Assembly: GCA_029776125.1 (NCBI GenBank)
Contig: JARVJS010000014.1
Coordinates: 1 to 56,945 of the forward strand
Source: Nitrososphaeria archaeon
GTDB lineage: Archaea > Thermoproteota > Nitrososphaeria > JACIWG01
Length of the DNA stretch: 56,945 bases
Reading direction: 5' to 3'
Shown: piece by piece, positions 1 to 56,945 of the stretch
How positions within the stretch are numbered: the first letter of the stretch is position 1
Layout of the letters: each line of letters starts with the position of its first letter
Notes under the pieces: model-generated
The model's database searches: none
What the model saw: only the letters and a program-made list of their open reading frames with translations
Told to the model about the DNA's origin: nothing
Made by a program: the position numbers and the translations under genes

Positions 1-2
1 CA

Positions 3-899
3 TTACTATCTTCAAAATTGGGATATAATATTGAATATAACTTTGACCCCTATAGGTTAATTCTTAACGGTGGATATCTTCTTACTTTTGATAGTATTAG
101 AGAGGTTTTATCCAAAGAAATCAATTTAAAAGAAGTATTAGAAGTTGCATTAAAAGACACTAATCTAATACGTACACGTGGTTGGAATGTCGCAAAAAGA
201 TTTGGGATCATTTCCCGTCATATTTCTTACGATAGTAAACTCAGTTCATTTTTGTTAAGAAGATATTATGGCACAGCTTTTTATAACGAGACATTAAACG
301 AAATTTTTATAGACAAGTTTGATTTGGAGAGAACTAGTGAAATATTAAAGAATATACGTGAAAAAAAATTGCACGTTTTTTATAAGGAAGTAGAAAACTT
401 TTCTCCATTAGCAAGGTTAGGTTTTAAGTATGCTATAAAAAATGTTGCAAACATATACGATATGGATGAAACAATGTTAAATACTGTTAAAGAAAGATTA
501 GAAAATAAAAAGCATCTATTATTATGCCTAACATGTGGTAAATTAGAAAAAATTATACAAACTAAAGATGTAAATGACCCCATATACTGCAATATATGCA
601 AATCTCGACTAGTTACAATTACATCTATCTGGAATAAAAATGCAAAGGAGATAATTGCGAAGAGAATAAGAGGAAAAAAACTTTCAAAAGAGGAGGAAAA
701 TGAATACAAGAAACTTTGGTGCGTATCTTCTTTGATCCAAAATTTTGGAAAAAAGGCGATTTTTGTACTTTCTGGTTATGGCATTGGGCCCCAAAATGCT
801 AGTAGAATATTGGATAAAAAAGCAGATATGGGAGAATTATTAAATGAGATTTATAGAGCTGAAAAAAACTTTATTAGAACTAGGCCTTTCTGGGATTAA
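3..899 (+). CDS. C-terminal part of a large Lhr-type DEAD/DEAH-box helicase (5-prime end lies outside the window)
   Basis: The frame is open from position 3, with no stop upstream of the TTG at 18. It has a CxxC...CxxC zinc ribbon (CLTCGK...CNICKS), then a GYGIGPQNASRIL helix-hairpin-helix-like segment and a terminal RPFWD. I associate this layout with the C-terminal domain of archaeal Lhr-like helicases. No helicase motifs fall inside the window. Confidence 0.4.
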   Translation, partial: LLSSKLGYNIEYNFDPYRLILNGGYLLTFDSIREVLSKEINLKEVLEVALKDTNLIRTRGWNVAKRFGIISRHISYDSKLSSFLLRRYYGTAFYNETLNEIFIDKFDLERTSEILKNIREKKLHVFYKEVENFSPLARLGFKYAIKNVANIYDMDETMLNTVKERLENKKHLLLCLTCGKLEKIIQTKDVNDPIYCNICKSRLVTITSIWNKNAKEIIAKRIRGKKLSKEEENEYKKLWCVSSLIQNFGKKAIFVLSGYGIGPQNASRILDKKADMGELLNEIYRAEKNFIRTRPFWD

Positions 900-902
900 A
901 AT

Positions 903-2432
903 TTATCCTTGAACCTTGTAAATAGAAGTATATGGCTTTACTTCTAAACAAAGGGAAGGTTTTGTTTTAAGCTTAACACCATTTATAACTAATCTTTCAC
1001 CAGGGAAAACATTTTCAATTAGCTGCGTATAATCTCTCCATGCGACTAAGCTTATTTCATCTGTTTCATCCCCTATCAATATTTCCGAAAAACTTATCTT
1101 TTCACCATTTTTTAATTGAATTTCTTTTGATGTAGCTTGCGAGATAGCCACAGCCTTTAGAAAATAAATTTTATTTTCATTGACACTTGCTTTTATACTT
1201 GAAATTTTTTCGTAAAAAGACGACATATCCAATACAGGAGCACCAAATTTTTTACCTATATCAGATGCTTTGGCGCAGACTAGCTTGTCACCCTCTATAA
1301 CTTTGAATACACCTTCCACAGTCTCTCCTGGTTTTATTGATAGCAGAAATGAAGTTACATCTTCTAAACCAATCAACGTATAGTATTTACTGTCATTCGT
1401 GCATACAAGAGCGTTTACTAATGGGGTACCATTTTTTGTTTTCTTTAAGGGGCCTATCGAAAGAACAGTAACATTCATACGGAGGGAGGATACGGACACC
1501 ATAGATAATGGTTTTTGCTGTAGTGGGAGTATGATTGTTTTTTCATCACCATGAAACTCAATTTCGCCTGTTGCTAATGATTTGAATTTCAAAGGCCCAA
1601 TTATCACCGCTGAACCGACCGGTGGAAAACGATCTGTTATATCTTCAGTTAACCATAAAACAACTCTATTCTTTTGGGCAAATGATTTTAGCCCACGCAG
1701 TAAAAACGAACATATTATAACATTTGATCCATCTTTCCTTGTATAATTAGAGATAGAGGGAGGGGTATGTACAACACCCTTTAAGCAGAATAAGGTGGTT
1801 TTAGGTTCAAAATTATCTAGAGGGATCGAGATATCTTCTAATGTTGGTAAGGTTGCTGTGGATTCAGGAACCTTTATCTTTTCTACTGAACCTTTCTGGC
1901 CAATATGTAACGAAGGTGTGTTATCAAAATCTAACTTTACATATGCCTTTTTGATTTGAATTGCTTCATTAGGTTTTAAATTCATGGCCATGATTTCTTC
2001 TGCCTTGGAATCCCAAGCACAACATTTTACTAACCCAGTCTTATCAAAAACTGTAAAAAGAAGTAAAGAACCTTCTGTCAAATCTTTTTTCATATACTTT
2101 CTTAATTTAGAAACAGAACAAACTCTACAATTAATGTTTACAGAATTTGCACCTATATAAAGATCTTTAATTTCAACTGTAGAAGGAAGATTGAATTCTA
2201 AATTTACACCTAAGTCAGCGGCTACTAAATAAGCAGCACCTGTATCGGTTAGATAGCCACTTCCAATTTTTTTCTTCTTTTCCTGGATTAAAGAGATAAT
2301 ATCTTCTCTAGTTAGACCCGAGACCTTCTTTAATATTTCTTCTATTATACTATTTAGGTCACGCATCAGTTTTAACACATAATCTAAGATAAGTGGGTAT
2401 ATATTTGAATTTGGGTAAGAATATTTCAGCAA
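903..2432 (-). CDS. rpa: Replication protein A-like single-stranded DNA-binding protein (multiple OB folds)
   Basis: 509 aa. The N-terminal module LTREDIISLIQEKKKKIGSGYLTDTGAAYLVAADLG is followed by several repeated beta-rich OB-fold-like segments, as in archaeal RPA/RFA. The gene sits among replication genes. Confidence 0.6.
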   Translation of the reverse strand: MLKYSYPNSNIYPLILDYVLKLMRDLNSIIEEILKKVSGLTREDIISLIQEKKKKIGSGYLTDTGAAYLVAADLGVNLEFNLPSTVEIKDLYIGANSVNINCRVCSVSKLRKYMKKDLTEGSLLLFTVFDKTGLVKCCAWDSKAEEIMAMNLKPNEAIQIKKAYVKLDFDNTPSLHIGQKGSVEKIKVPESTATLPTLEDISIPLDNFEPKTTLFCLKGVVHTPPSISNYTRKDGSNVIICSFLLRGLKSFAQKNRVVLWLTEDITDRFPPVGSAVIIGPLKFKSLATGEIEFHGDEKTIILPLQQKPLSMVSVSSLRMNVTVLSIGPLKKTKNGTPLVNALVCTNDSKYYTLIGLEDVTSFLLSIKPGETVEGVFKVIEGDKLVCAKASDIGKKFGAPVLDMSSFYEKISSIKASVNENKIYFLKAVAISQATSKEIQLKNGEKISFSEILIGDETDEISLVAWRDYTQLIENVFPGERLVINGVKLKTKPSLCLEVKPYTSIYKVQG

Positions 2433-4189
2433 ATAAGTACAGCAAAAAATGAAAAAAGCAATAATATAAGCATAAGAAGTATAATTGCACCCTTTTTCAC
2501 CTTAGAAAGAACAGTATTTAAGAAAATTGAGTAAGTATTAATTTGATTTCGACCTAAAATTTTCAGATTAGATAGACAATAATAAGTTTTAAAAGCACCC
2601 GCCCGAAAATCATCTATTAGTTCACTTGCCATATTTACAAGCATTGATACAATATGGTTAAGATTAGATAATTCACCCAACGCGTAGTAACCCTTTTCTG
2701 ATAATATTTTACCTGAGGAAAAATGTGTATCTGTTGTGCATACTTCAATTAAGGATAACCCTTTTTTCTGTAATTCTTTTTCTAGAACAGGCCTCAAATT
2801 TGGCACTGAATTATTAGAGTCTATTGAGTAAATTATGTAATGATAATTATCTATTAGAAGAGCGAGACATGAGATTCCACCTGGACCAATCTCCTTAAAT
2901 ACGAGTGAGCGTTCCTGAGCAAAATTATATCTAAAAGGATATGATGGCGATTTTGTTAACCTTTCAATAAGTTCAGTTAAGCAAGATTTCAAATCTTCTA
3001 TATCTTCCTTAGTTGGAATAGGCCCTAACGCATTATGTGCATCAACTAATATAACCTTCTTTATTCCATTACTTTCTAACCCTTTAACGTATTCATAAAT
3101 TTCTGTTGGAAGATCTTCAACACCATAAGGTGCAAAAGTTATAAAAGCCAATATTATATCAGAAAATTTTAAGCCATTTACAGTAACTTTATTCTTGTTT
3201 ATCTTAATTGGTTTACTGCAAAACGACCCTTGTGAAATAAGGTAAAGATTATTTAATGAATTAAGATAATGTTCTGTTTGATATTTTGAAGGTAAATTAA
3301 CTTCATGTGAGGATGGACTATGAAATACCATTGAGTTAACGTTTTGTGAATTGTAAAAATTTATTATTTCGTAAGGCAAGTTATAACTGCCAATTGGAGA
3401 AAATGGACCTGGATGTATGCCAGGTATAACTAAAGATACGTTTTTGTTACAATTTACTAAATCAATTTTATATGTTTCAATTTTTGATTCAACACTATTT
3501 TTTTCCAATAAATTTTCTAGTGGAGTAGGATCAGAACAAACCCATGCATACAAGTATGAAGATAATATTTTAAATGAACTAACATTAAGCAACGATAAGC
3601 CCACATTATTAATAAATTTGATATAAATTGAAATAAATACAGAGAAAATTAAATTTATTATGAGAGCAATTATTACAATAGGTAGATTTAATGTATTTTT
3701 AAAATATAATTCTAAGAGTACAATAAGGAAGAATGGTAAAAGCAATGCATGAATAAAGGAACTTAAATATTTTTGATAAAATACAGCGTATAATATAAAG
3801 TAACGTAAGTTAAATGTAAAAAATGCCCAAAAAATAAACATTTTTAAAAAAGTGTCAAAATCGAATAAAGTAAAAAGGTTAATAACAAATGATAAAAATG
3901 AAAATAGTAGTAAAGGAGACAGTTGAAAGAGAATTGCGAAGAATATACGTCTTAATGAAGAAATAGGAGAAAAGGATGTTAAAAATACATCAACATACGA
4001 AATGATCAAAATTACAGTTAAAAAGCTTAGAAAAACGAAAGGCAACAGATTTAAATCAGCATAATGATAGAACGGTAAAGATAAAAATATACACGAAATG
4101 ATCAATAACAACAATCCTGTTTTTAATGAAGGAAAACTGAAGAGTTTTTTGTAATGATTTGCAATTTGTGTAGTAGCGTCATCAGCCAT
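2426..4189 (-). CDS. Polytopic membrane protein, DUF2070-like
   Basis: 587 aa. The N-terminal ~220 aa are very hydrophobic (multiple TM helices). A soluble domain and one terminal TM helix follow. Layout and size match archaeal DUF2070 proteins as I recall them. Confidence 0.4.
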   Translation of the reverse strand: MADDATTQIANHYKKLFSFPSLKTGLLLLIISCIFLSLPFYHYADLNLLPFVFLSFLTVILIISYVDVFLTSFSPISSLRRIFFAILFQLSPLLLFSFLSFVINLFTLFDFDTFLKMFIFWAFFTFNLRYFILYAVFYQKYLSSFIHALLLPFFLIVLLELYFKNTLNLPIVIIALIINLIFSVFISIYIKFINNVGLSLLNVSSFKILSSYLYAWVCSDPTPLENLLEKNSVESKIETYKIDLVNCNKNVSLVIPGIHPGPFSPIGSYNLPYEIINFYNSQNVNSMVFHSPSSHEVNLPSKYQTEHYLNSLNNLYLISQGSFCSKPIKINKNKVTVNGLKFSDIILAFITFAPYGVEDLPTEIYEYVKGLESNGIKKVILVDAHNALGPIPTKEDIEDLKSCLTELIERLTKSPSYPFRYNFAQERSLVFKEIGPGGISCLALLIDNYHYIIYSIDSNNSVPNLRPVLEKELQKKGLSLIEVCTTDTHFSSGKILSEKGYYALGELSNLNHIVSMLVNMASELIDDFRAGAFKTYYCLSNLKILGRNQINTYSIFLNTVLSKVKKGAIILLMLILLLFSFFAVLIC

Positions 4190-4216
4190 TTAATGCACCA
4201 AAATTAAATTGAGATA

Positions 4217-4390
4217 CTAAGGGGGAACAAGTATTAAAAGCATTATTGAAAAAACAACAAGAGATAAAGCTAAGGCTAGAACAAAAGCAGGTTTAATTTT
4301 TATACCATGTGTCTCATCTTCAAAGAATCTAAGTAACCCTGCACTTGAGGCAGGCATAGGAGCAGATGATTTCTTTTTCTTGGAACTCAT
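4217..4390 (-). CDS. secG: Preprotein translocase subunit Sec61-beta (archaeal SecG)
   Basis: This gene is below the ORF-track size cutoff. Hand translation gives MSSKKKKSSAPMPASSAGLLRFFEDETHGIKIKPAFVLALALSLVVFSIMLLILVPP (57 aa). It has the SSAGLxRF/Y..E...IKxxP motif plus a single C-terminal TM helix, typical of Sec61-beta. ATG at 4390, TAG at 4217-4219. Confidence 0.75.
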   Translation of the reverse strand: MSSKKKKSSAPMPASSAGLLRFFEDETHGIKIKPAFVLALALSLVVFSIMLLILVPP

Positions 4391-4475
4391 ACATAGGGGA
4401 GTTGGTTTTACGTCTTTAAAAATTTTTTATCAAAACTAAAAATTTTAATTATCACCTCTCCTCTTGTAGAGTGGT

Positions 4476-5792
4476 ATGAGCATAAACAAAAAACTTTATG
4501 ATGAAATATTTAGATTACTTTATGAGCATCATAAATGGTTTTCAGAAAGCTTACCTTTAATAGCTAGTGAAAACGTTCCAAGCCCTAGTGTAAGAGAAGC
4601 TTTAGCAAGTGACTTAGGAAATAGATATGCAGAAGGATGGCCTGGAGAAAGAGTGTATGCAGGATGCACCTATATTGATCAAATTGAACTTTTGGCTATA
4701 GATGTTGCAAAGAGGCTGTTTAACTGCGAATTTGTTGATGTAAGACCAATTTCAGGAGTTTGTGCAAATTTAGCAATTTATACAGCATTTACTTTACCAG
4801 GAGATTACATGATATGCCTTTCAATTCCTTGTGGAGGACATATAAGTACTGGAAAAATGGAATTAGGAGGAACAGCGGGAGCAGTTCATGGACTAAAGGT
4901 AGAATATTTTCCATTTAATTATGATGAAATGAATATAGACGTGGATTTGACAAAAAAGAAAATAGAGGAATTAGAGAAAAATGGAATCAAAATAAAATTA
5001 GCAATGTTTGGAGGATCCGTACTTTTATTCCCTCACCCACTTAAAGAATTAGCTTCTTTTTTAAAAGAAAAAGAGGTGTTTGTATGCTATGATGCAGCCC
5101 ATGTAATAGGACTTATTGCAGGCAAGCAATTTCAAGACCCACTTAGAGAAGGAGCGGATGCTGTAACGTGTAGTACACATAAAACATTATTTGGGCCACA
5201 AGGTGGAATGATCTTATCCTATGAAAAGTTTGCTGAAAAAATTAAAAGGGCAGTGTTTCCAGGAAATGTTAGTAACCATCATCTGCACTCTGTAGCCGGA
5301 AAGGCGATTGCTTTAACTGAAATGTTAGAATTTGGTGAAGAGTATGCAGCACAAATTGTTAAAAATTCAAAAGCTTTTGCAGAAGCTTTAGCAAAGAACG
5401 GTTTAAAAGTATTAGGTGAAAAGAATGGATTTACAAAGTCGCACGTTGTTTTAGTAGATGTAACAAAGTTTGGCTTAGGTGGAGATTTAGAAAGAAAATT
5501 AGAAAAAGCGAATATAATATGTAATAGAAATTTGTTGCCTTGGGATATTAAGGAAGGGAGACATTTCGCTAATCCAGGTGGATTAAGATTTGGTGTATCA
5601 GAAGTAACGAGATTAGGTATGAAAGAAGGTGAAATGGAAGAGATCGCTGGTTTTATCTCAGATATCATAGTTAAAGATAAAGATATCGAAGAAGTTAAAA
5701 AGAAGGTTATTGAATTTAGAAAAGAATTTCAAAAGGTTCACTTTTGCTTTGAACCAACCAGAGGCGCACATGAATACATAAAAATTAGATAA
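4476..5792 (+). CDS. glyA: Serine hydroxymethyltransferase
   Basis: 438 aa. Contains the PLP-lysine motif STHKTLFGPQGG, plus LIASENVPSPSVREA and YAEGWPGERVYAGC, which are characteristic SHMT blocks. Confidence 0.9.
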   Translation: MSINKKLYDEIFRLLYEHHKWFSESLPLIASENVPSPSVREALASDLGNRYAEGWPGERVYAGCTYIDQIELLAIDVAKRLFNCEFVDVRPISGVCANLAIYTAFTLPGDYMICLSIPCGGHISTGKMELGGTAGAVHGLKVEYFPFNYDEMNIDVDLTKKKIEELEKNGIKIKLAMFGGSVLLFPHPLKELASFLKEKEVFVCYDAAHVIGLIAGKQFQDPLREGADAVTCSTHKTLFGPQGGMILSYEKFAEKIKRAVFPGNVSNHHLHSVAGKAIALTEMLEFGEEYAAQIVKNSKAFAEALAKNGLKVLGEKNGFTKSHVVLVDVTKFGLGGDLERKLEKANIICNRNLLPWDIKEGRHFANPGGLRFGVSEVTRLGMKEGEMEEIAGFISDIIVKDKDIEEVKKKVIEFRKEFQKVHFCFEPTRGAHEYIKIR

Positions 5793-8700
5793 AATCGGTC
5801 AAAGTAGCTTGCTTTTGCTCTTTACCAAAAAGACTTTCAAAATCTTCTTTCGCCAATTCAACTCTCATCTTAACATAGGAAGGAACTCCATTATTTGAGG
5901 CAAGCCTTTCAGCTAATTCTAAAAATTTTCCAACACTCTTTTTAGTTACAGAAAGTTGGAGTTCACCTCCGCATTTTATGCAGATACCCTTTAGTGGAAT
6001 ACGTCGATACTTTTCGCCACATTTTTTGCATCTTACCTTCTGGGAACCAAATGCTTTTAGATTTCCGAGAATATCAGGTAAGAGGTGTGTCGTCAAAATT
6101 GCAACTATTGCTTCGTTAAAACTAACAGCCTTTATCATCATTTCATAATGAAATTGTTTTTCTATTTTTTCTATGAAGGAAGGCGCAGTCGCAAGAGAAT
6201 TCCTTTCTTTGCTTAAGAATAATGACTTAGTATCATAATTATATTTTAAATCTAGATATTCTTCCTTCTTTGCAAGAAGGTTCTTTATAAGTGGTATTGA
6301 GGCTACTTCTCTAGCTGATGCGGATTTATAGGATTTTTCATAAAAATCTCTTGGATACCTTTCAGATGAATCAATAGAAAGAGATTGATCTTCAACTTCA
6401 GAAGGTATAATATAAGGTTGCAAGAGAAGGGGGGTGTCCATTAAGCCGCCAATCTGGGAGGGAACATAATAAAGTGAAAAGTTCAATAATACATCAAGTA
6501 GTAATGTTATAGAGTCTGCATCACCGTCACAATCTCTTCTTTTTGCGGAGTGCCAAAAAGGATGGGCTAAGCAAACCTGGGAGTTTGAAAAACCAATGAT
6601 TCTTCCTACAATCGCTACAGAAGTATGTGGAGCAATACCCACAATCAAGTGGCCTATTAAATCATTTTCTTCTTTAACCTTATAAAATGAGGGTACGTTA
6701 TAAAATTTCTCTAACAATTCATCAATAAATTTAGCTACATTTATCAAATGTTTGGCAGCATTTTTAGGTAAAATGACATCCTGCACATATATAGGCACGG
6801 GCCTTCCTGACGATAGTTCATTTAAATCATAGCCTAAATTAACTAGTTCCTTATAATCAGTAATAATTGTATTAGGTAAAAAAGATGTAAGAGGCATATT
6901 TGTGGCGTCGAATCTTATAGTGCCATCACGATAAATTTGCAGATTATATTTTTGCCTTAAAAGACCTTTTTCAATAGGTTCGGGCTGCTTTAAATCATTC
7001 ATTAAACCCTTAACACCTTTCAGAGGCGATACAGGTTTGTAATCTACTTTTTCAGAGGCGGATGACAGTTCCTTTTTTAAATCAAGGACTTTTTGTGAAT
7101 AAGGCGACATATATATTTTACATTTTGGACAGATTTCATTTTTATCAGAAGTATTACCACAGGAAGGACAAGTGTAGACAATTATAGTAGGACTTTTACA
7201 AATTTTACATATTGAAGAAAATTGTGAACTAGAACATTTTGGACAAAGTCTATTAATAATAGGAACGCATACCGTTTTCTCTGATGCCTTTACGAGATCA
7301 CGTGAAGACCCACCAAATGAGCCTACCGGAAAAAGAAGGTGAACCGGCGGCTTCATTCTTCTTTCTTCTGCCTTTTCTGGCCTTCCAACTCTGACACCTA
7401 TAAAAGTAGAGACCTTATTTTTAATAGGCACGCCACTTAAAAAAGATATAAGATCAAGTACACTGTCATATTTTGAAAGAAAAACCGCTTCTCTATTAAG
7501 TCCTAGACAGTTATCTAATATTTTTGCGATACCTCGTTCAAAAACTATTAGAGCATTTTCAACTTTATGAGGGACACATAGTTTTTCTAAAATCTTTTTA
7601 ACATTTTCATCATAAGATATAATGAGATAATCATCCTTTTTTGAACCATTTCTTAAAGCATTTCTTAGAATAATAACTTCATTAATTTTTAATAAGTCCC
7701 AAAAAAAGAGATAGCGCGGATGCAGAGGAATATTCAACGTTTTAGAAATTTTATAAGCCAAATCAAAATTTGGATAAAATCTATTTGGATTGTTTATCCA
7801 GTTAAGAATATTTTCTAAGGGAACATCTAAGGATTGTGATGCAACAGTGATATTCCCATAAGTTGCATTGCATGCATCAATAAAGTCATGCAACCAAAGT
7901 TCTTCTACATATGCTGTTTTATCAAGTATAGCGTTATTTTCTATAAAGTCACCGAATGATATTAGTATATCTCCTAGAAATAGGATTTTATCTATATCAT
8001 GTTTAACCTTTTCAGCTGTCTGGAAATCTTCAACTTTTATTACAGACCCATCATTCAATTTAACAACGGGGCCTTCAATCGAATCAACAAAGGCAACAGT
8101 TGCACTTTTACCTGGTTTATCTATTTTTATTTGCGTTCCTACGACAAGAGCATAATCTAAAATAACTGAGGTAAGAGGATTAATACCTACAGTCGCTAAA
8201 CCTGTATTGAAGCAACGACCATATCTTAATCTAAAGCCACCTTTTGCACCAGGATAAGAAAGTATCGGGCGGCCAGCAATAACATCACCAAAATGAGATA
8301 AAGTAGCAGCTTCCTGTAAACCACCTTTTAAGTGCACAAGCCAATTCCAATCAGTTATAGAAAGTTCCTTAACTAACTTTTCTAATTTTCTAGCACGACC
8401 AATCAGACCATCATTCAGAACTCTAAGGGCACCACCTCTAACCCTATTTGTTTCAATTCGTTTCATATTCCTATGAATAATAACCTCTACCGGATTTGTT
8501 TCAACACCATTAATTTCAACTGGCACATACATTAGTGCTGTTTTTATATCTTCATCTGTTACCTTGAACTGAAAATTACCAACTTCTCTTTCATATATCC
8601 TTAATTCTTCAATAAACCGTCCTATTTCATCATCAAAATCATTTACATGATAACGTTCGAGACCTAAAACTTTCCTAACTTCATTAGCTATAACTAGAGT

Positions 8701-9228
8701 AAAGGCAGCATCTGTACCACCAGCAGATCTTATTGGCCCCGCAAAGTAAATACTTGCGTACTGCGACCCGTCTTTATTTTTTTTAATTGCAACTTTTGAT
8801 ATTCCTTGCAACGGTGCAACAGTGACACCATCTGTCACAACAGCTAATCCGGCCCTGACACCCTTATCCAATGCTTCTTCACGGGATAGAGAACCAAATA
8901 AACCAGATGCCACATCTATAGCTAAAATTAGAGCCGCGGCCTCTTTTTTGTTTTGCACTAATAATGTTCTTAACCTTTTTGATATACCTTTAAGTCCGAT
9001 TAATTCTTCAACTCTTGAAGCTAAATCAAAGACAATTTTTGTCTCTATATTTGGAGCAGGATCTAGGCCCTTACCCCTTGCAATATTTGCAATTTCTATT
9101 GCTTTACTTAAGTAGTCAGTAATATAAGAATAATATTTTTCATATTTTGAATTCAGCGATACACGTTCCTTAAGCAAGGAAAAGCATTGTTGCATTTGTG
9201 ATACAACATTTTCTTGCAACAATAGCAC
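5785..9228 (-). CDS. polD2: DNA polymerase D (Pol II) large catalytic subunit DP2
   Basis: 1147 aa. Length and several Cys-cluster zinc modules (CPKCSSSQFSSICKICKS, CPSCGN...CPKCK, CKKCGEKYRRIPLKGICIKCGG) fit DP2. The conserved DP2-like N-terminal region includes GLAVVTDGVTVAPLQGIS. Confidence 0.9.
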   Translation of the reverse strand: MLLLQENVVSQMQQCFSLLKERVSLNSKYEKYYSYITDYLSKAIEIANIARGKGLDPAPNIETKIVFDLASRVEELIGLKGISKRLRTLLVQNKKEAAALILAIDVASGLFGSLSREEALDKGVRAGLAVVTDGVTVAPLQGISKVAIKKNKDGSQYASIYFAGPIRSAGGTDAAFTLVIANEVRKVLGLERYHVNDFDDEIGRFIEELRIYEREVGNFQFKVTDEDIKTALMYVPVEINGVETNPVEVIIHRNMKRIETNRVRGGALRVLNDGLIGRARKLEKLVKELSITDWNWLVHLKGGLQEAATLSHFGDVIAGRPILSYPGAKGGFRLRYGRCFNTGLATVGINPLTSVILDYALVVGTQIKIDKPGKSATVAFVDSIEGPVVKLNDGSVIKVEDFQTAEKVKHDIDKILFLGDILISFGDFIENNAILDKTAYVEELWLHDFIDACNATYGNITVASQSLDVPLENILNWINNPNRFYPNFDLAYKISKTLNIPLHPRYLFFWDLLKINEVIILRNALRNGSKKDDYLIISYDENVKKILEKLCVPHKVENALIVFERGIAKILDNCLGLNREAVFLSKYDSVLDLISFLSGVPIKNKVSTFIGVRVGRPEKAEERRMKPPVHLLFPVGSFGGSSRDLVKASEKTVCVPIINRLCPKCSSSQFSSICKICKSPTIIVYTCPSCGNTSDKNEICPKCKIYMSPYSQKVLDLKKELSSASEKVDYKPVSPLKGVKGLMNDLKQPEPIEKGLLRQKYNLQIYRDGTIRFDATNMPLTSFLPNTIITDYKELVNLGYDLNELSSGRPVPIYVQDVILPKNAAKHLINVAKFIDELLEKFYNVPSFYKVKEENDLIGHLIVGIAPHTSVAIVGRIIGFSNSQVCLAHPFWHSAKRRDCDGDADSITLLLDVLLNFSLYYVPSQIGGLMDTPLLLQPYIIPSEVEDQSLSIDSSERYPRDFYEKSYKSASAREVASIPLIKNLLAKKEEYLDLKYNYDTKSLFLSKERNSLATAPSFIEKIEKQFHYEMMIKAVSFNEAIVAILTTHLLPDILGNLKAFGSQKVRCKKCGEKYRRIPLKGICIKCGGELQLSVTKKSVGKFLELAERLASNNGVPSYVKMRVELAKEDFESLFGKEQKQATLTDFI

Positions 9229-9240
9229 ACCATTATTTAA

Positions 9241-9480
9241 TTAGATTTGGATTTCACCACGATTAATTTTATCTACAAATTCATTATAAGTGTCTATGTA
9301 TTCTTTTTCTTTAGGTGCAGAGTAAGGGTAGAAAAGGTGACAGGTTCCACATTTTATGTTTACTACATCATCTGAAACTCTATCAACTATAAGTGAAATA
9401 TTACCACATTTTGGGCAGGCTAATATTTTTGGTAATTTTCTTTTGAAAACTTTAATTACTTTTCTTTTTCTTCTACCCAT
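9241..9480 (-). CDS. elf1: Transcription elongation factor Elf1-like zinc-ribbon protein
   Basis: 79 aa. Basic N-terminus MGRRKRK, a CPKCGN...CGTC zinc ribbon, and EYIDTYNEFVDK, which resembles the Elf1 pIDvYseWvD segment. Confidence 0.7.
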   Translation of the reverse strand: MGRRKRKVIKVFKRKLPKILACPKCGNISLIVDRVSDDVVNIKCGTCHLFYPYSAPKEKEYIDTYNEFVDKINRGEIQI

Positions 9481-9686
9481 TCAGCATCAACAAGCTTAAT
9501 TATACTCGTATTTATATAGTTATTCAAAAACATGAAAACAAAATAAATATTTTTATAAACCTACTAAAAAATGTTATTTAATATATATTAATTTATATTT
9601 ATTTATAAAAAAATAAAAAAAGAATAAGTGAATGTAGTAAATTTAAAATATCATTTATTGGAAAAGAAAGCAGCGAAAGTCTTAAA

Positions 9687-10097
9687 TTGTTTTACATTAA
9701 CGTAAAATGGATGTTAAAAGAATTGTTAAAAGAGGACAAGCTATTAGAGAAATTAATCACCAAATCTGGCTTTTCAAGAAAACAATTAGATTACATAATT
9801 GTAAGAAAAGAATTAGAAGGAAAAATTAATGAAATTGTAACAAAGACAGATGGGGGAAAAGTTTCAAAAGCAGCATACCTTATCACTAAAAATAGAGGTA
9901 TTACCAATATAAAAAAAGCATTCTATACTCTAATATTAGCGTACTATTTAGGGATAATTCCAAAGGAAAGTTTTGTTGCACTAGAAAAAATAACAACATT
10001 AATGGATAATGTTAAAGGAAGAATCTTAACCAAAGAACAAATTGACAATATCATAATAACATTAGAAAATTTGTTTGAACAATTAATAAACGCATAA
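9687..10097 (+). CDS. Hypothetical protein
   Basis: Open frame of 136 aa with host-like composition. A more likely ATG start is at 9711 (MLKELLKEDK). No motif recognised. Confidence 0.35.
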   Translation: MFYINVKWMLKELLKEDKLLEKLITKSGFSRKQLDYIIVRKELEGKINEIVTKTDGGKVSKAAYLITKNRGITNIKKAFYTLILAYYLGIIPKESFVALEKITTLMDNVKGRILTKEQIDNIIITLENLFEQLINA

Positions 10098-10133
10098 AAG
10101 TATATAAGGAATATGATGTGATATTAATGTTGC

Positions 10134-10661
10134 ATGATGGATATCATTGATTTTGTGATTGTTGCATCACTTATGCTTGCAACTTTAACATGTTATCATA
10201 TAATAATTGAATTAAAATTTAAGAAAAAGGAAACAACTATATCAAAAGATGAATATTCTCTTCTGAAAGCAATATTAACAGAATTCAAACACAGGATAGA
10301 TGAACAAAATAAAAAAATATCTGAATTAATAGTGAAAGTAGATTTACTAGAAAATAAAGTAGGAAAATATCCTGTAAAACGGAATCTAGTTGAGAAAGAG
10401 ATACCAGAAACCACCCAAAAAGGGAATGAGATAGAAGAAAACTTAGGTTTAAGCGATATAGAAATAGGTATTCTTAGGTTTATTTCCACTGGACCAAAAA
10501 GTTCAAAAGACGTTCAAAATGCAATAAAAAAATCAAGGGAACACACTGCAAGATTACTTAAGAATTTATATTCTAAAAATTTACTAAATAGAGAAAGCCA
10601 AGGAAAGTTCTTTGTTTATTCATTGAGTGAGCAGGGTAGGAAGGTTATTGCTGGATCATAG
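10134..10661 (+). CDS. Membrane-anchored winged-helix DNA-binding protein
   Basis: N-terminal TM helix (IIDFVIVASLMLATLTCYHIII), a coiled-coil middle, and a C-terminal MarR/ArsR-like wHTH (ILRFISTGPKSSKDVQNAIKKSREHTARLLKNLYSKNLLNRESQGKFFVYSLSEQG). Confidence 0.5.
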   Translation: MMDIIDFVIVASLMLATLTCYHIIIELKFKKKETTISKDEYSLLKAILTEFKHRIDEQNKKISELIVKVDLLENKVGKYPVKRNLVEKEIPETTQKGNEIEENLGLSDIEIGILRFISTGPKSSKDVQNAIKKSREHTARLLKNLYSKNLLNRESQGKFFVYSLSEQGRKVIAGS

Positions 10662-11046
10662 GTGATTTTGCAATAGAGTATATCCAACCTGAAGAACTCC
10701 ATTTTCTAGAAAGTAAACCCCTATCAACTAATCTCATAAGATAGGTTGAGACGAGGGCCTGACTTAAACTTGTTCCAAATTCTTCTTGTGCTACTAAAAG
10801 GGCGTCAGTTGAGGTAAAAACACCTACAGGAAAGTGTTTAAGTAAAATTTCATAAAATTTTTGAAATTTCGTATCTTTTCTTTCAACATCGTAGTTTGAA
10901 ACATCGTTGTTTACATTATTGGATAAGAATTCGTATATTCTTTTAATTTCTTCTCCTGTGGAAGGCCCGCTTACTTCGATTTTGATTTTTCTACCATTAA
11001 AATCTTCAAACTCTATTTTTATCTTTCTTTTACCTCCGGAGGACAT
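10645..11046 (-). CDS. Hypothetical protein with C-terminal winged-helix-like segment
   Basis: 133 aa. The C-terminal LSQALVSTYLMRLVDRGLLSRKWSSSGWIYSI looks like a recognition helix plus wing. An 18-bp perfect palindrome lies just upstream of the start. Confidence 0.4.
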   Translation of the reverse strand: MSSGGKRKIKIEFEDFNGRKIKIEVSGPSTGEEIKRIYEFLSNNVNNDVSNYDVERKDTKFQKFYEILLKHFPVGVFTSTDALLVAQEEFGTSLSQALVSTYLMRLVDRGLLSRKWSSSGWIYSIAKSPMIQQ

Positions 11047-11090
11047 CTGATAACCTGATAAATGGATAAAATGATAAATGGATAAACTGT

Positions 11091-11108
11091 TAACTTGTTA
11101 ACAAGTTA
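11091..11108. promoter_or_regulatory. 18-bp perfect palindrome (TAACTTGTTAACAAGTTA), candidate operator upstream of 10645..11046
   Basis: Read directly from the sequence. It is preceded by a tandem GATAAATGGATAAA x2 at about 11056-11085. It lies 45-62 nt upstream of the minus-strand start at 11046. Confidence 0.35.
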
Positions 11109-11194
11109 GTAAAAGAAAATTAACTATTCTTTATAGTACAATACGCTGTTAACATGCAATAGAAAAATACCATATCAAAAAGATGCTTAAACAA

Positions 11195-11216
11195 TGTCCA
11201 GTGGAAATAAAGGGGT
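11195..11216 (+). repeat. ORB element 1 (TGTCCAGTGGAAATAAAGGGGT)
   Basis: Exact 22-nt copy of ORB 2. Confidence 0.8.
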
Positions 11217-11255
11217 CTAATTTTTGGTTGTTAACAGATAAAACAGTAGAAAATA

Positions 11256-11277
11256 TGTCCAGTGGAAATAAAGGGGT
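11256..11277 (+). repeat. ORB element 2 (TGTCCAGTGGAAATAAAGGGGT)
   Basis: Exact 22-nt copy of ORB 1, 61 nt downstream of it. Confidence 0.8.
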
Positions 11278-11322
11278 GTGCGCCTATAAAAAACAAAAAT
11301 ATTATTAACAGGAAAAGCACAG

Positions 11323-11344
11323 ACCCCTATTTTTCCATTAGAAA
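11323..11344 (-). repeat. ORB element 3, inverted (reverse complement TTTCTAATGGAAAAATAGGGGT)
   Basis: 17 of 22 positions match ORB 1 in inverted orientation. It borders the AT-rich region. Confidence 0.7.
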
Positions 11345-11494
11345 AAGTAAGTTGTAGTTTCGTATAATGATGTAAATAAAAAAAGATCAATTAGTATAAA
11401 TTTTTTGATATTATTAATAATAATTTGATTCCGAAAAATTAATTCGGGATTCTTTCTTGAAATATTAACATTAAACAATTTTTATATTTCATTC

Positions 11495-11516
11495 TTTCCA
11501 TTGGAAAAATTGGGGT
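11495..11516 (+). repeat. ORB element 4 (TTTCCATTGGAAAAATTGGGGT)
   Basis: 16 of 22 positions match ORB 1. It faces ORB 3 across the AT-rich region. A mini-ORB, TCAGTGGAAATATTGGT, follows at 11541-11557. Confidence 0.7.
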
Positions 11517-11559
11517 CTGCATAAAATAATATATAGTTATTCAGTGGAAATATTGGTAT

Positions 11560-12780
11560 ATGGCCACTGATAACTTTTCTATCGACGATATCTTTAAACG
11601 AGCTTTGAACAAAACAAGCATTTTCAAAGATAGAAATGTCTTAAGATCTGATTATATTCCTGATAAATTATATTTTAGGGATGAACAAATTAGAATTGTA
11701 GCTGAAACTATTTCTCCTGTTCTACATGGTGCAAGGCCCTCAAATATGTTTCTTTATGGTAAAACCGGTACAGGAAAGACGGCTGTTGCTAAATATGTTT
11801 TTTCTAAACTAAGTCAAATAGCTTTATCCAAATCTATAGGTGTACGTTTTGCATATGTGAATACGCGTATGGCTGGTACCGAATATAGGGTGTTGTATGA
11901 AATTGCGCGTGATTTTAATATTCCTGTACCACATACTGGTCTTGCTTTGAGTGAAATTTTTGATAGAATTTTTAAGAATCTTTCTAGGGACCGCTTTTCT
12001 GGTCTTATAATTCTTGATGAAATCGACTTTTTAGTTAAAAGTCATGGTGATGATCTTTTATACGAACTTACAAGAGCAAATGAAAGACTTTCAGGAGTTT
12101 TTATTTCACTTGTTGGTATATCAAACGACCTAACTTTTAAAGAATATTTGGATCCTAGAGTCTTAAGTAGTTTAAGTGAGGAAGAGTTAGTTTTTCCTCC
12201 ATACACAGCAGAGGAATTAAAAGTTATTTTAGCTGATAGAATAAGACTAGGCTTCCAACCTAATGTTTTCACGGAAGCAGCACTTAATTTGGCCGCTGCA
12301 CTTGCTGCTGCAGAACATGGTGATGCAAGAAGGGCTGTTGACCTTGTACGCGTCGCAGGTGAAATAGCTGAAAGAAAAAATCTTGCTTTTGTCGATGAAG
12401 AGCAAGTTCGTGAGGCCCTGTTAAAAATTGATCAAGATCGATTAGTAGATGCATTAAGGTCCTTGCCGCTTCATAGTAAATTGGTTGTTCTAAGTGTTGC
12501 CGGGTTAAAAGATAATGTTTCAACTGGGGCTGTTTATAATAATTATTCTCAATTATGTAAAAAACTAGGTATTCCTGAGTTAACAACAAGGAGAGTAAGC
12601 GGTTTGTTAAATGAATTATCGATGTTAGGTATCGTTTCTGCCGAAACTGTTAGTTTAGGAAGGCAAGGTCGAAGCAAAAGGCCTAAATTACTTATTCCTT
12701 TAACTACTGTAAAAGCCGTTTTCTCTAATGACCCGGTTCTATTTGATTTAGTTAAATACGTTGAAGATTATGTTGAATAG
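11560..12780 (+). CDS. cdc6: Orc1/Cdc6 replication initiator
   Basis: 406 aa. Walker A LYGKTGTGKT, Walker B IILDEIDF, sensor and arginine regions, and a C-terminal winged helix. The gene directly abuts the ORB array. Confidence 0.95.
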   Translation: MATDNFSIDDIFKRALNKTSIFKDRNVLRSDYIPDKLYFRDEQIRIVAETISPVLHGARPSNMFLYGKTGTGKTAVAKYVFSKLSQIALSKSIGVRFAYVNTRMAGTEYRVLYEIARDFNIPVPHTGLALSEIFDRIFKNLSRDRFSGLIILDEIDFLVKSHGDDLLYELTRANERLSGVFISLVGISNDLTFKEYLDPRVLSSLSEEELVFPPYTAEELKVILADRIRLGFQPNVFTEAALNLAAALAAAEHGDARRAVDLVRVAGEIAERKNLAFVDEEQVREALLKIDQDRLVDALRSLPLHSKLVVLSVAGLKDNVSTGAVYNNYSQLCKKLGIPELTTRRVSGLLNELSMLGIVSAETVSLGRQGRSKRPKLLIPLTTVKAVFSNDPVLFDLVKYVEDYVE

Positions 12781-14248
12781 TTATTTTGTTAAAATCTTTT
12801 TCAATAACTTCTAAGGTGTTTAAGTTAACTATCGCACCTATTCCTGGAGTTGGATTTATTCCTATAGACTTTTGATGCATTGTTTGATTTTGAAAAGTGC
12901 CCGAGTTTATAATTAATGTGTTCCTATATTTAGTATAACCAAAAATATGTACGTGGCCAGCGTGAAACACGTCTGGTGGTGTATCTATCACTAACGAATC
13001 TTCTTCGGCTGGAGCTATAATCGTTCTTGCTCCAAAGACTGGTGCTAAATGTCTCGCTCTTAACAAAAGTCTCATAGCATTTTCTGGTCTACTTGTTTCC
13101 GATGAAGGGGAATATGCAAAAACATCATCAAGACTTCGACCATGATAAACAAGAAAGTTTATACCATGCAATTTTATTTCAAGAGGATCTCCATACATTT
13201 TTACATTATCCATTCTATATAACTCTTCACAATATTTTTTCGGTATAGAAGGTTGAGGTAAAGCTTGTCTTGTCGCATCATGATTTCCCGGAATAATAAT
13301 TACTTGAATATGTTTAGGAATTTGTTCAATATATTGCGCTACTAAAATGTATTGTTTTCTTATATCGGTTTCTTCCAACTCTTTTTCCTGATTGGGATAA
13401 ATGCCTACACCATCAACAAGGTCTCCTGCTATTATTATATACTTTAATTTCCTTATAATTTCCTTATCTCCGTGATATCCTTGCAACCAATGCAATAAAT
13501 GTTCAAAAGTTTCTTTTTGAAAACTTTTACTTCCAATATGCAAATCCGAAAGCAAAAGTGTATAAACTTCTGGTGCTTTTGTTTGGAATCCAGTATCGGG
13601 TATTTCAGGAAATTCTATTCTAGAAGCATAAGCTAATCCCTCTTTTATTGAGGAAATTTCAACTATTACCAGTTGATCTGGTAAAACTTCTAGTGGTGTT
13701 CGGTTTTGATTATCCTGTTTGCTTACGATTTTTAGTACACCTGTTGGATCTTCCACTTCTAAAATTACTTTATCTTTTACTACTTTTTTTTCTTTGACTA
13801 ATCCTGCTATTTTTACATCTTTACCATTATTTGAAATTTTGTCTATTTTTGTAAAACTCTTTTGTGAAGGTCTTGAATTCACAATTTTCAGTAATTTCAT
13901 GTATCTGTTCAAAAAATAATTTTTAAAACCTTCTATTCCTTCAAGGATTTTAACTTCATTCCCAGGATCTCTTATAACTTCAACATCTGCCTTAATATCC
14001 TCATACTCTATTTTTCCTTCTAATTCTTCTTTTTTTGGAAGAATTTCTTCTATATCTTTAGTTGTAACAAAAGTCGAATGGGTTAATTCACTACTCTTCC
14101 TTTTTATTATCTCCTTTATAATTTCATTTTTATTTATTTCACGATATTCAGTAAATACTTCTATCAATTTTCTAAATGCATCAGGCTCTATCTGAAAACC
14201 TTTTCTCGTGAACTCGTATACTATTTTTTCGATTTCCTCTACAGACAA
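12752..14248 (-). CDS. polD1: DNA polymerase D (Pol II) small subunit DP1
   Basis: 498 aa. An OB-fold middle region is followed by a calcineurin-like phosphoesterase with LLSDLHIGSK, IIAGDLVDGVGIYP, IIPGNHDA and HAGHVH motifs. Confidence 0.85.
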   Translation of the reverse strand: MSVEEIEKIVYEFTRKGFQIEPDAFRKLIEVFTEYREINKNEIIKEIIKRKSSELTHSTFVTTKDIEEILPKKEELEGKIEYEDIKADVEVIRDPGNEVKILEGIEGFKNYFLNRYMKLLKIVNSRPSQKSFTKIDKISNNGKDVKIAGLVKEKKVVKDKVILEVEDPTGVLKIVSKQDNQNRTPLEVLPDQLVIVEISSIKEGLAYASRIEFPEIPDTGFQTKAPEVYTLLLSDLHIGSKSFQKETFEHLLHWLQGYHGDKEIIRKLKYIIIAGDLVDGVGIYPNQEKELEETDIRKQYILVAQYIEQIPKHIQVIIIPGNHDATRQALPQPSIPKKYCEELYRMDNVKMYGDPLEIKLHGINFLVYHGRSLDDVFAYSPSSETSRPENAMRLLLRARHLAPVFGARTIIAPAEEDSLVIDTPPDVFHAGHVHIFGYTKYRNTLIINSGTFQNQTMHQKSIGINPTPGIGAIVNLNTLEVIEKDFNKITIQHNLQRI

Positions 14249-14361
14249 ACCATCTAAAGTATGTTTAAATGGGATTAAAACTATTATGTCTTATAATTAT
14301 TCGAGTTTGGAAACAATTTTATTAGGCGCCATTAGTAAGTAATGCTCTAGTCTGATTTTTT

Positions 14362-15051
14362 ATGAATAATATTTCCCGTTCAAAAAGAGAAAGTTCACTT
14401 CATTTCGCTATAAAGAACTGCTACTCCATTGAAGGAGATAAACTAGAGGAATGGGTTGACGGCTTTATAGTCGACATAGTTAGAGGAGATCTCCTAATTG
14501 AAATACAAACAAGCAATTTCTCTATGATAAAAACAAAACTTTCAAATTTACTAAATGGTCATAAGGTTCGTTTGGTGTATCCCATACCTAAAATAAAATG
14601 GATTGTTTATAAGTCAATGTGTTCGGGAAAAATTTATAGAAAAAGAAAGTCTCCTAAAAAAGGTAATTTATATGATCTTTTTAATGAATTAATTAAAATA
14701 TTAAATCTATTATCGCATAAAAATCTTAGCATTGAAGTTTTGATGGTTGAGATGGAAGAAATTCGATGTAATGATGGAAAAGGAAGCTGGAGAAGAAAAG
14801 GTATAAGTATAAAGGACAGGAAGCTTGTTCGTATTTTTGAAAAAATAGTTTTTGAAAACAAGTCAGATTTTTTAAAAGTCTTGCCTGAAAATCTTTCTGA
14901 TCCTTTCACTAACAGAAATCTCGCTAAAGTCCTCAAAATATCGGTTAATCAATCACGAAAAATAACTTATGTGCTAAGGAAAATTGGAGTCCTAGCATAT
15001 GTAGGAAAAAATGGAAATCAAATGCTTTTTAAACGTTTACATAATCTATGA
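14362..15051 (+). CDS. PD-(D/E)xK nuclease-like protein (CoiA-like core) with C-terminal wHTH-like tail
   Basis: 229 aa. ESSLHFAIK...EEWVDGFIVDIVRGDLLIEIQTSNFS fits a D-x(n)-E-x-Q/K restriction-endonuclease-like core. The C-terminal NLAKVLKISVNQSRKITYVLRKIG resembles an HTH. Confidence 0.4.
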   Translation: MNNISRSKRESSLHFAIKNCYSIEGDKLEEWVDGFIVDIVRGDLLIEIQTSNFSMIKTKLSNLLNGHKVRLVYPIPKIKWIVYKSMCSGKIYRKRKSPKKGNLYDLFNELIKILNLLSHKNLSIEVLMVEMEEIRCNDGKGSWRRKGISIKDRKLVRIFEKIVFENKSDFLKVLPENLSDPFTNRNLAKVLKISVNQSRKITYVLRKIGVLAYVGKNGNQMLFKRLHNL

Positions 15052-15095
15052 TCAATTAAAATTTTAATTCCTTACTTTTTATTATGTAATTGTTG

Positions 15096-15305
15096 CTATA
15101 CTATCTTAATAATTTTCACAGCCATTATGATAAAAGCGCGCGACAATATCGGAATGCCTATGATTAGTGGTGTGAGAAGATAACCGATGATTAATATAAT
15201 TATCAAGTGAGATAGTACACTAATACCGGTTCTTTTCGCAATTTCATTTAATGGAAGACTTAAAAGTAACAATCCTATTAGTATACTTATCCATGATATA
15301 GCCAA
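15096..15305 (-). CDS. Small hydrophobic membrane protein (hypothetical)
   Basis: 69 aa, apparently two TM helices. No other support. Confidence 0.3.
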   Translation of the reverse strand: MAISWISILIGLLLLSLPLNEIAKRTGISVLSHLIIILIIGYLLTPLIIGIPILSRAFIIMAVKIIKIV

Positions 15306-15431
15306 AAGTGTTATTGGGAAACGTGCAATAGTTCCTAAGTGGATCTTAATGTCTTGCTGTATTTTGGCTATATCAACTTAGAATTGGAAAAGTTGACTAG
15401 GCTCAAAGAAAGTAGTGGAAGTAGTATTAAG

Positions 15432-15516
15432 TGCGGGGGGTGGGATTTGAACCCACGAACGCCTACGCGACAGGGTTCTGAGCCCTGCGCCTTTGACCTG
15501 GCTTGGCAACCCCCGC
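15432..15516 (-). tRNA. tRNA-Leu (anticodon CAG)
   Basis: Folded by hand on the minus strand. Acceptor GCGGGGG/CCCCCGC, D arm GCC-AAGCCAGGTCAAA-GGC, anticodon arm CAGGG-CTCAGAA-CCCTG, a 14-nt variable arm, T arm GTGGG-TTCAAAT-CCCAC, discriminator A. Total 85 nt. Confidence 0.9.
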
Positions 15517-15683
15517 ACACTTGTATAGTAGGAAATTGCAATTTTATAAAATTAAATTTGTTTATAATGGCATTTATATAAAGTATCTTTTTTGTTGTTT
15601 TCTATTACACTATTTACAAGGAACAATTTAAATACGGTTTACTTCCTATCTTTTGACCCCGAATCTCCGGATGTGGTGTAATT

Positions 15684-16358
15684 ATGGAAGTAAAGATTGA
15701 AGATAAGATTAATGAAATAAGAGCTTTGATAGAAAAAATAAATGATCCTCTTCTTAAAGAAAAGACATTAAGTGTGATTGAAAAATGTTTATTCAAATCG
15801 CCATATGTTTTTTCTCCTGGTGCCAAGAAGGCTCATCACTCTTATCTAGGTGGTTTAATTGATCATATCTTATCTACTACTAATATTGCGGTATCTATTG
15901 CTCATCAATTAGAAAGAATTTATGGGTATAATGTTGACTTTGATACTGTAATTTCAGCTAGTCTTTTGCATGACATTATGAAACCAATAACATATAATCT
16001 AGGGGAATCTGATAAAAATTCTTCTCTAGGACATTACCTTGATCATTTAACTTTGAGTGTATTAAAACTATTCCAGGAAGGTTTTCCATTAAAGGTTATT
16101 CATGCTGTTGCAGCACACCATGGTGAACCAAGTCCAACCCGTCCCACGACAATCGAAGCAATGATAGTCCACCTTGCTGATTATATTGATTCGAAATTAA
16201 ATGGAGACATTTTACGAAAAGCTAGAAGCATTTGTCAAGAGGAATTAAAAGAATCTCTGGAATTTAATAATTTTACTCAGGTTGTTAATATTTTTGAAAA
16301 ACAGAAGAAGATATTGGATCAAGCACAAAATGAATTCACTGTCTCTTTTTTATCCTAA
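15684..16358 (+). CDS. HD-domain metal-dependent phosphohydrolase
   Basis: 224 aa with HHSYLGGLIDH, LLHDIMK and AAHHGE motifs (an HD superfamily signature). Confidence 0.7.
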   Translation: MEVKIEDKINEIRALIEKINDPLLKEKTLSVIEKCLFKSPYVFSPGAKKAHHSYLGGLIDHILSTTNIAVSIAHQLERIYGYNVDFDTVISASLLHDIMKPITYNLGESDKNSSLGHYLDHLTLSVLKLFQEGFPLKVIHAVAAHHGEPSPTRPTTIEAMIVHLADYIDSKLNGDILRKARSICQEELKESLEFNNFTQVVNIFEKQKKILDQAQNEFTVSFLS

Positions 16359-16400
16359 GAAATTTAAATTTTTTAAACTCTTCTTAGCTATTATCTTGTG

Positions 16401-16499
16401 GCCGGGGTGCCTGAGCGGTCAAAAGGGCCGGCCTCGAGATCTTTCAAGAAAGCCGGTAACGGCCTGTCCGTTGCAAGGGTTCAAATCCCTTCCCCGGCG
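16401..16499 (+). tRNA. tRNA-Ser (anticodon CGA) with a ~12-nt intron at the canonical 37/38 position; integration target of the adjacent element
   Basis: Hand fold. Acceptor GCCGGGG/CCCCGGC, D arm CCT-GAGCGGTCAAA-AGG, anticodon stem CCGGC/GCCGG with loop CTCGAG[ATCTTTCAAGAA]A. An 18-nt variable arm has an AACGG/CCGTT stem. T arm AAGGG-TTCAAAT-CCCTT, discriminator G. Total 99 nt, about 87 nt once spliced. Confidence 0.85.
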
Positions 16500-16500
16500 T
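16485..16500 (+). repeat. attL core (ATCCCTTCCCCGGCGT), part of the tRNA-Ser T arm and acceptor
   Basis: Identical 16-mer at 39466-39481. Confidence 0.7.
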
Positions 16501-16554
16501 AATCGAGATCATGCAGCGCCCCATTCTCTTTAAATATTTGCTGGAGGGGTTAAG

Positions 16555-17730
16555 GTGATGGCTGACATACACTCTTACGCTAGAAGGGTTGCTGCAGTCG
16601 AAGGCCGGCTTCTTGGATCAAACGGGGAGACTGCAGGATCTTTTCTGAAACACCTTCGCGCGAGAGGCTTAACTGACGCCAGACTACACTTTTACGCTAC
16701 AAGACTGTCCAAGATCCTCTGCTTCCTTGACCGCAAAAATCTTAGGCTCCAGGACATTGGAAGAAAGGATGCTGAAGAGTTTCTGGCATGGGTTCTTTCT
16801 CAGCCGTTTAAGGCGTGGACGAAGCACGCTTACGTTCTAGCGTTCAAGAAGCTTGTCTCGTACGCTAAAACAGGCGATTCTGACAACGCTCCCCCTGAAG
16901 TTGCATGGATCAGGCCTCATGCATATTCTAGGGAGGCTGACAAGGAGTCCCGTGCAAGGCCTGAAGCGTTGCTTACAGAAGAGGAGATATTGAAGATCAT
17001 TTCATGCGCTAGGAACTTGAGGGACAGGGCCATGCTCTGGGTTCACTTTGAAGGCGCGCTTAGGCCTGGAGAGCTTCTCACGATGAAGGTTTCGAGTGTA
17101 GAGTTCAGGGACCAATATTGTCTCGTAAGCGTCCACGGCAAAACTGGCTTAAAGCGTCTCCCGCTGGTCATAAGCTTCAGGCCGCTCCTCGACTGGCTCA
17201 ACGTTCACCCGCTAAAAGACGATCCAAGCGCACCACTTTGGGCCAGCCTCTCCCGCTCACGCCATGGAGCCGGCGTCGGATACCAGTATTTCAGGAACAC
17301 GGTTAAAAGGTGCGCTGAAGAAGCCGGCCTAAAGAAGACTGTTTGGCCTTACCTGTTCAGGCACACGCAGCTCACGAGGCTCGCGAAAAAGCTTACCGAA
17401 GCCAAGCTTGCACTGTATGCTGGATGGGTTCAGGGATCCAACATGGCTAAAAAGTATGTTCACTTCAGCGCCAGAGACCTCGAGGAAACGGTTCTAGAAA
17501 TTAATGGGCTCAAGAAGCCTGAAGAAGAGCATTTGAAGCTCCAGCCTAGAATGTGCCCAAGATGCGGCGTCCAAAACAGTCCAGACACTGTAAGATGCTC
17601 ACGATGCGGCCTAGTCCTCGACCACCCGCAGGCAGTCGAAGAGGCTGCAAGAGAGCAGGAGGAGATCGAGTCAATAAAAAGGGAGCTGGAGGAGGTCAAG
17701 GACACCCTCAAACGCATCCTCCAACCCTAA
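16555..17730 (+). CDS. int: Tyrosine recombinase/integrase (XerC/D-like) with C-terminal zinc-ribbon extension
   Basis: 391 aa. N-terminal SAM-like core-binding region, then catalytic-domain blocks GALRPGELLTMK (Arg), LFRHTQLTRL (His-x-x-Arg) and KKYVHFS (Tyr). The tail carries MCPRCGVQNSPDTVRCSRCG. The gene is adjacent to the tRNA att site. Confidence 0.85.
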   Translation: MMADIHSYARRVAAVEGRLLGSNGETAGSFLKHLRARGLTDARLHFYATRLSKILCFLDRKNLRLQDIGRKDAEEFLAWVLSQPFKAWTKHAYVLAFKKLVSYAKTGDSDNAPPEVAWIRPHAYSREADKESRARPEALLTEEEILKIISCARNLRDRAMLWVHFEGALRPGELLTMKVSSVEFRDQYCLVSVHGKTGLKRLPLVISFRPLLDWLNVHPLKDDPSAPLWASLSRSRHGAGVGYQYFRNTVKRCAEEAGLKKTVWPYLFRHTQLTRLAKKLTEAKLALYAGWVQGSNMAKKYVHFSARDLEETVLEINGLKKPEEEHLKLQPRMCPRCGVQNSPDTVRCSRCGLVLDHPQAVEEAAREQEEIESIKRELEEVKDTLKRILQP

Positions 17731-17939
17731 ACCCTCTTTTCAAGCCTCGAAAGACGCTCCTCAATCAACTCGATCCTCCGAACAAGGCTCTCGAGAACAC
17801 TTTTCCGCACAAGAACATGCTCTCCATCCATCAACCAAACCAAAAAGAAAAGCTTAAAAAGAAAAAAGGGGAAACAGCATCCAAAAAACTTAAGCACCTG
17901 CTTAACTTGACAAAAGCATGAAGTGACATTTTGTTGCAA
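17727..17939 (-). CDS. Small hypothetical protein; only the C-terminal ~35 aa coiled-coil part looks credible (ATG at 17831)
   Basis: The sequence from the internal ATG, MDGEHVLVRKSVLESLVRRIELIEERLSRLEKRV, looks helical. The upstream part overlaps repeat DNA. Support is weak. Confidence 0.2.
   Translation of the reverse strand: MQQNVTSCFCQVKQVLKFFGCCFPFFLFKLFFLVWLMDGEHVLVRKSVLESLVRRIELIEERLSRLEKRV
17888..17908 (+). repeat. 21-bp direct repeat copy 1 (ACTTAAGCACCTGCTTAACTT), containing palindrome TTAAGCA-CC-TGCTTAA
   Basis: Exact second copy at 18016-18036. Confidence 0.85.
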
Positions 17940-17982
17940 ACACGACGACTCCAGAATCGACGTAAATGCAACAAAATGTCAC
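17923..17982. repeat. 60-bp hairpin-forming palindrome, copy 1
   Basis: The outer arms are 16-bp perfect complements: GTGACATTTTGTTGCA ... TGCAACAAAATGTCAC. The inner arms are imperfect and carry ACGACGA/TCGACGT. Confidence 0.85.
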
Positions 17983-18015
17983 CTCATGTTATCCTGTACG
18001 CTGGACTGTCAGCAG

Positions 18016-18036
18016 ACTTAAGCACCTGCTTAACTT
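18016..18036 (+). repeat. 21-bp direct repeat copy 2 (ACTTAAGCACCTGCTTAACTT)
   Basis: Exact copy of 17888-17908. Confidence 0.85.
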
Positions 18037-18060
18037 AACCAAAAAAACATTTAACATGAG

Positions 18061-18120
18061 GTAACATTTTGTTGCAAATGCGACGATTCTAGAGTCGTCG
18101 TAAATGCAACAAAATGTTAC
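18061..18120. repeat. 60-bp hairpin-forming palindrome, copy 2
   Basis: GTAACATTTTGTTGCA ... TGCAACAAAATGTTAC. Relative to copy 1, G to A in the left arm is matched by C to T in the right arm, so the symmetry is preserved. Confidence 0.85.
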
Positions 18121-18176
18121 TTCATGGCATGCTTACATTTTTCCTGCTGGGGATAATGTATTCTGTTAAGTTTGCG

Positions 18177-19928
18177 TCAACCTCTTCTGCAGCGTCCCAG
18201 AAACTGTTCCGTGTCCAAGAAGGCTACATTTTCGTCGACTTCTATAATATCGTGGCCTTTGCATAGAAGCCGATGCTCTTTAGCCGCCTTCGGATCCCTC
18301 CATGGGCCGGCTCCGCATGTTATACACCGGAGGAGCCTGGACTCTTCTACAGAATTCTTCTCCCGCTGCTCCCCCGCCTCTGTAACGCTTGTAACATTTG
18401 TAACACTTTTTCCACTCTGTACGCATCCTGCAACAAGATCTGCTGCACCAACATTGTCTGTAACACTTGTAACGCTTGTAACACTTGATTCCTCTGTAGG
18501 CTCATAGTCTGGAACAAACTCCATGAACCTTGTCCTAAGCCTGCCCTCGTCAAACCATATTGGCCTATAAACGCGGTCGATTCTAACAAGCTTAGGAAGC
18601 TGCTCCTGCCTCGGGTGAAACTGCAGAGAATTTATCACGTTCCTAACCTCTCTCGTGGACCATCTTATCTGCTCAGCCAAGTCTGAAGTCTGTAAGGGAA
18701 CAAAAAGATCTTCATTAGTTTTAGGATGCTTTATTTTGTTTTTTGCAAAATATTTTATTCCATTATGTTCTCCCATCAAGTTTTCACGCCAAAATTCATA
18801 GAGTGTGTTGATTATGATGCCGTCTTTTGACATGGCCTTAACTTCTCTCCTCCTCTTCTCCAGAACCTTCAGGATGTCCACAATGTTTGACGCAAAAGAT
18901 GGCTCAATTTTGCCTATCGCCAGCAGAGGCAAGACTGCAGCCGTAAGCCTGTGGTCCCTTATCCCCGGCACCCTTGCACCCTTGTCTATTACAACCTGAT
19001 CCCAGTACCTTAGCCTCAGGTAAAGAAGTTTAGCCTGAAGGTCAAGGCCCTTCTTGATCCAGTCGTCCAGCTCCTCGGTTGGAATCGCCTTCTGGCTTTT
19101 TTCGCAGTAGAAGGGTATCGTGCGATCTTCCAGCGCATTATCCTCCCAAACCCTCCTCTGCGTTATGATTGTGAGGCCAAAATTGTGGAAAACCTCATTA
19201 TATTTTGGGCTGTCAGGATTCTGCCTCGAGATTGGGACACCATAGCATCTGCAGTTCAGGTAATGGGTCAGCTCCGAAGTTTCACCCGTGTTAACGAAGT
19301 CCATTTCGCTCAAGCATAGTGTTCCACGCCACTGGTCAAGAGGCCGATAAAGTGAAGGAACCCTTCTCGTGCTCACGTCATAGAATGGCCTGTAACAGTT
19401 TAGTCTCAGGGCGTTGAGAAGCCTGTCTTTGCCGGAGCCCGAGGGCCCTCTCAAGGCTATTATTGGAGCGAAGGCACCCATTCCCGGAACAATCACGTTA
19501 AATTTGTCCAGGAACCAGCTGCTCTGGGCTACAGCCACCAGAAACTTTACCTCGTCAACCCTGTCAGCTTCACAGTCGTACATGCTGAGAGCCAGCTCGC
19601 ATCCTTCTTGAAAGACTTCACTGAAAGAGGATTCCTTTACCTCTTCAGGCAATAGGACCAGGCCCTTCTTAAGCGAAGGATTGTTTAGAGGCCGGTAAAC
19701 CACACGCTTTAAATCGTCTTTCAGCTCACTTTGAAGTTGGATCAGGATGCTTTTGGCCTGAAGATATCTGACCTCATAAAATGATGTCTCCTCTCTCCGC
19801 CTGTAAACCTGTTCCGCGACAGCGTAGCCTTCTATAACAGGGCTGGGAGAATATATGATGCTCGTGTCTGGAGTGTCGTCCTCGTCCTCCACGCTTTTGC
19901 CGGAAAAAGAGGATGTGGAGCTGCTCAT
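18177..19928 (-). CDS. P-loop NTPase, candidate SF3-like replicative helicase of the element
   Basis: 583 aa. Walker A RGPSGSGKD, Walker B-like TLCLSEMDF, then LTIITQRR (a possible motif C). The C-terminal Cys/His cluster is CITCG...CKGH. This is the last and largest gene of a tightly overlapping five-gene minus-strand operon. The function is inferred. Confidence 0.5.
   Translation of the reverse strand: MSSSTSSFSGKSVEDEDDTPDTSIIYSPSPVIEGYAVAEQVYRRREETSFYEVRYLQAKSILIQLQSELKDDLKRVVYRPLNNPSLKKGLVLLPEEVKESSFSEVFQEGCELALSMYDCEADRVDEVKFLVAVAQSSWFLDKFNVIVPGMGAFAPIIALRGPSGSGKDRLLNALRLNCYRPFYDVSTRRVPSLYRPLDQWRGTLCLSEMDFVNTGETSELTHYLNCRCYGVPISRQNPDSPKYNEVFHNFGLTIITQRRVWEDNALEDRTIPFYCEKSQKAIPTEELDDWIKKGLDLQAKLLYLRLRYWDQVVIDKGARVPGIRDHRLTAAVLPLLAIGKIEPSFASNIVDILKVLEKRRREVKAMSKDGIIINTLYEFWRENLMGEHNGIKYFAKNKIKHPKTNEDLFVPLQTSDLAEQIRWSTREVRNVINSLQFHPRQEQLPKLVRIDRVYRPIWFDEGRLRTRFMEFVPDYEPTEESSVTSVTSVTDNVGAADLVAGCVQSGKSVTNVTSVTEAGEQREKNSVEESRLLRCITCGAGPWRDPKAAKEHRLLCKGHDIIEVDENVAFLDTEQFLGRCRRG
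18381..18407 (+). repeat. Iteron triplet A (3 x 9 bp TGTAACRYT) inside the 3-prime part of the NTPase gene
   Basis: Sequence TGTAACGCTTGTAACATTTGTAACACT, read directly. Confidence 0.8.
18459..18485 (+). repeat. Iteron triplet B (3 x 9 bp TGTAACRYT) inside the 3-prime part of the NTPase gene
   Basis: Sequence TGTAACACTTGTAACGCTTGTAACACT. It encodes the SVTSVTSVT peptide on the minus strand. Confidence 0.8.
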
Positions 19929-19932
19929 CGGA

Positions 19933-20166
19933 TCACCTCCCTTTCAGCCGATACAAGATGATGAGGAAGACTGTTGCAGCATTTCTCCCGCAGAGGTCAC
20001 ATTCTCCCGGCCCCCATGCTGCGAGAGCATCGTATCCGAGAACCTTTTCCCTCAAGCATCTTCTGCAGACTGCTAAAGAGGTTTTGTCCAAAAAATGGGT
20101 TGGGGGGACAGTCATTGAACCACCTCCATCTTCTCGCAGACTTTCCTGTGAGCCCAGAGCGCGCAC
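19933..20166 (-). CDS. Small zinc-ribbon protein (hypothetical)
   Basis: Contains CRRC...CDLCG. A likely internal ATG gives MTVPPTHF (60 aa). The stop lies 4 nt before the NTPase start. Confidence 0.4.
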   Translation of the reverse strand: MRALGSQESLREDGGGSMTVPPTHFLDKTSLAVCRRCLREKVLGYDALAAWGPGECDLCGRNAATVFLIILYRLKGR

Positions 20167-20435
20167 CCGTAAACCTGCTTGAACCTGTCCCCTCGGACTA
20201 CCGTGAAAGAGTATTCGACGCCGTCGTCAACCACCTCCGTCCTGAAGTCGCCGATGTAGTTCATCATCCAGTACACCTTCAGCCTCTCGTGAAGCCAATA
20301 GTATATTCTGTAGGTTTCCGGAGAAGGCGGCGGAAGCTTGAACACGATCCTATCCCCGCGCCTGAACATGAAGCCTTCACTTTCCACCATTCTCCTCCGC
20401 CTCCAGACAGAGTTTCTCGCGCCTGAACAGTTCAA
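20112..20435 (-). CDS. Hypothetical protein (operon member)
   Basis: 107-aa frame overlapping its neighbours in an operon-like chain. A likely start is at MVESEGFMF. No motif recognised. Confidence 0.35.
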   Translation of the reverse strand: MNCSGARNSVWRRRRMVESEGFMFRRGDRIVFKLPPPSPETYRIYYWLHERLKVYWMMNYIGDFRTEVVDDGVEYSFTVVRGDRFKQVYGCALWAHRKVCEKMEVVQ

Positions 20436-20664
20436 ACAGGGCCTTCAGCATCCCGTTGGACAACTGAACCTGGTTCTCCAGCATGGAGGTCGAAGAAATC
20501 TTCAGAGAGTGAACTAGGCCGCGCTCATCCTGTTCCACGTCAACGTGGTAGTAAATGATGCCGTCGCCGAACTCGCATGGGATTTCAACAGCATAGGAGA
20601 CTGTTACAGTCCCAGTTTTCCGCACAATCGCCTGCCTCCCCCTACACTCCATCCTCCACTTCAC
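20377..20664 (-). CDS. Hypothetical protein (operon member)
   Basis: 95-aa frame. An internal ATG (MECRGRQ) overlaps the stop of the upstream gene in a coupled arrangement. No motif recognised. Confidence 0.35.
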   Translation of the reverse strand: MKWRMECRGRQAIVRKTGTVTVSYAVEIPCEFGDGIIYYHVDVEQDERGLVHSLKISSTSMLENQVQLSNGMLKALFELFRREKLCLEAEENGGK

Positions 20665-20833
20665 CTCTCACGGGAACAATGAGGATGCTGCCGTCATCGT
20701 AGAAAACGTATTCGACCAAGCGCCCATGTCCCAGCTTCTGCCACCTGACCCAGTCGCTTGGAGCAGCCATCACGTATTCCACGTCCCCCTTCCTTCGAAT
20801 CCTATACACTTTTCTCCTGATGACCTGAGCCAC
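20642..20833 (-). CDS. AbrB/SpoVT (MazE-like) swapped-hairpin DNA-binding protein, first gene of the replication operon
   Basis: RKVYRIRRKGDVEYVMAAPSDWVRWQKLGHGRLVEYVFYDDGSILIVP resembles the AbrB-type looped-hinge pattern. The ORF-track frame extends to 20962, but that N-terminal part is hydrophobic and low-complexity. I therefore prefer the GTG at 20833. Confidence 0.4.
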   Translation of the reverse strand: MAQVIRRKVYRIRRKGDVEYVMAAPSDWVRWQKLGHGRLVEYVFYDDGSILIVPVRGEVEDGV

Positions 20834-20998
20834 GCAGATCACCTGACAAAAGAAGAATACAGCCTTAAAAAGGAATGGAAGAATTCTACCGAAAACATTA
20901 TCCCGGCCGGAAAATGTAAGCCACCCTCTCTCGGGAAAAGCCTGCCCCCACAAGCATGCCACAAGCCCAACCCTTCTCCTTCTCCTTCCCTTCTCCCC

Positions 20999-21191
20999 TA
21001 AACGGGCGTCGCCTAAACGGGCTTCGCCCGTTTAATCATGCAAGAATGCGAAGCATTGTTGCAGCATACAGAGTGGAAAAAGTGTTACAAGCGTTACAAG
21101 CGTTACAGCCTAAACAGGCGAAGCCTGTTTAATCTAAACAGACTTCGTCCGTTTAATCTTATATCATGCAAGAATACGGAGTATTGTTGCA
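20999..21191. other. Highly structured intergenic region, candidate replication origin or master operator of the element
   Basis: Three 21-bp palindromes TAAACNGNC-nnn-GNCNGTTTA lie at 21014-21034, 21111-21131 and 21135-21155, with a half-site at 20999-21013. Two 25-nt hairpins TGCAAGAAT..ATTGTTGCA lie at 21039-21063 and 21167-21191 and show a compensatory base-pair change. An inverted iteron triplet lies at 21081-21107. Confidence 0.6.
21081..21107 (-). repeat. Iteron triplet C (reverse complement of 3 x TGTAACRCT)
   Basis: AGTGTTACAAGCGTTACAAGCGTTACA is the inverted counterpart of the triplets at 18381 and 18459. Confidence 0.8.
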
Positions 21192-21266
21192 GCAGGATCC
21201 GAAGGATGCTGCAGCAGAGGACTAGAGGATAAGGGGATGGGAGGCGGGGGTTTGGGCTTGTTTTGG

Positions 21267-21650
21267 TCACCGGTTTCTGAAGGTTATGCGGGCTGGGAGG
21301 CTGCTGGCGTCAAATTCTGTGGTAAGAATCTTTTTCCAGGCCAGGTTGCAGTAGAAGACCATGATCCTGCAGCCGCGTGCGCGGGCGTAGGAGACTTCTG
21401 CGCCGACCTCCTCGAGGCAGCATAAGCCGTATTCTTTCAAAAAAAGCTTTTTTAGGCCAATAGAACATTTTGGGCCAAGGGTTCTGGAGAGGACACTGTC
21501 CACTGAAGATGCGACAGCCTCCCTGAAAGACTGCAGCCCAAGGGAACTCTTTTCTCTAAAACCAACATTGTGTGCGGACAGAATATTTATGGAAACAAAA
21601 TTTTCTTCCCAACCCCCCTCCAACTCAAGCACATGCTTAGTATACGACAA
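21267..21650 (-). CDS. Hypothetical protein (uncertain gene)
   Basis: 127-aa frame with a TTG start. The 5-prime end overlaps an AAGCACATGCTT palindrome. No motif recognised, and GC-rich DNA generates many chance frames. Confidence 0.25.
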   Translation of the reverse strand: MSYTKHVLELEGGWEENFVSINILSAHNVGFREKSSLGLQSFREAVASSVDSVLSRTLGPKCSIGLKKLFLKEYGLCCLEEVGAEVSYARARGCRIMVFYCNLAWKKILTTEFDASSLPARITFRNR

Positions 21651-21693
21651 AAATTTTTAAATAAAAGCCCATACATTATTTACTTGAACAAAG

Positions 21694-22242
21694 TTGGCCG
21701 CTAAAATTCCAAGCGGTTTCACCCTAGTCGAGGGGGAGCGTCCATACTATTATGCAAGACTAAGCTGGAAAGCGAACTGGCTTCTCATACTCTTGGGGAT
21801 TCTGACGATCTGGGTCTTCGGCTTCGGCCTAATCTTCTTCATCATAGCCTTCCTGAGGGTTAAGGCTACAGAATATTTTATAACAAGCCACAGAATGTAC
21901 ACAAAATACGGTCTAATAGGAAGAAGGGTTTTCGAGATAAAAAACGAGTGGATCACGGGCGTGATGGTTAGACAGGGGTTCATCAGCAGAATACTCAACT
22001 ACGGCGACATCGTCTACAGCACGCCCGGCCAATACGCTGGCTCCGTCGCAATGATAGGCGTATCGGACCCAATGCACGTTAGAACAATAGTCGAAGACAT
22101 CCTGAACAAGTTCAAAGAAAGGCAGAAGCTGCAGGAAGAGCTGAAGGCTGTCGAAAGAGAATACGAGTTCGGAAGAATATCGAAGGAAAAGTATGAGGAG
22201 CTGAAGAAAAAGTACGAGGAAAAGATTAGGATCCTAGGCTAA
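21694..22242 (+). CDS. Membrane protein with bacterial PH (bPH_2/YdbT-like) domain and C-terminal SHOCT domain
   Basis: 182 aa. Two TM helices (NWLLILLGILTIWVFGFGLIFFIIAFL) are followed by YFITSHRMYTKYGLIGRRVFEIKNEWITGVMVRQGFISRILNYGDI (bPH_2 pattern). The tail EREYEFGRISKEKYEELKKKYEEKI is SHOCT-like. Confidence 0.6.
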   Translation: MAAKIPSGFTLVEGERPYYYARLSWKANWLLILLGILTIWVFGFGLIFFIIAFLRVKATEYFITSHRMYTKYGLIGRRVFEIKNEWITGVMVRQGFISRILNYGDIVYSTPGQYAGSVAMIGVSDPMHVRTIVEDILNKFKERQKLQEELKAVEREYEFGRISKEKYEELKKKYEEKIRILG

Positions 22243-22633
22243 GCCTCCCCCAAACACACTCTTTTTTCAACACATCCAACTTAAGCATGTGCTTTAACAG
22301 TCCAATCTAGGCCTAGTCCAAAGACACGTTCTCCTAAACAGTGTAACCAAGACTATCTACTATACATCCATGCTATTTATTCATTTGTTGATGCAAATGT
22401 TCTGTCAACGTAATCAGAGAAAACTCTGCTAACACGAACATCGTCTCTCATCGTAGGCTTCCCACATCCATAGCTGATACCAGCTTAAAGTAAACAAACT
22501 AGATAAAAAATCTTACACTAAATCCTGTCAGCCACACCATTCAACAAAAGTCTCTCGCACACTAGCCTAAGCACATGCTTCAGCAGCCCAGCCTAGATTC
22601 AGCAGAATCCTGCACCGCCTAACCATACCTAAA

Positions 22634-23344
22634 TTAGAACAACTTAACACTAAAATCATCGCTTGACGTGTGGGTAACCGCACCTGGGGCTGTCCAAATA
22701 CTATTACCTATGTTACTTGACTGTCTAGGCTTATTTGCGTTTTCTAAAAATTCTTCTGCACGTTTCATATAGCAGCTGTCAGTAAATAGTCTTTTGAGCA
22801 TTTTATATGTTCCCCTATAAAACCTTATCAAATTGATACAATTTTCCTTCGGATCAAATGTTCTTAAATTGTCATATTTGTTAAACCTGCTTATATCTTC
22901 TAACTCCCTAATGTCATTATCTGACAGCCTACATTTTCTTATCTTTACTTGCTTTTCTCCTGGAAAGACTAACCCTATTCGGTGGGTAAGAGAGTTTCTT
23001 GTATCCCAAATAATATCAATGATCCCTTTTGGGTCTTGGACGCCTTCTTCACGCCATGGATAAAAGTCATTTAATAAGTCTTTGAAGTGGTCAAAATCCT
23101 TGTTTCCTTTACCCTGCAAGTAAGCCTCCAACTCTTTTGGATCATAAAGGGTGATCGAAATTCCACTGACAACGTCGACCATAAAATTGAAGAGTGCAAA
23201 GTTGCAGCCGCCTTTACAATTATTTTCAGGAAGAGGGTGTTTAAGCATTGCTCTCATGTCATCAAAAAGCATGTCTACACGCTCTCCTAGAAACTTATGA
23301 ACTTGAGGATATTTTCCCTTATCTATTAAATCTGACGGATTCAT
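22634..23344 (-). CDS. Hypothetical protein with a candidate HEPN-type Rx4H motif
   Basis: 236 aa. IWDTRNSLTHRIG contains R-N-x3-H, as in HEPN RNase active sites. The gene lies in a lower-GC islet within the element. No other motif recognised. Confidence 0.35.
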   Translation of the reverse strand: MNPSDLIDKGKYPQVHKFLGERVDMLFDDMRAMLKHPLPENNCKGGCNFALFNFMVDVVSGISITLYDPKELEAYLQGKGNKDFDHFKDLLNDFYPWREEGVQDPKGIIDIIWDTRNSLTHRIGLVFPGEKQVKIRKCRLSDNDIRELEDISRFNKYDNLRTFDPKENCINLIRFYRGTYKMLKRLFTDSCYMKRAEEFLENANKPRQSSNIGNSIWTAPGAVTHTSSDDFSVKLF

Positions 23345-23417
23345 GGGGTTCAGTAATCAATCTTGTTTAATAAGCTTTTTTCTAAAAGAATGTTTAGGAT
23401 TCCAGTTTTTATGGCCT

Positions 23418-25610
23418 TTAAACGCCTTTCTTCCGCATCCCTTTATGGACAACTGCTGCACACACTATGGCAAGTAAAGCTATCGCTATAACAGTGCCCG
23501 TTAACCATATTGTAGCAGATTCCGGCTGCCCAGTTGAAGTGGTTGAGGTTGTTAAGGTGGTGGTTGTTGGCTGAGAAGTTGTTGTCGGAGAAGGAGGGGT
23601 TGTAGTGGTTAAGGTTGTGGTTGTTGGCGCTTGGACTGTTACAGTTTTCTGGCTTAAGCCTACGTTTCCTGCAGCATCTCTGACCTTCAATGTCACCAGA
23701 TATGTTCCAGGATTCTTGTAGGTGTAGGTAAAGGTTTTCTCGAACACTATTGTGCCGTCTCCAAGGTTCCACTCGTAGCCTACTACAGCGAAGTTGTCGC
23801 TTGCAACAGCATCGAATATGATAGTTTCACCAACTCTTATAGTCTGGTCTGGGCCTGCGTCAGCCAAAGGCTTAGTCATATCCAATATGATTGACGCTTC
23901 ATATGTTTGTGAAACGAGGCCTGCCCTATCCTTAAACTGCACATACACTGTTTTAGGTCCATCGCCAGCATCCAAAGTCCAAGGCATTGGAGAAGAAAAT
24001 GGCCGCCAACTGCTCCAAACACGTTCATCGTTGCTTAAACGCACTTCCGCTACACCAGACAAATTATCGTACCCTAACAGAATGAGATTCACTAAAGTGC
24101 TGTTCGTGTACTTTGAACCTTCATTTATGGCAACGGAGCCTGTGGGAGGAGACAAATCCAACTTTATTCCCTTCAAAAAGTGATGTTCTTCCTCGTTTCC
24201 AGCATAGTCGACACTCCAATATTCTAGAGTATTGTTGAAACCCTCGTCACTAATCCAAGGCTGTCCGTCTGCACCAACACTGCGAACAGGCCCACCATTA
24301 ACTCGATAGAAGGTTTCAGCTACGCCGCTTAAATCGTCTGAGGCAGTCAAGTTTATAGAAAAATAGCTTGTGTGCCAAAGGCCATCGTAGTCGTCGACTG
24401 TAACGGGAGGCATACTGTCTCCAACTTCAAGAACCTTAACGTTAGCTGTCGTACTATTTTTGAACCCGAACTCGTCAACAACTGTTAGAGTCACACTATA
24501 GTCGCCGGACACAGTATAACTGTGCACGACTTTCGGAGACAATGTAGTAGTAACGTTACCGTCACCGAAATCCCAAACATACTTGACAATAGAACTGTAT
24601 AGGCCAAAACTTGCTGACCCGTCAAAAGCCACCTTCTTGCCCACGGAAACCATGGACGGCGAATACGAGAATTTAACAATTAAAGGAAGTGTGGGCGTGT
24701 CAGGGTGAGGCTCAACTAGAATCGGCAAATACTCGATAAAGCCTGCGCAGGTTATGTCATCCTTCTTATCGTAAATCATTGAATCAATAACAGCTGTGTC
24801 ATTGGTTCCCCAATAATTTTCAGTCGCAATCATAGCCGCTTCACGAATTCCTGGATACAATTTCAAAACTGTTCCACTCACACCGATAAATGAATTATAT
24901 TTAACAACTGTTTTTCCCACATAACTTGCCCAATTTTCTACGACAAAACCCCTGTTTCCTTTGAAGAGATTATACCTTATGTAAACGTTGCGACCGCCGC
25001 TTCCAACAGAAAAGCCAGCCGAGTTTATAAAAATATTATATTCCACATAGACATCTCTCATAGGATACCACACATATGAGAAGTCTTTCAAGTTAATTAG
25101 TTCACAATATTTTATGCTAAAGGAACCATATGTGGAGTAACCCGTCGCAGGCCAAAGACTTAATCCGTCCCTAATGATGCAGTAACTTAGATTCAAAAAC
25201 GATGATTCGCCAGAACTTTTGGGGCTAAAAAAATTAGAAACTCCTCCGCCGTCAAAAACTATTTTATTAGCAGGCGTCCCATGAGCCTCAATTCTCCCAT
25301 GCAATAGAAACATGTCAGGTGGGCTGCGGCTGACGACCGTCACACCCGGTTCAATGGTAAGAGTCACATTCTCCGGTATCTGCACGGTCTCAACTACAAT
25401 ATACGGACTATTCTCCAGCGTCCACACAGTATCCTTCCAGATTATCCCGCCGACAGTCGTACCCGAGCCGCTGGAGCCCACGGCCTCCACCCCACCAAAA
25501 ACTGTCCCAGAAACAGGAAAACATGAAAATAGGACAACAATAGCCAGAATCCCCAAAAAACTCTTGCACACTCTGAACATCATATCACATAAGCCTCTGC
25601 GGAAAAACAA
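23418..25610 (-). CDS. Secreted, membrane-anchored surface protein with right-handed beta-helix region, two PKD domains and Ig-like domains
   Basis: 730 aa. Signal-like N-terminus (likely start MMFRVCKSFLGILAIVVLF). Repetitive beta-helix segment. PKD signatures WDFGDGN...HSYTVSGDYSVTLTVVDEFG and WNLGDGT...YTYKNPGTYLVTLKVRDAAGN. DxLSGV Ig-like modules, a Thr/Pro-rich stalk, and a C-terminal TM helix plus a basic tail. Confidence 0.7.
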   Translation of the reverse strand: MFFRRGLCDMMFRVCKSFLGILAIVVLFSCFPVSGTVFGGVEAVGSSGSGTTVGGIIWKDTVWTLENSPYIVVETVQIPENVTLTIEPGVTVVSRSPPDMFLLHGRIEAHGTPANKIVFDGGGVSNFFSPKSSGESSFLNLSYCIIRDGLSLWPATGYSTYGSFSIKYCELINLKDFSYVWYPMRDVYVEYNIFINSAGFSVGSGGRNVYIRYNLFKGNRGFVVENWASYVGKTVVKYNSFIGVSGTVLKLYPGIREAAMIATENYWGTNDTAVIDSMIYDKKDDITCAGFIEYLPILVEPHPDTPTLPLIVKFSYSPSMVSVGKKVAFDGSASFGLYSSIVKYVWDFGDGNVTTTLSPKVVHSYTVSGDYSVTLTVVDEFGFKNSTTANVKVLEVGDSMPPVTVDDYDGLWHTSYFSINLTASDDLSGVAETFYRVNGGPVRSVGADGQPWISDEGFNNTLEYWSVDYAGNEEEHHFLKGIKLDLSPPTGSVAINEGSKYTNSTLVNLILLGYDNLSGVAEVRLSNDERVWSSWRPFSSPMPWTLDAGDGPKTVYVQFKDRAGLVSQTYEASIILDMTKPLADAGPDQTIRVGETIIFDAVASDNFAVVGYEWNLGDGTIVFEKTFTYTYKNPGTYLVTLKVRDAAGNVGLSQKTVTVQAPTTTTLTTTTPPSPTTTSQPTTTTLTTSTTSTGQPESATIWLTGTVIAIALLAIVCAAVVHKGMRKKGV

Positions 25611-26038
25611 TACCGTTTGAGTAGAAAACTTATTTAAACATTATGGTCCTCCAGCCAAAGAAGACCTTCGCCCCAAAACATCCTACAGCCTCCCATCCCA
25701 TGCCAGCCAACTCCCTCCCCCCTCCATGGTCGACACCATCGTCTCTGCAGCCTTCAGCAGCGTTTACCCTTTAACGGTGGAGGAAACAAAAGTTTCGTCC
25801 CAAACCAAGCTAAAGCACATGCTTTAGCAGGCCCAGCCCAGACTCCGCCAAACCTAACTTCCTAAGCGTGCCTAAACATTCTCATTGTAAGATTACATAA
25901 TGCTAAAGCAAGAGACCTTTCAACCATACTCTTTTACATGCATGTTATCGCAAGAGACGACAACGTCCCCGAAATACTTGAGATTATACCTTCACCGGAG
26001 GAGGTTAGTGACATGGTACGCGAGAAGGGAGAATAGCA

Positions 26039-26795
26039 TCATAGCCTGTCTTCTCGCCCTTTAGGCCGCATACTCGGCGACCTCAAAACTTTTATCCCAT
26101 ACAATTTTTCAAAAACTTCTGTCAAGACCTCCTTTTTACGTTTGACAAGCTCCCTTCTCGCCTCCGGATCCGGGATGCGCCTCAAAATTTTGTCGAACGC
26201 GTGGGAGGGCGCAAACTCTATGACAAGCCTAAACCTCACCGCCTCCACATCATCTCCGCAAACTTCTGGAACCGCAGCCTTCACAACATCCCCCCGTATA
26301 CGATAGAAAAGTTCTTTGGAAAACTTTGCCTCCTGCAGACCATACACTTTCAAGCTCTCGAGATAAAGTTCGCCTAAAAAGGCATAAAACAAGCGTTCGC
26401 CTTCCCCGCATCCGGCGACAAGCTCTCGAACAAAAGGACTTCTCACCAGACTTGACACAATATCCTCTGACGCAACCTTGTCAAAAGAAGATGGTGACGG
26501 AATCACCCCCCTCCCCACCTCATCCAGTCTCCCAATCTCCTGCGGCAGCATAGCAGCCTCCATAAGCCGCATGTTCTCCGGCACACTGACACCTCCTAGG
26601 ACGTCAAAGCCTTTTTCAGTCAAAACATATTTTCCCCCAGCATCCTTCTCAACCAAACCCATGCCCCGCAACTCTCTCAGATGCTCGCAAACCGTTTTCT
26701 CAGACACCCTCAAAAAACGCCTTAACTCACTCCAACTCCGCCCCCCCCTCCAAAAGAAAACCTAGCAAACGCCTTTTCTGCCCACTTAAAATCAT
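26039..26795 (-). CDS. Winged-helix (ArsR/MarR-like) transcription regulator, reading frame interrupted at a C8 homopolymer (26741-26748)
   Basis: The ATG at 26795 gives MILSGQKRRLLGFLLEGG, then the frame is lost in the G8 run (minus strand). Removing one G joins it to RSWSELRRFLRVSEKTVCEHLRELRGMGLVEKDAGGKYVLTEKG, a complete wHTH. The ORF track only reports 26039..26713. Confidence 0.6.
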
Positions 26796-27176
26796 ACTCT
26801 ATCAGCCCACCCAAACATACAATCTCACATAAGCCTTCTCCAGCCTTAAAAGGAGAAAAGGGGGACAGCATACTCACCTCAGCCAGCAGCCCAAACGGAG
26901 GCCGCGGCAGCCTGCACCCCCACATGCTCTTCGCCTGCCCCCAACATTTTTTGAAAAAAAACATGATCTTCTGTCTCCCTTTTAAGCGCCTGGACGGGAC
27001 CGTGTTGGAATGGAATGTTGTATGCGCATGTTTGCCCAAGATGCGGTTTCGAAAACGTTGGACGCAGGCCTCTGATGGTCCTCGTGTGCAGGAAACGCGG
27101 TGTGCCAGAAGACTTTTGAACACTTTCTCTTCCTCTTTTATATTATGTTCTGTACCAAATGTAGGCTGCACAGTCT

Positions 27177-28187
27177 ATGCCTTCTGGATCCTTGAAGATG
27201 CTGGAAGACTATCTGGAGGATATAGTGTTAAACAGTCTACCGTACACTGTCGCGAAACTGAAGGAGAACCCGACTGTCAGCGAACCGGAAGCAAAAAATG
27301 TTGTCGGCAAAGTCTGCGAACTCAAGACACTGCTGGCCCTGTACACGATCCTATCGGAAATCATGCCAGAAGACGGCATACTCTACATAGAATACAACAG
27401 CCAATATAATAGGAGAAAATGGAGGCTCAAAGAGAAGCCCAACGACGAAGGCGCAGACATCCAGATCGCGTCAAAAAATGTTCTAGTAGAAGTTGAGGTC
27501 AAGCACCGCCTCAGCGGCTACACGACAGAAAAAGAGTTCACCGAAAAAATTCTGCCAAAATATCATCCGCGCGCCAAAAAAATCCTTGTACTCTACACCG
27601 GCTACACGGAGCAAGAAAAAGAGAACCTCAGAAGACTCTGCAACAGACACGACGTCACCCTGATCGTGGACAAGCCAATCGAATACAGGAAACGCGAGGG
27701 CGCCTACGAATTCAACCCAGCAAGCTTAAGCATGCAGGCCGCCAACCTCGCAACCGTGGCAACAAAACTATCCTACCACCTAAAAAAACACCTAACCACC
27801 GCCACAGCAACAAAACAACCATCTTCTTCTTCCTATACAATACATAGTAATCTATACTATACAATGGACTATAGTAAAACGGATTACAGTAGAACATTCT
27901 ATAACAGCAGCGTTGACCATATAATGTTTGATTGGGTGATGTTTGATTGTATTATGTTTGATGATATGATGTTCTGTTCTGATGCAATGTTGTGTTCTGG
28001 TATAATGTCATGTTCTAGTGTCATGTCCTATGCTGGCATCATGTTGTCGACTGTTCCATGGGACACCCTGTCCCCAGACGGTATAATGTATTATGCTAGC
28101 ATAAAATGTTATGGGGCGAGAATGTTGGAGGAAACTGGTGCCTGCGGAGGCTGCAAAAAAACCGATTTTTTTGACATAATATTATAA
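27177..28187 (+). CDS. Hypothetical protein with PD-(D/E)xK nuclease-like core and an unusual Met/Cys-rich periodic C-terminal tail
   Basis: 336 aa. GADIQIASKNVLVEVEVKH fits D-x(n)-E-x-K. From about residue 245 the sequence becomes 5-6-residue periods starting with Met (MFDWV MFDCI MFDDM MFCSDA MLCSGI MSCSSV MSYAGI). It is unclear whether the tail is translated. Confidence 0.35.
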   Translation: MPSGSLKMLEDYLEDIVLNSLPYTVAKLKENPTVSEPEAKNVVGKVCELKTLLALYTILSEIMPEDGILYIEYNSQYNRRKWRLKEKPNDEGADIQIASKNVLVEVEVKHRLSGYTTEKEFTEKILPKYHPRAKKILVLYTGYTEQEKENLRRLCNRHDVTLIVDKPIEYRKREGAYEFNPASLSMQAANLATVATKLSYHLKKHLTTATATKQPSSSSYTIHSNLYYTMDYSKTDYSRTFYNSSVDHIMFDWVMFDCIMFDDMMFCSDAMLCSGIMSCSSVMSYAGIMLSTVPWDTLSPDGIMYYASIKCYGARMLEETGACGGCKKTDFFDIIL

Positions 28188-28428
28188 TACACTGTTCCAG
28201 CGGAGGGGAAAATGTATCGGGGGCGAAAAAAGAGAGTAGACTAGGCTGAAGAAGCTTGCGTGATGTTCACCCGACCACCCTTCCCCTGGCCTGCGGAAGA
28301 AGACGGGGAAGCCGGACTCTCCCACCACCTTCTTTCACACGCTGGAAAAAGGTGGAGAAAAAGGAGTGTGGAAGGAGAAGGGGAAAACAGTTAAATGGGG
28401 GCGGAAAAACATTCTGCCACAGAAGAAA

Positions 28429-29058
28429 ATGTCATCCCGTCCAGAAGACGGTAGAAAGGCGTCCGAAAAGATCCTGTCCACAGCATCAGCAAACGGACCT
28501 AAATCTTCTGCCAAAAGAGAAAACAGGATTGTTGGAAAAACCATTCTGGCAGCAGCAACCGTGTTCGGAATCCTCCTCCTAACAGGACTTCTGATGGAGG
28601 CAACGGCACCAGAAACTTTGACAGCATCGAAAACCGCTGCCGCCACCAGCACTGTAGCCGAAACAGTCTACGGGGCAGGAGAACCTGTCATCGCAGGAAA
28701 CCTAGCGTACACGGTCGAAAAAGTTTACACAGCAGACCGGATCGCGTTCGCGAAAGCAGACGGCGTATACGTGATAGTCTCCCTCACAATAGAAAACGTT
28801 GGCAAAGAAACCGTCACAGTAGACAGTGAAATGCTAAAAATAGAGGACGAACAGGGCCGAACATACAGTGCAAACGATGACGCAACAGTCTTCCTCGACC
28901 GCGGCTTAATCGTGAGACAGTTTCAGCCAAACATCCCCTCCAGAGCAGACATCGCATTCGACGTCCCCAAAAACATAGGCAGAATCAGCCTAAGAGTCTA
29001 CTCTGACAAAAACTCCAAAGAATACAAGCTCATAGACCTGGGCACAGCAGCAGACTAG
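28429..29058 (+). CDS. Membrane-anchored DUF4352-like (Ig-fold) protein
   Basis: I prefer the ATG at 28429 (MSSRPEDG); the ORF track starts at the GTG at 28366. TM helix ILAAATVFGILLLTGLL. The segment YTVEKVYTADRI...VYVIVSLTIENVGKETVTVDSEMLKIEDEQGRTYSA...ADIAFDVPKN matches the DUF4352 pattern. Confidence 0.6.
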   Translation: MSSRPEDGRKASEKILSTASANGPKSSAKRENRIVGKTILAAATVFGILLLTGLLMEATAPETLTASKTAAATSTVAETVYGAGEPVIAGNLAYTVEKVYTADRIAFAKADGVYVIVSLTIENVGKETVTVDSEMLKIEDEQGRTYSANDDATVFLDRGLIVRQFQPNIPSRADIAFDVPKNIGRISLRVYSDKNSKEYKLIDLGTAAD

Positions 29059-29070
29059 GCCAGCTTACAC

Positions 29071-29988
29071 TCAACACTCCCCCAAAGGATAGAACATGTA
29101 ATATTCTGGAGCAACATTAACCATGCCATAGCCTGGCGGAAAACATTTCCAAAGCTTACCCGGATCATCCTTGACTTCCACAACAACCTTAGGCCGCCAC
29201 CTTCCAATAGACTCCCTCATCCCCTCCAAAACCATAAGCTCAGCACCCTCCACGTCAACCTTAACAAAATCGATCCTCCCAACATCCTCCAGCAGAAAAT
29301 CAAGTGGAACAGCTGGAACAGCATAAAACCTTTCCCCAACATCGAAGACAACACTATTGTGTCCCATGCTCCTTCCAACCTTCAACCTAACCTCCCCAAA
29401 CCCATTCCATGCGGCAACATTGTATAAGACAACATTATCTAGCCCGTTAACGCGAACATTTTTAGCCAAAACAGAGAAGGTGCGCGGACAAGCTTCCACC
29501 GCAACAACCTTAGCATGCGGAAAACGTTTAGCAACCTGCACAGCATACTTTCCAACATGAGCTCCAACGTCAACAAACACGCCACCATCACCCAAGCAGA
29601 CAAGATCCCACATCCACCTCTCGAAATCGTCTGACACAATAAACAGGCTTTCGACGTCAACAGCGTGGAAAACACATTCTCCAACCCTAACCCTTGCACC
29701 AGAAACAATCCTGTCACCCAACCCCCTAACATGCTCCAGGAAACCAGCCTTCTCCACAAAAAGATTCGGCACACTAGCAAACAGTGCAGCAAAAAAGATT
29801 CTAACAGCATCCAGAACACCCTGTCCCCGGAAAACGAACCCGAACCTGCGGAAAAAATATTCCAGGAAACCCCTCAAACTGTGCCCACGAACCCCTCTAC
29901 CAGACATCATCATACAAGACGTCCACCGTTTAAAAGGAGAACATGGGAGACAGTGGACCAGAAGAGGGGAGCAGGCTTCCCAGAACAT
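29071..29988 (-). CDS. FkbM-family SAM-dependent methyltransferase
   Basis: VFVDVGAHVGKYAVQVAKRF (SAM-binding motif I), VVAVEACPRTFSVLAKN, and FVKVDVEGAELMVLEGM (the typical FkbM C-terminal block). The true start is probably internal (MMMSGRG). Confidence 0.75.
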   Translation of the reverse strand: MFWEACSPLLVHCLPCSPFKRWTSCMMMSGRGVRGHSLRGFLEYFFRRFGFVFRGQGVLDAVRIFFAALFASVPNLFVEKAGFLEHVRGLGDRIVSGARVRVGECVFHAVDVESLFIVSDDFERWMWDLVCLGDGGVFVDVGAHVGKYAVQVAKRFPHAKVVAVEACPRTFSVLAKNVRVNGLDNVVLYNVAAWNGFGEVRLKVGRSMGHNSVVFDVGERFYAVPAVPLDFLLEDVGRIDFVKVDVEGAELMVLEGMRESIGRWRPKVVVEVKDDPGKLWKCFPPGYGMVNVAPEYYMFYPLGEC

Positions 29989-30273
29989 TGTCCAGCCAGG
30001 AAGCCTAAACCCCTCTTACGTGGGCTCCACCGTCCAACACCCTCCACTTGGGAGGTTAGCTGGACGGCTTCAACGCCCACGTTTCGGCCCCACCGGGCCA
30101 ACCCCGCACCAGCCTCCCACCCCATGCAGGAAGCATGGGAGAAGAGGAGACTGGAAACGGAGCTCCCATTTCGGGATCGTCAGAGAGGGAATTCCAACTT
30201 AACCCATCCTCTCAACACACTAGTCCACCCAAACCTTCCCCCAAAAAATGGTGGAAAAAGAGGGGAGAGAAAA

Positions 30274-30783
30274 CTAGTCCCACCAGAACCTGTACACAAA
30301 ATACATTCCACTGTCTTCGAAGACACCGAACTCGTCCGCGGAAGCCTTCAACGCAAGCCCATCAAACAGTTCAGCCAACACCAGAAAATCTATTCTTTCA
30401 CCGGAACCAAACTTTGGGACCACAACATATATGACCCTCGACCCCTCGTTTCCCACAACAAACTTGTGCAGCCGACAGCCTCCTCCCATCCGCTGGACAG
30501 CACGGTTTACTTCGGAAACAAGCTCAGTAAGCCCCTCGACAGTGAAACCATTATAGCAGCCAGCACGTTCAACAAACGCGAGCGCCTCCTCCGGAGAAAG
30601 CTCGACAAGAAAGTTGGATGAAACCCTGTCAAGCTGCAGCGCAAGATCAACCCTTCTAGAGAAACCGCTTCCATCTTGGCTGAAGCACATTCTTCCTCCA
30701 AAAAGATGCCGTCTACCGTCCAAGGTCAGCTGCCAGAACATGCGGTCTAACAGTATCAAGCATGCGCTCGAAAACACCATCAT
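30274..30783 (-). CDS. Hypothetical protein (operon member)
   Basis: 169-aa frame on the operon strand. Its 5-prime end overlaps the upstream gene by 70 nt, so the start is probably internal. No motif recognised. Confidence 0.3.
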   Translation of the reverse strand: MMVFSSACLILLDRMFWQLTLDGRRHLFGGRMCFSQDGSGFSRRVDLALQLDRVSSNFLVELSPEEALAFVERAGCYNGFTVEGLTELVSEVNRAVQRMGGGCRLHKFVVGNEGSRVIYVVVPKFGSGERIDFLVLAELFDGLALKASADEFGVFEDSGMYFVYRFWWD

Positions 30784-31423
30784 TCCATCTCCTTACACCA
30801 TCGTATGCCCTGGAAACGGTTTCAAGAAACTCTGCCAGCACATCGGCTGCAGAGGATACAACATTAAACAGTCGACTAAGGTCAACCGCGCTGGAGACAA
30901 CAAGAGAATAGAGAGTTCCATCGGATACAAGATGCAGCAGCCTAACATTATCTGACGAGAAAACAATCTCCGAAACCCGAACACGCTCGAGCACGCCAAA
31001 AGACTGTGAAACAAGAAACTTGGCCCTAGAACATTTAATGCTAGAACAGTCTCCAGAAAACCTCCTGCGCAAGACAACAGGCTTATAGAGTCTAACACGC
31101 CTGCTGAGGCGACAGAGTACAACGAAAGCGTCCCTAACCTGGCTCCTAACACATTCAGCCAAAACCTCACCCTTTCCCCTGACAAGGTTCAGGAAACCGA
31201 ACAGGTCAACCTTGCCGTCGACAGTACTAAAATCCTTTTCAACAAAAACAATCTTCAGCCCACCATCTTCCTCGAACATGACAGCCCGTCTAGAGAGAGA
31301 AAAAGGCTTAAGGTACGAGAAACATTCTACAACCTTCGCTGCCACATTCCTGTTCAAAGCATGCACGTCACACGACTGGAGCATGCCAAAAAGTCTCCTA
31401 GCATCAGAGTCCATCAGGAGCAC
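30713..31423 (-). CDS. Hypothetical protein, paralogue A of 31675..32397
   Basis: 236 aa. Shares VECFSYLKPF / VECFSHLKPF and GEVLAECVRSQVRDAFVVLCRLSRRVRL / GAVLSRYVRPLVRRAFYDLCMLAGRIRL with the 240-aa protein. Conservation between the two copies supports that it is coding. Confidence 0.45.
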   Translation of the reverse strand: MLLMDSDARRLFGMLQSCDVHALNRNVAAKVVECFSYLKPFSLSRRAVMFEEDGGLKIVFVEKDFSTVDGKVDLFGFLNLVRGKGEVLAECVRSQVRDAFVVLCRLSRRVRLYKPVVLRRRFSGDCSSIKCSRAKFLVSQSFGVLERVRVSEIVFSSDNVRLLHLVSDGTLYSLVVSSAVDLSRLFNVVSSAADVLAEFLETVSRAYDGVRRWNDGVFERMLDTVRPHVLAADLGR

Positions 31424-31638
31424 CCTTCCAAGAGAACCTTCCTCGCATCACTTTCACATCGTGCCACAATGCTGCCGCAGACCGGACAACGGTACTCTTG
31501 GTCGTCGACGTCAACAGACTCAATACCATAGTATTCGCCCACACCATCTCTTACAGTGAAGCCGCCGCGCACAAACTCTGTCGCAGAATACTCGAGCTCC
31601 ACAATAAGGCTGCCGCAGAAAGGACACTTTCCCACCAC
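31414..31638 (-). CDS. Small zinc-ribbon protein
   Basis: 74 aa with CPFCGS ... CPVCGS. The gene sits between the two paralogues and overlaps the downstream start by 10 nt. Confidence 0.5.
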   Translation of the reverse strand: MVGKCPFCGSLIVELEYSATEFVRGGFTVRDGVGEYYGIESVDVDDQEYRCPVCGSIVARCESDARKVLLEGCS

Positions 31639-31674
31639 CTAACACCCCCAAAAAAGGGAAACAGGGGAAACATT

Positions 31675-32397
31675 CTAAAAGAGTTCCCTGGAAACACGGT
31701 ACGGTTCAACAGTCAACTCCATCTGCTCCAGAACCCGACCATTCTCCTCAAACACTGGAGAAAGCTGCCTCCTCAGCTGCTCAGCAAGTTCAGCGATGAC
31801 GTCAAACAAAAGAGGAAACCGTGCCACCACATCACGCAAATCATAGCATAATCCAATATTGAAAACGTACACCACATCATTCGACAGCACGTAAAAGGTT
31901 CCAGGATCAGACGCATTCAACATGACAGAGTCAACGGAATCCAACCTTATCACAGGAAGCTGCTTACTTGACACAGAAACATACTTGAGCCCACGGTCAG
32001 GAAAGCCCCTGGACAAAACCTTTTCAGCAGAAGCCTCCTCAACAAGCCTTATCCTCCCAGCAAGCATGCAAAGATCATAGAACGCTCTCCTAACAAGCGG
32101 CCTAACGTACCTGGAGAGGACAGCACCATGTTTCCTGACAACGTCAAAAAACTCTTTCCCCAAAACCTCTCCCACAATAAACCTTGTACCATAAACATAG
32201 ATCCTCCGGTCAACCCATGTTCTAACAAAATAGTGTAGGACAACACCATCTTCTTTGACTGGAACAATGAACGGCTTAAGATGCGAGAAACATTCCACAA
32301 TCTTGTCCAAAACCTTCTTCCTGTAAACGCTCAAGTCAACTTCCAAGAGCATACGTTTCACGCGTCTAACATCGTCTTCCAACATAATTTCCCCCAA
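31675..32397 (-). CDS. Hypothetical protein, paralogue B of 30713..31423
   Basis: 240 aa. See the shared blocks listed for paralogue A. Confidence 0.45.
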   Translation of the reverse strand: MGEIMLEDDVRRVKRMLLEVDLSVYRKKVLDKIVECFSHLKPFIVPVKEDGVVLHYFVRTWVDRRIYVYGTRFIVGEVLGKEFFDVVRKHGAVLSRYVRPLVRRAFYDLCMLAGRIRLVEEASAEKVLSRGFPDRGLKYVSVSSKQLPVIRLDSVDSVMLNASDPGTFYVLSNDVVYVFNIGLCYDLRDVVARFPLLFDVIAELAEQLRRQLSPVFEENGRVLEQMELTVEPYRVSRELF

Positions 32398-32408
32398 AAA
32401 AGGGTGGT

Positions 32409-32678
32409 CTAGTCGAAGTTGAACAGCAGAAAGTATGCTGGAGCAACAACAAGCAGCCCTATCGCACCAAACACTGCAGCATAAACTTTGACGGGATCAA
32501 ACACTGGAGGCATAAAGCATCCAAGCAGTCCGTCGACAACAAACCATCTTGGAAAATACTTGTCTGGAGCAAGGAAAACATCGAATGAAAAGAGTATACT
32601 GTAGGCGGACAAGACGGCGATGGCAGCGGTTACAAGGAGAACGTTAGCCTTAACCTTCAATGCAACCATCCCCTCCAA
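32409..32678 (-). CDS. Small membrane protein (2-3 TM helices)
   Basis: 89 aa, strongly hydrophobic (LLVTAAIAVLSAYSILFSF, AAVFGAIGLLVVAPAYFLLF). Lies directly downstream of the ParB-like gene. Confidence 0.4.
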   Translation of the reverse strand: MEGMVALKVKANVLLVTAAIAVLSAYSILFSFDVFLAPDKYFPRWFVVDGLLGCFMPPVFDPVKVYAAVFGAIGLLVVAPAYFLLFNFD

Positions 32679-32717
32679 AAAACGGTAAGCCGGTGGAAAG
32701 AAAAGGAAATCCAGGGT

Positions 32718-34199
32718 TCAGACAACATTGTCCTTGACTAGAAAAGTTTTCCCGCAGAAGGGGCATCTTACAACAAGATCCTCCTTAAACTTAAGCAGCC
32801 TCTCGAGCTCCGCAACCCTTGCCCTTAGAACATCAATTTCTTTTCTAGCGTAAGCCAAGTCCGTTTCCACGGAAACAGTGTCACGTGCAGCCTCCCTAGC
32901 CTTCCTTATCTCCCACAGCGCATCATCCAAGCTCATGACGTTAACAAGCTCAACAATCCTACGCTTCTCCTCCTCACTAAAGTCTCCCTTAACAAATTCT
33001 TCGGCGAGACGGAACGCTATACCTCTTCTGGAGGGAATGAGGCCGTTGAAGATGAAACCGTGTTTGGCGTTAAGTTCATCAAACTTCCTGCTCATGAACT
33101 CTTCTGCAGCCTTAAGCGCCTGCTTCGGATCAATGCCGCGGTACACTTGATCAACAACCATCTTGGTCTCGCTGCTGGTAAGCCCCTTTTCCCTGACAGC
33201 GTATGCGATCTCCTTAACAGCATCAGGCTTATCCTTTATCTTAAGAAGCTCCTCCGCATGCGATGGGGTGAGGAAGCCCCTGGGCTTGGAGACAGAAGCC
33301 CCCTTATCCAGCCCACCTTCTCTGACACCGTCTACGGCAACAAAATTGTGCCCTGGGGCACAATTTCCCGCTCCAGTCTCCTGCAACGGTACAGAATTTA
33401 GGTTAACCAAATTGTGCGGTAACGCACAATTTTCCGCCCTAGTCTGTCCAAAGTAGTCTCCAACAGAATTTTGCGCTGGCGCAAAATTTCCTGCTCCAGC
33501 ATCATGCGATGGCACAGGATTTAGGTTAACCAAATTTTGCCGTACGGCAAAATTTTCTGCCCTAACCTGCTCCAAACCATCTCCGTCAGCCTTCCTCCTG
33601 TCAATCTCCCTCTGAAGCCTCCTCTCGAAGTCTTCTTCAAGCATTTTCTGCACCTCCTCCGGAAGGTCAAGAAACTGTATCCTGCGGACAACGTAGCTGC
33701 AGTCTTTCCCAATCTTGTTGGCGAGGTCGGTGACCGAACCCCAGCCGAACTCTTCAACATACCTTTTGAAGGCTCTAGCCTCTTCCATTGGACTAAGCTG
33801 CTTACGCTGAACATTTTCAACCAACGCTATCTCGAAAGCGTCCCTGTCATCCAGTCCATCGTGTACAATACACAGCGCCTCTTCCACGCCAAGCGTCTTC
33901 AACGCATTATATCTTCTCCATCCGCAGACAAGCTCGTACCCGCTTCCAGCCTTCCTGACAGTAAGCGGGTTAAGAAGCCCCTTCCTTCGAATACTTTCAG
34001 CAAGCTCGTCTATCCTGCCAAGAGATGACCTCAAAAGAAACCTTGGAGCACTGATTTCCGAAAGCCTAAGATATCTGATCTGAGATGAAACAGCCTTCTG
34101 CATACAGCATCCTCCAAAAAAGGTGGAAAAGACTCCGTCACCATTCCCGCATACTGTTGGGAAAGTAGAAGGCGACAGCCAGAACAAGGCATACTCCAA
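32718..34199 (-). CDS. ParB/Srx-domain protein with HTH, an internal 41-aa tandem repeat, coiled coil and C-terminal zinc-ribbon-like end
   Basis: ParB N-terminal blocks are LRLSEISAPRF, GLLNPLTVRKAGSGYELVCGWRRYNALKTLG and ALVENVQRKQLSPMEEA. HTH: LANKIGKDCSYVVRRIQFLDLPEEVQ. The C-terminal end has RCPFCGKTF. The likely start is the ATG at 34103 (MQKAVSS). Confidence 0.7.
   Translation of the reverse strand: MEYALFWLSPSTFPTVCGNGDGVFSTFFGGCCMQKAVSSQIRYLRLSEISAPRFLLRSSLGRIDELAESIRRKGLLNPLTVRKAGSGYELVCGWRRYNALKTLGVEEALCIVHDGLDDRDAFEIALVENVQRKQLSPMEEARAFKRYVEEFGWGSVTDLANKIGKDCSYVVRRIQFLDLPEEVQKMLEEDFERRLQREIDRRKADGDGLEQVRAENFAVRQNLVNLNPVPSHDAGAGNFAPAQNSVGDYFGQTRAENCALPHNLVNLNSVPLQETGAGNCAPGHNFVAVDGVREGGLDKGASVSKPRGFLTPSHAEELLKIKDKPDAVKEIAYAVREKGLTSSETKMVVDQVYRGIDPKQALKAAEEFMSRKFDELNAKHGFIFNGLIPSRRGIAFRLAEEFVKGDFSEEEKRRIVELVNVMSLDDALWEIRKAREAARDTVSVETDLAYARKEIDVLRARVAELERLLKFKEDLVVRCPFCGKTFLVKDNVV
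33343..33555. repeat. Four 22-24-bp palindromes in a ~123-bp tandem duplication inside the ParB-like ORF (candidate parS-like centromere)
   Basis: P1 33343-33366 AAATTGTGCCC-TG-GGGCACAATTT. P2 33409-33432 AAATTGTGCG-GTAA-CGCACAATTT. P3 33467-33488 AATTTTGCGC-TG-GCGCAAAATT. P4 33532-33555 AAATTTTGCCGTACGGCAAAATTT. A TTAGGTTAACCAAAT spacer precedes P2 and P4. Confidence 0.9.
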
Positions 34200-34465
34200 A
34201 AATCATTCCTAAAACAAACAAGTCCATCCGCTTGTCCCCCAAAAAACTTGTCCAAAAAAAGTTTCAAGCAAAAAAAGTGTGGAGAAAAATGGACAGGATC
34301 TAGATTTCGACAACCTCTCCATTTAACTTTGGCTTAGGGTTGACCTTCCCGCGATTCTCTCTATTGCAGCATCCTTTCTAATATCATTCTTTCACACTAG
34401 GGAGGAGAAGATAGCGCATTCTAGAAAATAAAATTTATATAATTGGAAATCCAGAAAATGTCTTG

Positions 34466-34577
34466 GCTGACGTGAGGTTGGGTTACTCCCGTTTGAGGAG
34501 GGCGGGGTTTAACATTTTTTCAATATGTTTGGGGAAACGGTGTTGGGCGGCGAATAACATTTTTTGCTCACGTCAGC
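34466..34577. promoter_or_regulatory. 11-bp perfect inverted repeats (GCTGACGTGAG / CTCACGTCAGC) bracketing a 90-bp segment directly upstream of the 828-aa surface-protein gene
   Basis: Read directly. The bracketed segment holds two direct repeats, GGGCGGNGNNTAACATTTTTT, at about 34500-34520 and 34545-34565. The gene start is at 34594. Confidence 0.6.
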
Positions 34578-34593
34578 TGAGAGAGTGTAGAAA

Positions 34594-37080
34594 ATGAGTC
34601 CAACACCATCAAAAAAGTTGAATAAGGTCGTTGGAACGCTAGAAGTGTTTATACTTCTTCTGCCAATTTTTGCTGGAGCATCTTCTCTTACACCAGTAGG
34701 CTATGCGAAGGCCATGTCTTACGTTAACCAGGACATTTTAGTGGACACTGTGTGGGACAAAAGTGGAAGCCCATATATTATACAGAAGAGTATCATGGTA
34801 GCAGAAGGTGCCACGTTGAAGATTGAGCCGGGCGTGGAAGTCGATGTCATCGAAAAGTCTACGATAACAGTGTACGGTAAAATTGTTGCAGGATCTGTTG
34901 GAGGAGAAGCTGTTAACGTTAAAGGCTGGGGTAAGCCTGGAACATTCTCTGTCCAAGTCAAAGGCGGAAATCTTCACATAGAAAATGCTGTGATAGAAAA
35001 TGTTCTTATGACGTTAGAGGATGCTGACGTGAAACTTTCTAGGCTGAAGACAGGGTCTTTTACGATAGACGTGTTCAACAGGTCCATGTTGGCAGCCGCG
35101 GGACTTGAAGCCGAAAGCCTGAAAGTCGGTGGAGGAAAATGTGGTATAGCATACTCTATCCTGTCCATAGAAAATTCGGAGGTCAAGTCAATCGAGGTTT
35201 CAGGATACGCTGGAGTTTACTGTTCGACTGTTAGACTGTCGGATGTCCAGAGCCAGACGATGAAAGTGGCTGGAAAGCCGCCATACTGGGTAGGCGGTGT
35301 GATGGGAGTCGACGTCTACAATTCCACAGTGTACTTTAACATGGTTTATGCTGGCAAAGTCGACATGAGCGGATATGGCGGCTTCAGGCACTCTTTCATA
35401 AAATTCGATGGCGGTAGGGTGGGAGACATTATCATGCCGCTTGACGTCTACAATTCTACTGTAGAAGTCTATTCTGTGGAAGCGGATACAGTAAACTTCT
35501 GTCCCGGTACGATGGTGCGTTCGAAAACCTTTTTCGAGAACGTTGTCGCGAACAAGATAATGTTCAACGGAAGCAAGTACTGGGGTGAAATCGCTTCCAA
35601 TTCGAACATTACATTCAACCGCATCGTGTGCAGGACATTGGCTGTTTCAGGCATGTCGGGAGACAGTGGAATCGACGTGAGAAACAGTACTATAAAGATT
35701 GTTGGGTCCACAGTCGCATACGGTTCAGGAGTGTACGTCAGGTGCCTCACGAACTCGGTTCTGGAAATAAGTGGATCAAACGTTTACGGAAACAGTCCAT
35801 ACGGCCTCTATGTTGGATCATCGTCTGGCATGATTATAGGCAAAAATCCTGTCGTTAAAGTGGACGGAAACTGGTGGGGTGACGCTAGCGGACCAACCAA
35901 TCCAAAACTTAATCCGGGCGGAAAAGGCGACACCATCATAGTTCCAGACAATACTACAATATCCAAGTGGCTTACTTCTCCAGCGGGAGGAGCTGTGATG
36001 CCAAGGTCTAGGCTTGAGCCAGCGAATCCTGTTATAGCAAGAGGAAGTCCAGCATCTTTTATGGTAGCAGCTGAAGGAAGCAGGATAGCCGCATGCTTCA
36101 TGGACTTCGGAGACGGTTCTGTGTCAGGCTGGACACGTGACCTGCCAGTAGTCCACGTGTATAATGCGGTTGGAGAATATCTGGTTACAGCGTACACGGT
36201 GCACGAGAACATGCTTTTAACTAAAGCATCTGCTTTGGTCAGGGTGGCGTCACCTCCTTCCGTTAAAATAGTGTCTCCTGCAAACGGTACACTATTAAAA
36301 GATAACATGGTGAAAGTGGATGTTAACGTAGAGGATCCGGTTGGGATAATATTGTGCCAGATTAAAGTGGACGATTTTACTAGAACCGTGAAACCGAATA
36401 CTACAAGATACGCTGGAACAGTCTCTTTGGGTCCTATAGCGGACGGGTGGCATCTTGTCGAGGTCAATGCTACAAACGTGTTTGGGCTATCATCTTTGGA
36501 TAACGTTGTTGTCGGAACAGACACTATCACCCCATGTATAGAAATAGAAGCTCCTCCAGCAACAAGCGGAACCTTCACTTTGAAATGGAATATAACAGAC
36601 AATTTTAGCGGCGTGAACCCTGACAGCGTCAGAATATCGTGTGGAAGAATATATTTTCCACGTGCGGTCGTCGGAAGCATTAACCTCACAATTGATGCCA
36701 CAACAAACATTATAGTTTATGCTGCAGACTATGCTGGAAACACTATTGAAGCAAACTTTACGATAAAGTATGTTGGAAAAACTTCTACAGCTACTGCAAC
36801 AGCCTCTCAGACTGAAACTTCTTCTTCCACTGAACCGTGTTCCAGCGAATCTTCTACTATACCATCGTATCATGGGCAGGAAGGCGAATACGATTGGATA
36901 AACTATGTTGTACCCTTCGTTATCCTGGCAGCAGTTGTAGCTGCGGTCGCGTTAGCTGTCGTCTATAGGTTCAGGAGAAAGAGGGAGGTTGCCGAAATTA
37001 AGGCGATTGAAGGTGAAACCGTGGAAGGCGGGCAGGCTGGAGCAGGCGGGGCAGGGGGCGGAGGAAATGAAGCTGTTTGA
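34594..37080 (+). CDS. Secreted, membrane-anchored surface protein with beta-helix repeats, PKD domain and Ig-like domains
   Basis: 828 aa. Signal-like N-terminus (VFILLLPIFAGASS), a long repetitive beta-helix-like region, and the PKD signature FMDFGDGSVSGW...VHVYNAVGEYLVTAYTV. Also a DNFSGV Ig-like module, a Ser/Thr-rich stalk, a C-terminal TM helix (VVPFVILAAVVAAVALAVVY) and a basic/Gly-rich tail. Confidence 0.7.
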   Translation: MSPTPSKKLNKVVGTLEVFILLLPIFAGASSLTPVGYAKAMSYVNQDILVDTVWDKSGSPYIIQKSIMVAEGATLKIEPGVEVDVIEKSTITVYGKIVAGSVGGEAVNVKGWGKPGTFSVQVKGGNLHIENAVIENVLMTLEDADVKLSRLKTGSFTIDVFNRSMLAAAGLEAESLKVGGGKCGIAYSILSIENSEVKSIEVSGYAGVYCSTVRLSDVQSQTMKVAGKPPYWVGGVMGVDVYNSTVYFNMVYAGKVDMSGYGGFRHSFIKFDGGRVGDIIMPLDVYNSTVEVYSVEADTVNFCPGTMVRSKTFFENVVANKIMFNGSKYWGEIASNSNITFNRIVCRTLAVSGMSGDSGIDVRNSTIKIVGSTVAYGSGVYVRCLTNSVLEISGSNVYGNSPYGLYVGSSSGMIIGKNPVVKVDGNWWGDASGPTNPKLNPGGKGDTIIVPDNTTISKWLTSPAGGAVMPRSRLEPANPVIARGSPASFMVAAEGSRIAACFMDFGDGSVSGWTRDLPVVHVYNAVGEYLVTAYTVHENMLLTKASALVRVASPPSVKIVSPANGTLLKDNMVKVDVNVEDPVGIILCQIKVDDFTRTVKPNTTRYAGTVSLGPIADGWHLVEVNATNVFGLSSLDNVVVGTDTITPCIEIEAPPATSGTFTLKWNITDNFSGVNPDSVRISCGRIYFPRAVVGSINLTIDATTNIIVYAADYAGNTIEANFTIKYVGKTSTATATASQTETSSSTEPCSSESSTIPSYHGQEGEYDWINYVVPFVILAAVVAAVALAVVYRFRRKREVAEIKAIEGETVEGGQAGAGGAGGGGNEAV

Positions 37081-38935
37081 GCATACAATGGTCAATATCT
37101 TCCTGTTTGTGGCAATAGTGTCAGTTGTCACATACTATCCTTTGCCGATTCCACACTTTTCTAACTTCATGTCATATACGGAGTTCACTGGAATGCCTAG
37201 CACGAGTCTTCCACCAGATTTCGGTGAGAAACTGACAGAGTTCATTGACATGTGTGTATGGTGGCCTACAATTTTTGTGAAAATGTTGACCGGGGCAGCA
37301 AGTTGGCCGTATTCTGCAACGATGCAACTTGGTGTAGTCTATCTTAGTTGGATAATTTTTATTGCTGCAAGCGGTGTACCAGACCTAGATTCTGAAGGCG
37401 GCAACATACTAAGCGTTGTATTGTATCTTCCTCTAACATTCCTCCTATGGGCTCTGAAGAAGATTGCGCCTGAACCATTCAGGCACAGGGGTGCCGCGCA
37501 CAGCATATTTTATGCACTACTCGCGTCAGCAGTAAACTTTCTTCTGATGTACTTACTCTATGTTTTTGTCGTGCGAGCGATTGGCGTAAACACATTCATT
37601 GGAGGGTTGCTGGAAACCATGGCTATTTTTTCGGCTTCACTTTTGCCACTATGCTATCTAGGGCACATTCTGTTTGACACTTCAACCGAGTCCGGGGTCA
37701 GACTATTCTATCCTCTTTCGAACAAAGTCTTCTATGGAAAATTTTGGCCAGTGTTCGCTTCCCCGCTTCTACCATTCGCATACTTTATTATTGTACCATT
37801 CATTCCCAGGCAGGAGACTGCAGTCTACTGGACACAATTTTACAGCCTGTTTCCGCCAGCGTTCGCTCTATCGCTTGCACTTATACCGACGTCGATAGCT
37901 GTTAGTACATTGACTAGGAAGCCGGGAAAGTCTAAGGTAGGCAGTCTTCCTAGGACAGTGGACACAATTTTACAAGCCGATTACCCGCATGGTTCAGAGG
38001 ACACGGTGTCAGAAAGTTTGCAGGACAAAATGTTGGAAGAACGTAGGAGGAGTCTGGAGAAAGCGGAGGCTGAAAGGAGACAGGGGACTGCAATGAAGAT
38101 TATAATGGAGAAGGTTTTGGAGACTGCGAAGGACAGTGGGAAAGGCGAAGAATCTTTGCTGGAGAAAAGGAAAGCTGGAGGCCGGAAAAATAATGTTGCA
38201 CTAGAGTCCATTTGGTTCCAGGAAAAGGATTTGGAGAAAGTGTGGGCGTTCTATCTCCAGAAGAACGGTGGATCCGTTAACAGAGCGTTAGAAGAGTTTA
38301 AGCTGAAGGCTGAAGCGTTCAAGAAAACGAGTGAGGGGAAAGGGTTAGCTGAGCAAATTGACACTGTTGTAAAAGAGATCGTCGACGAAATAGCAAAAAA
38401 GAAAGTATTTGAAGAGGAAATTTATAGGAAAGCTAAAGAGGAATTGTCTAAAATGGAAAGTCAGCCTATAAAACAGGAGTATGCGACACCGAAACCTGTT
38501 GAACAGATACAAAACCTGTTGAACAGAAAACCAAAACCTGTTGAACAGATAAAGGATTCAAAAAATCTGCCGGCAATTAGGTCACCAGATTTGAAAAGGA
38601 TCCAAAAGGTTTGGAAAGTTGACGTTAAAGACATGCGACCAGAAAGACCTAAAGAATTGGTAGAAGGTGGATTTTATGAGGACGCGTATGTGTCAGCGTT
38701 CTCATTACTTGAATATGTGTTAAAGAAGAATATGAAAATGATTTATGGCGACTTCCGTGCCGTACTTGACAAAATGGTGGAAGAAGAAAAAATTTCTTCT
38801 ACACTAAAAGAAAGAATCAGCCAATATTATGATATAAGAAACGGTGTGGTACACTCTGGCAGGAAAGTTTCTTTTAAAGAAGTTCGCGAATTCGTTAACT
38901 TCGTGTACGATGTGTTAGAGGGTCAAGTACACTAG
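37067..38935 (+). CDS. Fusion protein with N-terminal YdjM/DUF457-type membrane domain, charged coiled-coil linker and C-terminal HEPN domain
   Basis: I prefer the ATG at 37067, which follows GGAGGAA; the ORF track starts at 36989 inside the upstream gene. The polytopic N-terminus has VPDLDSEGG and FRHRGAAHSIFYAL, which are DUF457 hallmarks. About 230 aa of Lys/Glu-rich linker follow. The C-terminal FYEDAYVSAFSLLEYVLKK...YYDIRNGVVHSG carries the Rx4H HEPN motif. Confidence 0.6.
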   Translation: MKLFEHTMVNIFLFVAIVSVVTYYPLPIPHFSNFMSYTEFTGMPSTSLPPDFGEKLTEFIDMCVWWPTIFVKMLTGAASWPYSATMQLGVVYLSWIIFIAASGVPDLDSEGGNILSVVLYLPLTFLLWALKKIAPEPFRHRGAAHSIFYALLASAVNFLLMYLLYVFVVRAIGVNTFIGGLLETMAIFSASLLPLCYLGHILFDTSTESGVRLFYPLSNKVFYGKFWPVFASPLLPFAYFIIVPFIPRQETAVYWTQFYSLFPPAFALSLALIPTSIAVSTLTRKPGKSKVGSLPRTVDTILQADYPHGSEDTVSESLQDKMLEERRRSLEKAEAERRQGTAMKIIMEKVLETAKDSGKGEESLLEKRKAGGRKNNVALESIWFQEKDLEKVWAFYLQKNGGSVNRALEEFKLKAEAFKKTSEGKGLAEQIDTVVKEIVDEIAKKKVFEEEIYRKAKEELSKMESQPIKQEYATPKPVEQIQNLLNRKPKPVEQIKDSKNLPAIRSPDLKRIQKVWKVDVKDMRPERPKELVEGGFYEDAYVSAFSLLEYVLKKNMKMIYGDFRAVLDKMVEEEKISSTLKERISQYYDIRNGVVHSGRKVSFKEVREFVNFVYDVLEGQVH

Positions 38936-39465
38936 AAACTGATTCTTAATCATAACAAATATACGATGAACTAACATTTTTCAAATGAATTTTAGTATCA
39001 CTCTTTGAGTTGATGAACATTTTAAAGGAAAAATGTCTGCCACATTTGGCACGAATTCAAACACACTCTGTAGCCAAAAAAGACTAGAGTTATATAGAAA
39101 TTAGAACTAAATATTTTTTCTCAAGCTAGATACGAAACAAGTGAAGCATGATTTAAATGCTCGTGGCTTATAAAGCATGTAGACTTAGGCACACCAGAAA
39201 AATCGAAGACATCAAAAAGATATGATCCAAGATCAGAATAGCTCTCTCAAAATTCATATTCGCTCGCCTCTGTTGAGGTTCCTACCAGCCTAGATAATTG
39301 GGTAAAACTTAGGTAAAAGTAGATAAAAAAACTGGAAAAATAAAACATAAAGAAAATATCAAAATAAAATTTTCTTTGACAACGTTGGTTAAAGACCAGA
39401 TTTCTAAACGCCTAAATTTATAAAAAAGTTTGATCCGAAAGACGGGCGCCAAACAAAAAACTTTT

Positions 39466-39481
39466 ATCCCTTCCCCGGCGT
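39466..39481 (+). repeat. attR core (ATCCCTTCCCCGGCGT), displaced tRNA-Ser 3-prime fragment
   Basis: Identical 16-mer at 16485-16500. Host-like AT-rich core genes resume downstream. Confidence 0.7.
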
Positions 39482-39676
39482 CTGTTCTCTTAATTCTTTT
39501 ATATCAAAAATAGATAATCTGTTATTTTTAATGCAATTAAATGCAATTATTGGATAATTTTGATCACATTATTAGTTCTCCTATCAATCCAATTAATTAA
39601 AATTAGTTCCACACTATATAGTGAATTATAGAATGTTCTAGTCTTTGATTAATTATTCCGTTTAAAGATGAAAAAT

Positions 39677-39949
39677 TTAATCCCTTATATTTTCTAGACA
39701 ACTTATTGCATCATATATTTTTACTCTAGCAAATATTGGTAAATTTGGATCTTCGCTTATTTCAGTAAGTATTGCTACAGCATTTGCCGCTCGCACTCCA
39801 AGTTTTCCGGATCCTTTTTGTAAGTCTGTCATAATTTCCTTTATTGTTTTTCTTATATTTCTTGGGACTGTTACTGTTTCAGAAATGTTTTGAAGTACTG
39901 CCAGTGCTTTAGTAACTCTTTCTTGATTTTCTTTACTGATTGTTGACAA
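39677..39949 (-). CDS. UPF0147-family small helical protein
   Basis: 90 aa. VPRNIRKTIKEIMTDL...LGVRAANAVAILTEISEDPNLPIFARVKIYDAIS matches the conserved archaeal UPF0147 pattern as I recall it. Confidence 0.6.
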   Translation of the reverse strand: MSTISKENQERVTKALAVLQNISETVTVPRNIRKTIKEIMTDLQKGSGKLGVRAANAVAILTEISEDPNLPIFARVKIYDAISCLENIRD

Positions 39950-40036
39950 TGTTCATCACCCTCCATGTTAAGAATTATACCCCCTATTATATCCCCTAAA
40001 TTATTTAATTTAAATCTTCTATTATGTTGTTACTTG

Positions 40037-42178
40037 TTATTTAAGTTTATTGTAGTCCAAAGTTACTATTTCTCTTATCCTTTTTGCAATAGTCTCACCG
40101 ATTCCTTTAACTTCCATCAACTCGTTTTCATCGGCATTAAAGATCCTTTGTAATGTACCAAATTTTTCTAGTAATCTTTCAGCTAAAATTGCACTTATTC
40201 CGGGTATTCCGGCAAGAACATATTTTTGAACCTCTTTTATATTGAGAGGTTTTGTTCCCTCGCGAATTTTTACACTCTTTTTTTTCTCAATTTGTTCTCT
40301 TTTTGCAATACTATAAAGTAGGAAGGCTGTCTCAGAATTTGATTCAGTTATTATTATGGGTATATTGAAGTCTGAAATTAGGCTTGCTAATGCTCCATAG
40401 AATGAATTTAATGAAACTCTTTCTATGTCCCCTCTTTTCTCTATTATTATAATTGGTTTAGTATATTGTTGTTTAAGGTTTAATGCCTGTGAAAAAAGTC
40501 TTCCATCTATTATTGATTCCACAAAATCTTTGATTGTTTTTCTTTCAACACAAACCTCCTCTGATAATAAAAAGTCTCCTATTTCTAATCTTTCTTCTTC
40601 AACCTTTATATTATATTTTGAAAGCTCATGTTTTATTTCATCATTTTCTCTGTGATCCACTATTATTCTTAACGAGTTCTCTTCATCTTTTAGATCAATG
40701 AAGTACTCTAGAGGCAACATTTTTGTATCCTTTTTTATCTCCTTTATTACTTTTTCCGCCTTTTTCTTGCCGGCCCAAAAAATTGCCTCTTCTTTGGTTC
40801 CCTCCATAATTAAAGCAATAATTTTTCCTCTCTTTTTTCTTCCTGTTCTTCCTTTTCTCTGGACAAATCTTATTGCATCTGAAACATTATCATAGAAAAT
40901 TACTGTATTACATTCTGATATATCTAATCCCTCCTCACCTACTCTTGTTGCAAATAATACTCTGTATATTCCCTCCTTCATTTTTTCGAGAACATCTAAT
41001 TGCTCTTTTTGTGATTGGCTAATACTTCCCCTCTTTCCAATTAGATATGCTCCTTGTATGTTCCAATTTTTTGCTTTTTCAAAAAGCATTTTTGCAGCAT
41101 ATTTATGATTTGTAAAAACTATGGCATTATCTGTTCCCTTAATATGCGTTAAGATTTTTTTTAATTGAATTACTTTTGGATGCTCCTCCCCTACTACTTG
41201 CATACTTTTTGCTACTTCGTAGGCTGTTCTAAAATCAGGATCATTTTTTAATTGAACCACACTTTTCCCTTTTTTTAAAAATATTTTTTCGCAGTAATCA
41301 ATAAAAGGTTCAATGCCATATGTTTCAACTAGATTTAGACAATGATGTATCCTAATTAATGAGGTAATAATTGTTTTATTTTCTATATCTATTTCCCTTC
41401 TACGCAATTCTAGAAGTTCCTTAAGCGATTTAATTTTAGAAAAGTTTACATTTTCGTTTTTTAATTGTTTACTTATATTTTCAATCGATTTAAGTAAACT
41501 TTGTCTTATTCGATTTAAGGCTGCAGTCGGCTTTACCTTAACTACTATAATTTTTGACCCAAAAATATACTTTTTAACCTCGGGTTCTTCTTCTGTAATT
41601 GTTTCTATATCTGATAATTTTAGTGAATCTAGGATATTTTGAACTCTTTCCTTTTCTAGAGGTGGTGATGCCGTGAATCCAATTATCCTTATGTCTTTAT
41701 TTTTTTGAAAAATTTCTTTCCCTAGTATTGCATATGGGTGATCACCAATTGCATGATGCGCTTCATCAAAAATTACAGCATAAAATTGTTTGATGTCAAA
41801 TATATCTTTTTCTAAGTCGTTTAAAGTGACTTCTGCTGTAGCAATTACTATCCTTTTGCTCCATAAATTTTTCCTTTCTTCAATATTCTTTTCTCCAGTT
41901 ACTTCCATTATTTCCTCACAATCTAAATCCAAAATTTCTTTTAATGTAGTTGCATGTTGGCCTACTAAAACGCGTGTTGGCGCAATTATTAAAAATCTTC
42001 TTGTTTCGTCCATGTTTAATGCTTTCGCGATAAATAATGCTGCAATAACTGTTTTTCCTAAACCTGTTGGTGCTACAATTAAACAATTTTTTTCAAGACA
42101 AATATTTGAAAATTTATCCTGATATTCTCTAAATTCAACTTTACCCTTTTTTATAAATTTAATTTCCACAAATTGCAT
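40037..42178 (-). CDS. hef: Hef (FANCM/XPF-like) helicase-nuclease
   Basis: 713 aa. SF2 helicase motifs VAPTGLGKT and FDEAHHAIG. ERCC4 nuclease block GDFLLSEEVCVERKTIKDFVESIIDGRLFSQ. The C-terminal (HhH)2 is LAGIPGISAILAERLLEKFG...EVKGIGETIAKRI. Confidence 0.85.
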   Translation of the reverse strand: MQFVEIKFIKKGKVEFREYQDKFSNICLEKNCLIVAPTGLGKTVIAALFIAKALNMDETRRFLIIAPTRVLVGQHATTLKEILDLDCEEIMEVTGEKNIEERKNLWSKRIVIATAEVTLNDLEKDIFDIKQFYAVIFDEAHHAIGDHPYAILGKEIFQKNKDIRIIGFTASPPLEKERVQNILDSLKLSDIETITEEEPEVKKYIFGSKIIVVKVKPTAALNRIRQSLLKSIENISKQLKNENVNFSKIKSLKELLELRRREIDIENKTIITSLIRIHHCLNLVETYGIEPFIDYCEKIFLKKGKSVVQLKNDPDFRTAYEVAKSMQVVGEEHPKVIQLKKILTHIKGTDNAIVFTNHKYAAKMLFEKAKNWNIQGAYLIGKRGSISQSQKEQLDVLEKMKEGIYRVLFATRVGEEGLDISECNTVIFYDNVSDAIRFVQRKGRTGRKKRGKIIALIMEGTKEEAIFWAGKKKAEKVIKEIKKDTKMLPLEYFIDLKDEENSLRIIVDHRENDEIKHELSKYNIKVEEERLEIGDFLLSEEVCVERKTIKDFVESIIDGRLFSQALNLKQQYTKPIIIIEKRGDIERVSLNSFYGALASLISDFNIPIIITESNSETAFLLYSIAKREQIEKKKSVKIREGTKPLNIKEVQKYVLAGIPGISAILAERLLEKFGTLQRIFNADENELMEVKGIGETIAKRIREIVTLDYNKLK

Positions 42179-42270
42179 ATCGGCCCTTTTGTTTATATAT
42201 TAGTTTAATTAAATCTTTTTGAACACTAATTAAGTAGGTATAAGTAAAAATATGGTGGTGTCTATCTTGC

Positions 42271-43311
42271 ATGCAAATTTTGGGTGAAGAGGACTTAATA
42301 AAATATCCTTTCTTAGAAGAAACTAGACAGTATATCGCAAAATTGGGTTTAACATTAGATGATTTCACGCTAAATGAATTTGAGAAAGTAATAAGGCGAT
42401 GTGAATTAAGGTTAATGTCCTCAAAGTATCCACCTGAACTTTATACTCTCGATAAAGATACTGATCTGCTCTCCTTTATGTTAGCTGTTATTATTATTAA
42501 AGCAAGTCAACGTGAAGACGTGATCGCCAGGTTCGCTTTTAATGAAGCAAGTCGTGCAGAATATTTCTTAAAAACTGAGCGAAATAAAAGTATTCTAACA
42601 TATATTTTAAGAAGATTATTAAATATAAACATATACGAAGTTGATTATGCTATATGCAATGAATATTACGAGTACGCAATCCATGTTAAAGATTATGTTA
42701 AACTTTCTTCTTCTTTAAAAAGTCTTCATTGGAAGATTGTTAACAAAATAGTTAGTAACGGTCTTGTTTACCTAAGAAGACAGGAACTAATAAGACTTGC
42801 TCGTGATAAAATATTTCAAGAAATATTTAAAAGAATAAAAGATGCTCCAACTCCAATAGTTCCCCAAAAACTCCAATATCTTGTTGATATAGTAAGAAAT
42901 CGTCCTCTTCCAAAAAGATTGCACGAAAGCTCTGTCTTAACAGAAGACCCTCCTTGCGTGAAACAAATATTAGATAAAATTAAGTCTGGAAAAAATTTGT
43001 CACACTATGAACGTTTTTTCATAACAACTTTTTTACTAAAAAAAGGAAAATCAACTGAAGAAATTGTAAGTCTATTTTCCTCTTCTCCAGATTTTAATGA
43101 AAAAATTGCAAAATATCAAGTTGAACATATTGCAGGTTTGCGAGGAGGACGAAAAAGATATAATGTTCCGGATTGTAAAACCCTTTTTTCTCAAGGCTTA
43201 TGTTATAAAGATGATTCATGCAACAATATATCTCATCCTCTGAATTACAAACTTAAAAAAGGTGATAAGACGCTTGATAGAAAAAGACGATTTTCTAAAG
43301 AAAGCATTTAG
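42271..43311 (+). CDS. priL: DNA primase large subunit PriL
   Basis: 346 aa. The C-terminal Fe-S domain pattern is PPCVKQILDKIKSGKNLSHYERFFITTFLLKKGKSTEEIVSLF...YQVEHIAG...YNVPDCKTL...GLCYKDDSC. Confidence 0.85.
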   Translation: MQILGEEDLIKYPFLEETRQYIAKLGLTLDDFTLNEFEKVIRRCELRLMSSKYPPELYTLDKDTDLLSFMLAVIIIKASQREDVIARFAFNEASRAEYFLKTERNKSILTYILRRLLNINIYEVDYAICNEYYEYAIHVKDYVKLSSSLKSLHWKIVNKIVSNGLVYLRRQELIRLARDKIFQEIFKRIKDAPTPIVPQKLQYLVDIVRNRPLPKRLHESSVLTEDPPCVKQILDKIKSGKNLSHYERFFITTFLLKKGKSTEEIVSLFSSSPDFNEKIAKYQVEHIAGLRGGRKRYNVPDCKTLFSQGLCYKDDSCNNISHPLNYKLKKGDKTLDRKRRFSKESI

Positions 43312-44452
43312 AAGATATTATTATGAAAACATAAATAAAATTTGCGCCCCTCAAAGGTTACCTGAAAGGGAAATTGGTTATTTAACATTTTATCCTGAAA
43401 AAATGATTCGGCATGTCACATTAAAAAATGAGGGTGAACTAAAGGCATTGCTTGTGCATGAGGCTCCAAAATCGGTTTACTATTCAACCGCATACTATGA
43501 TGATCCTTCAGCGCCTATTAATTCACGCTTATGGAAAGGTGCTGATCTTGTTTTTGATATAGACTTAGATCACATGCCATTTAAAGAAAATCACATGACT
43601 TTTATTTACATATGTAATAGTTGTAACTCATTCTTTGCCGATTTAAATAATAAAAGATGTTCCTTATGTGGCTCAGAAAAGATTACTACAGCAAATATTC
43701 CGACAAAAGAAGGCCTAGAATACGGAAAAGATGAGATAATTAGATTAATTGATATTCTTACAGAGGATTTTGGAATTGGTAAAGATAAAATAAAAATATA
43801 TTTTTCAGGAAAAAGAGGTTATCATTTAACTGTAGAAAACTCACTTTATGAAGATGTTGACCAAAATTTTCGTTTAGAACTTTCAGACTACTTGACTTTA
43901 AATGGGTTTAAGCTATTAAACACTATACTAAATCGGAATGTACCTATTAACGACCTCCATCAAATTTTCCCTCTCCCTCATGAAAAAGGTTGGATGGGCC
44001 GCCTCTCTAAATCATTTTTTGAAGATATAATAGGTATCAAATTAGAAAATTGGGACGAAACCTATCTTAGATCTCTATTACAAAAGTATTTTTCAACAAT
44101 AACATATAAGGATTTGCAATTATCATTAGAAAAGGTAATTGATAAAATTAAAATAAGGATAGATACAAATGTGACTACAGACATACATCGAATATTTAGA
44201 ATGCCTGAAACATTACACGGTGAAACTGGTCTTCTTAAAAAAAGAATTACTAACATTGACACTTTTCATCCATTAGTTGATGCAATCGCTTTTTCCCAAG
44301 AGCCGATCAAAGTTTATGTAGATTACGCTCCAAGGTTTGAATTAAATGAACAAATATTTGGTCCATATAAAAAAGAAGAAGTTATTCTTCCCGAGATGGC
44401 AGCAGTTTTTCTAATATGTATGGGGCTAGCTAAACCTTTAGAGTTTCCTTAA
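43262..44452 (+). CDS. priS: DNA primase small catalytic subunit PriS
   Basis: 396 aa. Catalytic DLVFDIDLDH, zinc knuckle CNSCNS...CSLCGS, and later SGKRGYHL and RIFRMPETLHGETG blocks. The start is uncertain (GTG 43262 or TTG 43271), and the gene overlaps the priL end. Confidence 0.85.
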   Translation: MIRRLIEKDDFLKKAFRRYYYENINKICAPQRLPEREIGYLTFYPEKMIRHVTLKNEGELKALLVHEAPKSVYYSTAYYDDPSAPINSRLWKGADLVFDIDLDHMPFKENHMTFIYICNSCNSFFADLNNKRCSLCGSEKITTANIPTKEGLEYGKDEIIRLIDILTEDFGIGKDKIKIYFSGKRGYHLTVENSLYEDVDQNFRLELSDYLTLNGFKLLNTILNRNVPINDLHQIFPLPHEKGWMGRLSKSFFEDIIGIKLENWDETYLRSLLQKYFSTITYKDLQLSLEKVIDKIKIRIDTNVTTDIHRIFRMPETLHGETGLLKKRITNIDTFHPLVDAIAFSQEPIKVYVDYAPRFELNEQIFGPYKKEEVILPEMAAVFLICMGLAKPLEFP

Positions 44453-44510
44453 GTTACAATATCATAATAAATATTTTAAGTAGACGGTAGAGTGTACAAA
44501 ATGATGGGCA

Positions 44511-45083
44511 ATGTCTCTAACATTAGATATCAATAGATTATATGACTTACTCATAAATGAAATATTGAACGATGATCTTACAAAACTAGATGAAGATTTC
44601 TTTGAAAATATAGTGTTATATTTTAAACAAAACAAAAACAATAATTCTTCTACAACAATAAACTCAGTTTTAAATTATGAAGAAAAAACAATTATATTGT
44701 CCCTAATCAAAAAACTATTAGAAATAAGATCAAGAAAAATCTTTTTAGACTCCTCCAAAAAATTAACCTTTTCCAACCTTACTTTGGAAGAACGCTTTTT
44801 GTATGATCAAATCATAAAATTCAAACAGAATGCAGAAAATTTTCTAAAGGATATAGAAATGGGTCATGTTAATAAGTTAGAGGAAATAAAAAAGAAAGTT
44901 ATTAAAAAAACTGTGCTTGTTAGAATACATTCAGATATTCCTCCATTTGTTGGTGTTGATCTAAAAAAATATGGTCCACTTGAACCTGAGGATGTTACAA
45001 TTTTGCCAAATGGTAATATCGAACCATTTTTAAATAAGTTATCTCTTAGCGGAGGATGGGCGGAGCACCTTGAAAATTCCTAA
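44511..45083 (+). CDS. GINS-family subunit (Gins51/15-like)
   Basis: 190 aa, helical N-terminal domain (LYDLLINEILNDDLTKLDEDFFENIVLYF ... IRSRKIF) plus a small C-terminal beta domain. Its position immediately after priS matches the priS-gins15 linkage known from Sulfolobus. No strict motif was found, so confidence is moderate. Confidence 0.5.
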   Translation: MSLTLDINRLYDLLINEILNDDLTKLDEDFFENIVLYFKQNKNNNSSTTINSVLNYEEKTIILSLIKKLLEIRSRKIFLDSSKKLTFSNLTLEERFLYDQIIKFKQNAENFLKDIEMGHVNKLEEIKKKVIKKTVLVRIHSDIPPFVGVDLKKYGPLEPEDVTILPNGNIEPFLNKLSLSGGWAEHLENS

Positions 45084-45351
45084 AGAAATTAAAACGTATT
45101 GTTCAAAATGTAAAGCACATACTATACACTCTGTTGCAATTTATAAAAAAGGAAGAGAAAGACGTTCATCAGCAGGCGCACGTCATCATGAGCGAGATAA
45201 AAAAGGATATGGTGGTCAGAAGTTCCCGGAGTTGGTACGTACTGCAAAAACAACAAAAAAAGTTACGCTAAAATTAAAATGTAAGCAATGCAATTTCGTA
45301 CATCATCGTGAAGGTGTACGATTAAGAAAGGCTGAAATAGTTGAAAGGTGA
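45070..45351 (+). CDS. rpl44e: Ribosomal protein L44e (eL42)
   Basis: 93 aa, TTG start. MKIPKEIKTYCSKCKAHTIHSV...KKGYGGQKFP...LKCKQCN is the classic L44e pattern. Confidence 0.9.
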   Translation: MKIPKEIKTYCSKCKAHTIHSVAIYKKGRERRSSAGARHHERDKKGYGGQKFPELVRTAKTTKKVTLKLKCKQCNFVHHREGVRLRKAEIVER

Positions 45352-45360
45352 TATAATAAG

Positions 45361-45567
45361 TTGGTTAAAAAAGAGAAAGTATTATTACCAAAGCCCAAAA
45401 GTGCTTTTTATCTAGTTGAATGTTCCAATTGTAAAGCACAAAAAATAATTTTCTCGCACTCTACAATTAATATTAAATGTCCTTCATGTAATTCAATTTT
45501 ATGTGAAAGTACAGGTGGTAAGGCTATAATAAAAGGTAATATAATAAAACGATTGGATCAAGTTTAG
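45361..45567 (+). CDS. rps27e: Ribosomal protein S27e (eS27)
   Basis: 68 aa, TTG start. The zinc ribbon is CSNCKAQKIIFSHSTINIKCPSCNSILCESTGGKA. Confidence 0.9.
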   Translation: MVKKEKVLLPKPKSAFYLVECSNCKAQKIIFSHSTINIKCPSCNSILCESTGGKAIIKGNIIKRLDQV

Positions 45568-45582
45568 GTAAATTTTTATTAA

Positions 45583-46359
45583 ATGATAATATTAAAGATA
45601 AAGGCGATCGATATGTTCTTAGCAAGAAGTGAAAGTCCAGAAGAATGGAAAGCCGTGTCCACAGCTATTTCTACATTGGTTGAAGAAGCTACTTTTGAAG
45701 CTACCCCCCAAGGAATAAATTTTCGAGGAATGGACCCCTCACACATTGCCCTTATTGATCTGAATTGGCCTAACACCGCATTTGAAAGGTATGAATGTTC
45801 AGAACCAATAAAGATAGGAGTGAAAATTGAGGATTTAGTTAAATTCATTAAAAGAGCTTCCTCAAAGGATAAGGTTGAGCTTGAAATAAAAGAAAATACA
45901 CTCTTAATCAAGCTATTTAATTCTTACAAAAGAGAGTATCTTCTACATTTAATTGAGCCCTATAGTACATCAACACCATTACCAAAGGTACCATTGAATT
46001 CAAAGATTGTAATAAAAACCAAATCACTAGAAAAATTATTAGATGATATCCAAGTGGTTTCAGAAACTGTTACTTTGACTACAACTAAAGATCAACTTTT
46101 ATTAGAAGGACAAGGTGATGCAGGTGTTGCAAAAGTTATTGTTGATAAAACAAATGAAGATTTAATCTCTATCGACATCAAAGAGGAAAGTTCATCTACT
46201 TACAGTTTATCGCATTTAATCGATGTAATCAGTGCCCTTTCTTCGGTTTCAGAAAATGTTACACTGGAATATTCATCCAAAATGCCCATAAAATTAAATT
46301 TTAAAATTGGCCCTTATGGAATAGATTTTAATTATTACCTTGCGCCTAGAATTGAATAA
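45583..46359 (+). CDS. pcn: PCNA sliding clamp
   Basis: FEATPQGINFRGMDPSHIALIDLNWPNTAFERYEC...IGVKIEDLVKFIKRA is a typical PCNA N-domain pattern. The true start may be the ATG at 45613 (MFLARSES), giving about 248 aa. Confidence 0.85.
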   Translation: MIILKIKAIDMFLARSESPEEWKAVSTAISTLVEEATFEATPQGINFRGMDPSHIALIDLNWPNTAFERYECSEPIKIGVKIEDLVKFIKRASSKDKVELEIKENTLLIKLFNSYKREYLLHLIEPYSTSTPLPKVPLNSKIVIKTKSLEKLLDDIQVVSETVTLTTTKDQLLLEGQGDAGVAKVIVDKTNEDLISIDIKEESSSTYSLSHLIDVISALSSVSENVTLEYSSKMPIKLNFKIGPYGIDFNYYLAPRIE

Positions 46360-46433
46360 TTTGTTTCATAAAACTGCAGTATAACTAATTAGAAAAGTTA
46401 TAACTCTCTATTATTTACCCTTTATGATTAATT

Positions 46434-47219
46434 ATGCCAAAGAAGGAATTTCAATTGCCAGAAGAAGGTGAAGTTGTCTTAGCGACAGTTACAGAAATAA
46501 CCCCTTATGGTGCTTATGTTACATTGGATGAATATGGGGGTATGCATGGTTTTCTCCATATATCTGAAGTATCATCAGGGTGGGTTAAGCATATCGATAA
46601 ATATATCAAAGAAAACCAAAAAGTTGTTCTTAAAGTTATAAGAGTTGATAAAATTAGAAAAGAAGTTGATCTCTCTCTGCGTCAAGTAACAGAAGAAGAG
46701 AAAAGAAATAAATTAATTTTAATAAAGAAGGAAGAAAAAAGCAAAAGTGTTCTAAAGAAGGTTGCTCTGGACCTCCAAGTTCCAGATACTGTATTACAAA
46801 ACTACATTGAAAAAATTTTAGAAGAATATACCTCCCTATATTCTATGATTGATTCTCTATTGCAAAAAGGTCCTTCTGTTCTAACAAAACTTTCTCTGCC
46901 AGAAGATTTTTCCCAAAAAATATACGAGGTTGCAAAAGAAAAACTTTCTCCCCCTCCTGTAGTTATAAACGAAATATTACAAATCACTTCATCTGCTCCT
47001 AACGGCTTAGAAGTTATCAAACAGGTTTTAAATGCAGCCAGTAAATTAAATGACGAAAATATTATGATTTCAATTAAGTATGTTGGTGCCCCAAATTATC
47101 GTTTATCCTTATCTGCTCCAAATTATAAGATTGCAGAACAATTCTTAAAGCAGGTCAACGAAATTCTTCAAAAGGAAGCAAGAAAGAATAAATGCGAACT
47201 TTCGATAAAAAGAATTTGA
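46434..47219 (+). CDS. eif2a: Translation initiation factor aIF2 alpha subunit
   Basis: 261 aa. N-terminal S1 domain PEEGEVVLATVTEITPYGAYVTLDEYGGMHGFLHISEVSSGWVKHI. The conserved linkage with nop10 downstream is present. Confidence 0.9.
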   Translation: MPKKEFQLPEEGEVVLATVTEITPYGAYVTLDEYGGMHGFLHISEVSSGWVKHIDKYIKENQKVVLKVIRVDKIRKEVDLSLRQVTEEEKRNKLILIKKEEKSKSVLKKVALDLQVPDTVLQNYIEKILEEYTSLYSMIDSLLQKGPSVLTKLSLPEDFSQKIYEVAKEKLSPPPVVINEILQITSSAPNGLEVIKQVLNAASKLNDENIMISIKYVGAPNYRLSLSAPNYKIAEQFLKQVNEILQKEARKNKCELSIKRI

Positions 47220-47229
47220 GTGGTCAAAA

Positions 47230-47379
47230 ATGAGACAATTGCTAAAAAAGTGTCCTAAATGCTTGTTATATACTTTAAGAGAAGCATGTCCAAATTGTGG
47301 TTCTCCAACAATTTCCCCACATCCACCTAAATTCTCTCCAGATGACAAGTATGCTTATTTGAAAAGTAACATAATATAA
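47230..47379 (+). CDS. nop10: H/ACA RNP protein Nop10
   Basis: Below the ORF-track cutoff. Hand translation gives MRQLLKKCPKCLLYTLREACPNCGSPTISPHPPKFSPDDKYAYLKSNII (49 aa). It has a CPKC...CPNCG zinc ribbon plus the PHPPKFSPDDKY motif. Confidence 0.85.
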   Translation: MRQLLKKCPKCLLYTLREACPNCGSPTISPHPPKFSPDDKYAYLKSNII

Positions 47380-47394
47380 AGAATTAGGTGTACT

Positions 47395-49482
47395 TTAAAG
47401 CTTGGCCTTATAAATTAGCACTTGTAAATAAGACGTGAAAGGCGATTTATATACTAATTCAAAGTAAGGATTATTCGTTTCTCCGATTTTTTGATAGTAA
47501 TAATAAACCGTAATAATTTGATTACCGTATTGTGCCTGGGTCGGTGTCCAAGGAAGCATTTTTCCTAAAAGTGTATTTTCCCAAAAGTATTCAGTGGGCT
47601 GGTTTTTACTTTCATTATAATATTTCGTTTCATCTAATCTAGCAATTTTTGCCATCCAAGGGAATTTACTCTCATCTCCCCCACCTCCTATCCAGTATAC
47701 TCCTTGTTGAATTTGCTGTCCGACAGTAAATACAACCACATATACATTTTTTCTTCCAGGTACAAGTTCCTTTATTATTTTTATTGCCTCCTCTTCATTT
47801 GATAAGAACATTTTACCTACTAATGCAATTTTTGTTGTATTTAATGTTGCATTATCAACTAATGTTGTTCTATTACCAATTACCCTTATCCAGTATCCAT
47901 AATCCCACCAAGAAATAATAACAGAATCCTCAGGCGTTTGTTCTCGAATGTAAGATAAGGCGTCAATCCAATCGTTACTAACAATCTTAAAAGCGGTTGA
48001 ACCATTAAGAAGTGAAACAGGTTGATCTGCGTAGCGTATCCAAATGCTACAATTAAATAACATTATAATTAAAATAAATGCAATAAATATTAACTTGAAA
48101 TTCGTGTTTGTAATCTCTAATCCTTTTCTTTTGAAAGTAAATTTAGATGGTTGAGCAAATAAAGTTCTTATAATAGCCAATATTCCAATACCACCTAAAA
48201 TTGTTAAGCTAAATGTTAAGTAAATCATTAATCTTCCAAATGAGGCTGCAAAATATAAGGCAGTAACAGTAAAAATTATCGCCGAAAATCTTCTAAAATC
48301 AACATTTTTAATTATATAATATATACTAAATCCTCCAAAAAATATCATAATAGAGAAAAAGGTGAAATATTCAACAGCTGTTGAAGACGCATGTTCCGCA
48401 ACAGATTCAACAATGGGCTCTTGGGATAACTCAAAAGGAAAAATAACAGAAAGATACCTTTGTGTTAGTTTTCCTACTGCACCAAAGCTAACTAAAGTTA
48501 ACCCTATCATAACGGCAGTTAAAATAGAGTAAACCTTATCTTTAAATCCAATTGCTGTACCTTTTTCCTTAAATATTAAAAGAAAACAACTTGCAATACC
48601 AATGTATATAACAAGATTTGCTGGGTTAATTATAACCATATATCCTGGTTTCTTAAACATCATGCTAACAAGCAAATTAAATCCAGTTAAGACTAGAATA
48701 TGTTCAAAAAATGACTTATATGACTTAATAAAAAACAGTGCTACCAATACTAATATACCTAAGGTCCCAACAAAATACATTGCCCCTCCCCAAATAGTCA
48801 TTGAAAGACCTAAGAAGATGCCAGCAATTGAAGCCGCACTTAAACTTTTAATTGAAACTTTTTCTTTTTCAATTATTTCTAAAAATAGTATAAAAGTCAA
48901 TATTCCGAATAAATAGGCTAAGGGTTCAGTATCCCACCATCCAAAAGAATCACGCGATATTAAAGGAGGTGACAAAGTAGAAAGTAAGCCTGCAAAAATA
49001 CCAACTCCCTCTCCACCAATTTTCTTTCCTAATAAATAAATTGCTAATGATATAAATCCTCCTATTGCTACTGGAAGTAGGACTAGAAAATCGTATAGAG
49101 TAATATTTATTTGAAGTATGTTCCGGAAAAATAAGTATAGAAAAGCACCTAAATAATGTAGTCCACTAAATGAAGTTGAGGCTACATCTCTTCCTTCAGG
49201 ATACCAGGCCATTTTATCTATCCAATTAAAGTAATCAAGTATTCCTGCAAATCCTTTTTGGTCAAAACTCTTTACAATGTAATTAGTGGAAATGTATTGA
49301 AAATAAGGGTCAAATTCATTAATGTAAAATCCATACTGCGCTGACAGTAATCTAACACCAATAGCTAAAACAAAAATTGTTGTAAGCGCATAGATAAGTA
49401 AAACTTTCTCCCTCTTTATATATGGTCTCGATAATTTTCTTTTCAATGCAAATAATTTTATTATGTTGCTCATGTACTCCAC
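47395..49482 (-). CDS. aglB: Oligosaccharyltransferase AglB (STT3 family)
   Basis: 695 aa. Polytopic N-terminal region and a soluble C-terminal domain with the catalytic WWDYGYW motif. Confidence 0.9.
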   Translation of the reverse strand: MEYMSNIIKLFALKRKLSRPYIKREKVLLIYALTTIFVLAIGVRLLSAQYGFYINEFDPYFQYISTNYIVKSFDQKGFAGILDYFNWIDKMAWYPEGRDVASTSFSGLHYLGAFLYLFFRNILQINITLYDFLVLLPVAIGGFISLAIYLLGKKIGGEGVGIFAGLLSTLSPPLISRDSFGWWDTEPLAYLFGILTFILFLEIIEKEKVSIKSLSAASIAGIFLGLSMTIWGGAMYFVGTLGILVLVALFFIKSYKSFFEHILVLTGFNLLVSMMFKKPGYMVIINPANLVIYIGIASCFLLIFKEKGTAIGFKDKVYSILTAVMIGLTLVSFGAVGKLTQRYLSVIFPFELSQEPIVESVAEHASSTAVEYFTFFSIMIFFGGFSIYYIIKNVDFRRFSAIIFTVTALYFAASFGRLMIYLTFSLTILGGIGILAIIRTLFAQPSKFTFKRKGLEITNTNFKLIFIAFILIIMLFNCSIWIRYADQPVSLLNGSTAFKIVSNDWIDALSYIREQTPEDSVIISWWDYGYWIRVIGNRTTLVDNATLNTTKIALVGKMFLSNEEEAIKIIKELVPGRKNVYVVVFTVGQQIQQGVYWIGGGGDESKFPWMAKIARLDETKYYNESKNQPTEYFWENTLLGKMLPWTPTQAQYGNQIITVYYYYQKIGETNNPYFELVYKSPFTSYLQVLIYKAKL

Positions 49483-49620
49483 CCTATAACAAAAATTATT
49501 ATAAAGTTAAAGTTTTTGCACTGCAAAAATAAAAATGTTGTCTAGAAAGACTATTCCTATTTTTCCATAACTTCCATAAGTTTTAAATCCCTCATTTAAA
49601 CCCTATATTATCGAGTCAAG

Positions 49621-50229
49621 TTGCTAATTGCTATAGATGGAATCGATCAATCAGGTAAAAAAACACAAACCGACTTATTGCTAAAAAGACTATCAGAGTT
49701 GAACTATAAAGTAATAAAATTTTCATTTCCAAACTATGAGACACCTATAGGCCAATTAATAGAAAAAATTCTTTTAAACGAAATAATTGTTCCTTTAGAG
49801 GTAAAGCATATCCTTCTTTCAGCAAATCGTTGGGAATTAAAACCTAAAATTGAAGAATATATTAAAAAGAATTTCATCATCATATTTGATAGATATTACC
49901 AATCTAATCTTGCATATGGTGTCGCAAATGGTTTACCACTTGATTGGCTCATGAATCTTGATAAAAATCTGCCTGATTGCGATCTAACTATTATTTTAGA
50001 CATACCTCCAGAAATCTCGTTTAAACGAAAAGAATTAAATCGGGATGTTCATGAAAAGGATTTTAACTATTTAGTGCGTGTGCGTAAATGTTTCTTAGAA
50101 CTAGCGAATAAAAATTCATGGGTTGTTATAGATGGAAATAGGCCTATTTCTGAAGTCCATAATTCCATATGGTCTATTGTTTCAGAAAGATTAAAAGTAA
50201 AATATATCGGGACCAATATTAATAATTAG
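49621..50229 (+). CDS. tmk: Thymidylate kinase
   Basis: 202 aa. P-loop IAIDGIDQSGKKTQ and the DRY-type block FDRYYQSNLAYG. Confidence 0.85.
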   Translation: MLIAIDGIDQSGKKTQTDLLLKRLSELNYKVIKFSFPNYETPIGQLIEKILLNEIIVPLEVKHILLSANRWELKPKIEEYIKKNFIIIFDRYYQSNLAYGVANGLPLDWLMNLDKNLPDCDLTIILDIPPEISFKRKELNRDVHEKDFNYLVRVRKCFLELANKNSWVVIDGNRPISEVHNSIWSIVSERLKVKYIGTNINN

Positions 50230-51525
50230 GTGTATTTTCAATTGTTAGAAATAAAAGATCCTGTACATGGGTATATAAAGCTAACTGAATTGGAACAAAG
50301 GTTAATCGATACTCCTGAATTCCAAAGATTAAGAAGAATAAAGCAACTTTCAGGTGCTCATTATGCCTATCCTGGTGCAACTCATACACGTTTTTCACAT
50401 TCTTTGGGTGCCCTTTATTTAGCGGGCTATATTGGTGACATTTTTGTTTCAAAGAATTTTTTATCTAAAGACGATTTACAAAAATTAAGGATCGCCGCTT
50501 TACTACATGATATAGGTCACGGTCCATTTTCCCATCTTTTTGAAGAAGTAATTTTTTCAAAAAGAAATCTTACACATGAAGACTTAACCTTGAGGGTAAT
50601 CACAGAAACAAGGATAAAAGATATTATAGAGAGTTATGGCTTTTCTTCCAAAAATATAGCAAATCTGGCTATAGGCCAATCAAAAGAAGATCCTCTTTAT
50701 ATGAATGAAATAATAGGTGGCGGATTAAGTGTTGATGTCATAGATTATGTTCTTCGTGACGCATATTTTACAGGAGTTGAATACGGCCAAGTTGATGTTC
50801 ATCGTTTACTAAATTCTTTTGAAGTATATGAAAAAGAAAATCGGCTAGCACTTGATTATGCCGCTATATATTCGCTTGAAGCTCTATTTATTTCAAGATA
50901 TGAGATGTTTAAGGCAGTATATTTTCATAAAACAGTTCGTGCAGCGGAAATAATGCTCATTCAAGCCTTTATGCTAGCTGACGATGTACTTGATTTCTCA
51001 AATTTTAAAAACATACAATCCTTAATAGAATTAGATGACGAATCTATTATATCAAAAATAATGCATTCTCAAGAAGACTCTTTAAAAGAATCAAAAGCAA
51101 TAATAGAAGATGTCATAAACCGAAGATTAATCAAATGTGTGTATGAGAAAATTGTTCACAGAAAAGATCCATTCATTTATCAATTACTAACCCAGAAAGA
51201 TGTACGTGCTACATTAAAAAAAGCAATAAGTGCTCATGCACAAGTATCAGAAAAAACAATTTTTGTAGACGTCTCAACAGCTCCATCCTTGCCTGTTAAT
51301 TCAAAACGTGAAACATTAAATGAATTATGTGTTTTCACAAGATCTTCAAAGGGTCCAATATTCTGGTACATGCCTCTTAGCGAAAATGTAGTATTAAATG
51401 CAATTAGTGGGTATGTAGATATGATAAGAGTATACACCACTATAGAAAATCGCGAAAAAGTAGATAAAATAATAAGTTCAATTTTTAGTTCCTCACAAGA
51501 TTTTGTGTCAAAACTTTCACTTTAA
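50230..51525 (+). CDS. HD-domain phosphohydrolase (SAMHD1/dGTPase-like)
   Basis: 431 aa. THTRFSHSLGALYLAG, LLHDIGHGPFSH and DVIDYVLRDAYFTGV blocks are typical of this HD family. Confidence 0.7.
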   Translation: MYFQLLEIKDPVHGYIKLTELEQRLIDTPEFQRLRRIKQLSGAHYAYPGATHTRFSHSLGALYLAGYIGDIFVSKNFLSKDDLQKLRIAALLHDIGHGPFSHLFEEVIFSKRNLTHEDLTLRVITETRIKDIIESYGFSSKNIANLAIGQSKEDPLYMNEIIGGGLSVDVIDYVLRDAYFTGVEYGQVDVHRLLNSFEVYEKENRLALDYAAIYSLEALFISRYEMFKAVYFHKTVRAAEIMLIQAFMLADDVLDFSNFKNIQSLIELDDESIISKIMHSQEDSLKESKAIIEDVINRRLIKCVYEKIVHRKDPFIYQLLTQKDVRATLKKAISAHAQVSEKTIFVDVSTAPSLPVNSKRETLNELCVFTRSSKGPIFWYMPLSENVVLNAISGYVDMIRVYTTIENREKVDKIISSIFSSSQDFVSKLSL

Positions 51526-51929
51526 TCCTCTGTAATAATCACTCTATTTCCATCAACTTCACAATTTTTTATAATATCCACTTTTGGCAGCTTATTTATA
51601 TTTATATCGTCTATTAATGGAACATTTGAGATCGCACACCCAGTTACCAACATAGTATCTGCTTTTTCACACAAAATTGCTTTAGGACTTAGATGTTCTT
51701 TATATAATTTGTAAATTACAAATGCACCTACAGTACTTCCAATCGAAGTCGGTAAGTAAAATATTTTCCCAGTTAATTGTTCGCCATATAAATTACTATT
51801 AGGATCTATAATTTTTCCTGTAACTATATCAATTCCACCTAGAAAAGATAAGGGCTTTCTTGAGATTATTAATTCTCCAAAAACTTTTCCCTCAATTATA
51901 CTTCTCCCCTCTAATATGATTTTGTTCAT
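51522..51929 (-). CDS. Aconitase X swivel-domain protein (DUF126), small subunit of phosphomevalonate dehydratase
   Basis: 135 aa. SRKPLSFLGGIDIVTGKI...GKIFYLPTSIGSTVGAFVIYKL...PKAILCEKADTMLVTGCAISNVPLI matches the DUF126 pattern. It is adjacent to the DUF521 and UbiD genes. Confidence 0.65.
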   Translation of the reverse strand: MNKIILEGRSIIEGKVFGELIISRKPLSFLGGIDIVTGKIIDPNSNLYGEQLTGKIFYLPTSIGSTVGAFVIYKLYKEHLSPKAILCEKADTMLVTGCAISNVPLIDDININKLPKVDIIKNCEVDGNRVIITED

Positions 51930-51931
51930 CT

Positions 51932-53080
51932 TTATTCACTTTCTGTTTCAATTATACTATTCAATTCTCTTAAATTAACTTTAATGCCTCTGTATTTATA
52001 GTAGTGTGCTGCCTTAACCGAATTTGTAATAACTTTACTAACTCCAATTTCTTTTAGTAAAGGCGAAAATATTGGGCACGCTCCCTTAAAAAAGTATATT
52101 CTTTTTTTATTTAGTAATTTCCTATCATAAATCTTAATTGTGCTTTCGTACGCTTTTTTACAACAAGCTATTATGCAATCTTTTTTGAAGCACCTTCCAT
52201 ACATTTTTTCCAGAAGATTAATTATTTCTTTATGATTCCAGTGTGGGCATCCTAAAATAATAATTTCCCCATCTTCACTGGTATTCAATTCTAAATATTC
52301 TTTTTCTAAATCTTTTTTTAAAACTTCTTTACTAATACCTTTTCTATCACCAATCTTCAACATTGCAACATTTCCTATAGTTCCTAATGCTGCTGATAAT
52401 GCTTTTTTTTCAAGTGATGACAATCTTTTTCCTAGTTTTATATTAAATGGCCTTTCTGTTTCCTTCCCTATATGATAAACAATTAAGCCTAAAATTAATT
52501 CATTAATTTTGTTTTTGTATTTATAAGAATATGTACATTTCCTGTTTTCTTCTATATGCATACCTGAATAAATTGTTTCACCTAAAATTGCGCTTGCTAA
52601 AGCACTAAGTGCACTTTCTTTATTAGTATAAAGTTCAAGAAAAGAATTACCATATACTACTGCAGATGATTCTGCCCATGCTACATGGCTTCCTTTTTTT
52701 GGGACTAAGAAATAATCATAAGGTGTGCAGGTAAAAGATTCGATAGCACCCATCTTAAGATAAGCTTTTGCTATTTCCTCTTGCTTTTTTATAAACTGTT
52801 CATGCAAATTAAAAGTGTTATCATAAATATCTGCCCCCATTGGATTAACAGTTGTGTATACCGAAAATTTTCCTTTTTCTGCAATATCTTCTAAAAATAA
52901 TAAGCCGGCATCACCTATATTCTCATATGATACACCTGAAATATGTGCAGTTCTAATTCTTATTCTCATATCACTTTTATAAAATCTACTTAATGCTCTA
53001 ATAATTCTTTGAGCGGTATCATTTGCTTTATCTAATTTATTCATTAATCTGTGCCCGCTTAAAATTGCTTTTTTTAGCAT
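51932..53080 (-). CDS. Aconitase X catalytic-domain protein (DUF521), large subunit of phosphomevalonate dehydratase
   Basis: 382 aa. IIILGCPHWNHKEI and AHISGVSY blocks fit the DUF521 pattern. The start is probably the ATG at 53044. Confidence 0.7.
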   Translation of the reverse strand: MLKKAILSGHRLMNKLDKANDTAQRIIRALSRFYKSDMRIRIRTAHISGVSYENIGDAGLLFLEDIAEKGKFSVYTTVNPMGADIYDNTFNLHEQFIKKQEEIAKAYLKMGAIESFTCTPYDYFLVPKKGSHVAWAESSAVVYGNSFLELYTNKESALSALASAILGETIYSGMHIEENRKCTYSYKYKNKINELILGLIVYHIGKETERPFNIKLGKRLSSLEKKALSAALGTIGNVAMLKIGDRKGISKEVLKKDLEKEYLELNTSEDGEIIILGCPHWNHKEIINLLEKMYGRCFKKDCIIACCKKAYESTIKIYDRKLLNKKRIYFFKGACPIFSPLLKEIGVSKVITNSVKAAHYYKYRGIKVNLRELNSIIETESE

Positions 53081-54329
53081 TTAAAGGTAAAGTAGCATCA
53101 ATACCCATTTTTGAAGTTTTACCCGTCTTAAAGGTTGAGGGGTCTAAGCTTGACCCGTGTTGGTCCCTTAAGATAACTAATCCCTTATCAGCTTGAAAAC
53201 GTGTTGCAATTGCCCATTCAACTTCTTCTATTTTATAAGGGTCTATGTCCTCATCTACAACTATTACCAACTTTATCGAATGCACGTTTTCGAAAATGTA
53301 TTTGATTGTATTTTTTCCATCTTCTTCATTTGTTTTCTTAATACTTATTATACAATGAAAATAGGCACATCCACCATTGGTTAAGTTTACTTTTTTAAAA
53401 TTAACGCCTTTCTTTCTTAGTACATTTATTATTTTTATTTTTTGAGGTAAACCCATAAAAAGTTTATGTTCATTACTAGCTGGTAAAAGTGCATGAAAAA
53501 TAATATCTTCTTCTCTAGGAATAAGCATTTTAGTAAATTTTATTATAGGTTCCTCACGTACAATATCATATGTGCCTGTTATATCTGTAAACGGCCCCTC
53601 TTTACTCCTTTGTTTTAAATCTATTTCTCCCAAAAGAATAACCTCCGATCCCATTGGAACTTTTATTCCATTTTCAGTTCTAACTAATCTAAGTTTTCCA
53701 TTAAAAAATGAATTAGCTAAATTATATTCAGAAACCCCATAATCTAAAGAAAGACTAGCTGCTAAGAATATCGCGGGGTGTACACCTATAATAACTGCAA
53801 CTTCACTTTTTCCACCCTTTTCATTTAATATTTTAAATAAATTCCTAGGTAAAATTCTGATCGTGCCAAAATCTTTTCCGATAACCATTATTCTATGTAC
53901 AGATAAATTTTCTTCATCAGAATTGGGAAATTGGCAAACAACTATTGAAGAAGTAATATAGTGCCCTCCATCTTTTTTATAATATTTTGGAATTGGCAAT
54001 TTACTTAAGTCTACTCTTTTTTCAACCCATTCCCCTTCATTAAAAATATTAATTGGTTTTTTTGGATTTGAATAAAAATTTATTATCTTATCAGTTAACT
54101 CGCTTTCACTTATATTTAATGTATCTATCAAATTTTTTAACTTTGGGCAAAGGTTTCCTACAATTTTAGTGTTTTCAAAATTTTTAATTTTATTAAAAAG
54201 CACAGGCGTTTCTTGATTGTAATAAAGTATTCTTGGAACATCTTTATCCTTGTCTACAGATTTTTCAATTATCTCAACTTTACCTTTTTCTATAAGGTCA
54301 TAAATGTATTTTCGGTAACTGTCTTCCAT
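53037..54329 (-). CDS. UbiD-family decarboxylase (candidate anhydromevalonate phosphate decarboxylase)
   Basis: 430 aa with UbiD-like length and blocks (GGHYITSSIVV, FTDITGTYD, ATRFQADKGL). Its operonic position with the AcnX subunits suggests the modified archaeal mevalonate pathway. Confidence 0.7.
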   Translation of the reverse strand: MEDSYRKYIYDLIEKGKVEIIEKSVDKDKDVPRILYYNQETPVLFNKIKNFENTKIVGNLCPKLKNLIDTLNISESELTDKIINFYSNPKKPINIFNEGEWVEKRVDLSKLPIPKYYKKDGGHYITSSIVVCQFPNSDEENLSVHRIMVIGKDFGTIRILPRNLFKILNEKGGKSEVAVIIGVHPAIFLAASLSLDYGVSEYNLANSFFNGKLRLVRTENGIKVPMGSEVILLGEIDLKQRSKEGPFTDITGTYDIVREEPIIKFTKMLIPREEDIIFHALLPASNEHKLFMGLPQKIKIINVLRKKGVNFKKVNLTNGGCAYFHCIISIKKTNEEDGKNTIKYIFENVHSIKLVIVVDEDIDPYKIEEVEWAIATRFQADKGLVILRDQHGSSLDPSTFKTGKTSKMGIDATLPLNAKKSNFKRAQINE

Positions 54330-54407
54330 ATTCTTAAAGATTAACTTGATTATTTAAAAACATAACTTTAAGCGCTTGGTGAATAAATATTTTTCTAAAA
54401 TTATATA

Positions 54408-56294
54408 GTGATGTCCTATTTCCCATATCAATATTATCGTGAGGGCCAACTTGAATCTATAGAGGTTATAAAATCATGCATAGAGAACAAACAAAACCTT
54501 ATTTTTGAAGCTACAAGTGGGTACGGAAAAACTGTTTCAGCTCTCTCAGCATCTCTTGAAGTAGCTGAGAAACTTAACCTTTCTGTATTATATCTGTGTA
54601 GAACAAAGCGTGAAATCGAGCATGTTATAGACGAGACTAAAAAGATTCAAAAAAGAAAGCATTTTCCATTCTCATTTTTATTTTCAAAAAATGAGCTTTG
54701 TCTATTTTACCAGTCACAGAATTTGGATAATTTGTCACTAAATATTTTGTGTAAATATGTAAATACATTCAATCTATGCTATTATAAATCCAATTGCTAT
54801 TTTCTTGATCAGCAGATTTTATCCAAAATTATATTTAATACAGAAAATCTAGAATCGCTTTTATTACAAGCTAAAATTTATCATGTATGCCCATATGAAC
54901 TTTTAAGAAGATTATCTCTCTCTTCAAGGCTATGTATTATGACATATAATAGCTTTTTACAAGATTTACTCTTCTCCAATTTTATTTTATCTTCACAAGG
55001 TTATTCAAAGACTATAATCATCCTTGATGAGTGCCATAACTTACTAGATATTTTATCGGAAATCTTTACATTTAAAATAAAAGAAAAGGATATTGAGCAA
55101 AGTATAAGTGAGGCACAACGGCTTGGTTTACATAAATTAGTTGGATGGCTTTCTTCCCTTTACCCCTTATTTAATAGAATTTGTTTTATTGTTGATAAAA
55201 TTTCTGCGCATGATAAATCTCTTATTAAAAGTGAACTAAAATCATTTAATCTTGACAAAATAAATGATTTGCAAAATATGCTTTCAAGTTGTTTAAGCAC
55301 CGTATTTATCACTTCCTATAAAAGTCTCCCTTACGTAGCAAAAAATCTTATAAAAATACATACTTTTTTGAACTATCTTCTCCTTTATCTCAATCGTCAA
55401 AATATTTTATTATATGTTGACACTAATTGTAAAGAAAAAATACTTACCTTCATTAATGTTGATCCGACAATAGAATTTAGTTTTCTTTTAAATAAATTTT
55501 GGTCTTTCATAATGATGTCTGCAACAATAGGTTCACCTAAAATCTATTCAACAATATTAAAACTTGATCCAACTAAGACAAAATATTACTCAATCAGTTC
55601 ACAAGATTTAATTAAAAAAATACAGATTATTATTGATACCGGATTAACAACAAAATATAAAGAGCGAACAGTTGATCTGTTCAAAAAAATTGCCGGACGT
55701 ATCTACAATATATGTACCATTTTGCCTGTAAATATAGGTGTGTTCTTTTCATCATACAAAGTTCTTAAAGAGACAGAAAAGATACTCTTTACAGCATATG
55801 ATGTTAAACGTCCTTTTTTTAAAGAATCACCTAGCATGACATTAAAGGAAGCAGATAAAATTTGTTCAAGTTTTAAAAGCTATAAAAATAAAGGTGCATT
55901 ACTCTTTGCTGTCCAAGGAGGTCGTTTTTCTGAGGGGGAAAACTTTCAAGGAGGTGAAATGCGTTCAGTAATAGTTGTAGGTCTTTCTTTACCCCCTCCT
56001 ACTAAACAAATCTTTTTGAGAATGAGTTATATAAAAAGGACATTTTCCCAAAATGCTTTTCTAATTTCTATGCTAGAGCCCGCGATTAAGAAAGCAGTAC
56101 AATCAATTGGTAGGGTCACAAGAAACACTTCTTCCTCTATAGTTTTCTTGTTAGATTCAAGATTCGCTTCAAAGTCTATTTTTGGACTATTACCTGAATG
56201 GATTCAGAAAAATGCTATATGCACAAATTTAGATGATAATAAAGTAGAAAAGTTGCTAAATAACTTTTCTTCCTTCTCTTTGCAAGATTTTTAA
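54408..56294 (+). CDS. xpd: XPD/Rad3-family Fe-S helicase
   Basis: 628 aa. Walker A EATSGYGKT, DEAH-like LDECHN, and a four-Cys region between them (ELCLFY...LCKY...LCYYKSNC...VCPYE). The C-terminal motif VI-like block is QSIGRVTR. Confidence 0.85.
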   Translation: MMSYFPYQYYREGQLESIEVIKSCIENKQNLIFEATSGYGKTVSALSASLEVAEKLNLSVLYLCRTKREIEHVIDETKKIQKRKHFPFSFLFSKNELCLFYQSQNLDNLSLNILCKYVNTFNLCYYKSNCYFLDQQILSKIIFNTENLESLLLQAKIYHVCPYELLRRLSLSSRLCIMTYNSFLQDLLFSNFILSSQGYSKTIIILDECHNLLDILSEIFTFKIKEKDIEQSISEAQRLGLHKLVGWLSSLYPLFNRICFIVDKISAHDKSLIKSELKSFNLDKINDLQNMLSSCLSTVFITSYKSLPYVAKNLIKIHTFLNYLLLYLNRQNILLYVDTNCKEKILTFINVDPTIEFSFLLNKFWSFIMMSATIGSPKIYSTILKLDPTKTKYYSISSQDLIKKIQIIIDTGLTTKYKERTVDLFKKIAGRIYNICTILPVNIGVFFSSYKVLKETEKILFTAYDVKRPFFKESPSMTLKEADKICSSFKSYKNKGALLFAVQGGRFSEGENFQGGEMRSVIVVGLSLPPPTKQIFLRMSYIKRTFSQNAFLISMLEPAIKKAVQSIGRVTRNTSSSIVFLLDSRFASKSIFGLLPEWIQKNAICTNLDDNKVEKLLNNFSSFSLQDF

Positions 56295-56753
56295 AGCTGA
56301 AATTTTATCTTTTTCCTTACCTTGTTTCCCTTTTAATTTTATATTTTTTGTTGTCTTTTTTTCATCAATAAAATAAATCTCTATTTTATCGAATCGTGCT
56401 TGTAATATCTTTTTCAATTCATCCGCACTTTTTAAATTTCCGCATCCTATCTTAACAATTTTCCTGTTATCTTCAAATTCCTTTAATATTCCAACTATAA
56501 AATATATTGCATTTTCCCATGGCGAAATTACTTCATTTAAAATAAGTTTTTTTCCATAATAAAGTGCCACACCCGTTCTTTCCCCCGGATCAACGCCTAG
56601 AAATATCGTTTCTTTTTTAAATAATTTTTGAACAATTTTTTTAAAATCTAGATTCGGTTCAAATGTAATCTCATTTACATTTAAAATATCCTTCTTATAT
56701 TTATTTTCATCATCCGTGATTATTATATCTGCATCTTTGGGGTGATCAACCAA
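56256..56753 (-). CDS. RNase H-fold nuclease, YqgF/RuvX-like (hypothetical)
   Basis: 165 aa. IFLGVDPGERTGVALY resembles the RuvX/RuvC first-strand Asp motif. FIDEKKTTKN and KDKISALKILQ resemble the later DE..T(T/S) and D..AA.IL blocks. Confidence 0.4.
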   Translation of the reverse strand: MVDHPKDADIIITDDENKYKKDILNVNEITFEPNLDFKKIVQKLFKKETIFLGVDPGERTGVALYYGKKLILNEVISPWENAIYFIVGILKEFEDNRKIVKIGCGNLKSADELKKILQARFDKIEIYFIDEKKTTKNIKLKGKQGKEKDKISALKILQREGRKVI

Positions 56754-56945
56754 ATTGAAGTATATATTTTTATTTTTAAAAAGGGCTTTTAAGTAATATA
56801 TTACTCTAGTGTTACTATTATCATCGAAATATATATTGAGTCCACTTGGGTATACTATCGCCTGGGGTTCCCGAGCGGCATCTTCGATGGGGTGGGGACT
56901 TTTCTGGCGCTCCAGGATATCTGTCTGGATTTGCCGAGCATGCGC

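Follow-up and report, generated by a model that had tools for sequence, protein, structure and literature searches.

A probable plasmid-like element with a predicted SF3/D5-like helicase, integrated at the tRNA-Ser(CGA) gene of a Nitrososphaeria archaeon

The window analyzed here is a stretch of 56,945 nucleotides from a Nitrososphaeria archaeon (GCA_029776125.1, JARVJS010000014.1:1-56945), in which a 16-mer, ATCCCTTCCCCGGCGT, occurs in two exact copies on the plus strand, at 16485-16500 (attL core) and at 39466-39481 (attR core), with 22,965 bp between them. The number expected by chance is 0. There are no further copies with up to two mismatches, and the next-best site has four. The sequence-only reading of this locus had placed an exact 16-bp repeat at both ends, which we confirm, and the frequent recurrence of the 16-mer that it named as a refutation is not seen in the window. 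The left copy coincides with the 3′ end of a host gene for tRNA-Ser(CGA) that has an intron (16401-16499, plus strand; Rfam RF00005, 47.6 bits). The last 15 nt of this gene serve as the attB/attL core, and the insertion has left the gene intact. ARAGORN does not detect a tRNA-Ser at 16401-16499; the anticodon loop, CU-CGA-GA, with the intron after it, was read from the sequence. The same gene is also found in L001, L002, L004, and L029 (L numbers denote the sequences compared with the window). The attR core is preceded by a noncoding AT-rich stretch (38936-39465), which from its sequence and GC content is the right attP arm, and on its other side about 195 bp lead to the host genes for UPF0147 (PRK04330, at 39677) and Hef (at 40037), as the earlier description of host core genes after attR implied. 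ORB repeats of the oriC type lie at 11196-11519, upstream of orc1, which places attL about 5 kb from the origin, again as proposed.

The first gene inside attL codes for an intact tyrosine integrase of 390 aa with a C-terminal zinc ribbon (16558-17730, plus strand). Its match to PF00589 (52 bits) spans positions 3-168 of the 172 in the profile, and there are also matches to SAM-like N-terminal domains and to the phrog_1 integrase family. The start codon is 57 nt past attL, or 54 nt if the alternative GTG at 16555 is used, in agreement with the distance of some 55 nt given before.

A 583-aa protein encoded at 18177-19928 on the minus strand (hereafter Rep) had been taken for a P-loop ATPase without plasmid meaning. 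We reject this view, as the predicted fold is that of an SF3/D5-like replicative helicase; the match is at the fold level only, and the activity is predicted. In the AF2 model (pLDDT 82), an N-terminal beta domain is followed by an AAA+ core, a winged helix, a disordered linker of VTS repeats, and a C-terminal Cys/His motif. Foldseek matches this model to the CTR of NrS-1, PriRep1, D5/E5, E1, and MCM (E from 1e-6 to 1e-4), with TM-scores, normalized by target length, of at most 0.43 against PriRep1, NrS-1, and E5. Residues G166, K167, and E208 are invariant, and the Walker A motif reads GK[D/N], not GK[S/T]. There are 119 homologs of Rep, about 15 of which are fused to an N-terminal Prim-Pol domain (PF09250), with or without PriCT_1 (PF08708), and residues 310-804 of P0010 are 61% identical to Rep. 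Relatives are also found on circular contigs of 5-7.5 kb (L030 and L073), the second of which also has an integrase gene and, as a gene of its own, one for an AEP primase. By contrast, Pfam finds no AEP/Prim-Pol domain in Rep or in any other ORF of the element, which encodes no primase. The claim that the element has no hallmarks of known virus or plasmid families therefore stands for viruses, of which none were detected, and falls for plasmids, given the fold of Rep, its Prim-Pol-fused orthologs, and its circular relatives. Upstream of rep, and in the same operon, are three small genes on the minus strand (92, 91, and 103 aa; 20112-20953, from NCBI gene calls in L019) without family matches in profile searches; the 92-aa protein has a weak homolog in L029 and in L027.

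Two sets of repeats surround this operon. Between int and rep, two tandem units (17888-18126) make a candidate origin or cis-acting region. Each consists of a 28-nt repeat with AAGCACCTGCTT and then a near-perfect palindrome of about 72 nt (17917-17991 and 18055-18126); the DNA fold of the palindrome region has a predicted energy of -73.5 kcal/mol (z = -17.9), and a copy with 93% identity is found in L108 in an unrelated context. The 3′ end of rep (18379-18495) contains two arrays of three TGTAAC at 9-bp spacing, at 18381-18404 and 18459-18482, which are candidate iterons. They code for SVTSVT, in a segment of Rep where pLDDT is below 50. Equivalent arrays are present in 47 of 80 related loci, and additional ones lie outside rep, mostly not in long ORFs in the VT frame. 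A third array, inverted, is found upstream of the rep operon (21064-21108), its 45 nt being 93% complementary to 18380-18424. As the VT frame is open there for only 25 codons, this repeat seems to be conserved as DNA. Judged by sequence, the GTNAC triplets at 9-bp spacing at the 3′ end of rep and ahead of the operon look like iterons, a role not fully separable from selection on the VT peptide, since GTNAC reads as Val-Thr codons in either orientation and the bias in codon use is no more than partial.

The second operon, of six genes on the minus strand (30274-34103), codes in order of transcription for ParB, an 86-aa protein with two TM segments, p236, a 73-aa zinc ribbon, p233, and a 149-aa protein. 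The previous suggestion of a ParB-like operon is well founded, since the 461-aa ParB (32718-34103, minus strand) has both ParB_N (PF02195) and HTH_ParB (PF17762) and scores 103.9 bits with TIGR00180, against a cut-off of 58.45. Its partners have no family matches in Pfam, PHROG, or NCBIfam; p236 and p233 are paralogs (30% identity), and the predicted model of p236 is helical, with no match in PDB or BFVD.

The remaining genes are diverse. Two code for surface proteins, one of 712 aa (23418-25556, minus strand; PKD_4 121 bits, PKD 90 bits), with a signal/TM segment, a beta-helix region, two PKD domains, a Thr-rich stalk, and a C-terminal TM anchor, and one of 828 aa (34594-37080, plus strand; PKD 33 bits, weak Big_7 and Beta_helix matches), with an N-terminal TM/signal segment, a beta-helix region, PKD and Ig domains, a Ser/Thr stalk, and again a C-terminal TM anchor. 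These two proteins and the methyltransferase of the FkbM family (29071-29913, minus strand; PF05050, 75.6 bits; phrog_8156) had been recognized before, and Pfam matches bear them out. Other membrane proteins are one with a bacterial PH domain (bPH_2; 21694-22242, plus strand; PF03703, 52 bits; phrog_3707, “membrane-flanked domain”), an anchored Ig-like DUF4352 protein (28366-29058, plus strand; PF11611, 64 bits; phrog_806), and a 622-aa protein that combines a YdjM-type membrane hydrolase domain (37067-38935, plus strand; PF04307, 47.6 bits) with a coiled coil. The last of these and a 236-aa protein (22634-23344, minus strand) are possible HEPN proteins. The Rx4H motifs on which this had been proposed are present (RNGVVH at the C-terminus of the former, RNSLTH in the translation of the latter), but the Pfam matches are sub-threshold (DUF4145 17.8 bits and HEPN_RiboL-PSP 14.5 bits for the former; HEPN_Apea 16 bits, E = 0.017, for the latter), and searches of PADLOC and PDB, with the 236-aa protein among the queries, were empty. 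A 205-aa winged-helix DNA-binding protein (26039-26656, minus strand; weak wHTH matches, in a longer ORF) is a candidate regulator and has a 40%-identical segment in L029. A 336-aa protein (27177-28187, plus strand), with a repetitive C-terminal part (tandem repeats at 27924-28030) and no matches in Pfam, PHROG, NCBIfam, or the other databases searched, has a D...EVEVK motif that hints at a PD-(D/E)xK nuclease. The PKD proteins are found in none of 82 related Rep loci, which makes them cargo and not core. The cargo of the element is not common to its relatives.

Comparison with related genomes, where an uninterrupted junction had been sought, shows that the target site can be empty. In L002 and L004 the tRNA-Ser is followed by about 190 bp and then by UPF0147 and Hef, the same arrangement as beyond attR; the flanks are at 78-80% nucleotide identity, and the evidence of these sites is thus one of gene order, not of exact junction sequence. 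Together with the repeats and the integrase, these sites uphold the proposed integration in tRNA-Ser(CGA). The site is also reused. In GCA_038880515.1, an independent assembly, the same element lies at the same tRNA and the attL junction is reproduced next to a diverged host flank, with two differences in 5,477 bases of the element and 23 in 193 of the flank. A different member of the family occupies the same tRNA in L029, beside a homologous host HD gene, with 61% identity in the integrase and 64% in Rep. In L021, L022, L051, and L055, too, a tRNA lies beside a confirmed or putative integrase. Near-identity of the element next to a diverged host flank indicates, from the sequences compared, a recent transfer between hosts. 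The element is also a mosaic: its block at 30493-34348 recurs in L108 at 99.87% identity, with a different context upstream.

Base composition changes abruptly at attL, as had been noted, and gradually at attR, the final ~1 kb of the element being 30%-39% GC. The element has 46.7% GC between host flanks of 31.8% (left) and 30.5% (right), an excess of 15-16 points where about 20 had been claimed, and GC3 is about 0.52 in its genes and about 0.20 in those of the host. Because other members of the Rep family, with 42%-50% GC, show the same excess in hosts of 31%-36% GC, it looks like a family trait, with broad host range possibly one cause. Hence, of the suggestion that the excess reflects recent acquisition from a very different donor, recency agrees with the near-identity across hosts, and the inference on the donor has to be qualified.

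Our preferred reading is an integrating plasmid that brings its own replication helicase, and we give a probability of roughly three in four to 16501-39481 being one copy, in integrated form, of a plasmid-like mobile element of 22,981 bp that belongs to the thaumarchaeal “cryptic integrated elements” class. In such a plasmid, the tyrosine integrase would have recombined an attP core of 16 bp with its exact counterpart at the 3′ end of tRNA-Ser(CGA), duplicating the core and leaving the tRNA intact, consistent with the repeats, the integrase domain, the empty sites, and the reuse of the site. The excised circle would be copied from an origin near the rep operon, where the winged-helix domain of Rep, as part of a D5/SF3-like hexameric helicase, may bind the GTNAC iterons at 9-bp spacing. 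As Rep lacks the Prim-Pol domain of many orthologs, primers would have to be made by PriS/PriL of the host. ParB and its five small partners, with AAGCAYNTGCTT palindromes at gene boundaries, probably serve segregation and regulation. Variable cargo would account for the rest, namely the anchored pair of PKD/beta-helix proteins, a further three membrane proteins, the methyltransferase, and possible nucleases. Several observations count against a plasmid. Rep has no match in Pfam, PHROG, or NCBIfam, nor in the plasmids of cultured organisms in PLSDB, its Walker A motif deviates from GK[S/T], and the element encodes no primase. Neither a ParA partner nor a parS site was identified, a P-loop being visible in Rep alone. 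The contigs found, the extra ones of which are short, include no copy of the element in excised or circular form. The candidate iterons can in part be read as peptide-coding repeats, and some half of the 24 genes resist functional assignment, so that a virion or transfer module of an unfamiliar type may be among them.

This last point, and the presence of five membrane or surface proteins among the 24 genes, could instead suggest a provirus of an unrecognized archaeal virus, for example a pleomorphic, membrane-enveloped one replicated by Rep, with the PKD/beta-helix proteins as spikes and the small membrane proteins in the particle. The capsid proteins of many archaeal viruses escape profile searches, and the element has recently moved between hosts without conjugation genes. 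Furthermore, a protein of the small circle L030 marginally matches the C-terminal domain of a Sulfolobus rod-virus coat (26.5 bits for a cut-off of 25.2), but it has no homolog in the element. Within the sensitivity of such searches, no ORF has a capsid, portal, or packaging/terminase match in Pfam or PHROG. Searches of IMG/VR with the profile of Rep, with ParB, and with the integrase gave no relatives, and Rep has no match in INPHARED. The helical model of p236, matching neither solved nor viral predicted structures, argues against a jelly-roll or HK97 fold; the PKD proteins, missing from the related loci, are not core; and Rep is the sole detectable NTPase. We thus regard a provirus as unlikely.

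The recent transfer and the two large surface proteins, if these mediate mating-pair contact, would also suit an integrative-conjugative or mobilizable element spreading by cell contact, as would ParB, a protein typical of ICEs in Thaumarchaeota (PMC6563490). Yet no ORF matches VirB4, VirD4/TraG, a HerA/FtsK-type ATPase, VirB6, pilin, or prepilin peptidase in Pfam or NCBIfam, and 23 kb is small for an archaeal ICE, which makes this origin very improbable. The earlier statement that capsid, portal, terminase, conjugation ATPase, and Prim-Pol are absent thus withstands profile searches of Pfam, PHROG, and NCBIfam. A genomic island that is immobile and decaying, or a chimeric assembly joined at the tRNA, is largely refuted and has the slightest chance of all. 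The source is a metagenome-assembled genome and attR is covered by a single contig, but neither int nor rep is disrupted, the direct repeats match exactly, host synteny resumes just as in the empty sites, and the attL junction recurs in the independent assembly next to a different host flank. Old vertical inheritance would not have left the element 99.96% identical in different hosts.

The integrating plasmid that we favor fits the already described thaumarchaeal class of “cryptic integrated elements” (CIEs). These have a tyrosine integrase, often target tRNA genes, including intron-containing ones, and are bounded by short att repeats (Krupovic et al. 2019, PMC6563490); they range from 2.6 to 98 kb (median 17 kb), have no virus or conjugation hallmark, carry variable cargo that includes restriction-modification components, and encode MGE-type replication proteins, among them primpol-S3H as fused or separate genes (PMC6563490). 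Our element shares with them the integrase, the short att repeats at an intron-containing tRNA gene, a size within their range, an MGE-type replication protein, variable cargo, and the lack of virus or conjugation hallmarks. It differs in that its Rep falls outside the Pfam, NCBIfam, and PHROG models and has no primpol partner in the element, in that its host belongs to a lineage of 31% GC with records labeled Nitrososphaeria or Thermoproteota, and in that it carries ParB, which was highlighted for ICEs (PMC6563490). Split or fused primpol/S3H Reps, tRNA targets, and short att sites have been described (PMC6563490, PMC8371274). The fold of Rep matches the helicase modules of NrS-1 (CTR), PriRep1, and D5/E5, and orthologs with PF09250, with or without PF08708, and small circular relatives of 5-7.5 kb extend the resemblance to replicons of the pRN1, NrS-1, and D5 types. 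Unlike these, Rep itself lacks an AEP domain, its Walker A reads GK[D/N], and it has no sequence-level match to the D5 and pRN1 helicase families; and where the circular relatives measure 5-7.5 kb, the element is an integrated one of 23 kb, several times their size. Finally, the arrangement at the integrase resembles that of elements with nonsuicidal integrases of the pNOB8 type (PMC8371274), as int remains intact after integration and the att site lies outside the gene, at a tRNA 3′ end, with a core of 16 bp here versus 40-50 bp in the pNOB8-type elements of Sulfolobales (PMC8371274).

The 16-mer ATCCCTTCCCCGGCGT occurs in two exact copies in the window, at 16485-16500 (attL) and 39466-39481 (attR), with no third site at up to two mismatches and none expected by chance; the nearest other site has four mismatches. 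The left copy includes the final 15 nt of a tRNA gene. ARAGORN found only tRNA-Leu (15431-15516) in the window and missed this second gene, which Rfam places at 16401-16499 (47.6 bits). Its sequence shows an anticodon loop of CU-CGA-GA with an intron after it, and it is therefore an archaeal intron-containing tRNA-Ser(CGA). The two host flanks have a GC content of 31.8% and 30.5%, and the DNA between the repeats has 46.7%; GC3 is about 0.20 in host genes versus about 0.52 in those of the element. The transition is abrupt at attL and gradual across the final ~1 kb before attR. Hence, the sequence-only reading was right in its repeat, its target tRNA and its sharp switch at attL, and the integrated element is real; the GC excess is 15-16 points rather than the 20 it had claimed. 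A tandem or composite insertion was rejected, as the element contains no internal att-like site at up to three mismatches.

The host is an archaeon, with flanks coding for the large and small subunits of PolD, Orc1/Cdc6, Hef, PriL, PriS, GINS, and PCNA. The window sequence is contained in a 222-kb MAG contig (JAVZPO010000001.1, GCA_038881555.1); the record of the Rep protein bears the name "Thermoproteota archaeon", and the label on related MAG contigs is Nitrososphaeria. Upstream of orc1/cdc6, and flanked on both sides by PolD genes, the region 11190-11545 carries ORB-type repeats (11196-11519), namely two copies of GTCCAGTGGAAATAAAGGGGT and an inverted pair (11320-11344 and 11495-11519). The region is a chromosomal replication origin, in agreement with the earlier placement of the insertion about 5 kb from oriC.

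Comparison with relatives indicates that the site can be empty. Two related loci (L002 and L004) lack the insertion: they have a homologous HD-domain gene and tRNA-Ser, then a gap of ~190 bp, then the UPF0147 gene and Hef, which is the order in which host genes resume to the right of attR, as had been proposed. An empty attB is predicted to run from tRNA-Ser straight into CTGTTCTCTTAATTC. In a third relative (L001, 10817-12594), a gene for a 342-aa protein lies between tRNA-Ser and UPF0147; it was considered as an integrase remnant and rejected, since it codes for a radical-SAM protein. With nothing in L002 and L004, this gene in L001 and the element in the window, the region 3′ of tRNA-Ser is variable in the lineage. 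The same site is also used by a different member of the family (L029; integrase 61% and Rep 64% identical), which lies at the same tRNA-Ser beside a homologous host gene.

L020, a 5.7-kb contig of a different assembly (GCA_038880515.1), has an attL junction identical in arrangement to that of the window. The two differ at 23 of 193 host bases and at only 2 of 5,477 element bases; this host flank is the nearest to that of the window's host (91.8% identity, counting the tRNA). Near-identical element DNA in diverged hosts indicates recent horizontal transfer, and the same junction beside a diverged flank makes an assembly chimera very unlikely. The GC excess had been read as a sign of recent arrival from a very different donor. 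Recent transfer is indeed seen in L020, but the excess itself is no proof of it: the second integrated element L021 has 42-49% GC against 31-36% in its flanks, and L034 and L088 are similar, so that the excess is better described as a property of the element family. It is possibly linked to movement among hosts of differing composition.

The ParB operon (30274-34103, minus strand) provides an example of mosaicism. The block 30493-34348 recurs with 99.87% identity on a contig from a third assembly (L108; GCA_038874495.1, JAVZCH010000087.1), which codes within positions 1-6528 for three ParB_N proteins, two HTH_17 proteins, and a glutaredoxin-like protein. The genes upstream of the operon differ from those of the window and include two further ParB_N proteins. 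L108 and the element share only this operon and a 72-nt palindrome (93% identical in L108), a sign that different elements in one community exchange modules. Within the ParB gene itself, a 123-nt tandem duplication (33338-33583, 77%-81% identity) between the HTH and the C-terminal part yields a repeated NFA..QN..VNLN segment.

The element's P-loop protein is Rep (18177-19928, minus strand, 583 aa), which has no curated family match and at least 119 clusters of homologues, on contigs labelled Thermoproteota, Thermofilum, Thaumarchaeota/Nitrososphaerota, Nezhaarchaeales, Hadesarchaea, and Bathyarchaeota. About 15 longer homologues carry an N-terminal PF09250 (Prim-Pol) domain with or without PF08708 (PriCT_1); in one of them, P0010, residues 310-804, which follow these domains, are 61% identical to Rep. 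The AlphaFold model (pLDDT 82.3) resembles the helicase modules of NrS-1, PriRep1, vaccinia D5/MPXV E5, and ASFV PrimPol, and also papillomavirus E1, AAV Rep40, and MCM, all with E-values of 1e-6 to 1e-4. Residues invariant in the family include G166 and K167 (Walker A) and E208 (Walker B); in the family alignment, Walker A reads GSGK[D/N]R instead of the usual GK[S/T]. Walker B is LSEMD in this Rep, and the family consensus is LDExD. The fused homologues and the fold matches thus identify Rep as the probable helicase half of a primpol-helicase replication protein. This organisation is well known in archaeal plasmids and cryptic integrated elements (CIEs), split versions included (PMC6563490, PMC5862659). 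The sequence-only reading had found no plasmid hallmark; this does not hold, as the element has a plasmid-type replication module. A search of PDB sequences with the Rep profile gave nothing meaningful, and Rep has no match in PLSDB or INPHARED.

A metagenome scan returned at least 114 relatives, 80 of which were fetched. Two complete contigs, L030 (4.9 kb) and L073 (7.4 kb), have ends that overlap by 124 and 127 bp and are therefore circular. L073 (Ga0209102_1002773) codes for Rep, a separate AEP primase, and a tyrosine integrase, and is an episomal form of an integrase-bearing family member. In five loci (L021, L022, L051, L055, and L029), a tRNA lies beside a confirmed or putative integrase. 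The window's element and its relatives have only int and rep in common, to which L029 adds weak matches of a small ORF and a wHTH protein; none of the cargo genes was found in the related Rep loci. The L021 element (~2000-8700 of CALHLD010000024.1, the contig that also carries L001) is a second Rep-family element in a sister genome. It has a putative 423-aa integrase (weak PF00589 match) and a 560-aa Rep, with a type I R-M HsdM gene as a neighbour, and it lies next to a 5S rRNA gene and a tRNA that contains an intron. L030 (Ga0209225_1012112; also L031) codes at 3926-4552 for a 208-aa protein with a marginal match (26.5 bits, cut-off 25.2) to PF12193, the domain at the C-terminus of the Sulfolobus rod-shaped virus coat protein; this replicon could be a tiny virus or satellite using the Rep family. 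The protein has no homologue in the window, and the 103-aa protein of the Rep operon was rejected as kin of the L030 AbrB-like protein, there being no detectable relationship.

Candidate cis elements accompany rep. Iteron-like TGTAAC triplets with 9-bp spacing lie inside its 3′ end (18381-18404 and 18459-18482), where they encode SVTSVT in a segment modelled as disordered, and an inverted third array upstream of the operon, 45 nt long (21064-21108), has 93% complementarity to 18380-18424. Of the 80 related loci, 47 have the same triplets, as do L021 and L022, and the usual arrangement is an inverted pair within the rep 3′ end; at least eight loci have further arrays outside rep, where the Val-Thr frame is mostly open for less than 70 codons. 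We read these arrays as candidate iterons, with the caveat that GTNAC encodes Val-Thr in either orientation; codon bias is partial (GTA and GTT account for 76% of the motif's Val codons versus 53% elsewhere). Two ~72-nt near-perfect palindromes between int and rep have a strongly stable predicted DNA fold (z = -17.9). The shorter palindrome AAGCAYNTGCTT has seven sites (17892, 18020, 21627, 22283, 22569, 25813, and 36224) versus 0.13 expected, all within the element and six of them at gene boundaries. Three lie within a longer 26-nt repeat (22278, 22564, and 25808), whose copies flank a block with a 236-aa gene and a PKD gene. These sites could be operators for an element-encoded regulator, or cassette boundaries.

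The element has 24 genes by NCBI calls. The integrase (16558-17730, plus strand) has a C-terminal zinc ribbon; exact look-up gave no match with a GTG start and a match with an ATG start. Domain matches agree with the earlier assignment of a ParB-family protein (above the TIGR00180 cut-off), a methyltransferase (here placed as FkbM-type), and two large surface proteins, each of which combines beta-helix-like regions with PKD/Ig domains, a stalk rich in Thr/Ser and a TM anchor at the C-terminus; bPH_2 and DUF4352 membrane proteins and a YdjM-type membrane hydrolase complete the assignable set. The HEPN proteins proposed earlier are putative: the 236-aa protein and the YdjM C-terminus have Rx4H motifs, but their family matches are all below threshold. 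PADLOC detected no defence system in the element, only weak methyltransferase and wHTH matches. In a 336-aa ORF, tandem repeats of 15 and 18 nt overlap one another towards the 3′ end (27924-28030) and give an odd MFDxxMFD/Cys-Ser-Met-rich C-terminus, and the predicted gene end is provisional.

The element might instead be a virus of an unfamiliar type or a vesicle-borne agent, which we consider improbable; equally doubtful is the idea that it constitutes, perhaps along with all of the Rep family, the genome of an infectious agent that is membrane-enveloped or has no capsid. Such a pleomorphic virus or vesicle-transferred "plasmid" would form particles displaying the anchored PKD/beta-helix proteins, would move through archaeal lineages that differ greatly in GC without losing its own ~45%, and would have its origin written into the rep frame as GTNAC iterons, translated as a disordered VTS linker. 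PHROGs, Pfam, NCBIfam, and PADLOC gave no capsid, portal, terminase, packaging ATPase, secretion ATPase, relaxase, or Prim-Pol, as the sequence-only reading had largely anticipated, and IMG/VR has no relatives of the Rep profile, the ParB, or the integrase. The paralogous p236 and p233 of the ParB operon, which lack Pfam matches and have one exact homologue cluster by word search and 44 remote relatives by HMMER (two of them with genomic contexts too short to be informative), were rejected as capsid proteins: a confident AF2 model of p236 is helical, and its fold is matched by nothing in PDB or BFVD.

A well-delimited, evidently active integrative element is thus added to the sparse mobile-element catalogue of non-cultured Thermoproteota/Nitrososphaeria, and an unannotated family (at least 119 clusters and 114 metagenome loci, in several archaeal lineages) is tied to plasmid-type replication. 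Iteron triplets, a 72-nt palindrome, and an operator-like palindrome are offered as candidate cis elements. The near-identical DNA is a natural example of movement between diverged hosts, and the ParB module one of movement between elements; for the Rep family, a GC excess that recurs in low-GC hosts is an unusual pattern. The element fits the class of CIEs and integrative plasmids of archaea (PMC6563490), which it resembles as an integrated archaeal element with a plasmid-type replication module and from which it differs in that its Rep family is undescribed.

Follow-up and report, generated by a model that had tools for sequence, protein, structure and literature searches.

The window, which is the whole stretch of DNA that was analysed (57 kb), contains an integrated mobile element of ~23 kb in an archaeal genome. 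The overall GC content of the element is ~0.47-0.50. An operon of four small genes ends with the gene of a replication helicase, and upstream of this operon lies a non-coding block with palindromes, hairpins and 9-bp repeats (iterons). The landmarks outside the block are listed below; where no strand is given the feature is unstranded or was recorded by position only.

16485-16500, + strand: left attachment repeat ATCCCTTCCCCGGCGT, 3' end of a tRNA gene
17888-18126: two copies of a 28-nt repeat plus 72-nt near-perfect palindrome, 3' of the helicase stop codon
17917-17988 and 18055-18126: the 72-nt palindromes, conserved in the sister element L050
18133-18159, + strand: second copy of the promoter-proximal motif
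18177-19928, - strand: replication helicase, 583 aa, last gene of the adjacent operon
18381-18407, - strand: intragenic iteron triplet 2, AGTGTTACA AATGTTACA AGCGTTACA, encoding SVTNVTSVT (helicase residues 508-516)
18459-18485, - strand: intragenic iteron triplet 1, AGTGTTACA AGCGTTACA AGTGTTACA, encoding SVTSVTSVT (residues 482-490)
19933-20833, - strand: four small operon genes (63, 91, 92 and 60 aa) upstream of the helicase gene
20377-20652: 91-aa gene of the operon, absent from L050
20895-20919, - strand: conserved promoter-proximal motif TTACATTTTCCGGCCGGGATAATGT, inside 20659-20921, which is 91% identical to L050
32718-34199: ParB-like gene of the element (ParB_N and HTH_ParB domains)
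39466-39481: right copy of the attachment repeat, which with the left copy sets the element length of ~23 kb

Sequence searches of Pfam, PHROGs, NCBIfam and the PDB with the helicase, described in an earlier note on this DNA as an ATPase, gave nothing useful, and the protein was classified by fold search only. The structure model (pLDDT 84) consists of an N-terminal beta-barrel, a P-loop AAA+ core, a winged helix, a disordered linker (residues 481-528) and a small four-cysteine C-terminal domain. Foldseek matched it to MCM, SCCmec Cch (5dgk), the helicase region of NrS-1 and PriRep1 (7pds), and further to vaccinia D5, papillomavirus E1, SV40 large T antigen and AAV Rep, with E-values of ~2e-7 to 3e-4. 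As judged from the model, the protein has an MCM/SF3-like initiator-helicase fold. It is without a primase domain, and no primase was identified in the element.

The first gene of the operon had been called AbrB-like. Its product has no Pfam match at E <= 10, and a search of PDB sequences returned six matches (best E = 0.4), none of them AbrB-like. The structure model (pLDDT 70.6) has the order strand-strand-helix-strand-strand, which is compatible with an AbrB-type protein, and a Foldseek search with it gave no significant match. For the 91-aa protein the only match in the databases searched was the protein itself. A likely TATA box, judged by eye, is present at 20866-20873; the block lies ~210 nt upstream of it.

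A sister element, L050, occurs in the same assembly. It keeps the promoter region and the first small gene (91% identical to the window element), two further small operon genes at 96%, and also the region downstream of rep and a 336-aa gene. The 63-, 92- and 60-aa genes are common to the two elements. The L050 helicase is a Prim-Pol + MCM protein different from that of the window element.

Palindromes and hairpins of the intergenic block

The non-coding block is ~300 bp long. Its true span is about 20961-21261, because it is flanked by a 20-nt inverted repeat, the arms of which (20961-20980 and 21242-21261) are 80% complementary, and by polypyrimidine and polypurine tracts. The left flank has a GC skew of -0.9 and a CCTTCT repeat. 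The block contains the following features.

20961-20998: left flank, with the left arm of the inverted repeat, ACAAGCCCAACCCTTCTCCT (20961-20980), then the polypyrimidine tract
20999-21013: half-site TAAACGGGCGTCGCC
21014-21034: palindrome 1, TAAACGGGC-TTC-GCCCGTTTA
21039-21063: hairpin 1, TGCAAGAATGC-GAA-GCATTGTTGCA, stem of 11 bp including one G.G mismatch, triloop C-GAA-G
21055-21108, + strand: upstream copy of a ~55-nt inverted repeat (TTGTTGCAG..TACAGAGTGGAAAAAGT plus three iterons), partner 18381-18445 in the helicase gene
21081-21107, - strand: intergenic iteron triplet, coding-strand reading TGTAACGCT TGTAACGCT TGTAACACT, which is the helicase family's 'forward' array
21111-21131: palindrome 2, GAA centre
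21135-21155: palindrome 3, TTC centre
21167-21191: hairpin 2, GGA loop
21192-21212: hairpin 3, GCAGGATCC-GAA-GGATGCTGC, found by the hairpin scan and added to those noted earlier
21242-21261: AGGCGGGGGTTTGGGCTTGT, the inverted repeat's right arm, after the polypurine tract

The palindromes, half-site, hairpins and 9-bp iterons that the earlier note had reported were all found in place, and none of them is expected by chance. The palindrome form TAAACNGNC-nnn-GNCNGTTTA occurs at 21014-21034, 21111-21131 and 21135-21155 with no further match in the window (3 matches of this 21-bp form against 0.00 expected from 100 shuffles), and the 25-nt form of hairpins 1 and 2 gave 2 matches against 0 expected. 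The compensatory change from G:C to A:T that had been claimed between the two hairpins is real. Further compensatory changes occur in the palindromes: stem position 6 is G:C in palindrome 1 and A:T in palindrome 2, and position 8 changes from G:C in the first two palindromes to A:T in palindrome 3, which has one A.C mismatch. The same mid-stem G.G mismatch is kept in hairpins 1 and 2, and palindromes 2 and 3 could jointly form a single 21-bp stem. Every stem of the block has a C-GNA-G triloop when read on the appropriate strand, which is the top strand for four of them and the bottom strand for two. Hairpin 1 and palindromes 1 and 2 each contain the heptamer GCGAAGC in one of the two strands.

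The arrangement is not mirror-symmetric as had been proposed; palindrome 1 with hairpin 1 and palindrome 3 with hairpin 2 are direct repeats of a 56-63 nt unit. The block also has a pair of 32-nt repeats (91% identity), 128 nt apart, with the iterons and two palindromes between them. A virus-borne mini-CRISPR would have near-identical repeats of ~24-37 nt and spacers of ~30-45 nt, and this reading of the 32-nt repeats was rejected on spacing and content. A 58-aa open reading frame called by the gene finder at 20956-21132 was taken as spurious because it overlaps the palindromes and encodes a peptide that in our judgement looks implausible.

Folding of the + strand of the block as single-stranded DNA was computed at -50.8 kcal/mol against -26.8 +/- 3.1 in shuffles (z = -7.75); the - strand gave z = -5.46. 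In a hairpin scan of the whole window the block had 14 matches per 250 nt, against at most 4 in windows clear of the block, and is the most hairpin-dense spot in the 57 kb. The GC content within the block is 0.375-0.45. It has no marked AT-rich unwinding stretch, the nearest ones being at 21420-21459 and 21640-21679.

Iterons in the block and in the helicase gene

The 9-mers of the block are arranged in tandem and read AGYGTTACA on the + strand and TGTAACRCT on the - strand; Tandem Repeats Finder gave a period of 9 with 3.1 copies. The exact motif occurs 8 times in the window against 0.63 expected. Five further copies of TGTAACRCT lie in the helicase gene, at 18381-18407 and 18459-18485, and both intragenic arrays encode part of the disordered segment (residues 481-528). 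These two triplets share the same orientation, unlike those of every relative examined. In an alignment, the intergenic array and its flank form an inverted copy of intragenic array 2 and its flank, with ~55 nt shared, and the intergenic array is by this measure a copy of the intragenic one. Since the forward triplet of this element sits in the intergenic block, 2.6 kb from the 'reverse' arrays in the gene, the inverted arrays bracket the whole replication operon.

Relatives of the helicase are spread over Bathyarchaeia, Thaumarchaeota, Thermofilum, Odinarchaeia and others, and N-terminal Prim-Pol and/or PriCT_1 domains are present in 16 among the 119 homologues listed. At least 13 related genes carry two 9-bp-period triplets just past a conserved EFVPDY motif, and these are always mutually inverted (convergent). 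The iteron core covaries between the arrays (GTTAC/GTAAC, GGAAC/GTTCC, ATTAC/GTAAT, GTCAC/GTGAC), and such an in-step change shows constraint at the DNA level. One relative, L008, has unlike array peptides (VEQMEQVEQ vs VPDVPHVP) with the DNA inverted repeat retained, and synonymous-codon resampling gave P <= 0.04 in 10 of 12 loci. By comparison of these sequences, the iteron is the helicase family's own repeat. What looks like a conserved peptide motif, such as SVTSVTSVT, can merely reflect constraint on the DNA and need not be a feature of the protein. Reading the inverted arrays of the family as an RNA stem was thought less likely, because each arm is itself a 9-bp-period triplet and because the intragenic arrays of the window run the same way and cannot pair.

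The earlier note had named lack of conservation in related elements as a refutation of its proposal. The block does not pass this check: no extragenic iteron array, palindrome or hairpin of the block type was found in the DNA searched for 16 related helicase loci, and the intragenic iteron pair is conserved instead. A first scan of genome contigs with a single helicase protein gave no match, scans of viral contigs for related loci gave nothing, and the ATPase had no match in annotated plasmid and phage collections. Thirteen matches to the hairpin pattern in metagenome contigs were discarded (unrelated contexts, no stem, no palindromes), and the palindrome pattern had no match in viral contigs. 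One contig of a second assembly, L002, is identical to the window across the aligned block and is therefore uninformative on conservation.

The sister element L050 carries a different 9-bp iteron (CTGCCTTGA) in three copies, together with a hairpin; relative to the first gene they occupy the corresponding position, ~255-280 nt upstream. An inverted copy of this iteron unit (75 nt, ~97% identical) lies beyond its helicase gene, and inverted iteron units bracket the operon in the window element and L050 alike. L050 was also searched for the TAAAC palindromes and the TGCAAGAAT hairpins, and neither is present. The combination of a different helicase with different iterons at the same positions argues that the block is a helicase-specific cis element. 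The co-residence of the two elements is consistent with an exchange of replication specificity by which they escape incompatibility.

The block as a candidate origin and alternative explanations

The block had been put forward as the candidate replication origin of the element. Its tie to the replication protein of the element supports this proposal; the lack of conservation does not, and GC skew is uninformative. The skew shows no element-scale inflection at 21 kb. Its minimum is at ~34-35 kb, and because the skew tracks gene orientation it was dropped as an origin marker for the element. In agreement with iteron origins, the block has three regular tandem repeats, an adjacent cognate initiator gene and a repeat that changes with the initiator; an adjacent AT-rich DNA-unwinding element is lacking. 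We favour the reading that the block is the origin of the element or one essential half of a split origin, and give it about an even chance. To our knowledge, experiments have defined the origin of only a handful of archaeal plasmids, viruses or integrated elements, and we know of none from these uncultivated lineages.

For the block as an origin, we infer the following course of initiation. The self-loading MCM/SF3-like helicase would bind the three 9-bp iterons at 21081-21107, probably via its winged-helix or C-terminal region. The short palindromes flanking the iterons may extrude or fold upon strain or opening of the duplex, and the very stable C-GNA-G triloop hairpins would give single-strand/duplex junctions for helicase loading and priming. 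The intergenic forward array would partner the two reverse intragenic arrays 2.6 kb away, and the two loci may act together as origin and partner site, or as origin and copy-control site.

Counted against the block as the origin are its single iteron triplet, the fact that the experimentally tested analogues (pRN1, SaPI/SCCmec) have their origin 3' of the helicase gene, and the intragenic iteron pair as the family-wide candidate origin. By analogy with these systems, the 72-nt palindromes beyond the helicase stop codon, which are ~250 nt away from the intragenic iterons, would make an origin candidate as good as the block.

A first alternative gives the block the role of a copy-control or regulatory partner site and places the origin at the 3' end of the helicase gene, with the intragenic triplets and the 72-nt palindromes. 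The array of the block would then be a further binding site of the helicase, coupled to the origin by looping or handcuffing; variants are repression of the operon, as by the incA/incC arrays of P1/F, or an auxiliary site like P4 crr. In its favour are the family-wide conservation of the intragenic arrays, the SaPI and SCCmec origins immediately 3' of the helicase gene, and pRN1, which has a ~100-nt stem-loop downstream of rep as its origin and needs only a 64-bp promoter region upstream. The proximity of the 72-nt palindromes to the intragenic iterons and the bracketing of the operon in both elements also suit this explanation. However, the 72-nt palindromes are common to two elements with different helicases and therefore are not helicase-specific, and no long stem-loop was found downstream of rep in related helicase loci. 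Moreover, the convergent pair of the relatives exists here only if the array of the block is counted, and a distance of ~210 nt from the likely TATA box is far for a simple operator. We regard this alternative as the main rival of the origin reading, though less probable than it.

A more specific form of the origin proposal is that the archaeal helicase family keeps its origin in its own gene, as the convergent linker triplets, and that here the forward triplet has moved 2.6 kb upstream into the hairpin-rich block, giving a split origin with halves on both sides of the operon that the helicase would have to join by looping. As part of this reading, L050 has the same split layout with another helicase and other iterons. 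We put it forward tentatively, as a doubtful possibility.

It is improbable that the palindromes and hairpins are operators for divergent promoters, bound by the 91-aa or another small operon protein, and that the iteron triplet is an incidental coding duplicate. Palindromic 21-mers are typical dimer binding sites, each of them ends in TATA-like GTTTAATC, and CTTATATC is present at 21158-21165. The 91-aa gene and the palindromes are both in the window and both absent from L050, and in pRN1 a small repressor gene precedes rep on the same transcript. The small proteins common to L050 (83-97% identical by the measures used) are nevertheless excluded as binders, because L050 is without the palindromes. 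The paired stem changes suit hairpin formation better than protein contacts, and the C-GNA-G triloop at every centre also counts against operators. An accidental duplicate is argued against by L050, where an iteron triplet of another sequence occupies the corresponding position.

We consider it very improbable that the palindrome cluster serves the ParB-like protein of the element as a partition (centromere-like) site. Such a protein with ParB_N and HTH_ParB domains is encoded, a ParB-like gene adjoins the helicase gene in a related locus (L004), and centromeres are often clusters of short palindromes. However, the parB-like gene is ~11.5 kb away, no ParA was found in the element, L004 is without TAAAC palindromes despite its ParB-like protein, and the palindrome is unlike the parS sites known to us. 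That the block is transcribed into a structured non-coding RNA, such as one acting in antisense or in copy control, is hardly credible: strong RNA folds are predicted on both strands (z = -6.1 and -5.8) and the stems have compensatory changes, but the strands fold equally well, as DNA palindromes should, the loops face both strands, no Rfam covariance model matched the block, whether at the gathering threshold or with E <= 1, and no homologous RNA was found in the metagenome and viral contig collections scanned.

If the origin reading holds, TGTAACRCT and the helicase form a testable helicase/iteron pair. It would also give a rule for the cis site of >100 related elements, namely two inverted 9-bp-period triplets after EFVPDY, and a natural specificity swap in two co-resident elements, useful for tests of incompatibility and origin recognition.

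Comparison with known replication systems

In plasmid pRN1, a stem-loop DNA of ~100 nt downstream of rep is required in cis (PMC4234260). As in the element, a small gene and a helicase-type rep gene are co-transcribed, and PriRep1 (7pds) is a structural match of the helicase. The block differs in that it has no single ~100-nt stem-loop downstream of rep; its hairpins are several, 21-25 nt long, and lie upstream around iterons, which are undefined in pRN1. The most pRN1-like feature of the element is the pair of 72-nt palindromes (17917-18126), outside the block.

For SCCmec Cch2, three 5-nt iterons suffice for binding, which occurs via the C-terminal domain (PMC7581432). The SaPI/SCCmec systems resemble the element in their self-loading initiator helicase of the hexameric type, with Cch (5dgk) as a structural match, and in short iterons at or just past the 3' end of the helicase gene, a likeness that applies here to the intragenic arrays only. 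Their iterons are intergenic and downstream, whereas the family arrays are intragenic and the extra array of the block is upstream of the operon; their hosts are bacterial.

In phage lambda the O iterons lie in an inter-domain linker. The origin iterons are within the coding sequence of the initiator gene O (PMC6022878). Iterons in the initiator's own gene are a likeness to the intragenic arrays and not to the intergenic block, and the systems differ since O is not a helicase and its four 19-bp iterons are direct repeats.

At the oriV of RSF1010, about three iterons adjoin hairpin-forming inverted repeats on opposite strands (ssiA and ssiB) that are priming signals (PMC8567376). The block is similar in having three iterons beside hairpin-forming inverted repeats on opposite strands. 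RSF1010 differs in its separate RepA, RepB' and RepC and in having two hairpins of 40 nt. In the window element no primase was identified.

Plasmids of the P1, F and pSC101 type have their origin marked by direct iterons 5' of rep, and P1 and F have origin iterons upstream and control iterons downstream of rep. The element resembles P1 and F in its tandem short repeats specific to the adjacent initiator, with arrays on both sides of rep, and in a specificity that changes with the initiator, so that the repeats would be incompatibility determinants. In contrast to the winged-helix RepA/RepE, the initiator here is a hexameric-helicase-type AAA+ protein. The arrays are 9-bp-period triplets, one partner array is inside the rep coding sequence, DnaA boxes and a clear AT-rich region are lacking, and the host is archaeal.

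In phage P4, an SF3-type primase-helicase initiator binds the same short repeats at ori and crr, several kb apart. Both loci are required in cis, the repeats are octamers and the host is bacterial; we know of no hairpin cluster described at ori or crr. The element shares with P4 an SF3-like initiator and the presence of the same short repeats at two distant loci.

The intergenic block and the integrated element around it

The 16-nt direct repeats and the tyrosine integrase gene listed here indicate that the intergenic block at 20999-21191 belongs to an integrated element of ca. 23 kb.

Features of the element around the block
16485-16500 and 39466-39481, 16-nt direct repeat ATCCCTTCCCCGGCGT, the first copy at the 3' end of a tRNA gene
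16555-17730, tyrosine integrase gene
18177-19928, minus strand, 583-aa P-loop ATPase gene, last of the operon left of the block
18381-18407, triplet inside the ATPase gene coding SVTNVTSVT (residues 508-516)
18459-18485, triplet inside the ATPase gene coding SVTSVTSVT (residues 482-490)
19933-20833, minus strand, four small genes preceding the ATPase gene in the operon
21252-21425, doubtful 57-aa ORF right of the block
21694-22242, plus strand, bPH_2 membrane protein, the next credible gene right of the block

In the window the element forms an island of ca. 47% GC inside a host genome of ca. 30% GC, and this large excess suggests that it came recently from a different host lineage. The window matches contig JAVZPO010000001.1 of NCBI assembly GCA_038881555.1, and an identical copy of the replication region was found on a 5.7-kb contig of assembly GCA_038880515.1, with proteins labelled "Thermoproteota archaeon". 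Two tRNA genes lie at the left edge of the island (16401-16499 and 15431-15516); the one at the attachment site was found by Rfam and missed by ARAGORN, and its size of 99 nt suggests that it contains an intron. The cargo, unusual for a small integrated replicon, includes two large secreted or membrane-anchored proteins of 730 and 828 aa (genes 23418-25610 and 34594-37080), which judged from their translated sequences are probably beta-helix/PKD-like with C-terminal anchors. The ParB-like gene contains an internal 123-nt tandem duplication (33338-33576, 1.9 copies, 81% identical) so that an NFA..QN..VNLN segment is repeated in the protein, after the ParB HTH domain and before the C-terminal region. 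A 336-aa gene carries tandem repeats at its 3' end (27924-28030), with 15-nt and 18-nt periods, that code MFDW/MFDC/MFDD-type repeats. The doubtful ORF is followed by a perfect palindrome AAAAAAGCTTTTTT (21440-21453), which could serve as a T-run terminator in both directions or as a small AT-rich site of opening.

All motif classes that an earlier note had described in the block were found in place. The three 21-bp palindromes (21014-21034, 21111-21131 and 21135-21155) and the two 25-nt hairpins (21039-21063 and 21167-21191) are unique to the block within the window, with zero expected in shuffles for both, and the 9-mer TGTAACRCT occurs 8 times in the window versus 0.63 expected. The array of three 9-bp iterons (21081-21107) was also reported independently by Tandem Repeats Finder. 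The compensatory change between the two hairpins is real, and the palindromes contribute two further paired changes and one mismatch. Both strands folded much more stably than shuffled sequences, with z scores of -7.75 and -5.46 for DNA and of -6.07 and -5.81 for RNA, and nowhere else in the 57 kb are short hairpins so densely clustered. The order of the motifs, which had been described as symmetric, is not mirrored: a unit of palindrome plus hairpin occurs twice in direct orientation, once on each side of the iterons. The block is also larger than noted, having a third hairpin (21192-21212), and is enclosed as a whole by a 20-nt inverted repeat and polypyrimidine/polypurine tracts. A C-GNA-G triloop closes all six stems on one strand or the other. 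Hairpin 1 and palindromes 1 and 2 also contain, on one of their strands, GCGAAGC, a DNA mini-hairpin sequence of unusual stability. An inflection of the GC skew at the block was not observed at the scale of the element: the skew falls steadily from ca. 17 kb to ca. 34 kb and then rises, tracking gene orientation. The sign change at 21.0 kb is only local and due to the flanking pyrimidine and purine tracts.

The helicase and the iterons within its gene

Sequence profile libraries searched with the 583-aa ATPase gave nothing useful. A large protein collection contained at least 119 relatives from uncultivated archaea (Thermofilum, Thaumarchaeota/Nitrososphaerota, Bathyarchaeia, Nezhaarchaeales and Hadesarchaea), and a scan of genome contigs added Odinarchaeia and some distant bacterial ones; the annotated plasmid and phage collections held no relative. 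N-terminal Prim-Pol and/or PriCT_1 domains are present in 16 of the 119 listed relatives, all longer proteins, and the window protein has no primase domain. The AlphaFold model, built with 33 sequences, was confident (pLDDT 84, pTM 0.76) and matched the folds of MCM, the SCCmec helicase Cch, the helicase region of the NrS-1 primase-polymerase and PriRep1, as well as vaccinia D5, papillomavirus E1, SV40 large T antigen and AAV Rep. The domains of the relatives and these fold matches indicate that the ATPase is a replicative initiator helicase of the self-loading kind.

The iteron of the block, TGTAACRCT, also makes up the two triplets within the helicase gene, and both of these fall in the sole long disordered segment of the helicase model (residues 481-528). 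In the protein alignment of the family "VTxVTxVT ... SVTSVTSVT" is kept directly after EFVPDY, in an otherwise hypervariable linker. At the DNA level, 13 related genes have two triplet arrays each with a 9-bp period, in opposite orientation and 28-213 nt apart; with the extended unit GTNACRS, array 1 is always forward and array 2 always reverse. Loci with convergent triplets in the last ca. 300 nt of the helicase gene are L004, L007-L011, L013-L017 and L020-L024. The cores are lineage-specific and complementary between the arrays (GTTAC/GTAAC, GTCAC/GTGAC, ATTAC/GTAAT and GGAAC/GTTCC), and in L008, which has the last pair, the inverted DNA repeat is retained with unrelated peptides (VEQMEQVEQ vs VPDVPHVP). 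When synonymous codons were resampled, conditioned on each peptide and on the codon usage of each gene, 10 of the 12 loci had P <= 0.04 for the observed complementarity, and for 9 of them P was below 0.01. The constraint on the arrays acts on the DNA and not on the peptide, and the 'conserved' SVTSVTSVT is its by-product. A limited literature search, which is weak evidence, found no paper on the peptide or DNA motif in this helicase family, and origin-like inverted iterons that an archaeal helicase family, itself uncharacterised, carries in its linker codons appear to be undescribed.

The window element departs from its relatives in that both intragenic arrays are reverse and the sole forward array is the block triplet. 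Together with ca. 28 nt of flank, which takes in the 3' arm of hairpin 1, this triplet repeats intragenic array 2 and the flank of that array in inverted orientation (alignment of ca. 55 nt with one 4-nt gap). The convergent pair therefore now spans the whole 2.6-kb operon, versus 28-213 nt in the relatives. In the DNA examined for the 16 related loci, no third array or palindrome-rich block was present.

A sister element with a different helicase

The label AbrB-like, given earlier to the first operon protein, was not confirmed: the protein has no Pfam match and no meaningful match in a sequence search of the PDB (best E = 0.4). Its model is moderate, with a strand-strand-helix-strand-strand order compatible with AbrB-like, and gave no significant match in a fold search. 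A single close relative, with 83-88% identity depending on the measure, is encoded on the sister element L050 (GCA_038880515.1, JAVZRR010000036.1, 1-5600), on another contig of the same assembly that carries the identical copy of the window's module. Sequence shared by the two elements comprises the first small gene and its promoter-proximal region (91% identical), two of the other small genes (96%), the non-coding DNA that follows the helicase gene and the 336-aa gene (86% at the DNA level). The L050 helicase differs, being a 906-aa Prim-Pol plus MCM protein. A search of L050 for TAAAC palindromes, for TGCAAGAAT hairpins and for GTTACA iterons was negative for all three. At the position that corresponds to the block triplet, ca. 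255-280 nt upstream of the first gene, L050 has three 9-bp iterons of another sequence, CTGCCTTGA, and then a hairpin, and a 75-nt inverted copy of this iteron-hairpin unit (ca. 97% identical) lies beyond the helicase gene and one more gene.

Comparison of the window with L050 leads to three conclusions. A replication operon bracketed by inverted units of an iteron triplet plus a hairpin is a design shared on this backbone. The sequence of the unit follows the helicase and not the conserved small proteins, which makes the latter unlikely binders of the block. That two related elements of a single assembly differ by a swap of helicase and iterons is the outcome that incompatibility avoidance would be expected to give.

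Between the integrase and helicase stop codons (17888-18170) the window has two pairs of a 28-nt repeat and a 72-nt palindrome with arms of 35-36 nt, a region 79-92% conserved in L050 despite the different helicase. It could be a stem-loop origin of the pRN1 type, a site for a host factor or an RNA; Rfam returned only chance microRNA-type matches for it. An inverted-repeat motif TTACATTTT(T)CC-N4-6-GGGATAATGT recurs at 18133-18159 (+) and 20895-20919 (-) of the window and at 220-246 and 464-488 of L050. One copy is upstream of the operon promoter and the other just beyond the helicase stop codon, directed back into the gene; the motif may serve the conserved small proteins as their operator, or may be a promoter of antisense transcription. 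L050 further has, beyond its downstream inverted repeat, a copy of the promoter-like sequence TTTTTAAGGCTG, and its positions 5128-5227 are an assembly gap filled with N.

Role of the block

The block is clearly tied to the replication helicase and is an iteron-type site for a self-loading helicase; that it serves the replicon as a helicase-specific cis site, in some role, is highly probable. This much of the earlier origin reading stands, whereas the choice between origin and partner or control site is unproven and the block is lineage-specific. The reading we favour, with an even chance of being right, is that the block serves as the origin or as one indispensable half of a split origin. The helicase would then bind the iteron triplet, the upstream and intragenic arrays cooperating, and the flanking palindromes, with stable triloops on both strands, would fold out when the duplex is strained or opened. 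The folded palindromes could provide loading or priming junctions, and initiation would take place at the block.

The main alternative, rather less likely, is that the origin is at the 3' end of the helicase gene with the block as control or partner site. The conserved arrays of the family do sit there, and two 72-nt near-perfect palindromes, each after a 28-nt repeat, follow ca. 250 nt further (17888-18126), which resemble the pRN1 stem-loop origin. However, these long palindromes are kept between elements with different helicases, such stem-loops are missing downstream of the helicase gene in other family members, and the intragenic arrays of the window have lost the convergent arrangement. 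A minor possibility is that the palindromes are operators for a transcription factor such as the 91-aa operon protein (gene 20377-20652). This protein has no relative but itself among 5.8 billion proteins and its gene is absent from L050; being element-specific, as the palindromes and hairpins also are, it is a candidate for the protein that binds them. A centromere for the ParB-like protein and a structured RNA are likewise minor alternatives, the latter opposed by the lack of any Rfam family match in the block.

As a control or partner site the block would be comparable to the second iteron arrays of P1 and F or to crr of P4. The 72-nt palindromes downstream of the window helicase gene resemble the stem-loop origin of pRN1, where the operon requires no more upstream DNA than a 64-bp promoter region (PMC4234260). 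The intragenic position of the helicase-family arrays recalls the lambda origin, which sits inside gene O (PMC6022878). A self-loading helicase gene with inverted tandem triplets at its 3' end fits the SaPI/SCCmec origins, where the C-terminal domain of the helicase binds iterons directly downstream of its own gene and, for Cch2, three iterons are enough (PMC7581432).

Follow-up and report, generated by a model that had tools for sequence, protein, structure and literature searches.

What does a ParB protein do in an archaeal mobile element that codes for no ParA? The question is raised by a cluster of seven genes in a contig of a Nitrososphaeria metagenome-assembled genome (MAG; contig JARVJS010000014.1, of which the 56,945-nt stretch analysed is referred to here as the window). 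The original prediction considered this cluster to be a candidate partition, DNA-modification or defence module. Our favoured interpretation, at about even confidence, is that it contains a cassette by which an archaeal mobile element, integrated in a tRNA gene, anchors or partitions its DNA, with an orphan bacterial-type ParB and no ParA.

Organisation of the element and of the cluster

The host MAG has a GC content of 30% and harbours a 23-kb element at 48% GC, inserted in a tRNA gene (Table 1). The first copy of the direct repeat that bounds the element (16485-16500) lies at the 3′ end of this tRNA (16401-16499). The seven ORFs that were first reported, all on the minus strand, were recovered at the same coordinates in the ORF list. 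GenBank gene calls are shorter, with 461 aa for ParB (ATG at 34103), followed by 86, 236, 73, 233 and 149 aa and by 280 aa for the methyltransferase, and include an additional, doubtful 56-aa ORF at 29910-30080. The tight spacing attributed to the cluster holds for the first six genes, whose junctions are of 39 nt or less or overlap, but not for the pair formed by the 56-aa ORF and the methyltransferase gene, which a 193-bp gap separates from the 149/169-aa gene. T-tracts follow the stop codon of the 149-aa gene, and similar T6G5 motifs are also found between cistrons.

Table 1. Positions of the element, its genes and the candidate ParB sites in the window.
Feature	Position	Strand	Basis
Integrated element with the cassette	16485..39481		GC step from 30% to 48%, repeat, tRNA, integrase
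16-bp direct repeat ATCCCTTCCCCGGCGT	16485-16500 and 39466-39481		Element ends
Tyrosine integrase	16555-17730	+	
FkbM-family SAM methyltransferase, 280-305 aa, probably outside the module	29071..29988	-	Methyltransf_21, TIGR01444
169-aa ORF (149 aa in GenBank), lineage-specific, unit membership uncertain	30274..30783	-	Homologue in L002 only
Paralogue A, 236 aa, family shared with B	30713..31423	-	Paralogy, family search
Acidic four-Cys zinc ribbon, 74 aa	31414..31638	-	Pfam zinc-ribbon matches
Paralogue B, ~240-aa family (240 aa)	31675..32397	-	Paralogy, family search, AF2 model
TM89, 89-aa two-TM membrane protein, conserved parB neighbour	32409..32678	-	Hydropathy, homologues
parB, orphan Spo0J/Noc-type, 461 aa	32718..34103	-	Pfam, TIGR00180, PDB 1vz0, orthologue alignment
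parB, longer ORF, 493 aa, possible TTG start at 34199	32718-34199	-	
parS-like palindrome 1, AAATTGTGCCCTGGGGCACAATTT	33343..33366		
parS-like palindrome 2, AAATTGTGCGGTAACGCACAATTT	33409..33432		
parS-like palindrome 3, GAATTTTGCGCTGGCGCAAAATTT, one mismatch in the outer pair	33466..33489		
parS-like palindrome 4, AAATTTTGCCGTACGGCAAAATTT, perfect 24-mer	33532..33555		
Remnant, 3′ end of a 105-aa gene	34300..34348	-	Window/L002 identity ends at 34348

A second MAG (contig L002) has the whole stretch between ParB and the 149-aa gene, both included, at 99.87% identity and preceded by a different flank. The cluster runs on upstream of parB in that copy, while of the 105-aa gene that, intact, directly precedes parB in L002 and L073 (two proteins aligned), the window retains just the final ~49 nt. 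The remnant marks a recombination or deletion breakpoint just upstream of parB. Consequently, the description of the cluster as led by ParB is valid within the window, where parB comes first, but this start is secondary.

Comparison with related loci indicates that the seven genes are not conserved together in other elements. A second element lineage (lineage 2) shares with the cluster only ParB, TM89 and two genes of the ~240-aa family to which paralogues A and B belong, and the only further gene common to the two elements codes for a bPH protein, at one locus (L064). Gene order also varies: in lineage 2 the paralogues precede parB, and in the window they follow it. Co-occurrence, which the original prediction proposed to check, is found for ParB, TM89 and the ~240-aa family, whereas the FkbM methyltransferase and the 149/169-aa protein never recur; because these last two are not kept in relatives, the seven genes do not form one conserved module. 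The 149/169-aa protein has no match in Pfam, PHROG, PADLOC, NCBIfam or PDB, and its only homologue is that of the near-identical L002, with no conservation outside the lineage of the window element. The conserved core consists of parB with its predicted in-gene parS, TM89 and a pair of genes of the ~240-aa family, to which the zinc ribbon is linked.

A Spo0J/Noc-type ParB with candidate sites inside its own gene

ParB is predicted to be a canonical CTP-clamp protein of the Spo0J/Noc type that binds CTP. It exceeds the Pfam cut-offs for ParB_N (54.5 bits, cut-off 26.3) and HTH_ParB (49.9 bits, cut-off 22.6), as well as that of TIGR00180 (104.2 bits, cut-off 58.45), and matches the Spo0J structure 1vz0 in the PDB (E 4.5e-27), GWRRYNA and ENVQRK aligning with GERRYRA and ENLQRE. 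The CTP motifs GxxRxxA and ENxxR, present as GWRRYNA and VENVQRK, are invariant in 16 orthologues, except for a Y/F exchange in one; the orthologous parB genes are 54-62% identical. The best NCBIfam match is nucleoid_noc (TIGR04285, E 1.5e-38), but its score of 132.6 bits is far below the curated cut-off of 315. The C-terminal half gave no Pfam match, and the C-terminal 190 aa none to PF23552, the C-terminal dimerisation domain of bacterial ParB, which is absent from the precomputed Pfam list of the ParB clade and present in the bacterial matches. These 190 aa form a clade-specific helical domain with a coiled coil and a CPFCG knuckle, and the modelled domain has no fold match in the PDB.

Four 24-bp palindromes of the form AAATTKTGC-N6-GCAMAATTT lie within parB, in the region coding for the linker, where the array occupies a 123-nt tandem duplication (33338-33583). 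The pattern AATTKTGCN6GCAMAATT has four matches in the window, all of them in parB, with 0.23 expected by chance, and none of 100 shuffles contained four. All nine distinct orthologous parB genes examined contain either a single palindrome of this kind or a pair, in the same place (aa ~184-216). A count of perfect 9+6+9 palindromes gave 21 for the orthologous parB genes (20.5 kb) and 38 for 922 kb elsewhere, none of the latter having the form of the parB sites. Some orthologues contain NBS-like sites (e.g., ATTTTTCCCCGGGGAAAAAT), the Noc-binding site being ATTTCCCGGGAAAT, and the parB genes of L015 and L064, which belong to one lineage, hold the canonical bacterial parS TGTTCCACGTGGAACA, in agreement with the parS consensus TGTTNCACGTGAAACA (PMC7022226). 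The site sequence co-varies with the recognition helix of ParB, as helices ending in ...RR(I/M)QFL pair with a TGC half-site (three lineages) and those ending in ...LR/QR with a T(T/A/C)CC half-site (six distinct orthologues). A cognate palindromic parS, as expected of the ParB/Spo0J family, is therefore predicted in silico, but the palindromes could equally be autoregulatory operators.

The absence of ParA noted in the original prediction was confirmed. A six-frame scan of the element (16400-39500) found no Walker A motif KGGxGK[ST], the sole P-loop-like match in a long ORF being that of a 583-aa protein, and no ParA/CbiA-type family appeared in Pfam scans of the other element proteins. In addition, the ParA-binding motif (L/F/I)G(K/R)G(L/F/I), as defined in PMC12704722, is absent from the N-terminus of ParB, where the window protein has ...SSLGRIDEL and the orthologues have LG(R/K)IEEL. 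With both the gene and the motif missing, the cluster is indeed not a canonical ParABS system.

Putative partners of ParB

TM89 has hydropathy peaks at residues ~5-30 and ~61-87 and a conserved motif, KYFP(R/Q)W..VDG..MPP..DPVKV. Its homologues (E ~1e-20) directly follow parB in L012-L016, L061, L062, L064 and L074, an arrangement seen in two of three lineages; in the L060 lineage, no TM89 follows parB. Pfam yielded no match for the 240-, 236-, 169- and 89-aa proteins.

Paralogues A and B are true paralogues (29% identity, E 1e-21), and their family comprises 44 representatives. The structure prediction and fold search proposed along with the original prediction gave a confident AF2 model for B (pLDDT 85, pTM 0.82) and, for the family, no match in PDB or BFVD, in addition to none in Pfam. 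The duplicated protein hence belongs to a real, uncharacterised family. In two lineages this family is represented twice alongside the ParB clade, since lineage 2, an otherwise unrelated element lineage, carries two family genes in the same co-oriented cluster as parB. The zinc ribbon of the 74-aa protein was confirmed by Pfam, and in L007 a homologue (E 5e-17) is encoded downstream of the closest homologue of paralogue B.

Proposed role and alternatives

A ParB with in-gene sites, a membrane protein and two paralogues, in a cluster with no ParA, most likely constitute a motor-less anchoring or partition cassette rather than a defence or DNA-modification system, and a partition or DNA-organisation role is supported. 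Of the functions contemplated at the outset, non-canonical segregation or DNA organisation is now the best-supported reading, with candidate parS sites to accompany it. In our model, ParB dimers would load at the in-gene parS sites and close as CTP-dependent clamps, and the loaded clamps would form a nucleoprotein complex on the element. TM89 would tie this complex to the cell membrane, in a Noc-like manner but as a separate anchor, and excised copies of the element could then be retained or shared out with no ParA motor involved. The two ~240-aa paralogues, probably as a hetero-oligomer, and the acidic zinc ribbon may serve as accessory or adaptor proteins of the ParB complex, while the FkbM methyltransferase and the 149/169-aa protein would be neighbouring cargo and not components. 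As no NTPase motor or other force generator was identified in the cassette, the term partition rests on analogy, and the element has no need of partition while integrated. The missing TM89 in the L060 lineage and the occurrence of the ~240-aa family without ParB elsewhere also speak against a cassette. A more specific version, which we regard as rather unlikely, is a ParA-independent machine not described before, in which an in-gene parS clamp and a two-TM anchor would be combined with a hetero-oligomer of the two paralogues, whose fold lacks any known relative, taking over the adaptor or positioning role played by ParA in bacteria, aided by the zinc ribbon. If this were true, archaeal mobile elements would use a previously undescribed ParA-independent machine for DNA segregation or anchoring.

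Other explanations have to be weighed against the anchoring or partition cassette. ParB might be a KorB- or VirB-like regulator that slides or spreads from the in-gene sites to repress or tune transcription of its own cluster and of nearby element genes, thereby acting as a switch for lysogeny or maintenance; the membrane protein and the paralogues would then be co-regulated cargo. The lack of ParA and the position of the sites inside the operon itself fit this idea, as do the several extra ParB_N proteins of related elements, paired with HTH_17 regulators, a distant relationship to KorB (PDB 8qa8, E 6e-8) and the remark that archaeal HTH-ParBs, rarely next to ParA, are unlikely segregation proteins (PMC12704722). 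Nevertheless, the analysis recognised no partner resembling KorA, the sites are outside promoters, the best matches are Spo0J and Noc and not KorB or VirB, and the tight, conserved adjacency of parB and TM89 would be left unexplained, so we consider regulation conceivable but doubtful. It is quite improbable, in our opinion, that the cluster is no functional unit at all but a chance string of co-oriented small genes, in which only parB and its parS sites work as a pair. The variable position of the paralogues relative to parB, the breakpoint right upstream of parB and the ParB-less family members agree with such a string, but the window element and lineage 2 have almost nothing in common beyond ParB, TM89 and two family members, gene spacing in the window is tight or overlapping, and the linkage between B and the zinc ribbon is kept in L007.

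The element could also be a provirus of unknown morphology, with ParB condensing the genome or recruiting it to a membrane site marked by TM89 and the paralogues acting as virion or assembly proteins. Distant members of the ~240-aa family, with no ParB within 10 kb, form tandem pairs or triplets in virus-like contigs of 48-55 kb that code for an STIV_B116-like protein, PolB and MCM, accompanied by MoxR-type ATPases and DUF2201/VWA proteins matching phage families. Moreover, the gene content of lineage-2 elements includes a tRNA and a MoxR-like ATPase, and the window element codes for two large surface proteins (PKD and beta-helix). However, searches of the element proteins, Pfam scans included, revealed no capsid, portal or packaging gene, the family has no match in INPHARED genomes, as in BFVD, and no orthologue of the ParB clade was found in IMG/VR, which makes assembly very improbable. 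As for defence or DNA modification, in which ParB would sense or regulate in the manner of DndB or DpdB and the methyltransferase would be the modifier, this part of the original prediction has to be abandoned almost entirely. It would be favoured by the co-oriented methyltransferase downstream and by weak, partial PADLOC matches to mad2 (5e-8) and MTase_II (3.5e-4), but these span only the generic SAM-binding core of the methyltransferase and the ParB_N core, respectively, and the other five proteins have no PADLOC match. The enzyme, beyond the 193-bp gap, is of the FkbM type (Methyltransf_21, PF05050, 75.6 bits vs 22.7; TIGR01444, 103.5 vs 37.7; FkbM structure 2py6, E 4.5e-4), with no Pfam match of the N6_N4_Mtase type. 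By sequence reading, it has no (D/N/S)PP(Y/F/W) motif, the only similar string being an FPPG that lies close to the C-terminus and is not part of the Rossmann core, and no homologue was found near any orthologous parB or related locus. A DndB- or DpdB-like ParB is ruled out, as Pfam, PDB and NCBIfam identify a Spo0J/Noc-type HTH protein with no Pfam match for DndB; its full HTH_ParB and its own palindromic sites therefore make it a ParB of the centromere-binding type.

Comparison with known systems

The window ParB resembles bacterial ParB/Spo0J of the type Ia ParABS systems in its ParB_N CTPase fold, CTP motifs, HTH_ParB and palindromic sites, which in one lineage are canonical. Lin and Grossman reportedly located, in 1998, the first parS found in B. 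subtilis inside spo0J, and the window element too has its sites within the parB gene. By contrast, it lacks ParA and the ParA-binding motif, the C-terminal 190 aa are clade-specific, the host is an archaeal mobile element and the sites in the window, now TTKTGC-N6-GCAMAA, have diverged. Noc, the nucleoid occlusion protein of Bacillota, is a ParB paralogue that likewise does without ParA, clamping DNA at palindromes and tying it to the membrane, and NBS-like sites are present in some orthologues; Noc, however, binds the membrane through an N-terminal amphipathic helix, a task that would fall here to a separate two-TM protein. To our knowledge, no link of the window ParB system to cell division is known.

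KorB of plasmid RK2 is also a ParB-family CTP clamp with an HTH and regulates from specific palindromes, but the window ParB scores below the cut-off of the Pfam KorB domain and the element has no KorA-like partner; RK2 still carries a ParA homologue, IncC. Among archaeal replicons, the AspA-ParB-ParA system of pNOB8 and the SegAB system are DNA segregation modules as well, but both contain a ParA-type ATPase, and the pNOB8 ParB, without HTH_ParB, requires the adaptor AspA. The orphan ParB-parS of Streptococcus pneumoniae works without ParA and with partly membrane-associated partners, RocS/CpsD (PMC7022226), although this is a chromosomal bacterial system with partners that have no relationship to either TM89 or the ~240-aa family. 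Finally, thaumarchaeal integrative-conjugative elements contain TFIIB-ParB operons (Krupovic et al. 2019, PMC6563490). The window element differs from them in having neither TFIIB nor conjugation genes, in its partners, a two-TM protein and a novel family, and in its predicted sites, but both are integrated elements of the same archaeal class with ParB operons that include non-ParA partners.

An orphan ParB on an integrated archaeal element

As read from its sequence, the cassette of seven minus-strand genes at 29071-34199 is firmly shown to centre on an orphan ParB of the bacterial type, with candidate parS sites (palindromic ParB-binding sites) inside its own gene, on an integrated archaeal element. 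Equally firm are the lack of both a ParA and a ParA-binding motif, the conservation of a membrane-protein neighbour of parB, and the recurrent company in which this ParB clade and a novel protein family are found.

The window belongs to contig JAVZPO010000001.1 of a Nitrososphaeria archaeon MAG (GCA_038881555.1). Its outer parts have about 30% GC and encode the archaeal replication genes PolD DP2 and DP1, Cdc6, Hef and PriL, and an island of 48% GC extends between ~16.4 and 39.5 kb. This island, together with the 16-bp repeats that bound it, the tRNA and the integrase (see table), places the cassette inside an integrated mobile element of ~23 kb, in which no capsid, conjugation or ParA genes could be recognised and which is a "cryptic integrated element" as this category was defined by Krupovic et al. 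2019 (PMC6563490). The tRNA, missed by ARAGORN and detected by Rfam, is probably a tRNA-Ser(CGA) with a long variable arm.

Features of parB and of the integrated element that carries it (window positions)
Feature	Position	Strand	Remarks
tRNA, intron-containing	16401-16499		Rfam 47.6 bits; its 3′ end is the repeat copy at 16485-16500
16-bp direct repeat ATCCCTTCCCCGGCGT	16485-16500 and 39466-39481		bounds the GC island; att repeats
Tyrosine integrase with C-terminal zinc ribbon	16555-17730		directly adjoins the tRNA
583-aa ORF	18177-19928	-	P-loop-like GPSGSGKD at about residue 160; no family match
Palindrome 1, 24 bp	33343-33366		linker-coding part of parB
Palindrome 2, 24 bp	33409-33432		linker-coding part of parB
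Palindrome 3, 24 bp	33466-33489		linker-coding part of parB
Palindrome 4, 24 bp	33532-33555		linker-coding part of parB

All seven open reading frames of the original prediction are present as described, and Pfam bears out its ParB_N and HTH_ParB domains, zinc ribbon and FkbM-type methyltransferase, with no match for the other four proteins (240, 236, 169 and 89 aa). The 240- and 236-aa proteins (paralogues B and A) are indeed paralogous (29% identity, E 1e-21), and, as had been claimed, no Walker-A ParA is found anywhere in the element. The 583-aa protein was considered as a hidden ParA and rejected, given the position of its GPSGSGKD motif in a protein of this length and the lack of a ParA-family match. 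GenBank gene calls start later for ParB (461 aa) and for the 169-aa protein (149 aa), and place a questionable ORF of 56 aa ahead of the methyltransferase. Six of the genes overlap or are joined by junctions of at most 39 nt; a 193-bp gap follows, and then the pair formed by the 56-aa ORF and the methyltransferase.

The motif TTTTTTGGGGG, in which a T-tract leads into a G-rich, Shine-Dalgarno-like box, is found on the minus strand at 34237, 32392, 31646, 30239 and 25551; it lies 6-10 nt 5′ of start codons in the cluster and, once, after the 149-aa gene, with no good ORF following. This last T-tract was rejected as evidence of a terminator, since the same T6G5 motif precedes internal cistrons, and a scan for bacterial promoters and terminators was uninformative, the host being an archaeon. 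Just upstream of the parB ATG, a 29-codon ORF (MDLFVLGMIFGVCLVLAVAFYFPNSMREW, 34138-34227, minus strand) with its own TTTTTTGGGGG box encodes a single hydrophobic helix and may be a leader micro-protein.

The ParB protein and the palindromes within its gene

The first ~190 residues of ParB are of the textbook Spo0J/Noc type: T. thermophilus Spo0J (1vz0) is matched with E 4.5e-27, GWRRYNA and VENVQRK being aligned with its GERRYRA and VENLQRE, and the TIGR00180 score exceeds the cut-off. Unlike bacterial ParB, the window protein has no ParA-binding motif, which PMC12704722 defines as (L/F/I)G(K/R)G(L/F/I), its N-terminus reading SLGRI, and it has a C-terminal region of its own. This conserved region of ~190 residues, which follows a variable linker, is predicted to comprise a helical domain, a helix of 50 residues and a beta-hairpin that bears an invariant CPFCG; it belongs to no Pfam family, and a Foldseek search of the C-domain model against PDB returned nothing below E 0.03. 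About 21 full-length orthologues were found (54-62% identity, all metagenomic), and the next-best matches are bacterial ParBs, over the N-terminal part only. No orthologues of the clade were detected in IMG/VR or the GTDB representative genomes, where only distant bacterial and phage N-domains appeared, nor in PLSDB (searched with the C-domain) or INPHARED. Orphan HTH-ParBs are known to occur here and there among archaea and on mobile elements (PMC12704722).

The four palindromes, with the consensus AAATTKTGC-N6-GCAMAATTT, are the only matches to this pattern in the 57-kb window, where 0.23 are expected by chance, and none of 100 shuffles reached four; the array lies within a 123-nt tandem duplication. 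Furthermore, nine of nine distinct orthologous parB genes examined, from related loci in other contigs (L012/L013, L015/L016/L064, L059, L060/L065, L061/L062, L063, L073 and L074), carry one or two palindromes that share the frame AAAT......ATTT and lie at the equivalent place in the gene (aa ~184-216). A site within the parB gene is likewise present in B. subtilis spo0J. Over all fetched sequence, the 20.5 kb of orthologous parB contain 21 perfect 9+6+9 palindromes and the other 922 kb contain 38, not one of which has the parB form. The only conserved peptide of the linker, (E/K)N(F/C/V)xxxx(N/H)(L/F), is accounted for by the palindromes, the rest of the linker being variable.

With regard to specificity, the site of L015 and L064 is AAATTGTTCCACGTGGAACAATTT, whose core TGTTCCACGTGGAACA agrees with the consensus of canonical bacterial parS, TGTTNCACGTGAAACA (PMC7022226), and is nearly equal to the M. 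xanthus site, and L061 has an NBS-like site, ATTTTTCCCCGGGGAAAAAT. When the canonical parS TGTTNCACGTGNAACA was searched for in the window with up to three mismatches, only TGTAAC iterons near the 583-aa gene were matched, and not the palindromes. Judging from the aligned orthologues, site sequence co-varies with the ParB recognition helix: YV(V/A/T)RR(I/M)QFL pairs with a TGC half-site (window, L060/L065 and L073), and YVTLR or YVVQR with a T(T/A/C)CC half-site (six distinct orthologues). There is, then, strong sequence evidence that ParB and its in-gene palindromes form a working ParB-parS pair. The lineages span sites from canonical bacterial parS to diverged ones, with helix covariants, and could show parS specificity drifting together with ParB.

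Conserved and non-conserved neighbours

The stretch that starts 245 bp upstream of parB and ends inside the 149-aa gene is 99.87% identical in L002, a sister copy on a 10.4-kb contig of another MAG, whose upstream flank is entirely different and encodes a thioredoxin, two HTH_17 proteins and two further proteins with ParB_N. At positions 1-6600 of L002 there are three ParB-like genes within 10 kb (320, 372 and 461 aa), each short one being paired with an HTH_17 protein. The identity ends at window position 34348, which falls in the 3′ end of a gene for a 105-aa protein; that gene also lies ahead of parB in L073, the locus of the closest orthologue. Consequently, the operon described as "ParB-led" does have parB as its first gene in the window, but this start is a truncation.

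In a second lineage (L012, L015, L061, L063 and L064), ParB is 55-58% identical to that of the window, and the gene order is 337 aa - 197 - MoxR-like 522 - 483 - family 230 - 153 - tRNA-Glu - family 242 - ParB_N 335 - HTH_17 - ... - ParB - (62) - TM89 - small zinc ribbon or 106 aa, "family" being that of paralogues A and B (~240 aa). The only genes in common with the window element are ParB, TM89 (the 89-aa membrane protein encoded after parB), two members of the ~240-aa family and, in L064, a bPH protein. In all five loci a tRNA-Glu(CTC) lies between the two family genes (6347-6424 in L012), and the upstream MoxR-like ATPase of 522 aa, which has phrog_26492 and phrog_20895 matches, is accompanied by a 483-aa partner; L064 additionally encodes an N6_N4 DNA methylase and RNase H.

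Homologues of TM89 (E ~1e-20) have two hydrophobic helices and, between these, the common core KYFP(R/Q)W..VDG..MPP..DPVKV; they are also encoded directly after parB in L062 and L074. In a third lineage (L060 and L065) parB is present, and TM89 and the ~240-aa family are absent from the sampled flanks. The parB of L065 (1-11570) is on a contig of 156 kb whose GC content steps from ~30% to ~47% some 5 kb upstream of the gene, so that this relative also looks integrated in a low-GC host.

Co-occurrence beyond the window, a check on the original prediction, is thus found for the ~240-aa family, whose association with the ParB clade extends to two element lineages and is not universal. It is not found for the FkbM methyltransferase, which has no homologue in any related locus; the same is true of the 149/169-aa protein, the near-identical L002 aside.

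The ~240-aa family

Word-based searches with paralogue B recovered only itself, and with a 44-sequence profile three proteins; an exhaustive profile search was needed to obtain the 44 family representatives (174-268 aa, 43 of them of at least 214 aa), most of which match the profile over nearly their whole length at ~20% mutual identity. No Pfam family or PDB sequence match was found among them, and tblastn of members against INPHARED gave none. The AlphaFold2 model of paralogue B (pLDDT 85, pTM 0.82) predicts a helical hairpin with a four-stranded meander, a unit repeated twice, and then a 45-residue C-terminal helix; Foldseek of this model against PDB and BFVD gave best E values of 0.03-0.06, with TM below 0.2. 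The isoelectric points of the members spread over 5 to 10 and do not point to DNA binding. Most members share a conserved Met-Gly start.

Ten loci place distant members on long contigs (13-55 kb) that are virus-like and encode a STIV_B116-like protein, MoxR-type ATPases, DUF2201/VWA proteins, PolB and MCM. Here the family forms tandem pairs or triplets (L004-L006 and L009-L011; for instance, L005 4628-6910 and L009 10001-11524), with one fusion (503 aa, L004) and a single copy in L008, and no ParB_N gene lies in the sampled flanks of up to 10 kb on each side. Weaker 333-aa relatives (E ~1e-14) are encoded elsewhere on the contigs of L004-L006 and L009-L011. Downstream of the closest homologue (P0003, in L007) comes a homologue of the 74-aa zinc ribbon (E 5e-17). 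Therefore, both the tandem arrangement and the link with a zinc ribbon are traits of the family as such. It is an uncharacterised family, confined to the viruses and mobile elements of archaea and notable for a confident predicted structure without PDB or BFVD neighbour and for its persistent tandem-paralogue organisation.

Possible roles of the cassette

We propose that ParB clamps would load at the in-gene sites and be tied to the membrane by TM89, with the paralogues and the zinc ribbon as accessory parts of the ParB complex, and that the excised element would in this way be held or distributed without a motor. The tie between ParB and membrane may be likened to that of Noc, although the proposed cassette would use a separate anchor, TM89.

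The main rival, a KorB-like role in which ParB would be a regulator, we consider rather unlikely, and a role of the cassette in virus assembly appears distinctly less probable still. The observation behind the original prediction is borne out and its interpretation partly supported, the part without support being defence or DNA modification: ParB is not DndB-like, PADLOC matches are to generic cores only, and the methyltransferase is of the FkbM type, without a DNA-methylase motif. Nor does the methyltransferase appear to be part of the module, as it lies behind the only sizeable gap of the cluster and is never conserved with the cassette.

What the element carries is an orphan ParB-parS pair whose partners are new and whose sites are explicit and testable. 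With exact 24-bp candidate sites in the gene, covariants of site and helix, a membrane-protein neighbour and no ParA, it offers a directly testable case, and this ParB clade could show DNA positioning or retention in archaea without ParABS.

Other repeats of the element

Arrays of a 9-bp iteron (TGTAACNNT) are found at 18379-18495, within the 3′-terminal part of the 583-aa gene, in which they are translated as SVTSVT repeats, and at 21064-21108, an inverted, intergenic 45-nt copy that is 93% complementary and 2.6 kb off. The 583-aa protein and the iterons are candidates for a replication protein and its iteron origin. A 79-nt unit occurs twice (84% identical) in the interval that separates the integrase from the 583-aa gene (17917-18133), each unit being a near-perfect palindrome of ~36+36 nt that could be an origin or recombination structure. 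Beside the inverted iteron copy there is an intergenic, hairpin-forming 25-nt repeat (CTAAACGGGCTTCGCCCGTTTAATC, three copies, 21013-21158). The 12-mer AAGCACATGCTT, an inverted repeat AAGCA-NN-TGCTT, occurs at 21627, 22283, 22569 and 25813, always at gene boundaries of the element, and is a candidate operator for one of its HTH proteins. Finally, three tandem 22-nt repeats (ACCGAAACCTGTTGAACAGATA, 38488-38551) lie in the 3′ part of a gene with a YdjM domain, close to the right end of the element, which is low in GC.

Follow-up and report, generated by a model that had tools for sequence, protein, structure and literature searches.

Canonical ParB-parS biology is regarded as essentially bacterial. 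An in-gene parS as such is already known from Bacillus, where parS-359 of B. subtilis is located within parB (PMC4442127). Work on Caulobacter ParB has shown that a few residues of helices α4 and α6 (R173, T179, A184 and G201) set half-site specificity, discriminating parS from NBS (PMC7383237). According to a 2025 survey, chromosomal ParABS is generally absent from archaea, and many "orphan" ParBs are without known function (PMC12704722). On the archaeal plasmid pNOB8, the adaptor AspA binds the centromere, and ParB, which possesses a CenpA-like C-domain, works with ParA (PMC7333895). Thaumarchaeal tRNA-integrated elements carry ParB-like partition genes, tyrosine integrases and short att repeats; a cis site has not been described for such genes on the mobile elements of thaumarchaea (PMC6563490).

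The locus analysed here belongs to a Nitrososphaeria archaeon and lies in a stretch of 56,945 nucleotides (57 kb), referred to as the window. It holds a parB-like gene with four long palindromes in its own coding sequence. Judged from sequence comparison, these palindromes are probably the cognate parS-like loading sites of the orphan CTPase-type ParB encoded around them.

The parB gene, its palindromes and the host element

The original prediction had placed the gene on an archaeal element, and the surroundings bear this out: an island of ~23 kb and 47% GC, with an integrase and att repeats, has integrated into a Nitrososphaeria chromosome of 30% GC, with a tRNA as its target (Table 1). The right border of the island falls at attR, within ~0.5 kb of the GC drop (~38.9 kb). 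In every feature tested, the island is a tRNA-integrated archaeal mobile element of the cryptic integrated element type. The tRNA-Leu at 15431 was discarded as the integration target, since an att search around it found nothing; the actual target is a second tRNA, missed by ARAGORN. Neither capsid nor conjugation genes were detected on the element, and no ParA was found on it or in related loci using Pfam, PHROGs and NCBIfam, a search that covered the larger ORFs and left several element proteins unannotated, among which a non-canonical partner may be present; PHROGs and NCBIfam returned nothing for the element proteins of 583, 336, 240 and 236 aa. The 89-aa membrane protein encoded directly downstream is the only neighbour syntenic with parB at orthologous loci. 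Long hairpin repeats at 17917-18133 are a better ori candidate than the palindromes; a replication origin or iterons, as the main reading of the palindromes, was rejected on this account and because most lineages carry a single site.

Table 1. Coordinates of the parB gene, its palindromes and the features of the host element within the window.
Feature	Position	Strand	Details
tRNA, integration target	16401-16499	plus	3' 16 nt (16485-16500) = attL
Tyrosine integrase of the element	16555-17730	plus	
89-aa membrane protein	32409-32678	minus	directly downstream of parB
parB-like gene	32718-34103	minus	461 aa; ParB_N and HTH_ParB domains
Single CPFCG	32751-32765	minus	codons 447-451; invariant; after the 48-residue helix 392-439
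Helix α8	33153-33185	minus	codons 307-317; GLTSSETKMVV; equivalent to canonical ParB LSVRDTE
Disordered insertion (predicted)	33282-33584	minus	codons 174-274; pLDDT ~23
Tandem duplication	33338-33583		two 123-nt units, 33338-33460 and 33461-33583; 77% identity
Palindrome P1	33343-33366		AAATTGTGCCC tg GGGCACAATTT; TTGTGC subtype; peptide GNCAPGHNF
Weak palindrome centred on GGTTAACC	33398-33411		overlaps P2 arm; peptide NLVNLN
Palindrome P2	33409-33432		AAATTGTGCG gtaa CGCACAATTT; TTGTGC subtype; peptide ENCALPHNL
Palindrome P3	33466-33489		core 33467-33488 = AATTTTGCGC tg GCGCAAAATT; TTTTGC subtype; peptide GNFAPAQNS
Palindrome P4	33532-33555		AAATTTTGCCGT|ACGGCAAAATTT, perfect 24-mer; TTTTGC subtype; peptide ENFAVRQNL
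HTH recognition helix α4	33675-33710	minus	codons 132-143; GKDCSYVVRRIQ
CTP-binding box II, GxxRxxA	33903-33923	minus	codons 61-67; GWRRYNA
attR	39466-39481	plus	16-nt direct repeat ATCCCTTCCCCGGCGT of tRNA 3' end

All four palindromes lie inside the minus-strand ORF. The array was located as first described, namely four palindromes of 22-24 bp at 33343-33555, of which P4 is perfect, falling into two half-site subtypes (TTGTGC in P1 and P2, TTTTGC in P3 and P4); with its flanking letters, P3 reads gAATTTTGCGC tg GCGCAAAATTt. The proposed tandem duplication of ~123 bp was likewise recovered, each of its two units containing two palindromes, and the motif reported ahead of each second palindrome corresponds to the GGTTAACC-centred palindrome, with a second copy at 33521-33534 ahead of P4. 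Orthologues with a single site have it at the position of P4 (gene nt 549-572). P1-P4 differ mutually in the centre and at position 6, each being self-symmetric, with an identical protein. The pattern AAATTKTGC-N(0-8)-GCAMAATTT has 3 matches in the window versus 0 in 100 shuffles. The search for copies covered the window and ~100 kb of related contigs. Elsewhere in the window, no further copies of the sites, of their 18-bp cores (<=3 mismatches) or of the 12-nt half-sites were found, except for one chance half-site with one mismatch, and outside the gene, the rest of the element, the host flanks and the DNA flanking related loci are likewise free of them. Within the DNA searched, P1-P4 are unique to the parB gene.

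The protein comprises 461 aa rather than the 493 aa first assigned: its ATG at 34103 is preceded by GGAGG, all orthologues begin MQK or VQK, and the NCBI annotation gives the same length. From the N-terminus, it consists of ParB_N with the CTP-binding boxes, the HTH, an insertion, the remainder of the DNA-binding domain, a long helix and the CPFCG motif. Matches to ParB_N (PF02195, E = 1.2e-14), HTH_ParB (PF17762, E = 3.7e-13) and TIGR00180 (104 bits, cut-off 58) were obtained; the scores for TIGR04285, the NCBIfam Noc model (132.6 bits, cut-off 315), and the Pfam KorB domain (16.8 bits, threshold 22.3) fall below their thresholds. Across 21 sequences, G61, W62, R63, R64, N66 and A67 of box II are invariant and Y65 nearly so, and E96-R100 of the ENxQR box (ENVQR) are invariant; the boxes align with those of Thermus and Myxococcus ParB. 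The protein is a ParB with intact CTP motifs, and since all CTP-binding boxes are kept, CTP-dependent clamp closure would be expected, presumably with CTP binding and hydrolysis. The closest structural matches identified by Foldseek are ParB, Noc and KorB, and the alignments to ParB and Noc cover both halves of the DNA-binding domain, across the insertion; for α6-α8, sequence alone aligns weakly with canonical ParB, and the alignment is supported mainly by this span.

The repeat had been interpreted as a linker between the HTH module and a coiled coil, but it belongs to an insertion that interrupts the DNA-binding domain of ParB and separates helix α5 (LPEEVQKMLEEDFE) from helix α6 (GFLTPSHAEELL). 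This insertion is predicted to be disordered and is clade-specific. It measures 58-115 aa among orthologues, with 1, 2 or 4 sites per gene, and in the nearest outgroup ParBs the DNA-binding domain is uninterrupted, the insertion and any long palindrome being absent. The C-terminus is predicted to be helical, ending in the 48-residue helix followed by a beta hairpin that bears the single CPFCG, a candidate shared-zinc, hook-like dimerisation motif. A Pfam scan of the protein found no ParB-type C-terminal dimerisation domain, and the C-terminal half has just 2 representative clusters among 1.84 billion proteins. An N-terminal extension for a ParA-activating peptide is absent, the protein beginning 5 residues before the first beta strand.

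Symmetry of the sites among orthologues

The orthologous lineages with DNA comprise the window, L082 and L002-L011, with 12 gene copies and 17 site occurrences. No orthologue was found among GTDB species representatives, where the sole match is an unrelated Desulfovibrionaceae ParB N-domain, or in IMG/VR, which gave only N-domain matches of identity <=40%; a palindrome-pattern scan of IMG/VR returned 9 isolated matches, none of them on a contig that had turned up as a ParB relative. In all 10 orthologous lineages with DNA, 1-4 palindromes of 24-28 bp, perfect or nearly so, occupy the same gene position, every site of every lineage is inside the ORF, and the codon phase is identical in all 17 occurrences. 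The consensus half-site is AAAT[TG][TG]TNC[CG]N[CT]. In L007, the core TGTTCCACGTGGAACA is identical at 15 of 16 positions to the B. subtilis consensus parS TGTTCCACGTGAAACA (PMC7614844). Against the consensus TGTTNCACGTGAAACA, L006 agrees at 6/8 positions per half-site and the window sites at only ~3/8, with T..T.C kept. The gene can also be found in different surroundings: two different element backbones have only parB and the genes immediately downstream in common, with 99.87% identity over 3.9 kb and a breakpoint 245 bp upstream of the ATG.

Covariation was assessed on 15 distinct sites, with shuffles and slid positions as controls. Complementary cells amount to 95%, compared with 75% in shuffles and 33-56% at slid positions. 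Changes in both arms occur in 7 of the 12 mirror pairs, and double-change cells number 32 against 10.3 expected, a count reached by none of 500 shuffles. Between close relatives, each substitution is mirrored in the opposite arm: mirror positions 565/568 alone separate the sites of L006 and L007 (93.4% nt identity), those of L010 and L006 differ only at 562/571, and those of L010 and L008 only at 565-568 (CCGG -> TTAA). The encoded peptide shifts radically over the same range of relatedness (SPGN -> STWN), with the Asn codon AAT as its sole invariant. The comparison of homologues, set beforehand as a check of the original prediction, has thus turned out in its favour, with symmetry kept at the DNA level, compensation in both arms and a drifting peptide. 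The dyad symmetry is under selection, and sites remain perfect across lineages of 54-99% protein identity.

Compensatory changes in both arms also mark selection on a stem. What matters could then be a folded structure instead of a duplex ParB site, whether a hairpin of the parB mRNA, an ssDNA hairpin or a cruciform; it might provide a structure-specific signal, or influence premature termination, the stability of the mRNA, its translation or elongation. Folding of the coding-strand RNA yields four hairpins of 10-11 bp, with a minimum free energy of -105 kcal/mol versus -74.7 in shuffles (z = -6.3), a result that shows hairpins to be possible and does not discriminate between the readings. T runs end the coding-strand arms, and a regulatory mRNA structure reported for Caulobacter parB offers a precedent, though that structure sits at the transcript's 5' end (bioRxiv 10.64898/2026.07.07.737113). 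The four sites of the window are mutually different, each self-complementary, and a dimer reading half-sites independently does not obviously demand such self-symmetry, which leaves room for a hairpin or cruciform requirement, or for hairpin-templated symmetrisation of stem positions. The symmetry, however, runs through the centre. Seven sites are perfect without any loop, and mirror pair 11/14 is complementary in 14 of the 15 sites, with four pair types, even though a hairpin would need an impossible 2-nt loop to form it, which argues for duplex recognition by a symmetric dimer. Non-central mismatches (2 G-U, 2 A-C and 1 U-C) display no sense-strand G-U bias, and Rfam yields nothing relevant at the gathering threshold, nor at E up to 10 on 33200-33700. 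Hairpins would also leave unexplained both the close parS match of L007 and the co-variation with the DNA-contacting helices of ParB described below, and they are an unlikely basis for the symmetry.

Recognition helices and the probable role of the sites

Helices α4, α6 and α8 make the parS contacts in Caulobacter ParB (PMC7383237). The ingroup proteins considered here are 85-99% identical outside the insertion, and residues 134, 135, 136, 139 and 140 (α4) and 285, 288 and 310 (α6/α8) are among their most variable columns. Site position 8 follows α4, with G accompanying ..RR, C accompanying YPS..QR, T accompanying KHT/SPA..LR and A accompanying RHP..LR. Position 11 follows the α8 dipeptide 310-311, where [KR]E goes with C and IA with A/T, an association that is true of 9/9 ingroup lineages; on the tree, at least 3-4 switches must have arisen independently. 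Across these ~10 phylogenetically related lineages, the predicted DNA-reading helices of ParB co-vary with the sites.

Between L006 and L007, central site positions vary with the recognition helix unchanged. This would suit operators that are bound by another dimeric protein encoded by the element or the host, such as an HTH/wHTH protein, and that are situated by chance in a tolerant parB loop, and several HTH proteins are indeed encoded by the element and related backbones. However, only parB and the small membrane protein are co-inherited with the sites across lineages, the site stays with parB while the backbones differ, the site family resembles parS/NBS, and it is the variable α4/α6/α8 residues of ParB that track the site, making a foreign operator quite improbable. 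In-frame palindromic insertions are known from the Rickettsia palindromic elements, and the insertion is disordered, hypervariable and variable in copy number, but a relic of such a selfish element, devoid of cis function and kept symmetric by hairpin-templated repair, is very hard to credit, given the lack of dispersed copies in the window or the ~100 kb of related contigs, the perfection of sites that a decaying relic would have eroded, the covariation of central positions that are not hairpin-templatable, and the co-variation with DNA-binding helices. A recombinase core site (dif/att-like) was rejected, as att is the tRNA 3' end and the palindromes are perfect, lack an asymmetric 6-8-bp overlap and co-vary with ParB; a -1 frameshift signal (A_AAT_TTT plus hairpin) was rejected as well, its heptamer lying within the stem and missing from the TTGT and TGTT variants.

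Symmetry that is kept while the peptide drifts, together with sites that change along with the DNA-reading helices, makes the palindromes most likely the docking sites of ParB itself. As loading sites, each dyad-symmetric 24-bp duplex would be read by a ParB dimer via α4 and α6/α8, like parS by bacterial ParB; the CTP-dependent clamp would close there and slide onto flanking DNA, and a ParB-DNA complex would build up on the ~23-kb integrative element. Such a complex may help to maintain or position the element once excised, and/or to silence and autoregulate the parB cassette. The sites seem to be "parked", in frame, where the protein tolerates sequence change, namely in a disordered insertion; the codons of the recognition helix are ~130 nt away, so that site and specificity determinant would be inherited and recombined as one unit; the two may co-diversify, plausibly escaping incompatibility with related elements. 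Binding, clamping and spreading, as well as the biological role (partition versus silencing), are what we infer from these features. A ParB loading site may have uses other than partition, which the term centromere implies, and with no ParA found on the element, no ParA-activating N-terminus and a C-terminal domain that is not of ParB type, a classical ParABS centromere role is doubtful. A further, tentative proposal is a ParA-independent one-gene centromere or silencing cassette of archaeal mobile elements, a CTPase ParB carrying its only loading sites; dimerisation would then proceed through a coiled coil and a shared-zinc CPFCG hook, and tethering would be the task of the conserved small membrane protein.

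Significance and comparison with described systems

This ParB family offers a concrete archaeal candidate site together with an apparent code, linking α4 residues 134-140 to position 8 and α8 residues 310-311 to position 11. It also presents a case of overlapping codes, in which a protein loop apparently persists chiefly because it houses a cis-acting DNA site, an arrangement that guarantees the linkage of DNA-binding specificity to its target. The ~8 distinct natural ParB/site pairs among near-identical proteins could become orthogonal DNA-labelling or tethering tools. If the one-gene cassette proves true, it would give Archaea their first native parS of a canonical ParB, along with a natural set of orthogonal, thermophile-derived ParB/parS pairs.

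Among archaeal DNA-segregation modules, of plasmid or chromosome, pNOB8 AspA-ParB-ParA and Sulfolobus SegAB are the nearest in kind, and structural comparison finds a distant resemblance to the N-domain of pNOB8 ParB (5k5a/5k5d, E ~1e-4). In contrast to both, the ParB described here has its own canonical HTH, and no AspA, ParA or SegA was found. Thaumarchaeal integrative-conjugative and cryptic elements share the ParB-like gene, tRNA integration, the tyrosine integrase and short att repeats; the ParBs of the integrative-conjugative elements are coupled to TFIIB genes, whereas no TFIIB gene was seen here, and the present family is tiny, with two clusters for its C-terminal half. RK2 KorB-OB and ParB-family CTP clamps such as BisD also combine a ParB-fold CTPase and an HTH with a palindromic operator on a mobile element, the operator being a candidate here, and Foldseek returned the KorB structures 8qa8 and 8qa9. 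Regulation rather than segregation, as with KorB-OB, is a possible use; unlike KorB, no KorA or IncC partners were seen, and the sites are in the gene, not in promoters.

A close parallel is B. subtilis ParB (Spo0J) with parS-359, which likewise pairs a canonical ParB (CTP boxes plus HTH) with a palindromic loading site, here a candidate, in its own coding sequence. B. subtilis differs in having ~10 parS around oriC, whereas the in-gene sites are the only copies found here. Further differences include the archaeal host, the integrative mobile element and the absence of a detected ParA, sites of 24-28 bp with AAAT...ATTT extensions numbering 1-4 per gene, their placement in a dedicated disordered insertion within the DNA-binding domain, an unrelated C-terminal domain, and the rapid diversification of site and recognition helix between close relatives. 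This last feature resembles the specificity divergence of ParB and Noc, in that the variable columns fall in equivalent helices and track site positions 8 and 11, and NBS-like sites occur as well, e.g. TTTTTCCCCGGGGAAAAA in L004. ParB and Noc are, however, old paralogues, while the diversification described here has taken place among near-identical orthologues of 85-99% identity.

The ParB-like gene and its palindromes

The palindromes lie in a minus-strand ORF encoding ParB_N and HTH_ParB domains, the product of which exceeds the NCBIfam ParB domain cut-off. The original prediction gave this protein 493 aa; the true start is ATG 34103, yielding 461 aa, because GGAGG is located 8 nt upstream, all orthologues start with MQK or VQK, and NCBI holds an identical 461-aa protein annotated 'ParB/RepB/Spo0J, Nitrososphaeria archaeon'. 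In the orthologue alignment, the CTP-binding box GWRRYNA is invariant (Y65 nearly so), as is the ENVQR core of the CTP-binding box ENVQRKQLSPMEEA. The C-terminus comprises a 48-residue helix (codons 392-439) and then a beta hairpin carrying one CPFCG, according to the AlphaFold2 model and the orthologue alignment; a lone CxxC placed behind a long helix resembles the Rad50 zinc hook, suggesting by analogy that ParB may dimerise via a shared zinc. Among 1.84 billion representative proteins, the C-terminal half is found in just 2 clusters.

Residues 174-274, encoded by 33282-33584 and nearly coincident with the duplicated region, are modelled by AlphaFold2 with a pLDDT of ~23 and without secondary structure, both sides being confident. 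Residues 276-333 (GFLTPSHAEELL...GLTSSETKMVV) align, weakly by sequence, to the second half of the ParB DNA-binding domain, the Myxococcus ParB counterpart being GSLSMGHARALL...KLSVRDTERLV. Foldseek alignments to Noc and ParB bridge the insertion, spanning ~320 columns against ~200-residue targets, and in the closest outgroup ParBs (L135, L136) LPxD[VI]...PSxAxELL is contiguous, with neither insertion nor long palindrome found in them. For these reasons the duplicated peptide, originally described as a linker between the ParB/HTH module and the coiled coil, is instead a clade-specific insertion within the DNA-binding domain, situated between α5 and α6 and measuring 58-115 aa across the clade.

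Palindromes P1-P4 were re-found exactly where the original prediction had placed them, and the tandem duplication it described resolves into 123-nt units (33338-33460 and 33461-33583) of 77% identity, with the motif reported ahead of the second palindromes appearing as a weak palindrome centred on GGTTAACC before both P2 and P4. A degenerate site pattern gave 3 matches in the window and 0 in 100 shuffles. Apart from one chance half-site with one mismatch, no further copy of the site, its 18-bp core or its half-site was found in the 57-kb window.

Coordinates of features in the window and in related loci (L004-L011, orthologous parB loci; L084, second assembly)
Feature	Location	Strand	Remarks
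parB	32718-34103	-	461 aa
P1	33343-33366		AAATTGTGCCC-tg-GGGCACAATTT
P2	33409-33432		AAATTGTGCG-gtaa-CGCACAATTT
P3	33467-33488		AATTTTGCGC-tg-GCGCAAAATT
P4	33532-33555		AAATTTTGCCGT-ACGGCAAAATTT, perfect 24-mer
CPFCG	32751-32765		codons 447-451; single, invariant
tRNA gene	16401-16499	+	99 nt; Rfam 47.6 bits; missed by ARAGORN
Tyrosine integrase	16555-17730		follows the tRNA gene at which the island begins
16-nt direct repeat	16485 (tRNA last 16 nt); 39466-39481		ATCCCTTCCCCGGCGT
Two ~130-nt tandem units	17888-18133		just past integrase gene
G-rich non-coding stretch	30005-30200; L004 12545-12770; L007 7324-7549	- (window)
Shared cassette	30493-34348; L084 6529-10384		3.9 kb, 99.87% identity
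236-aa ORF	30713-31423	-	length similar to 240-aa ORF
Zinc-ribbon ORF	31414-31638		between 236- and 240-aa ORFs
240-aa ORF	31675-32397	-	length similar to 236-aa ORF
89-aa predicted membrane protein	32409-32678	-	47-51% identity in orthologous loci
ParB_N-only proteins	L084 1874-2836, 5081-6199; L004 7454-8461		also L006, L007, L010
AAAGCGTCCGCT-AGCGGACGCTTT	L006 12680-12703, 12771-12794; L011 7435-7458		24-bp palindromes near parB

Symmetry of the sites and the protein that probably reads them

The ParB family comprises ~22 protein clusters, with DNA recovered for 10 lineages. All ten carry at least one perfect or near-perfect palindrome of 24-28 bp at the same gene position (nt ~550-605); a second site occurs in some, four in the window, and codon phase is identical for all palindromes. 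Across the 15 distinct sites, complementarity holds for 95% of mirror cells versus 75% in shuffles; a control with slid registers gave 33-56%. Both-arm changes affect 7 of the 12 mirror pairs, and double-change cells number 32 against 10.3 expected, a count reached by 0 of 500 shuffles.

Between close relatives, all in-site substitutions are mirrored in the other arm: L006 and L007 (93.4% nt identity) differ at 565 and 568, L010 and L006 at 562 and 571, and L010 and L008 across 565-568 (CCGG to TTAA). The site-encoded peptide shifts radically (SPGN to STWN, TPGY to TLRY), the sole invariant insertion residue being an Asn from an AAT codon in the arm. DNA of the remaining insertion is unalignable between lineages, with flanks 66-78% identical. 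Homologues keep the dyad symmetry by compensatory both-arm changes while the peptide drifts, the pattern that the original prediction had named as speaking for it; judged by these comparisons, selection is acting on DNA symmetry, not on the peptide. The L007 core TGTTCCACGTGGAACA is one position off the B. subtilis consensus parS (PMC7614844).

Half-sites (outer to centre), α4 residues following GK, and site position 8 by lineage
Lineage	Half-sites	α4 after GK	Position 8
Window	AAATTTTGCCGT, AAATTTTGCGCC, AAATTGTGCGkT, AAATTGTGCCCy	DCS..RR	G
L082	GAATTTTGyGTC, AArTTTTGCCAC	DVS..RR	G
L003/L011	AAATGTTGCGCy	NKS..RR (L003)	G (L003)
L002	AAATTTTCCCAy, AAATGTTCCCCy	YPS..QR	C
L004/L005	AAATTTTTCCCC, AAATGTTyCCAy	SPA..LR (L004)	T (L004)
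L006	AAATTGTTCCCC	KHT..LR	T
L007	AAATTGTTCCAC	KHT..LR	T
L008	AAATTGTACCTT	RHP..LR	A
L009/L010	AAATTGTACCCC	RHP..LR (L010)	A (L010)

When backbones are compared, the sites are accompanied only by parB and the 89-aa membrane protein gene downstream of it. Outside the insertion, the ingroup proteins share 85-99% identity; among the columns that vary most are residues 134, 135, 136, 139 and 140 of the recognition helix (α4), and likewise 285, 288 and 310 of α6/α8. Caulobacter ParB contacts parS through α4, α6 and α8, parS/NBS specificity is set by R173 (α4) and residue 201 (α6), and ParB/Noc specificity switching is established (PMC7383237); by alignment, residues 135 and 281 correspond to R173 and G201 of Caulobacter ParB. 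Site position 8 is associated with the α4 residues after GK, as tabulated above. The α8 dipeptide [KR]E accompanies C at position 11 of the first site, and IA accompanies A or T, in 9/9 ingroup lineages, with at least 3-4 independent switches implied by the tree. Protein P0007 is a mosaic, resembling P0003 in its α4 helix and insertion and P0009/P0010 in its termini; therefore, recognition helix and site travel together.

Structure alone does not discriminate duplex from hairpin, because the coding-strand RNA can fold into four hairpins (z = -6.3). A cruciform requirement or hairpin-templated symmetrisation may contribute in part: the window's four sites differ at positions 6, 10, 11 and 12 while each is self-symmetric, a pattern of differing sites facing one protein that independent half-site reading explains incompletely. 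Against hairpins, however, 7 sites are perfect without a loop, and at mirror pair 11/14, which in a hairpin would close a 2-nt loop, 14 of 15 sites show complementarity and four pair types occur; moreover, non-central mismatches have no sense-strand G-U bias and the sites co-vary with the ParB protein. This sequence evidence favours recognition of duplex DNA by a symmetric dimer, and the palindromes are probably ParB-cognate duplex sites.

The mobile element and its cargo

The host chromosome in the window (30% GC; primase, GINS, PCNA, eIF2α, AglB and Hef genes) is broken by a 47%-GC island at ~16.4 to 39.5 kb (16401-39481). This island, the tRNA gene, the integrase and the 16-nt repeat place parB on a ~23-kb mobile element inserted into the 3' end of the tRNA gene, agreeing with the earlier assignment of the gene to an archaeal element. 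The 99-nt tRNA gene, distinct from the tRNA-Leu at 15431-15516, has a length that suggests an intron or long variable arm. Scans of element ORFs recognised no genes for capsid, conjugation or ParA proteins, and the element fits the Thaumarchaeota 'cryptic integrated element' class (PMC6563490).

The cassette shared with L084 encodes parB and the 89-aa membrane, 236-aa, 73-aa zinc-ribbon and 233-aa proteins, and its breakpoint falls 245 bp before the parB start codon. Because near-identical cassettes lie inside otherwise unrelated backbones, the cassette moves between elements, and these sequences indicate its recent modular exchange. The 89-aa protein, the only gene kept beside parB in L004, L005, L007, L008 and L010, is possibly a functional partner of ParB, such as a membrane tether. 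No domains were detected in the 236- and 240-aa ORFs downstream of parB.

In each ~130-nt unit lies an imperfect palindrome of 72 bp whose arms are 36 nt long (CATGAGGTAACATTTTGTTGCAAATGCGACGATTCT-AGAGTCGTCG...), a hairpin found once in the otherwise unrelated L084 backbone (4146-4240; 88-93% identical); these repeats are candidates for an origin, terminator or ncRNA. The G-rich stretch, ~2.5 kb downstream of parB, retains ~73% identity where neighbouring genes barely align. From three informative sequences, RNAalifold folds it into nested helices in which four pairs are compensated on both sides, making it a candidate element-borne ncRNA; no Rfam family matched. Related elements carry, a few kb upstream of parB, HTH_17 proteins and one or two extra ParB_N-only proteins (320-372 aa, lacking the ParB HTH), neither kind being found on the window element. 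The AAAGCGTCCGCT-AGCGGACGCTTT palindrome family is absent from the window.

Proposed role and known systems

The comparative test supports the parS-like reading of the palindromes in the ParB gene. Beyond a site under selection that co-varies with ParB, we infer the following steps: the palindromes would be cognate parS-like loading sites of an orphan ParB, where CTP-dependent clamp closure would occur, with ParB spreading from them onto the element to form a higher-order complex. Such a complex might help to maintain or position the episome once excised, or might act in silencing and autoregulation. A site within the disordered loop of the gene would link specificity and target absolutely, and in-gene placement would permit the two to diversify together, with incompatibility among related elements as a plausible driver. 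A role as a classical ParABS centromere is doubtful, because no ParA was recognised in the element ORFs scanned, no N-terminal ParA peptide was found on the parB protein, and the C-terminus is unrelated.

ParB-family clamps with regulatory use exist, including KorB, which provides structural matches to the window ParB. The characterised archaeal systems are SegAB and pNOB8 AspA-ParB-ParA, the latter with an adaptor (PMC7333895); archaea are regarded as lacking chromosomal ParABS, and their orphan ParBs are uncharacterised (PMC12704722). In the literature searched, no canonical ParB of archaea was found to have a described parS. In-gene parS is already known: B. subtilis parS-359 is established within parB (PMC4442127), and the window palindromes likewise lie inside their own parB.
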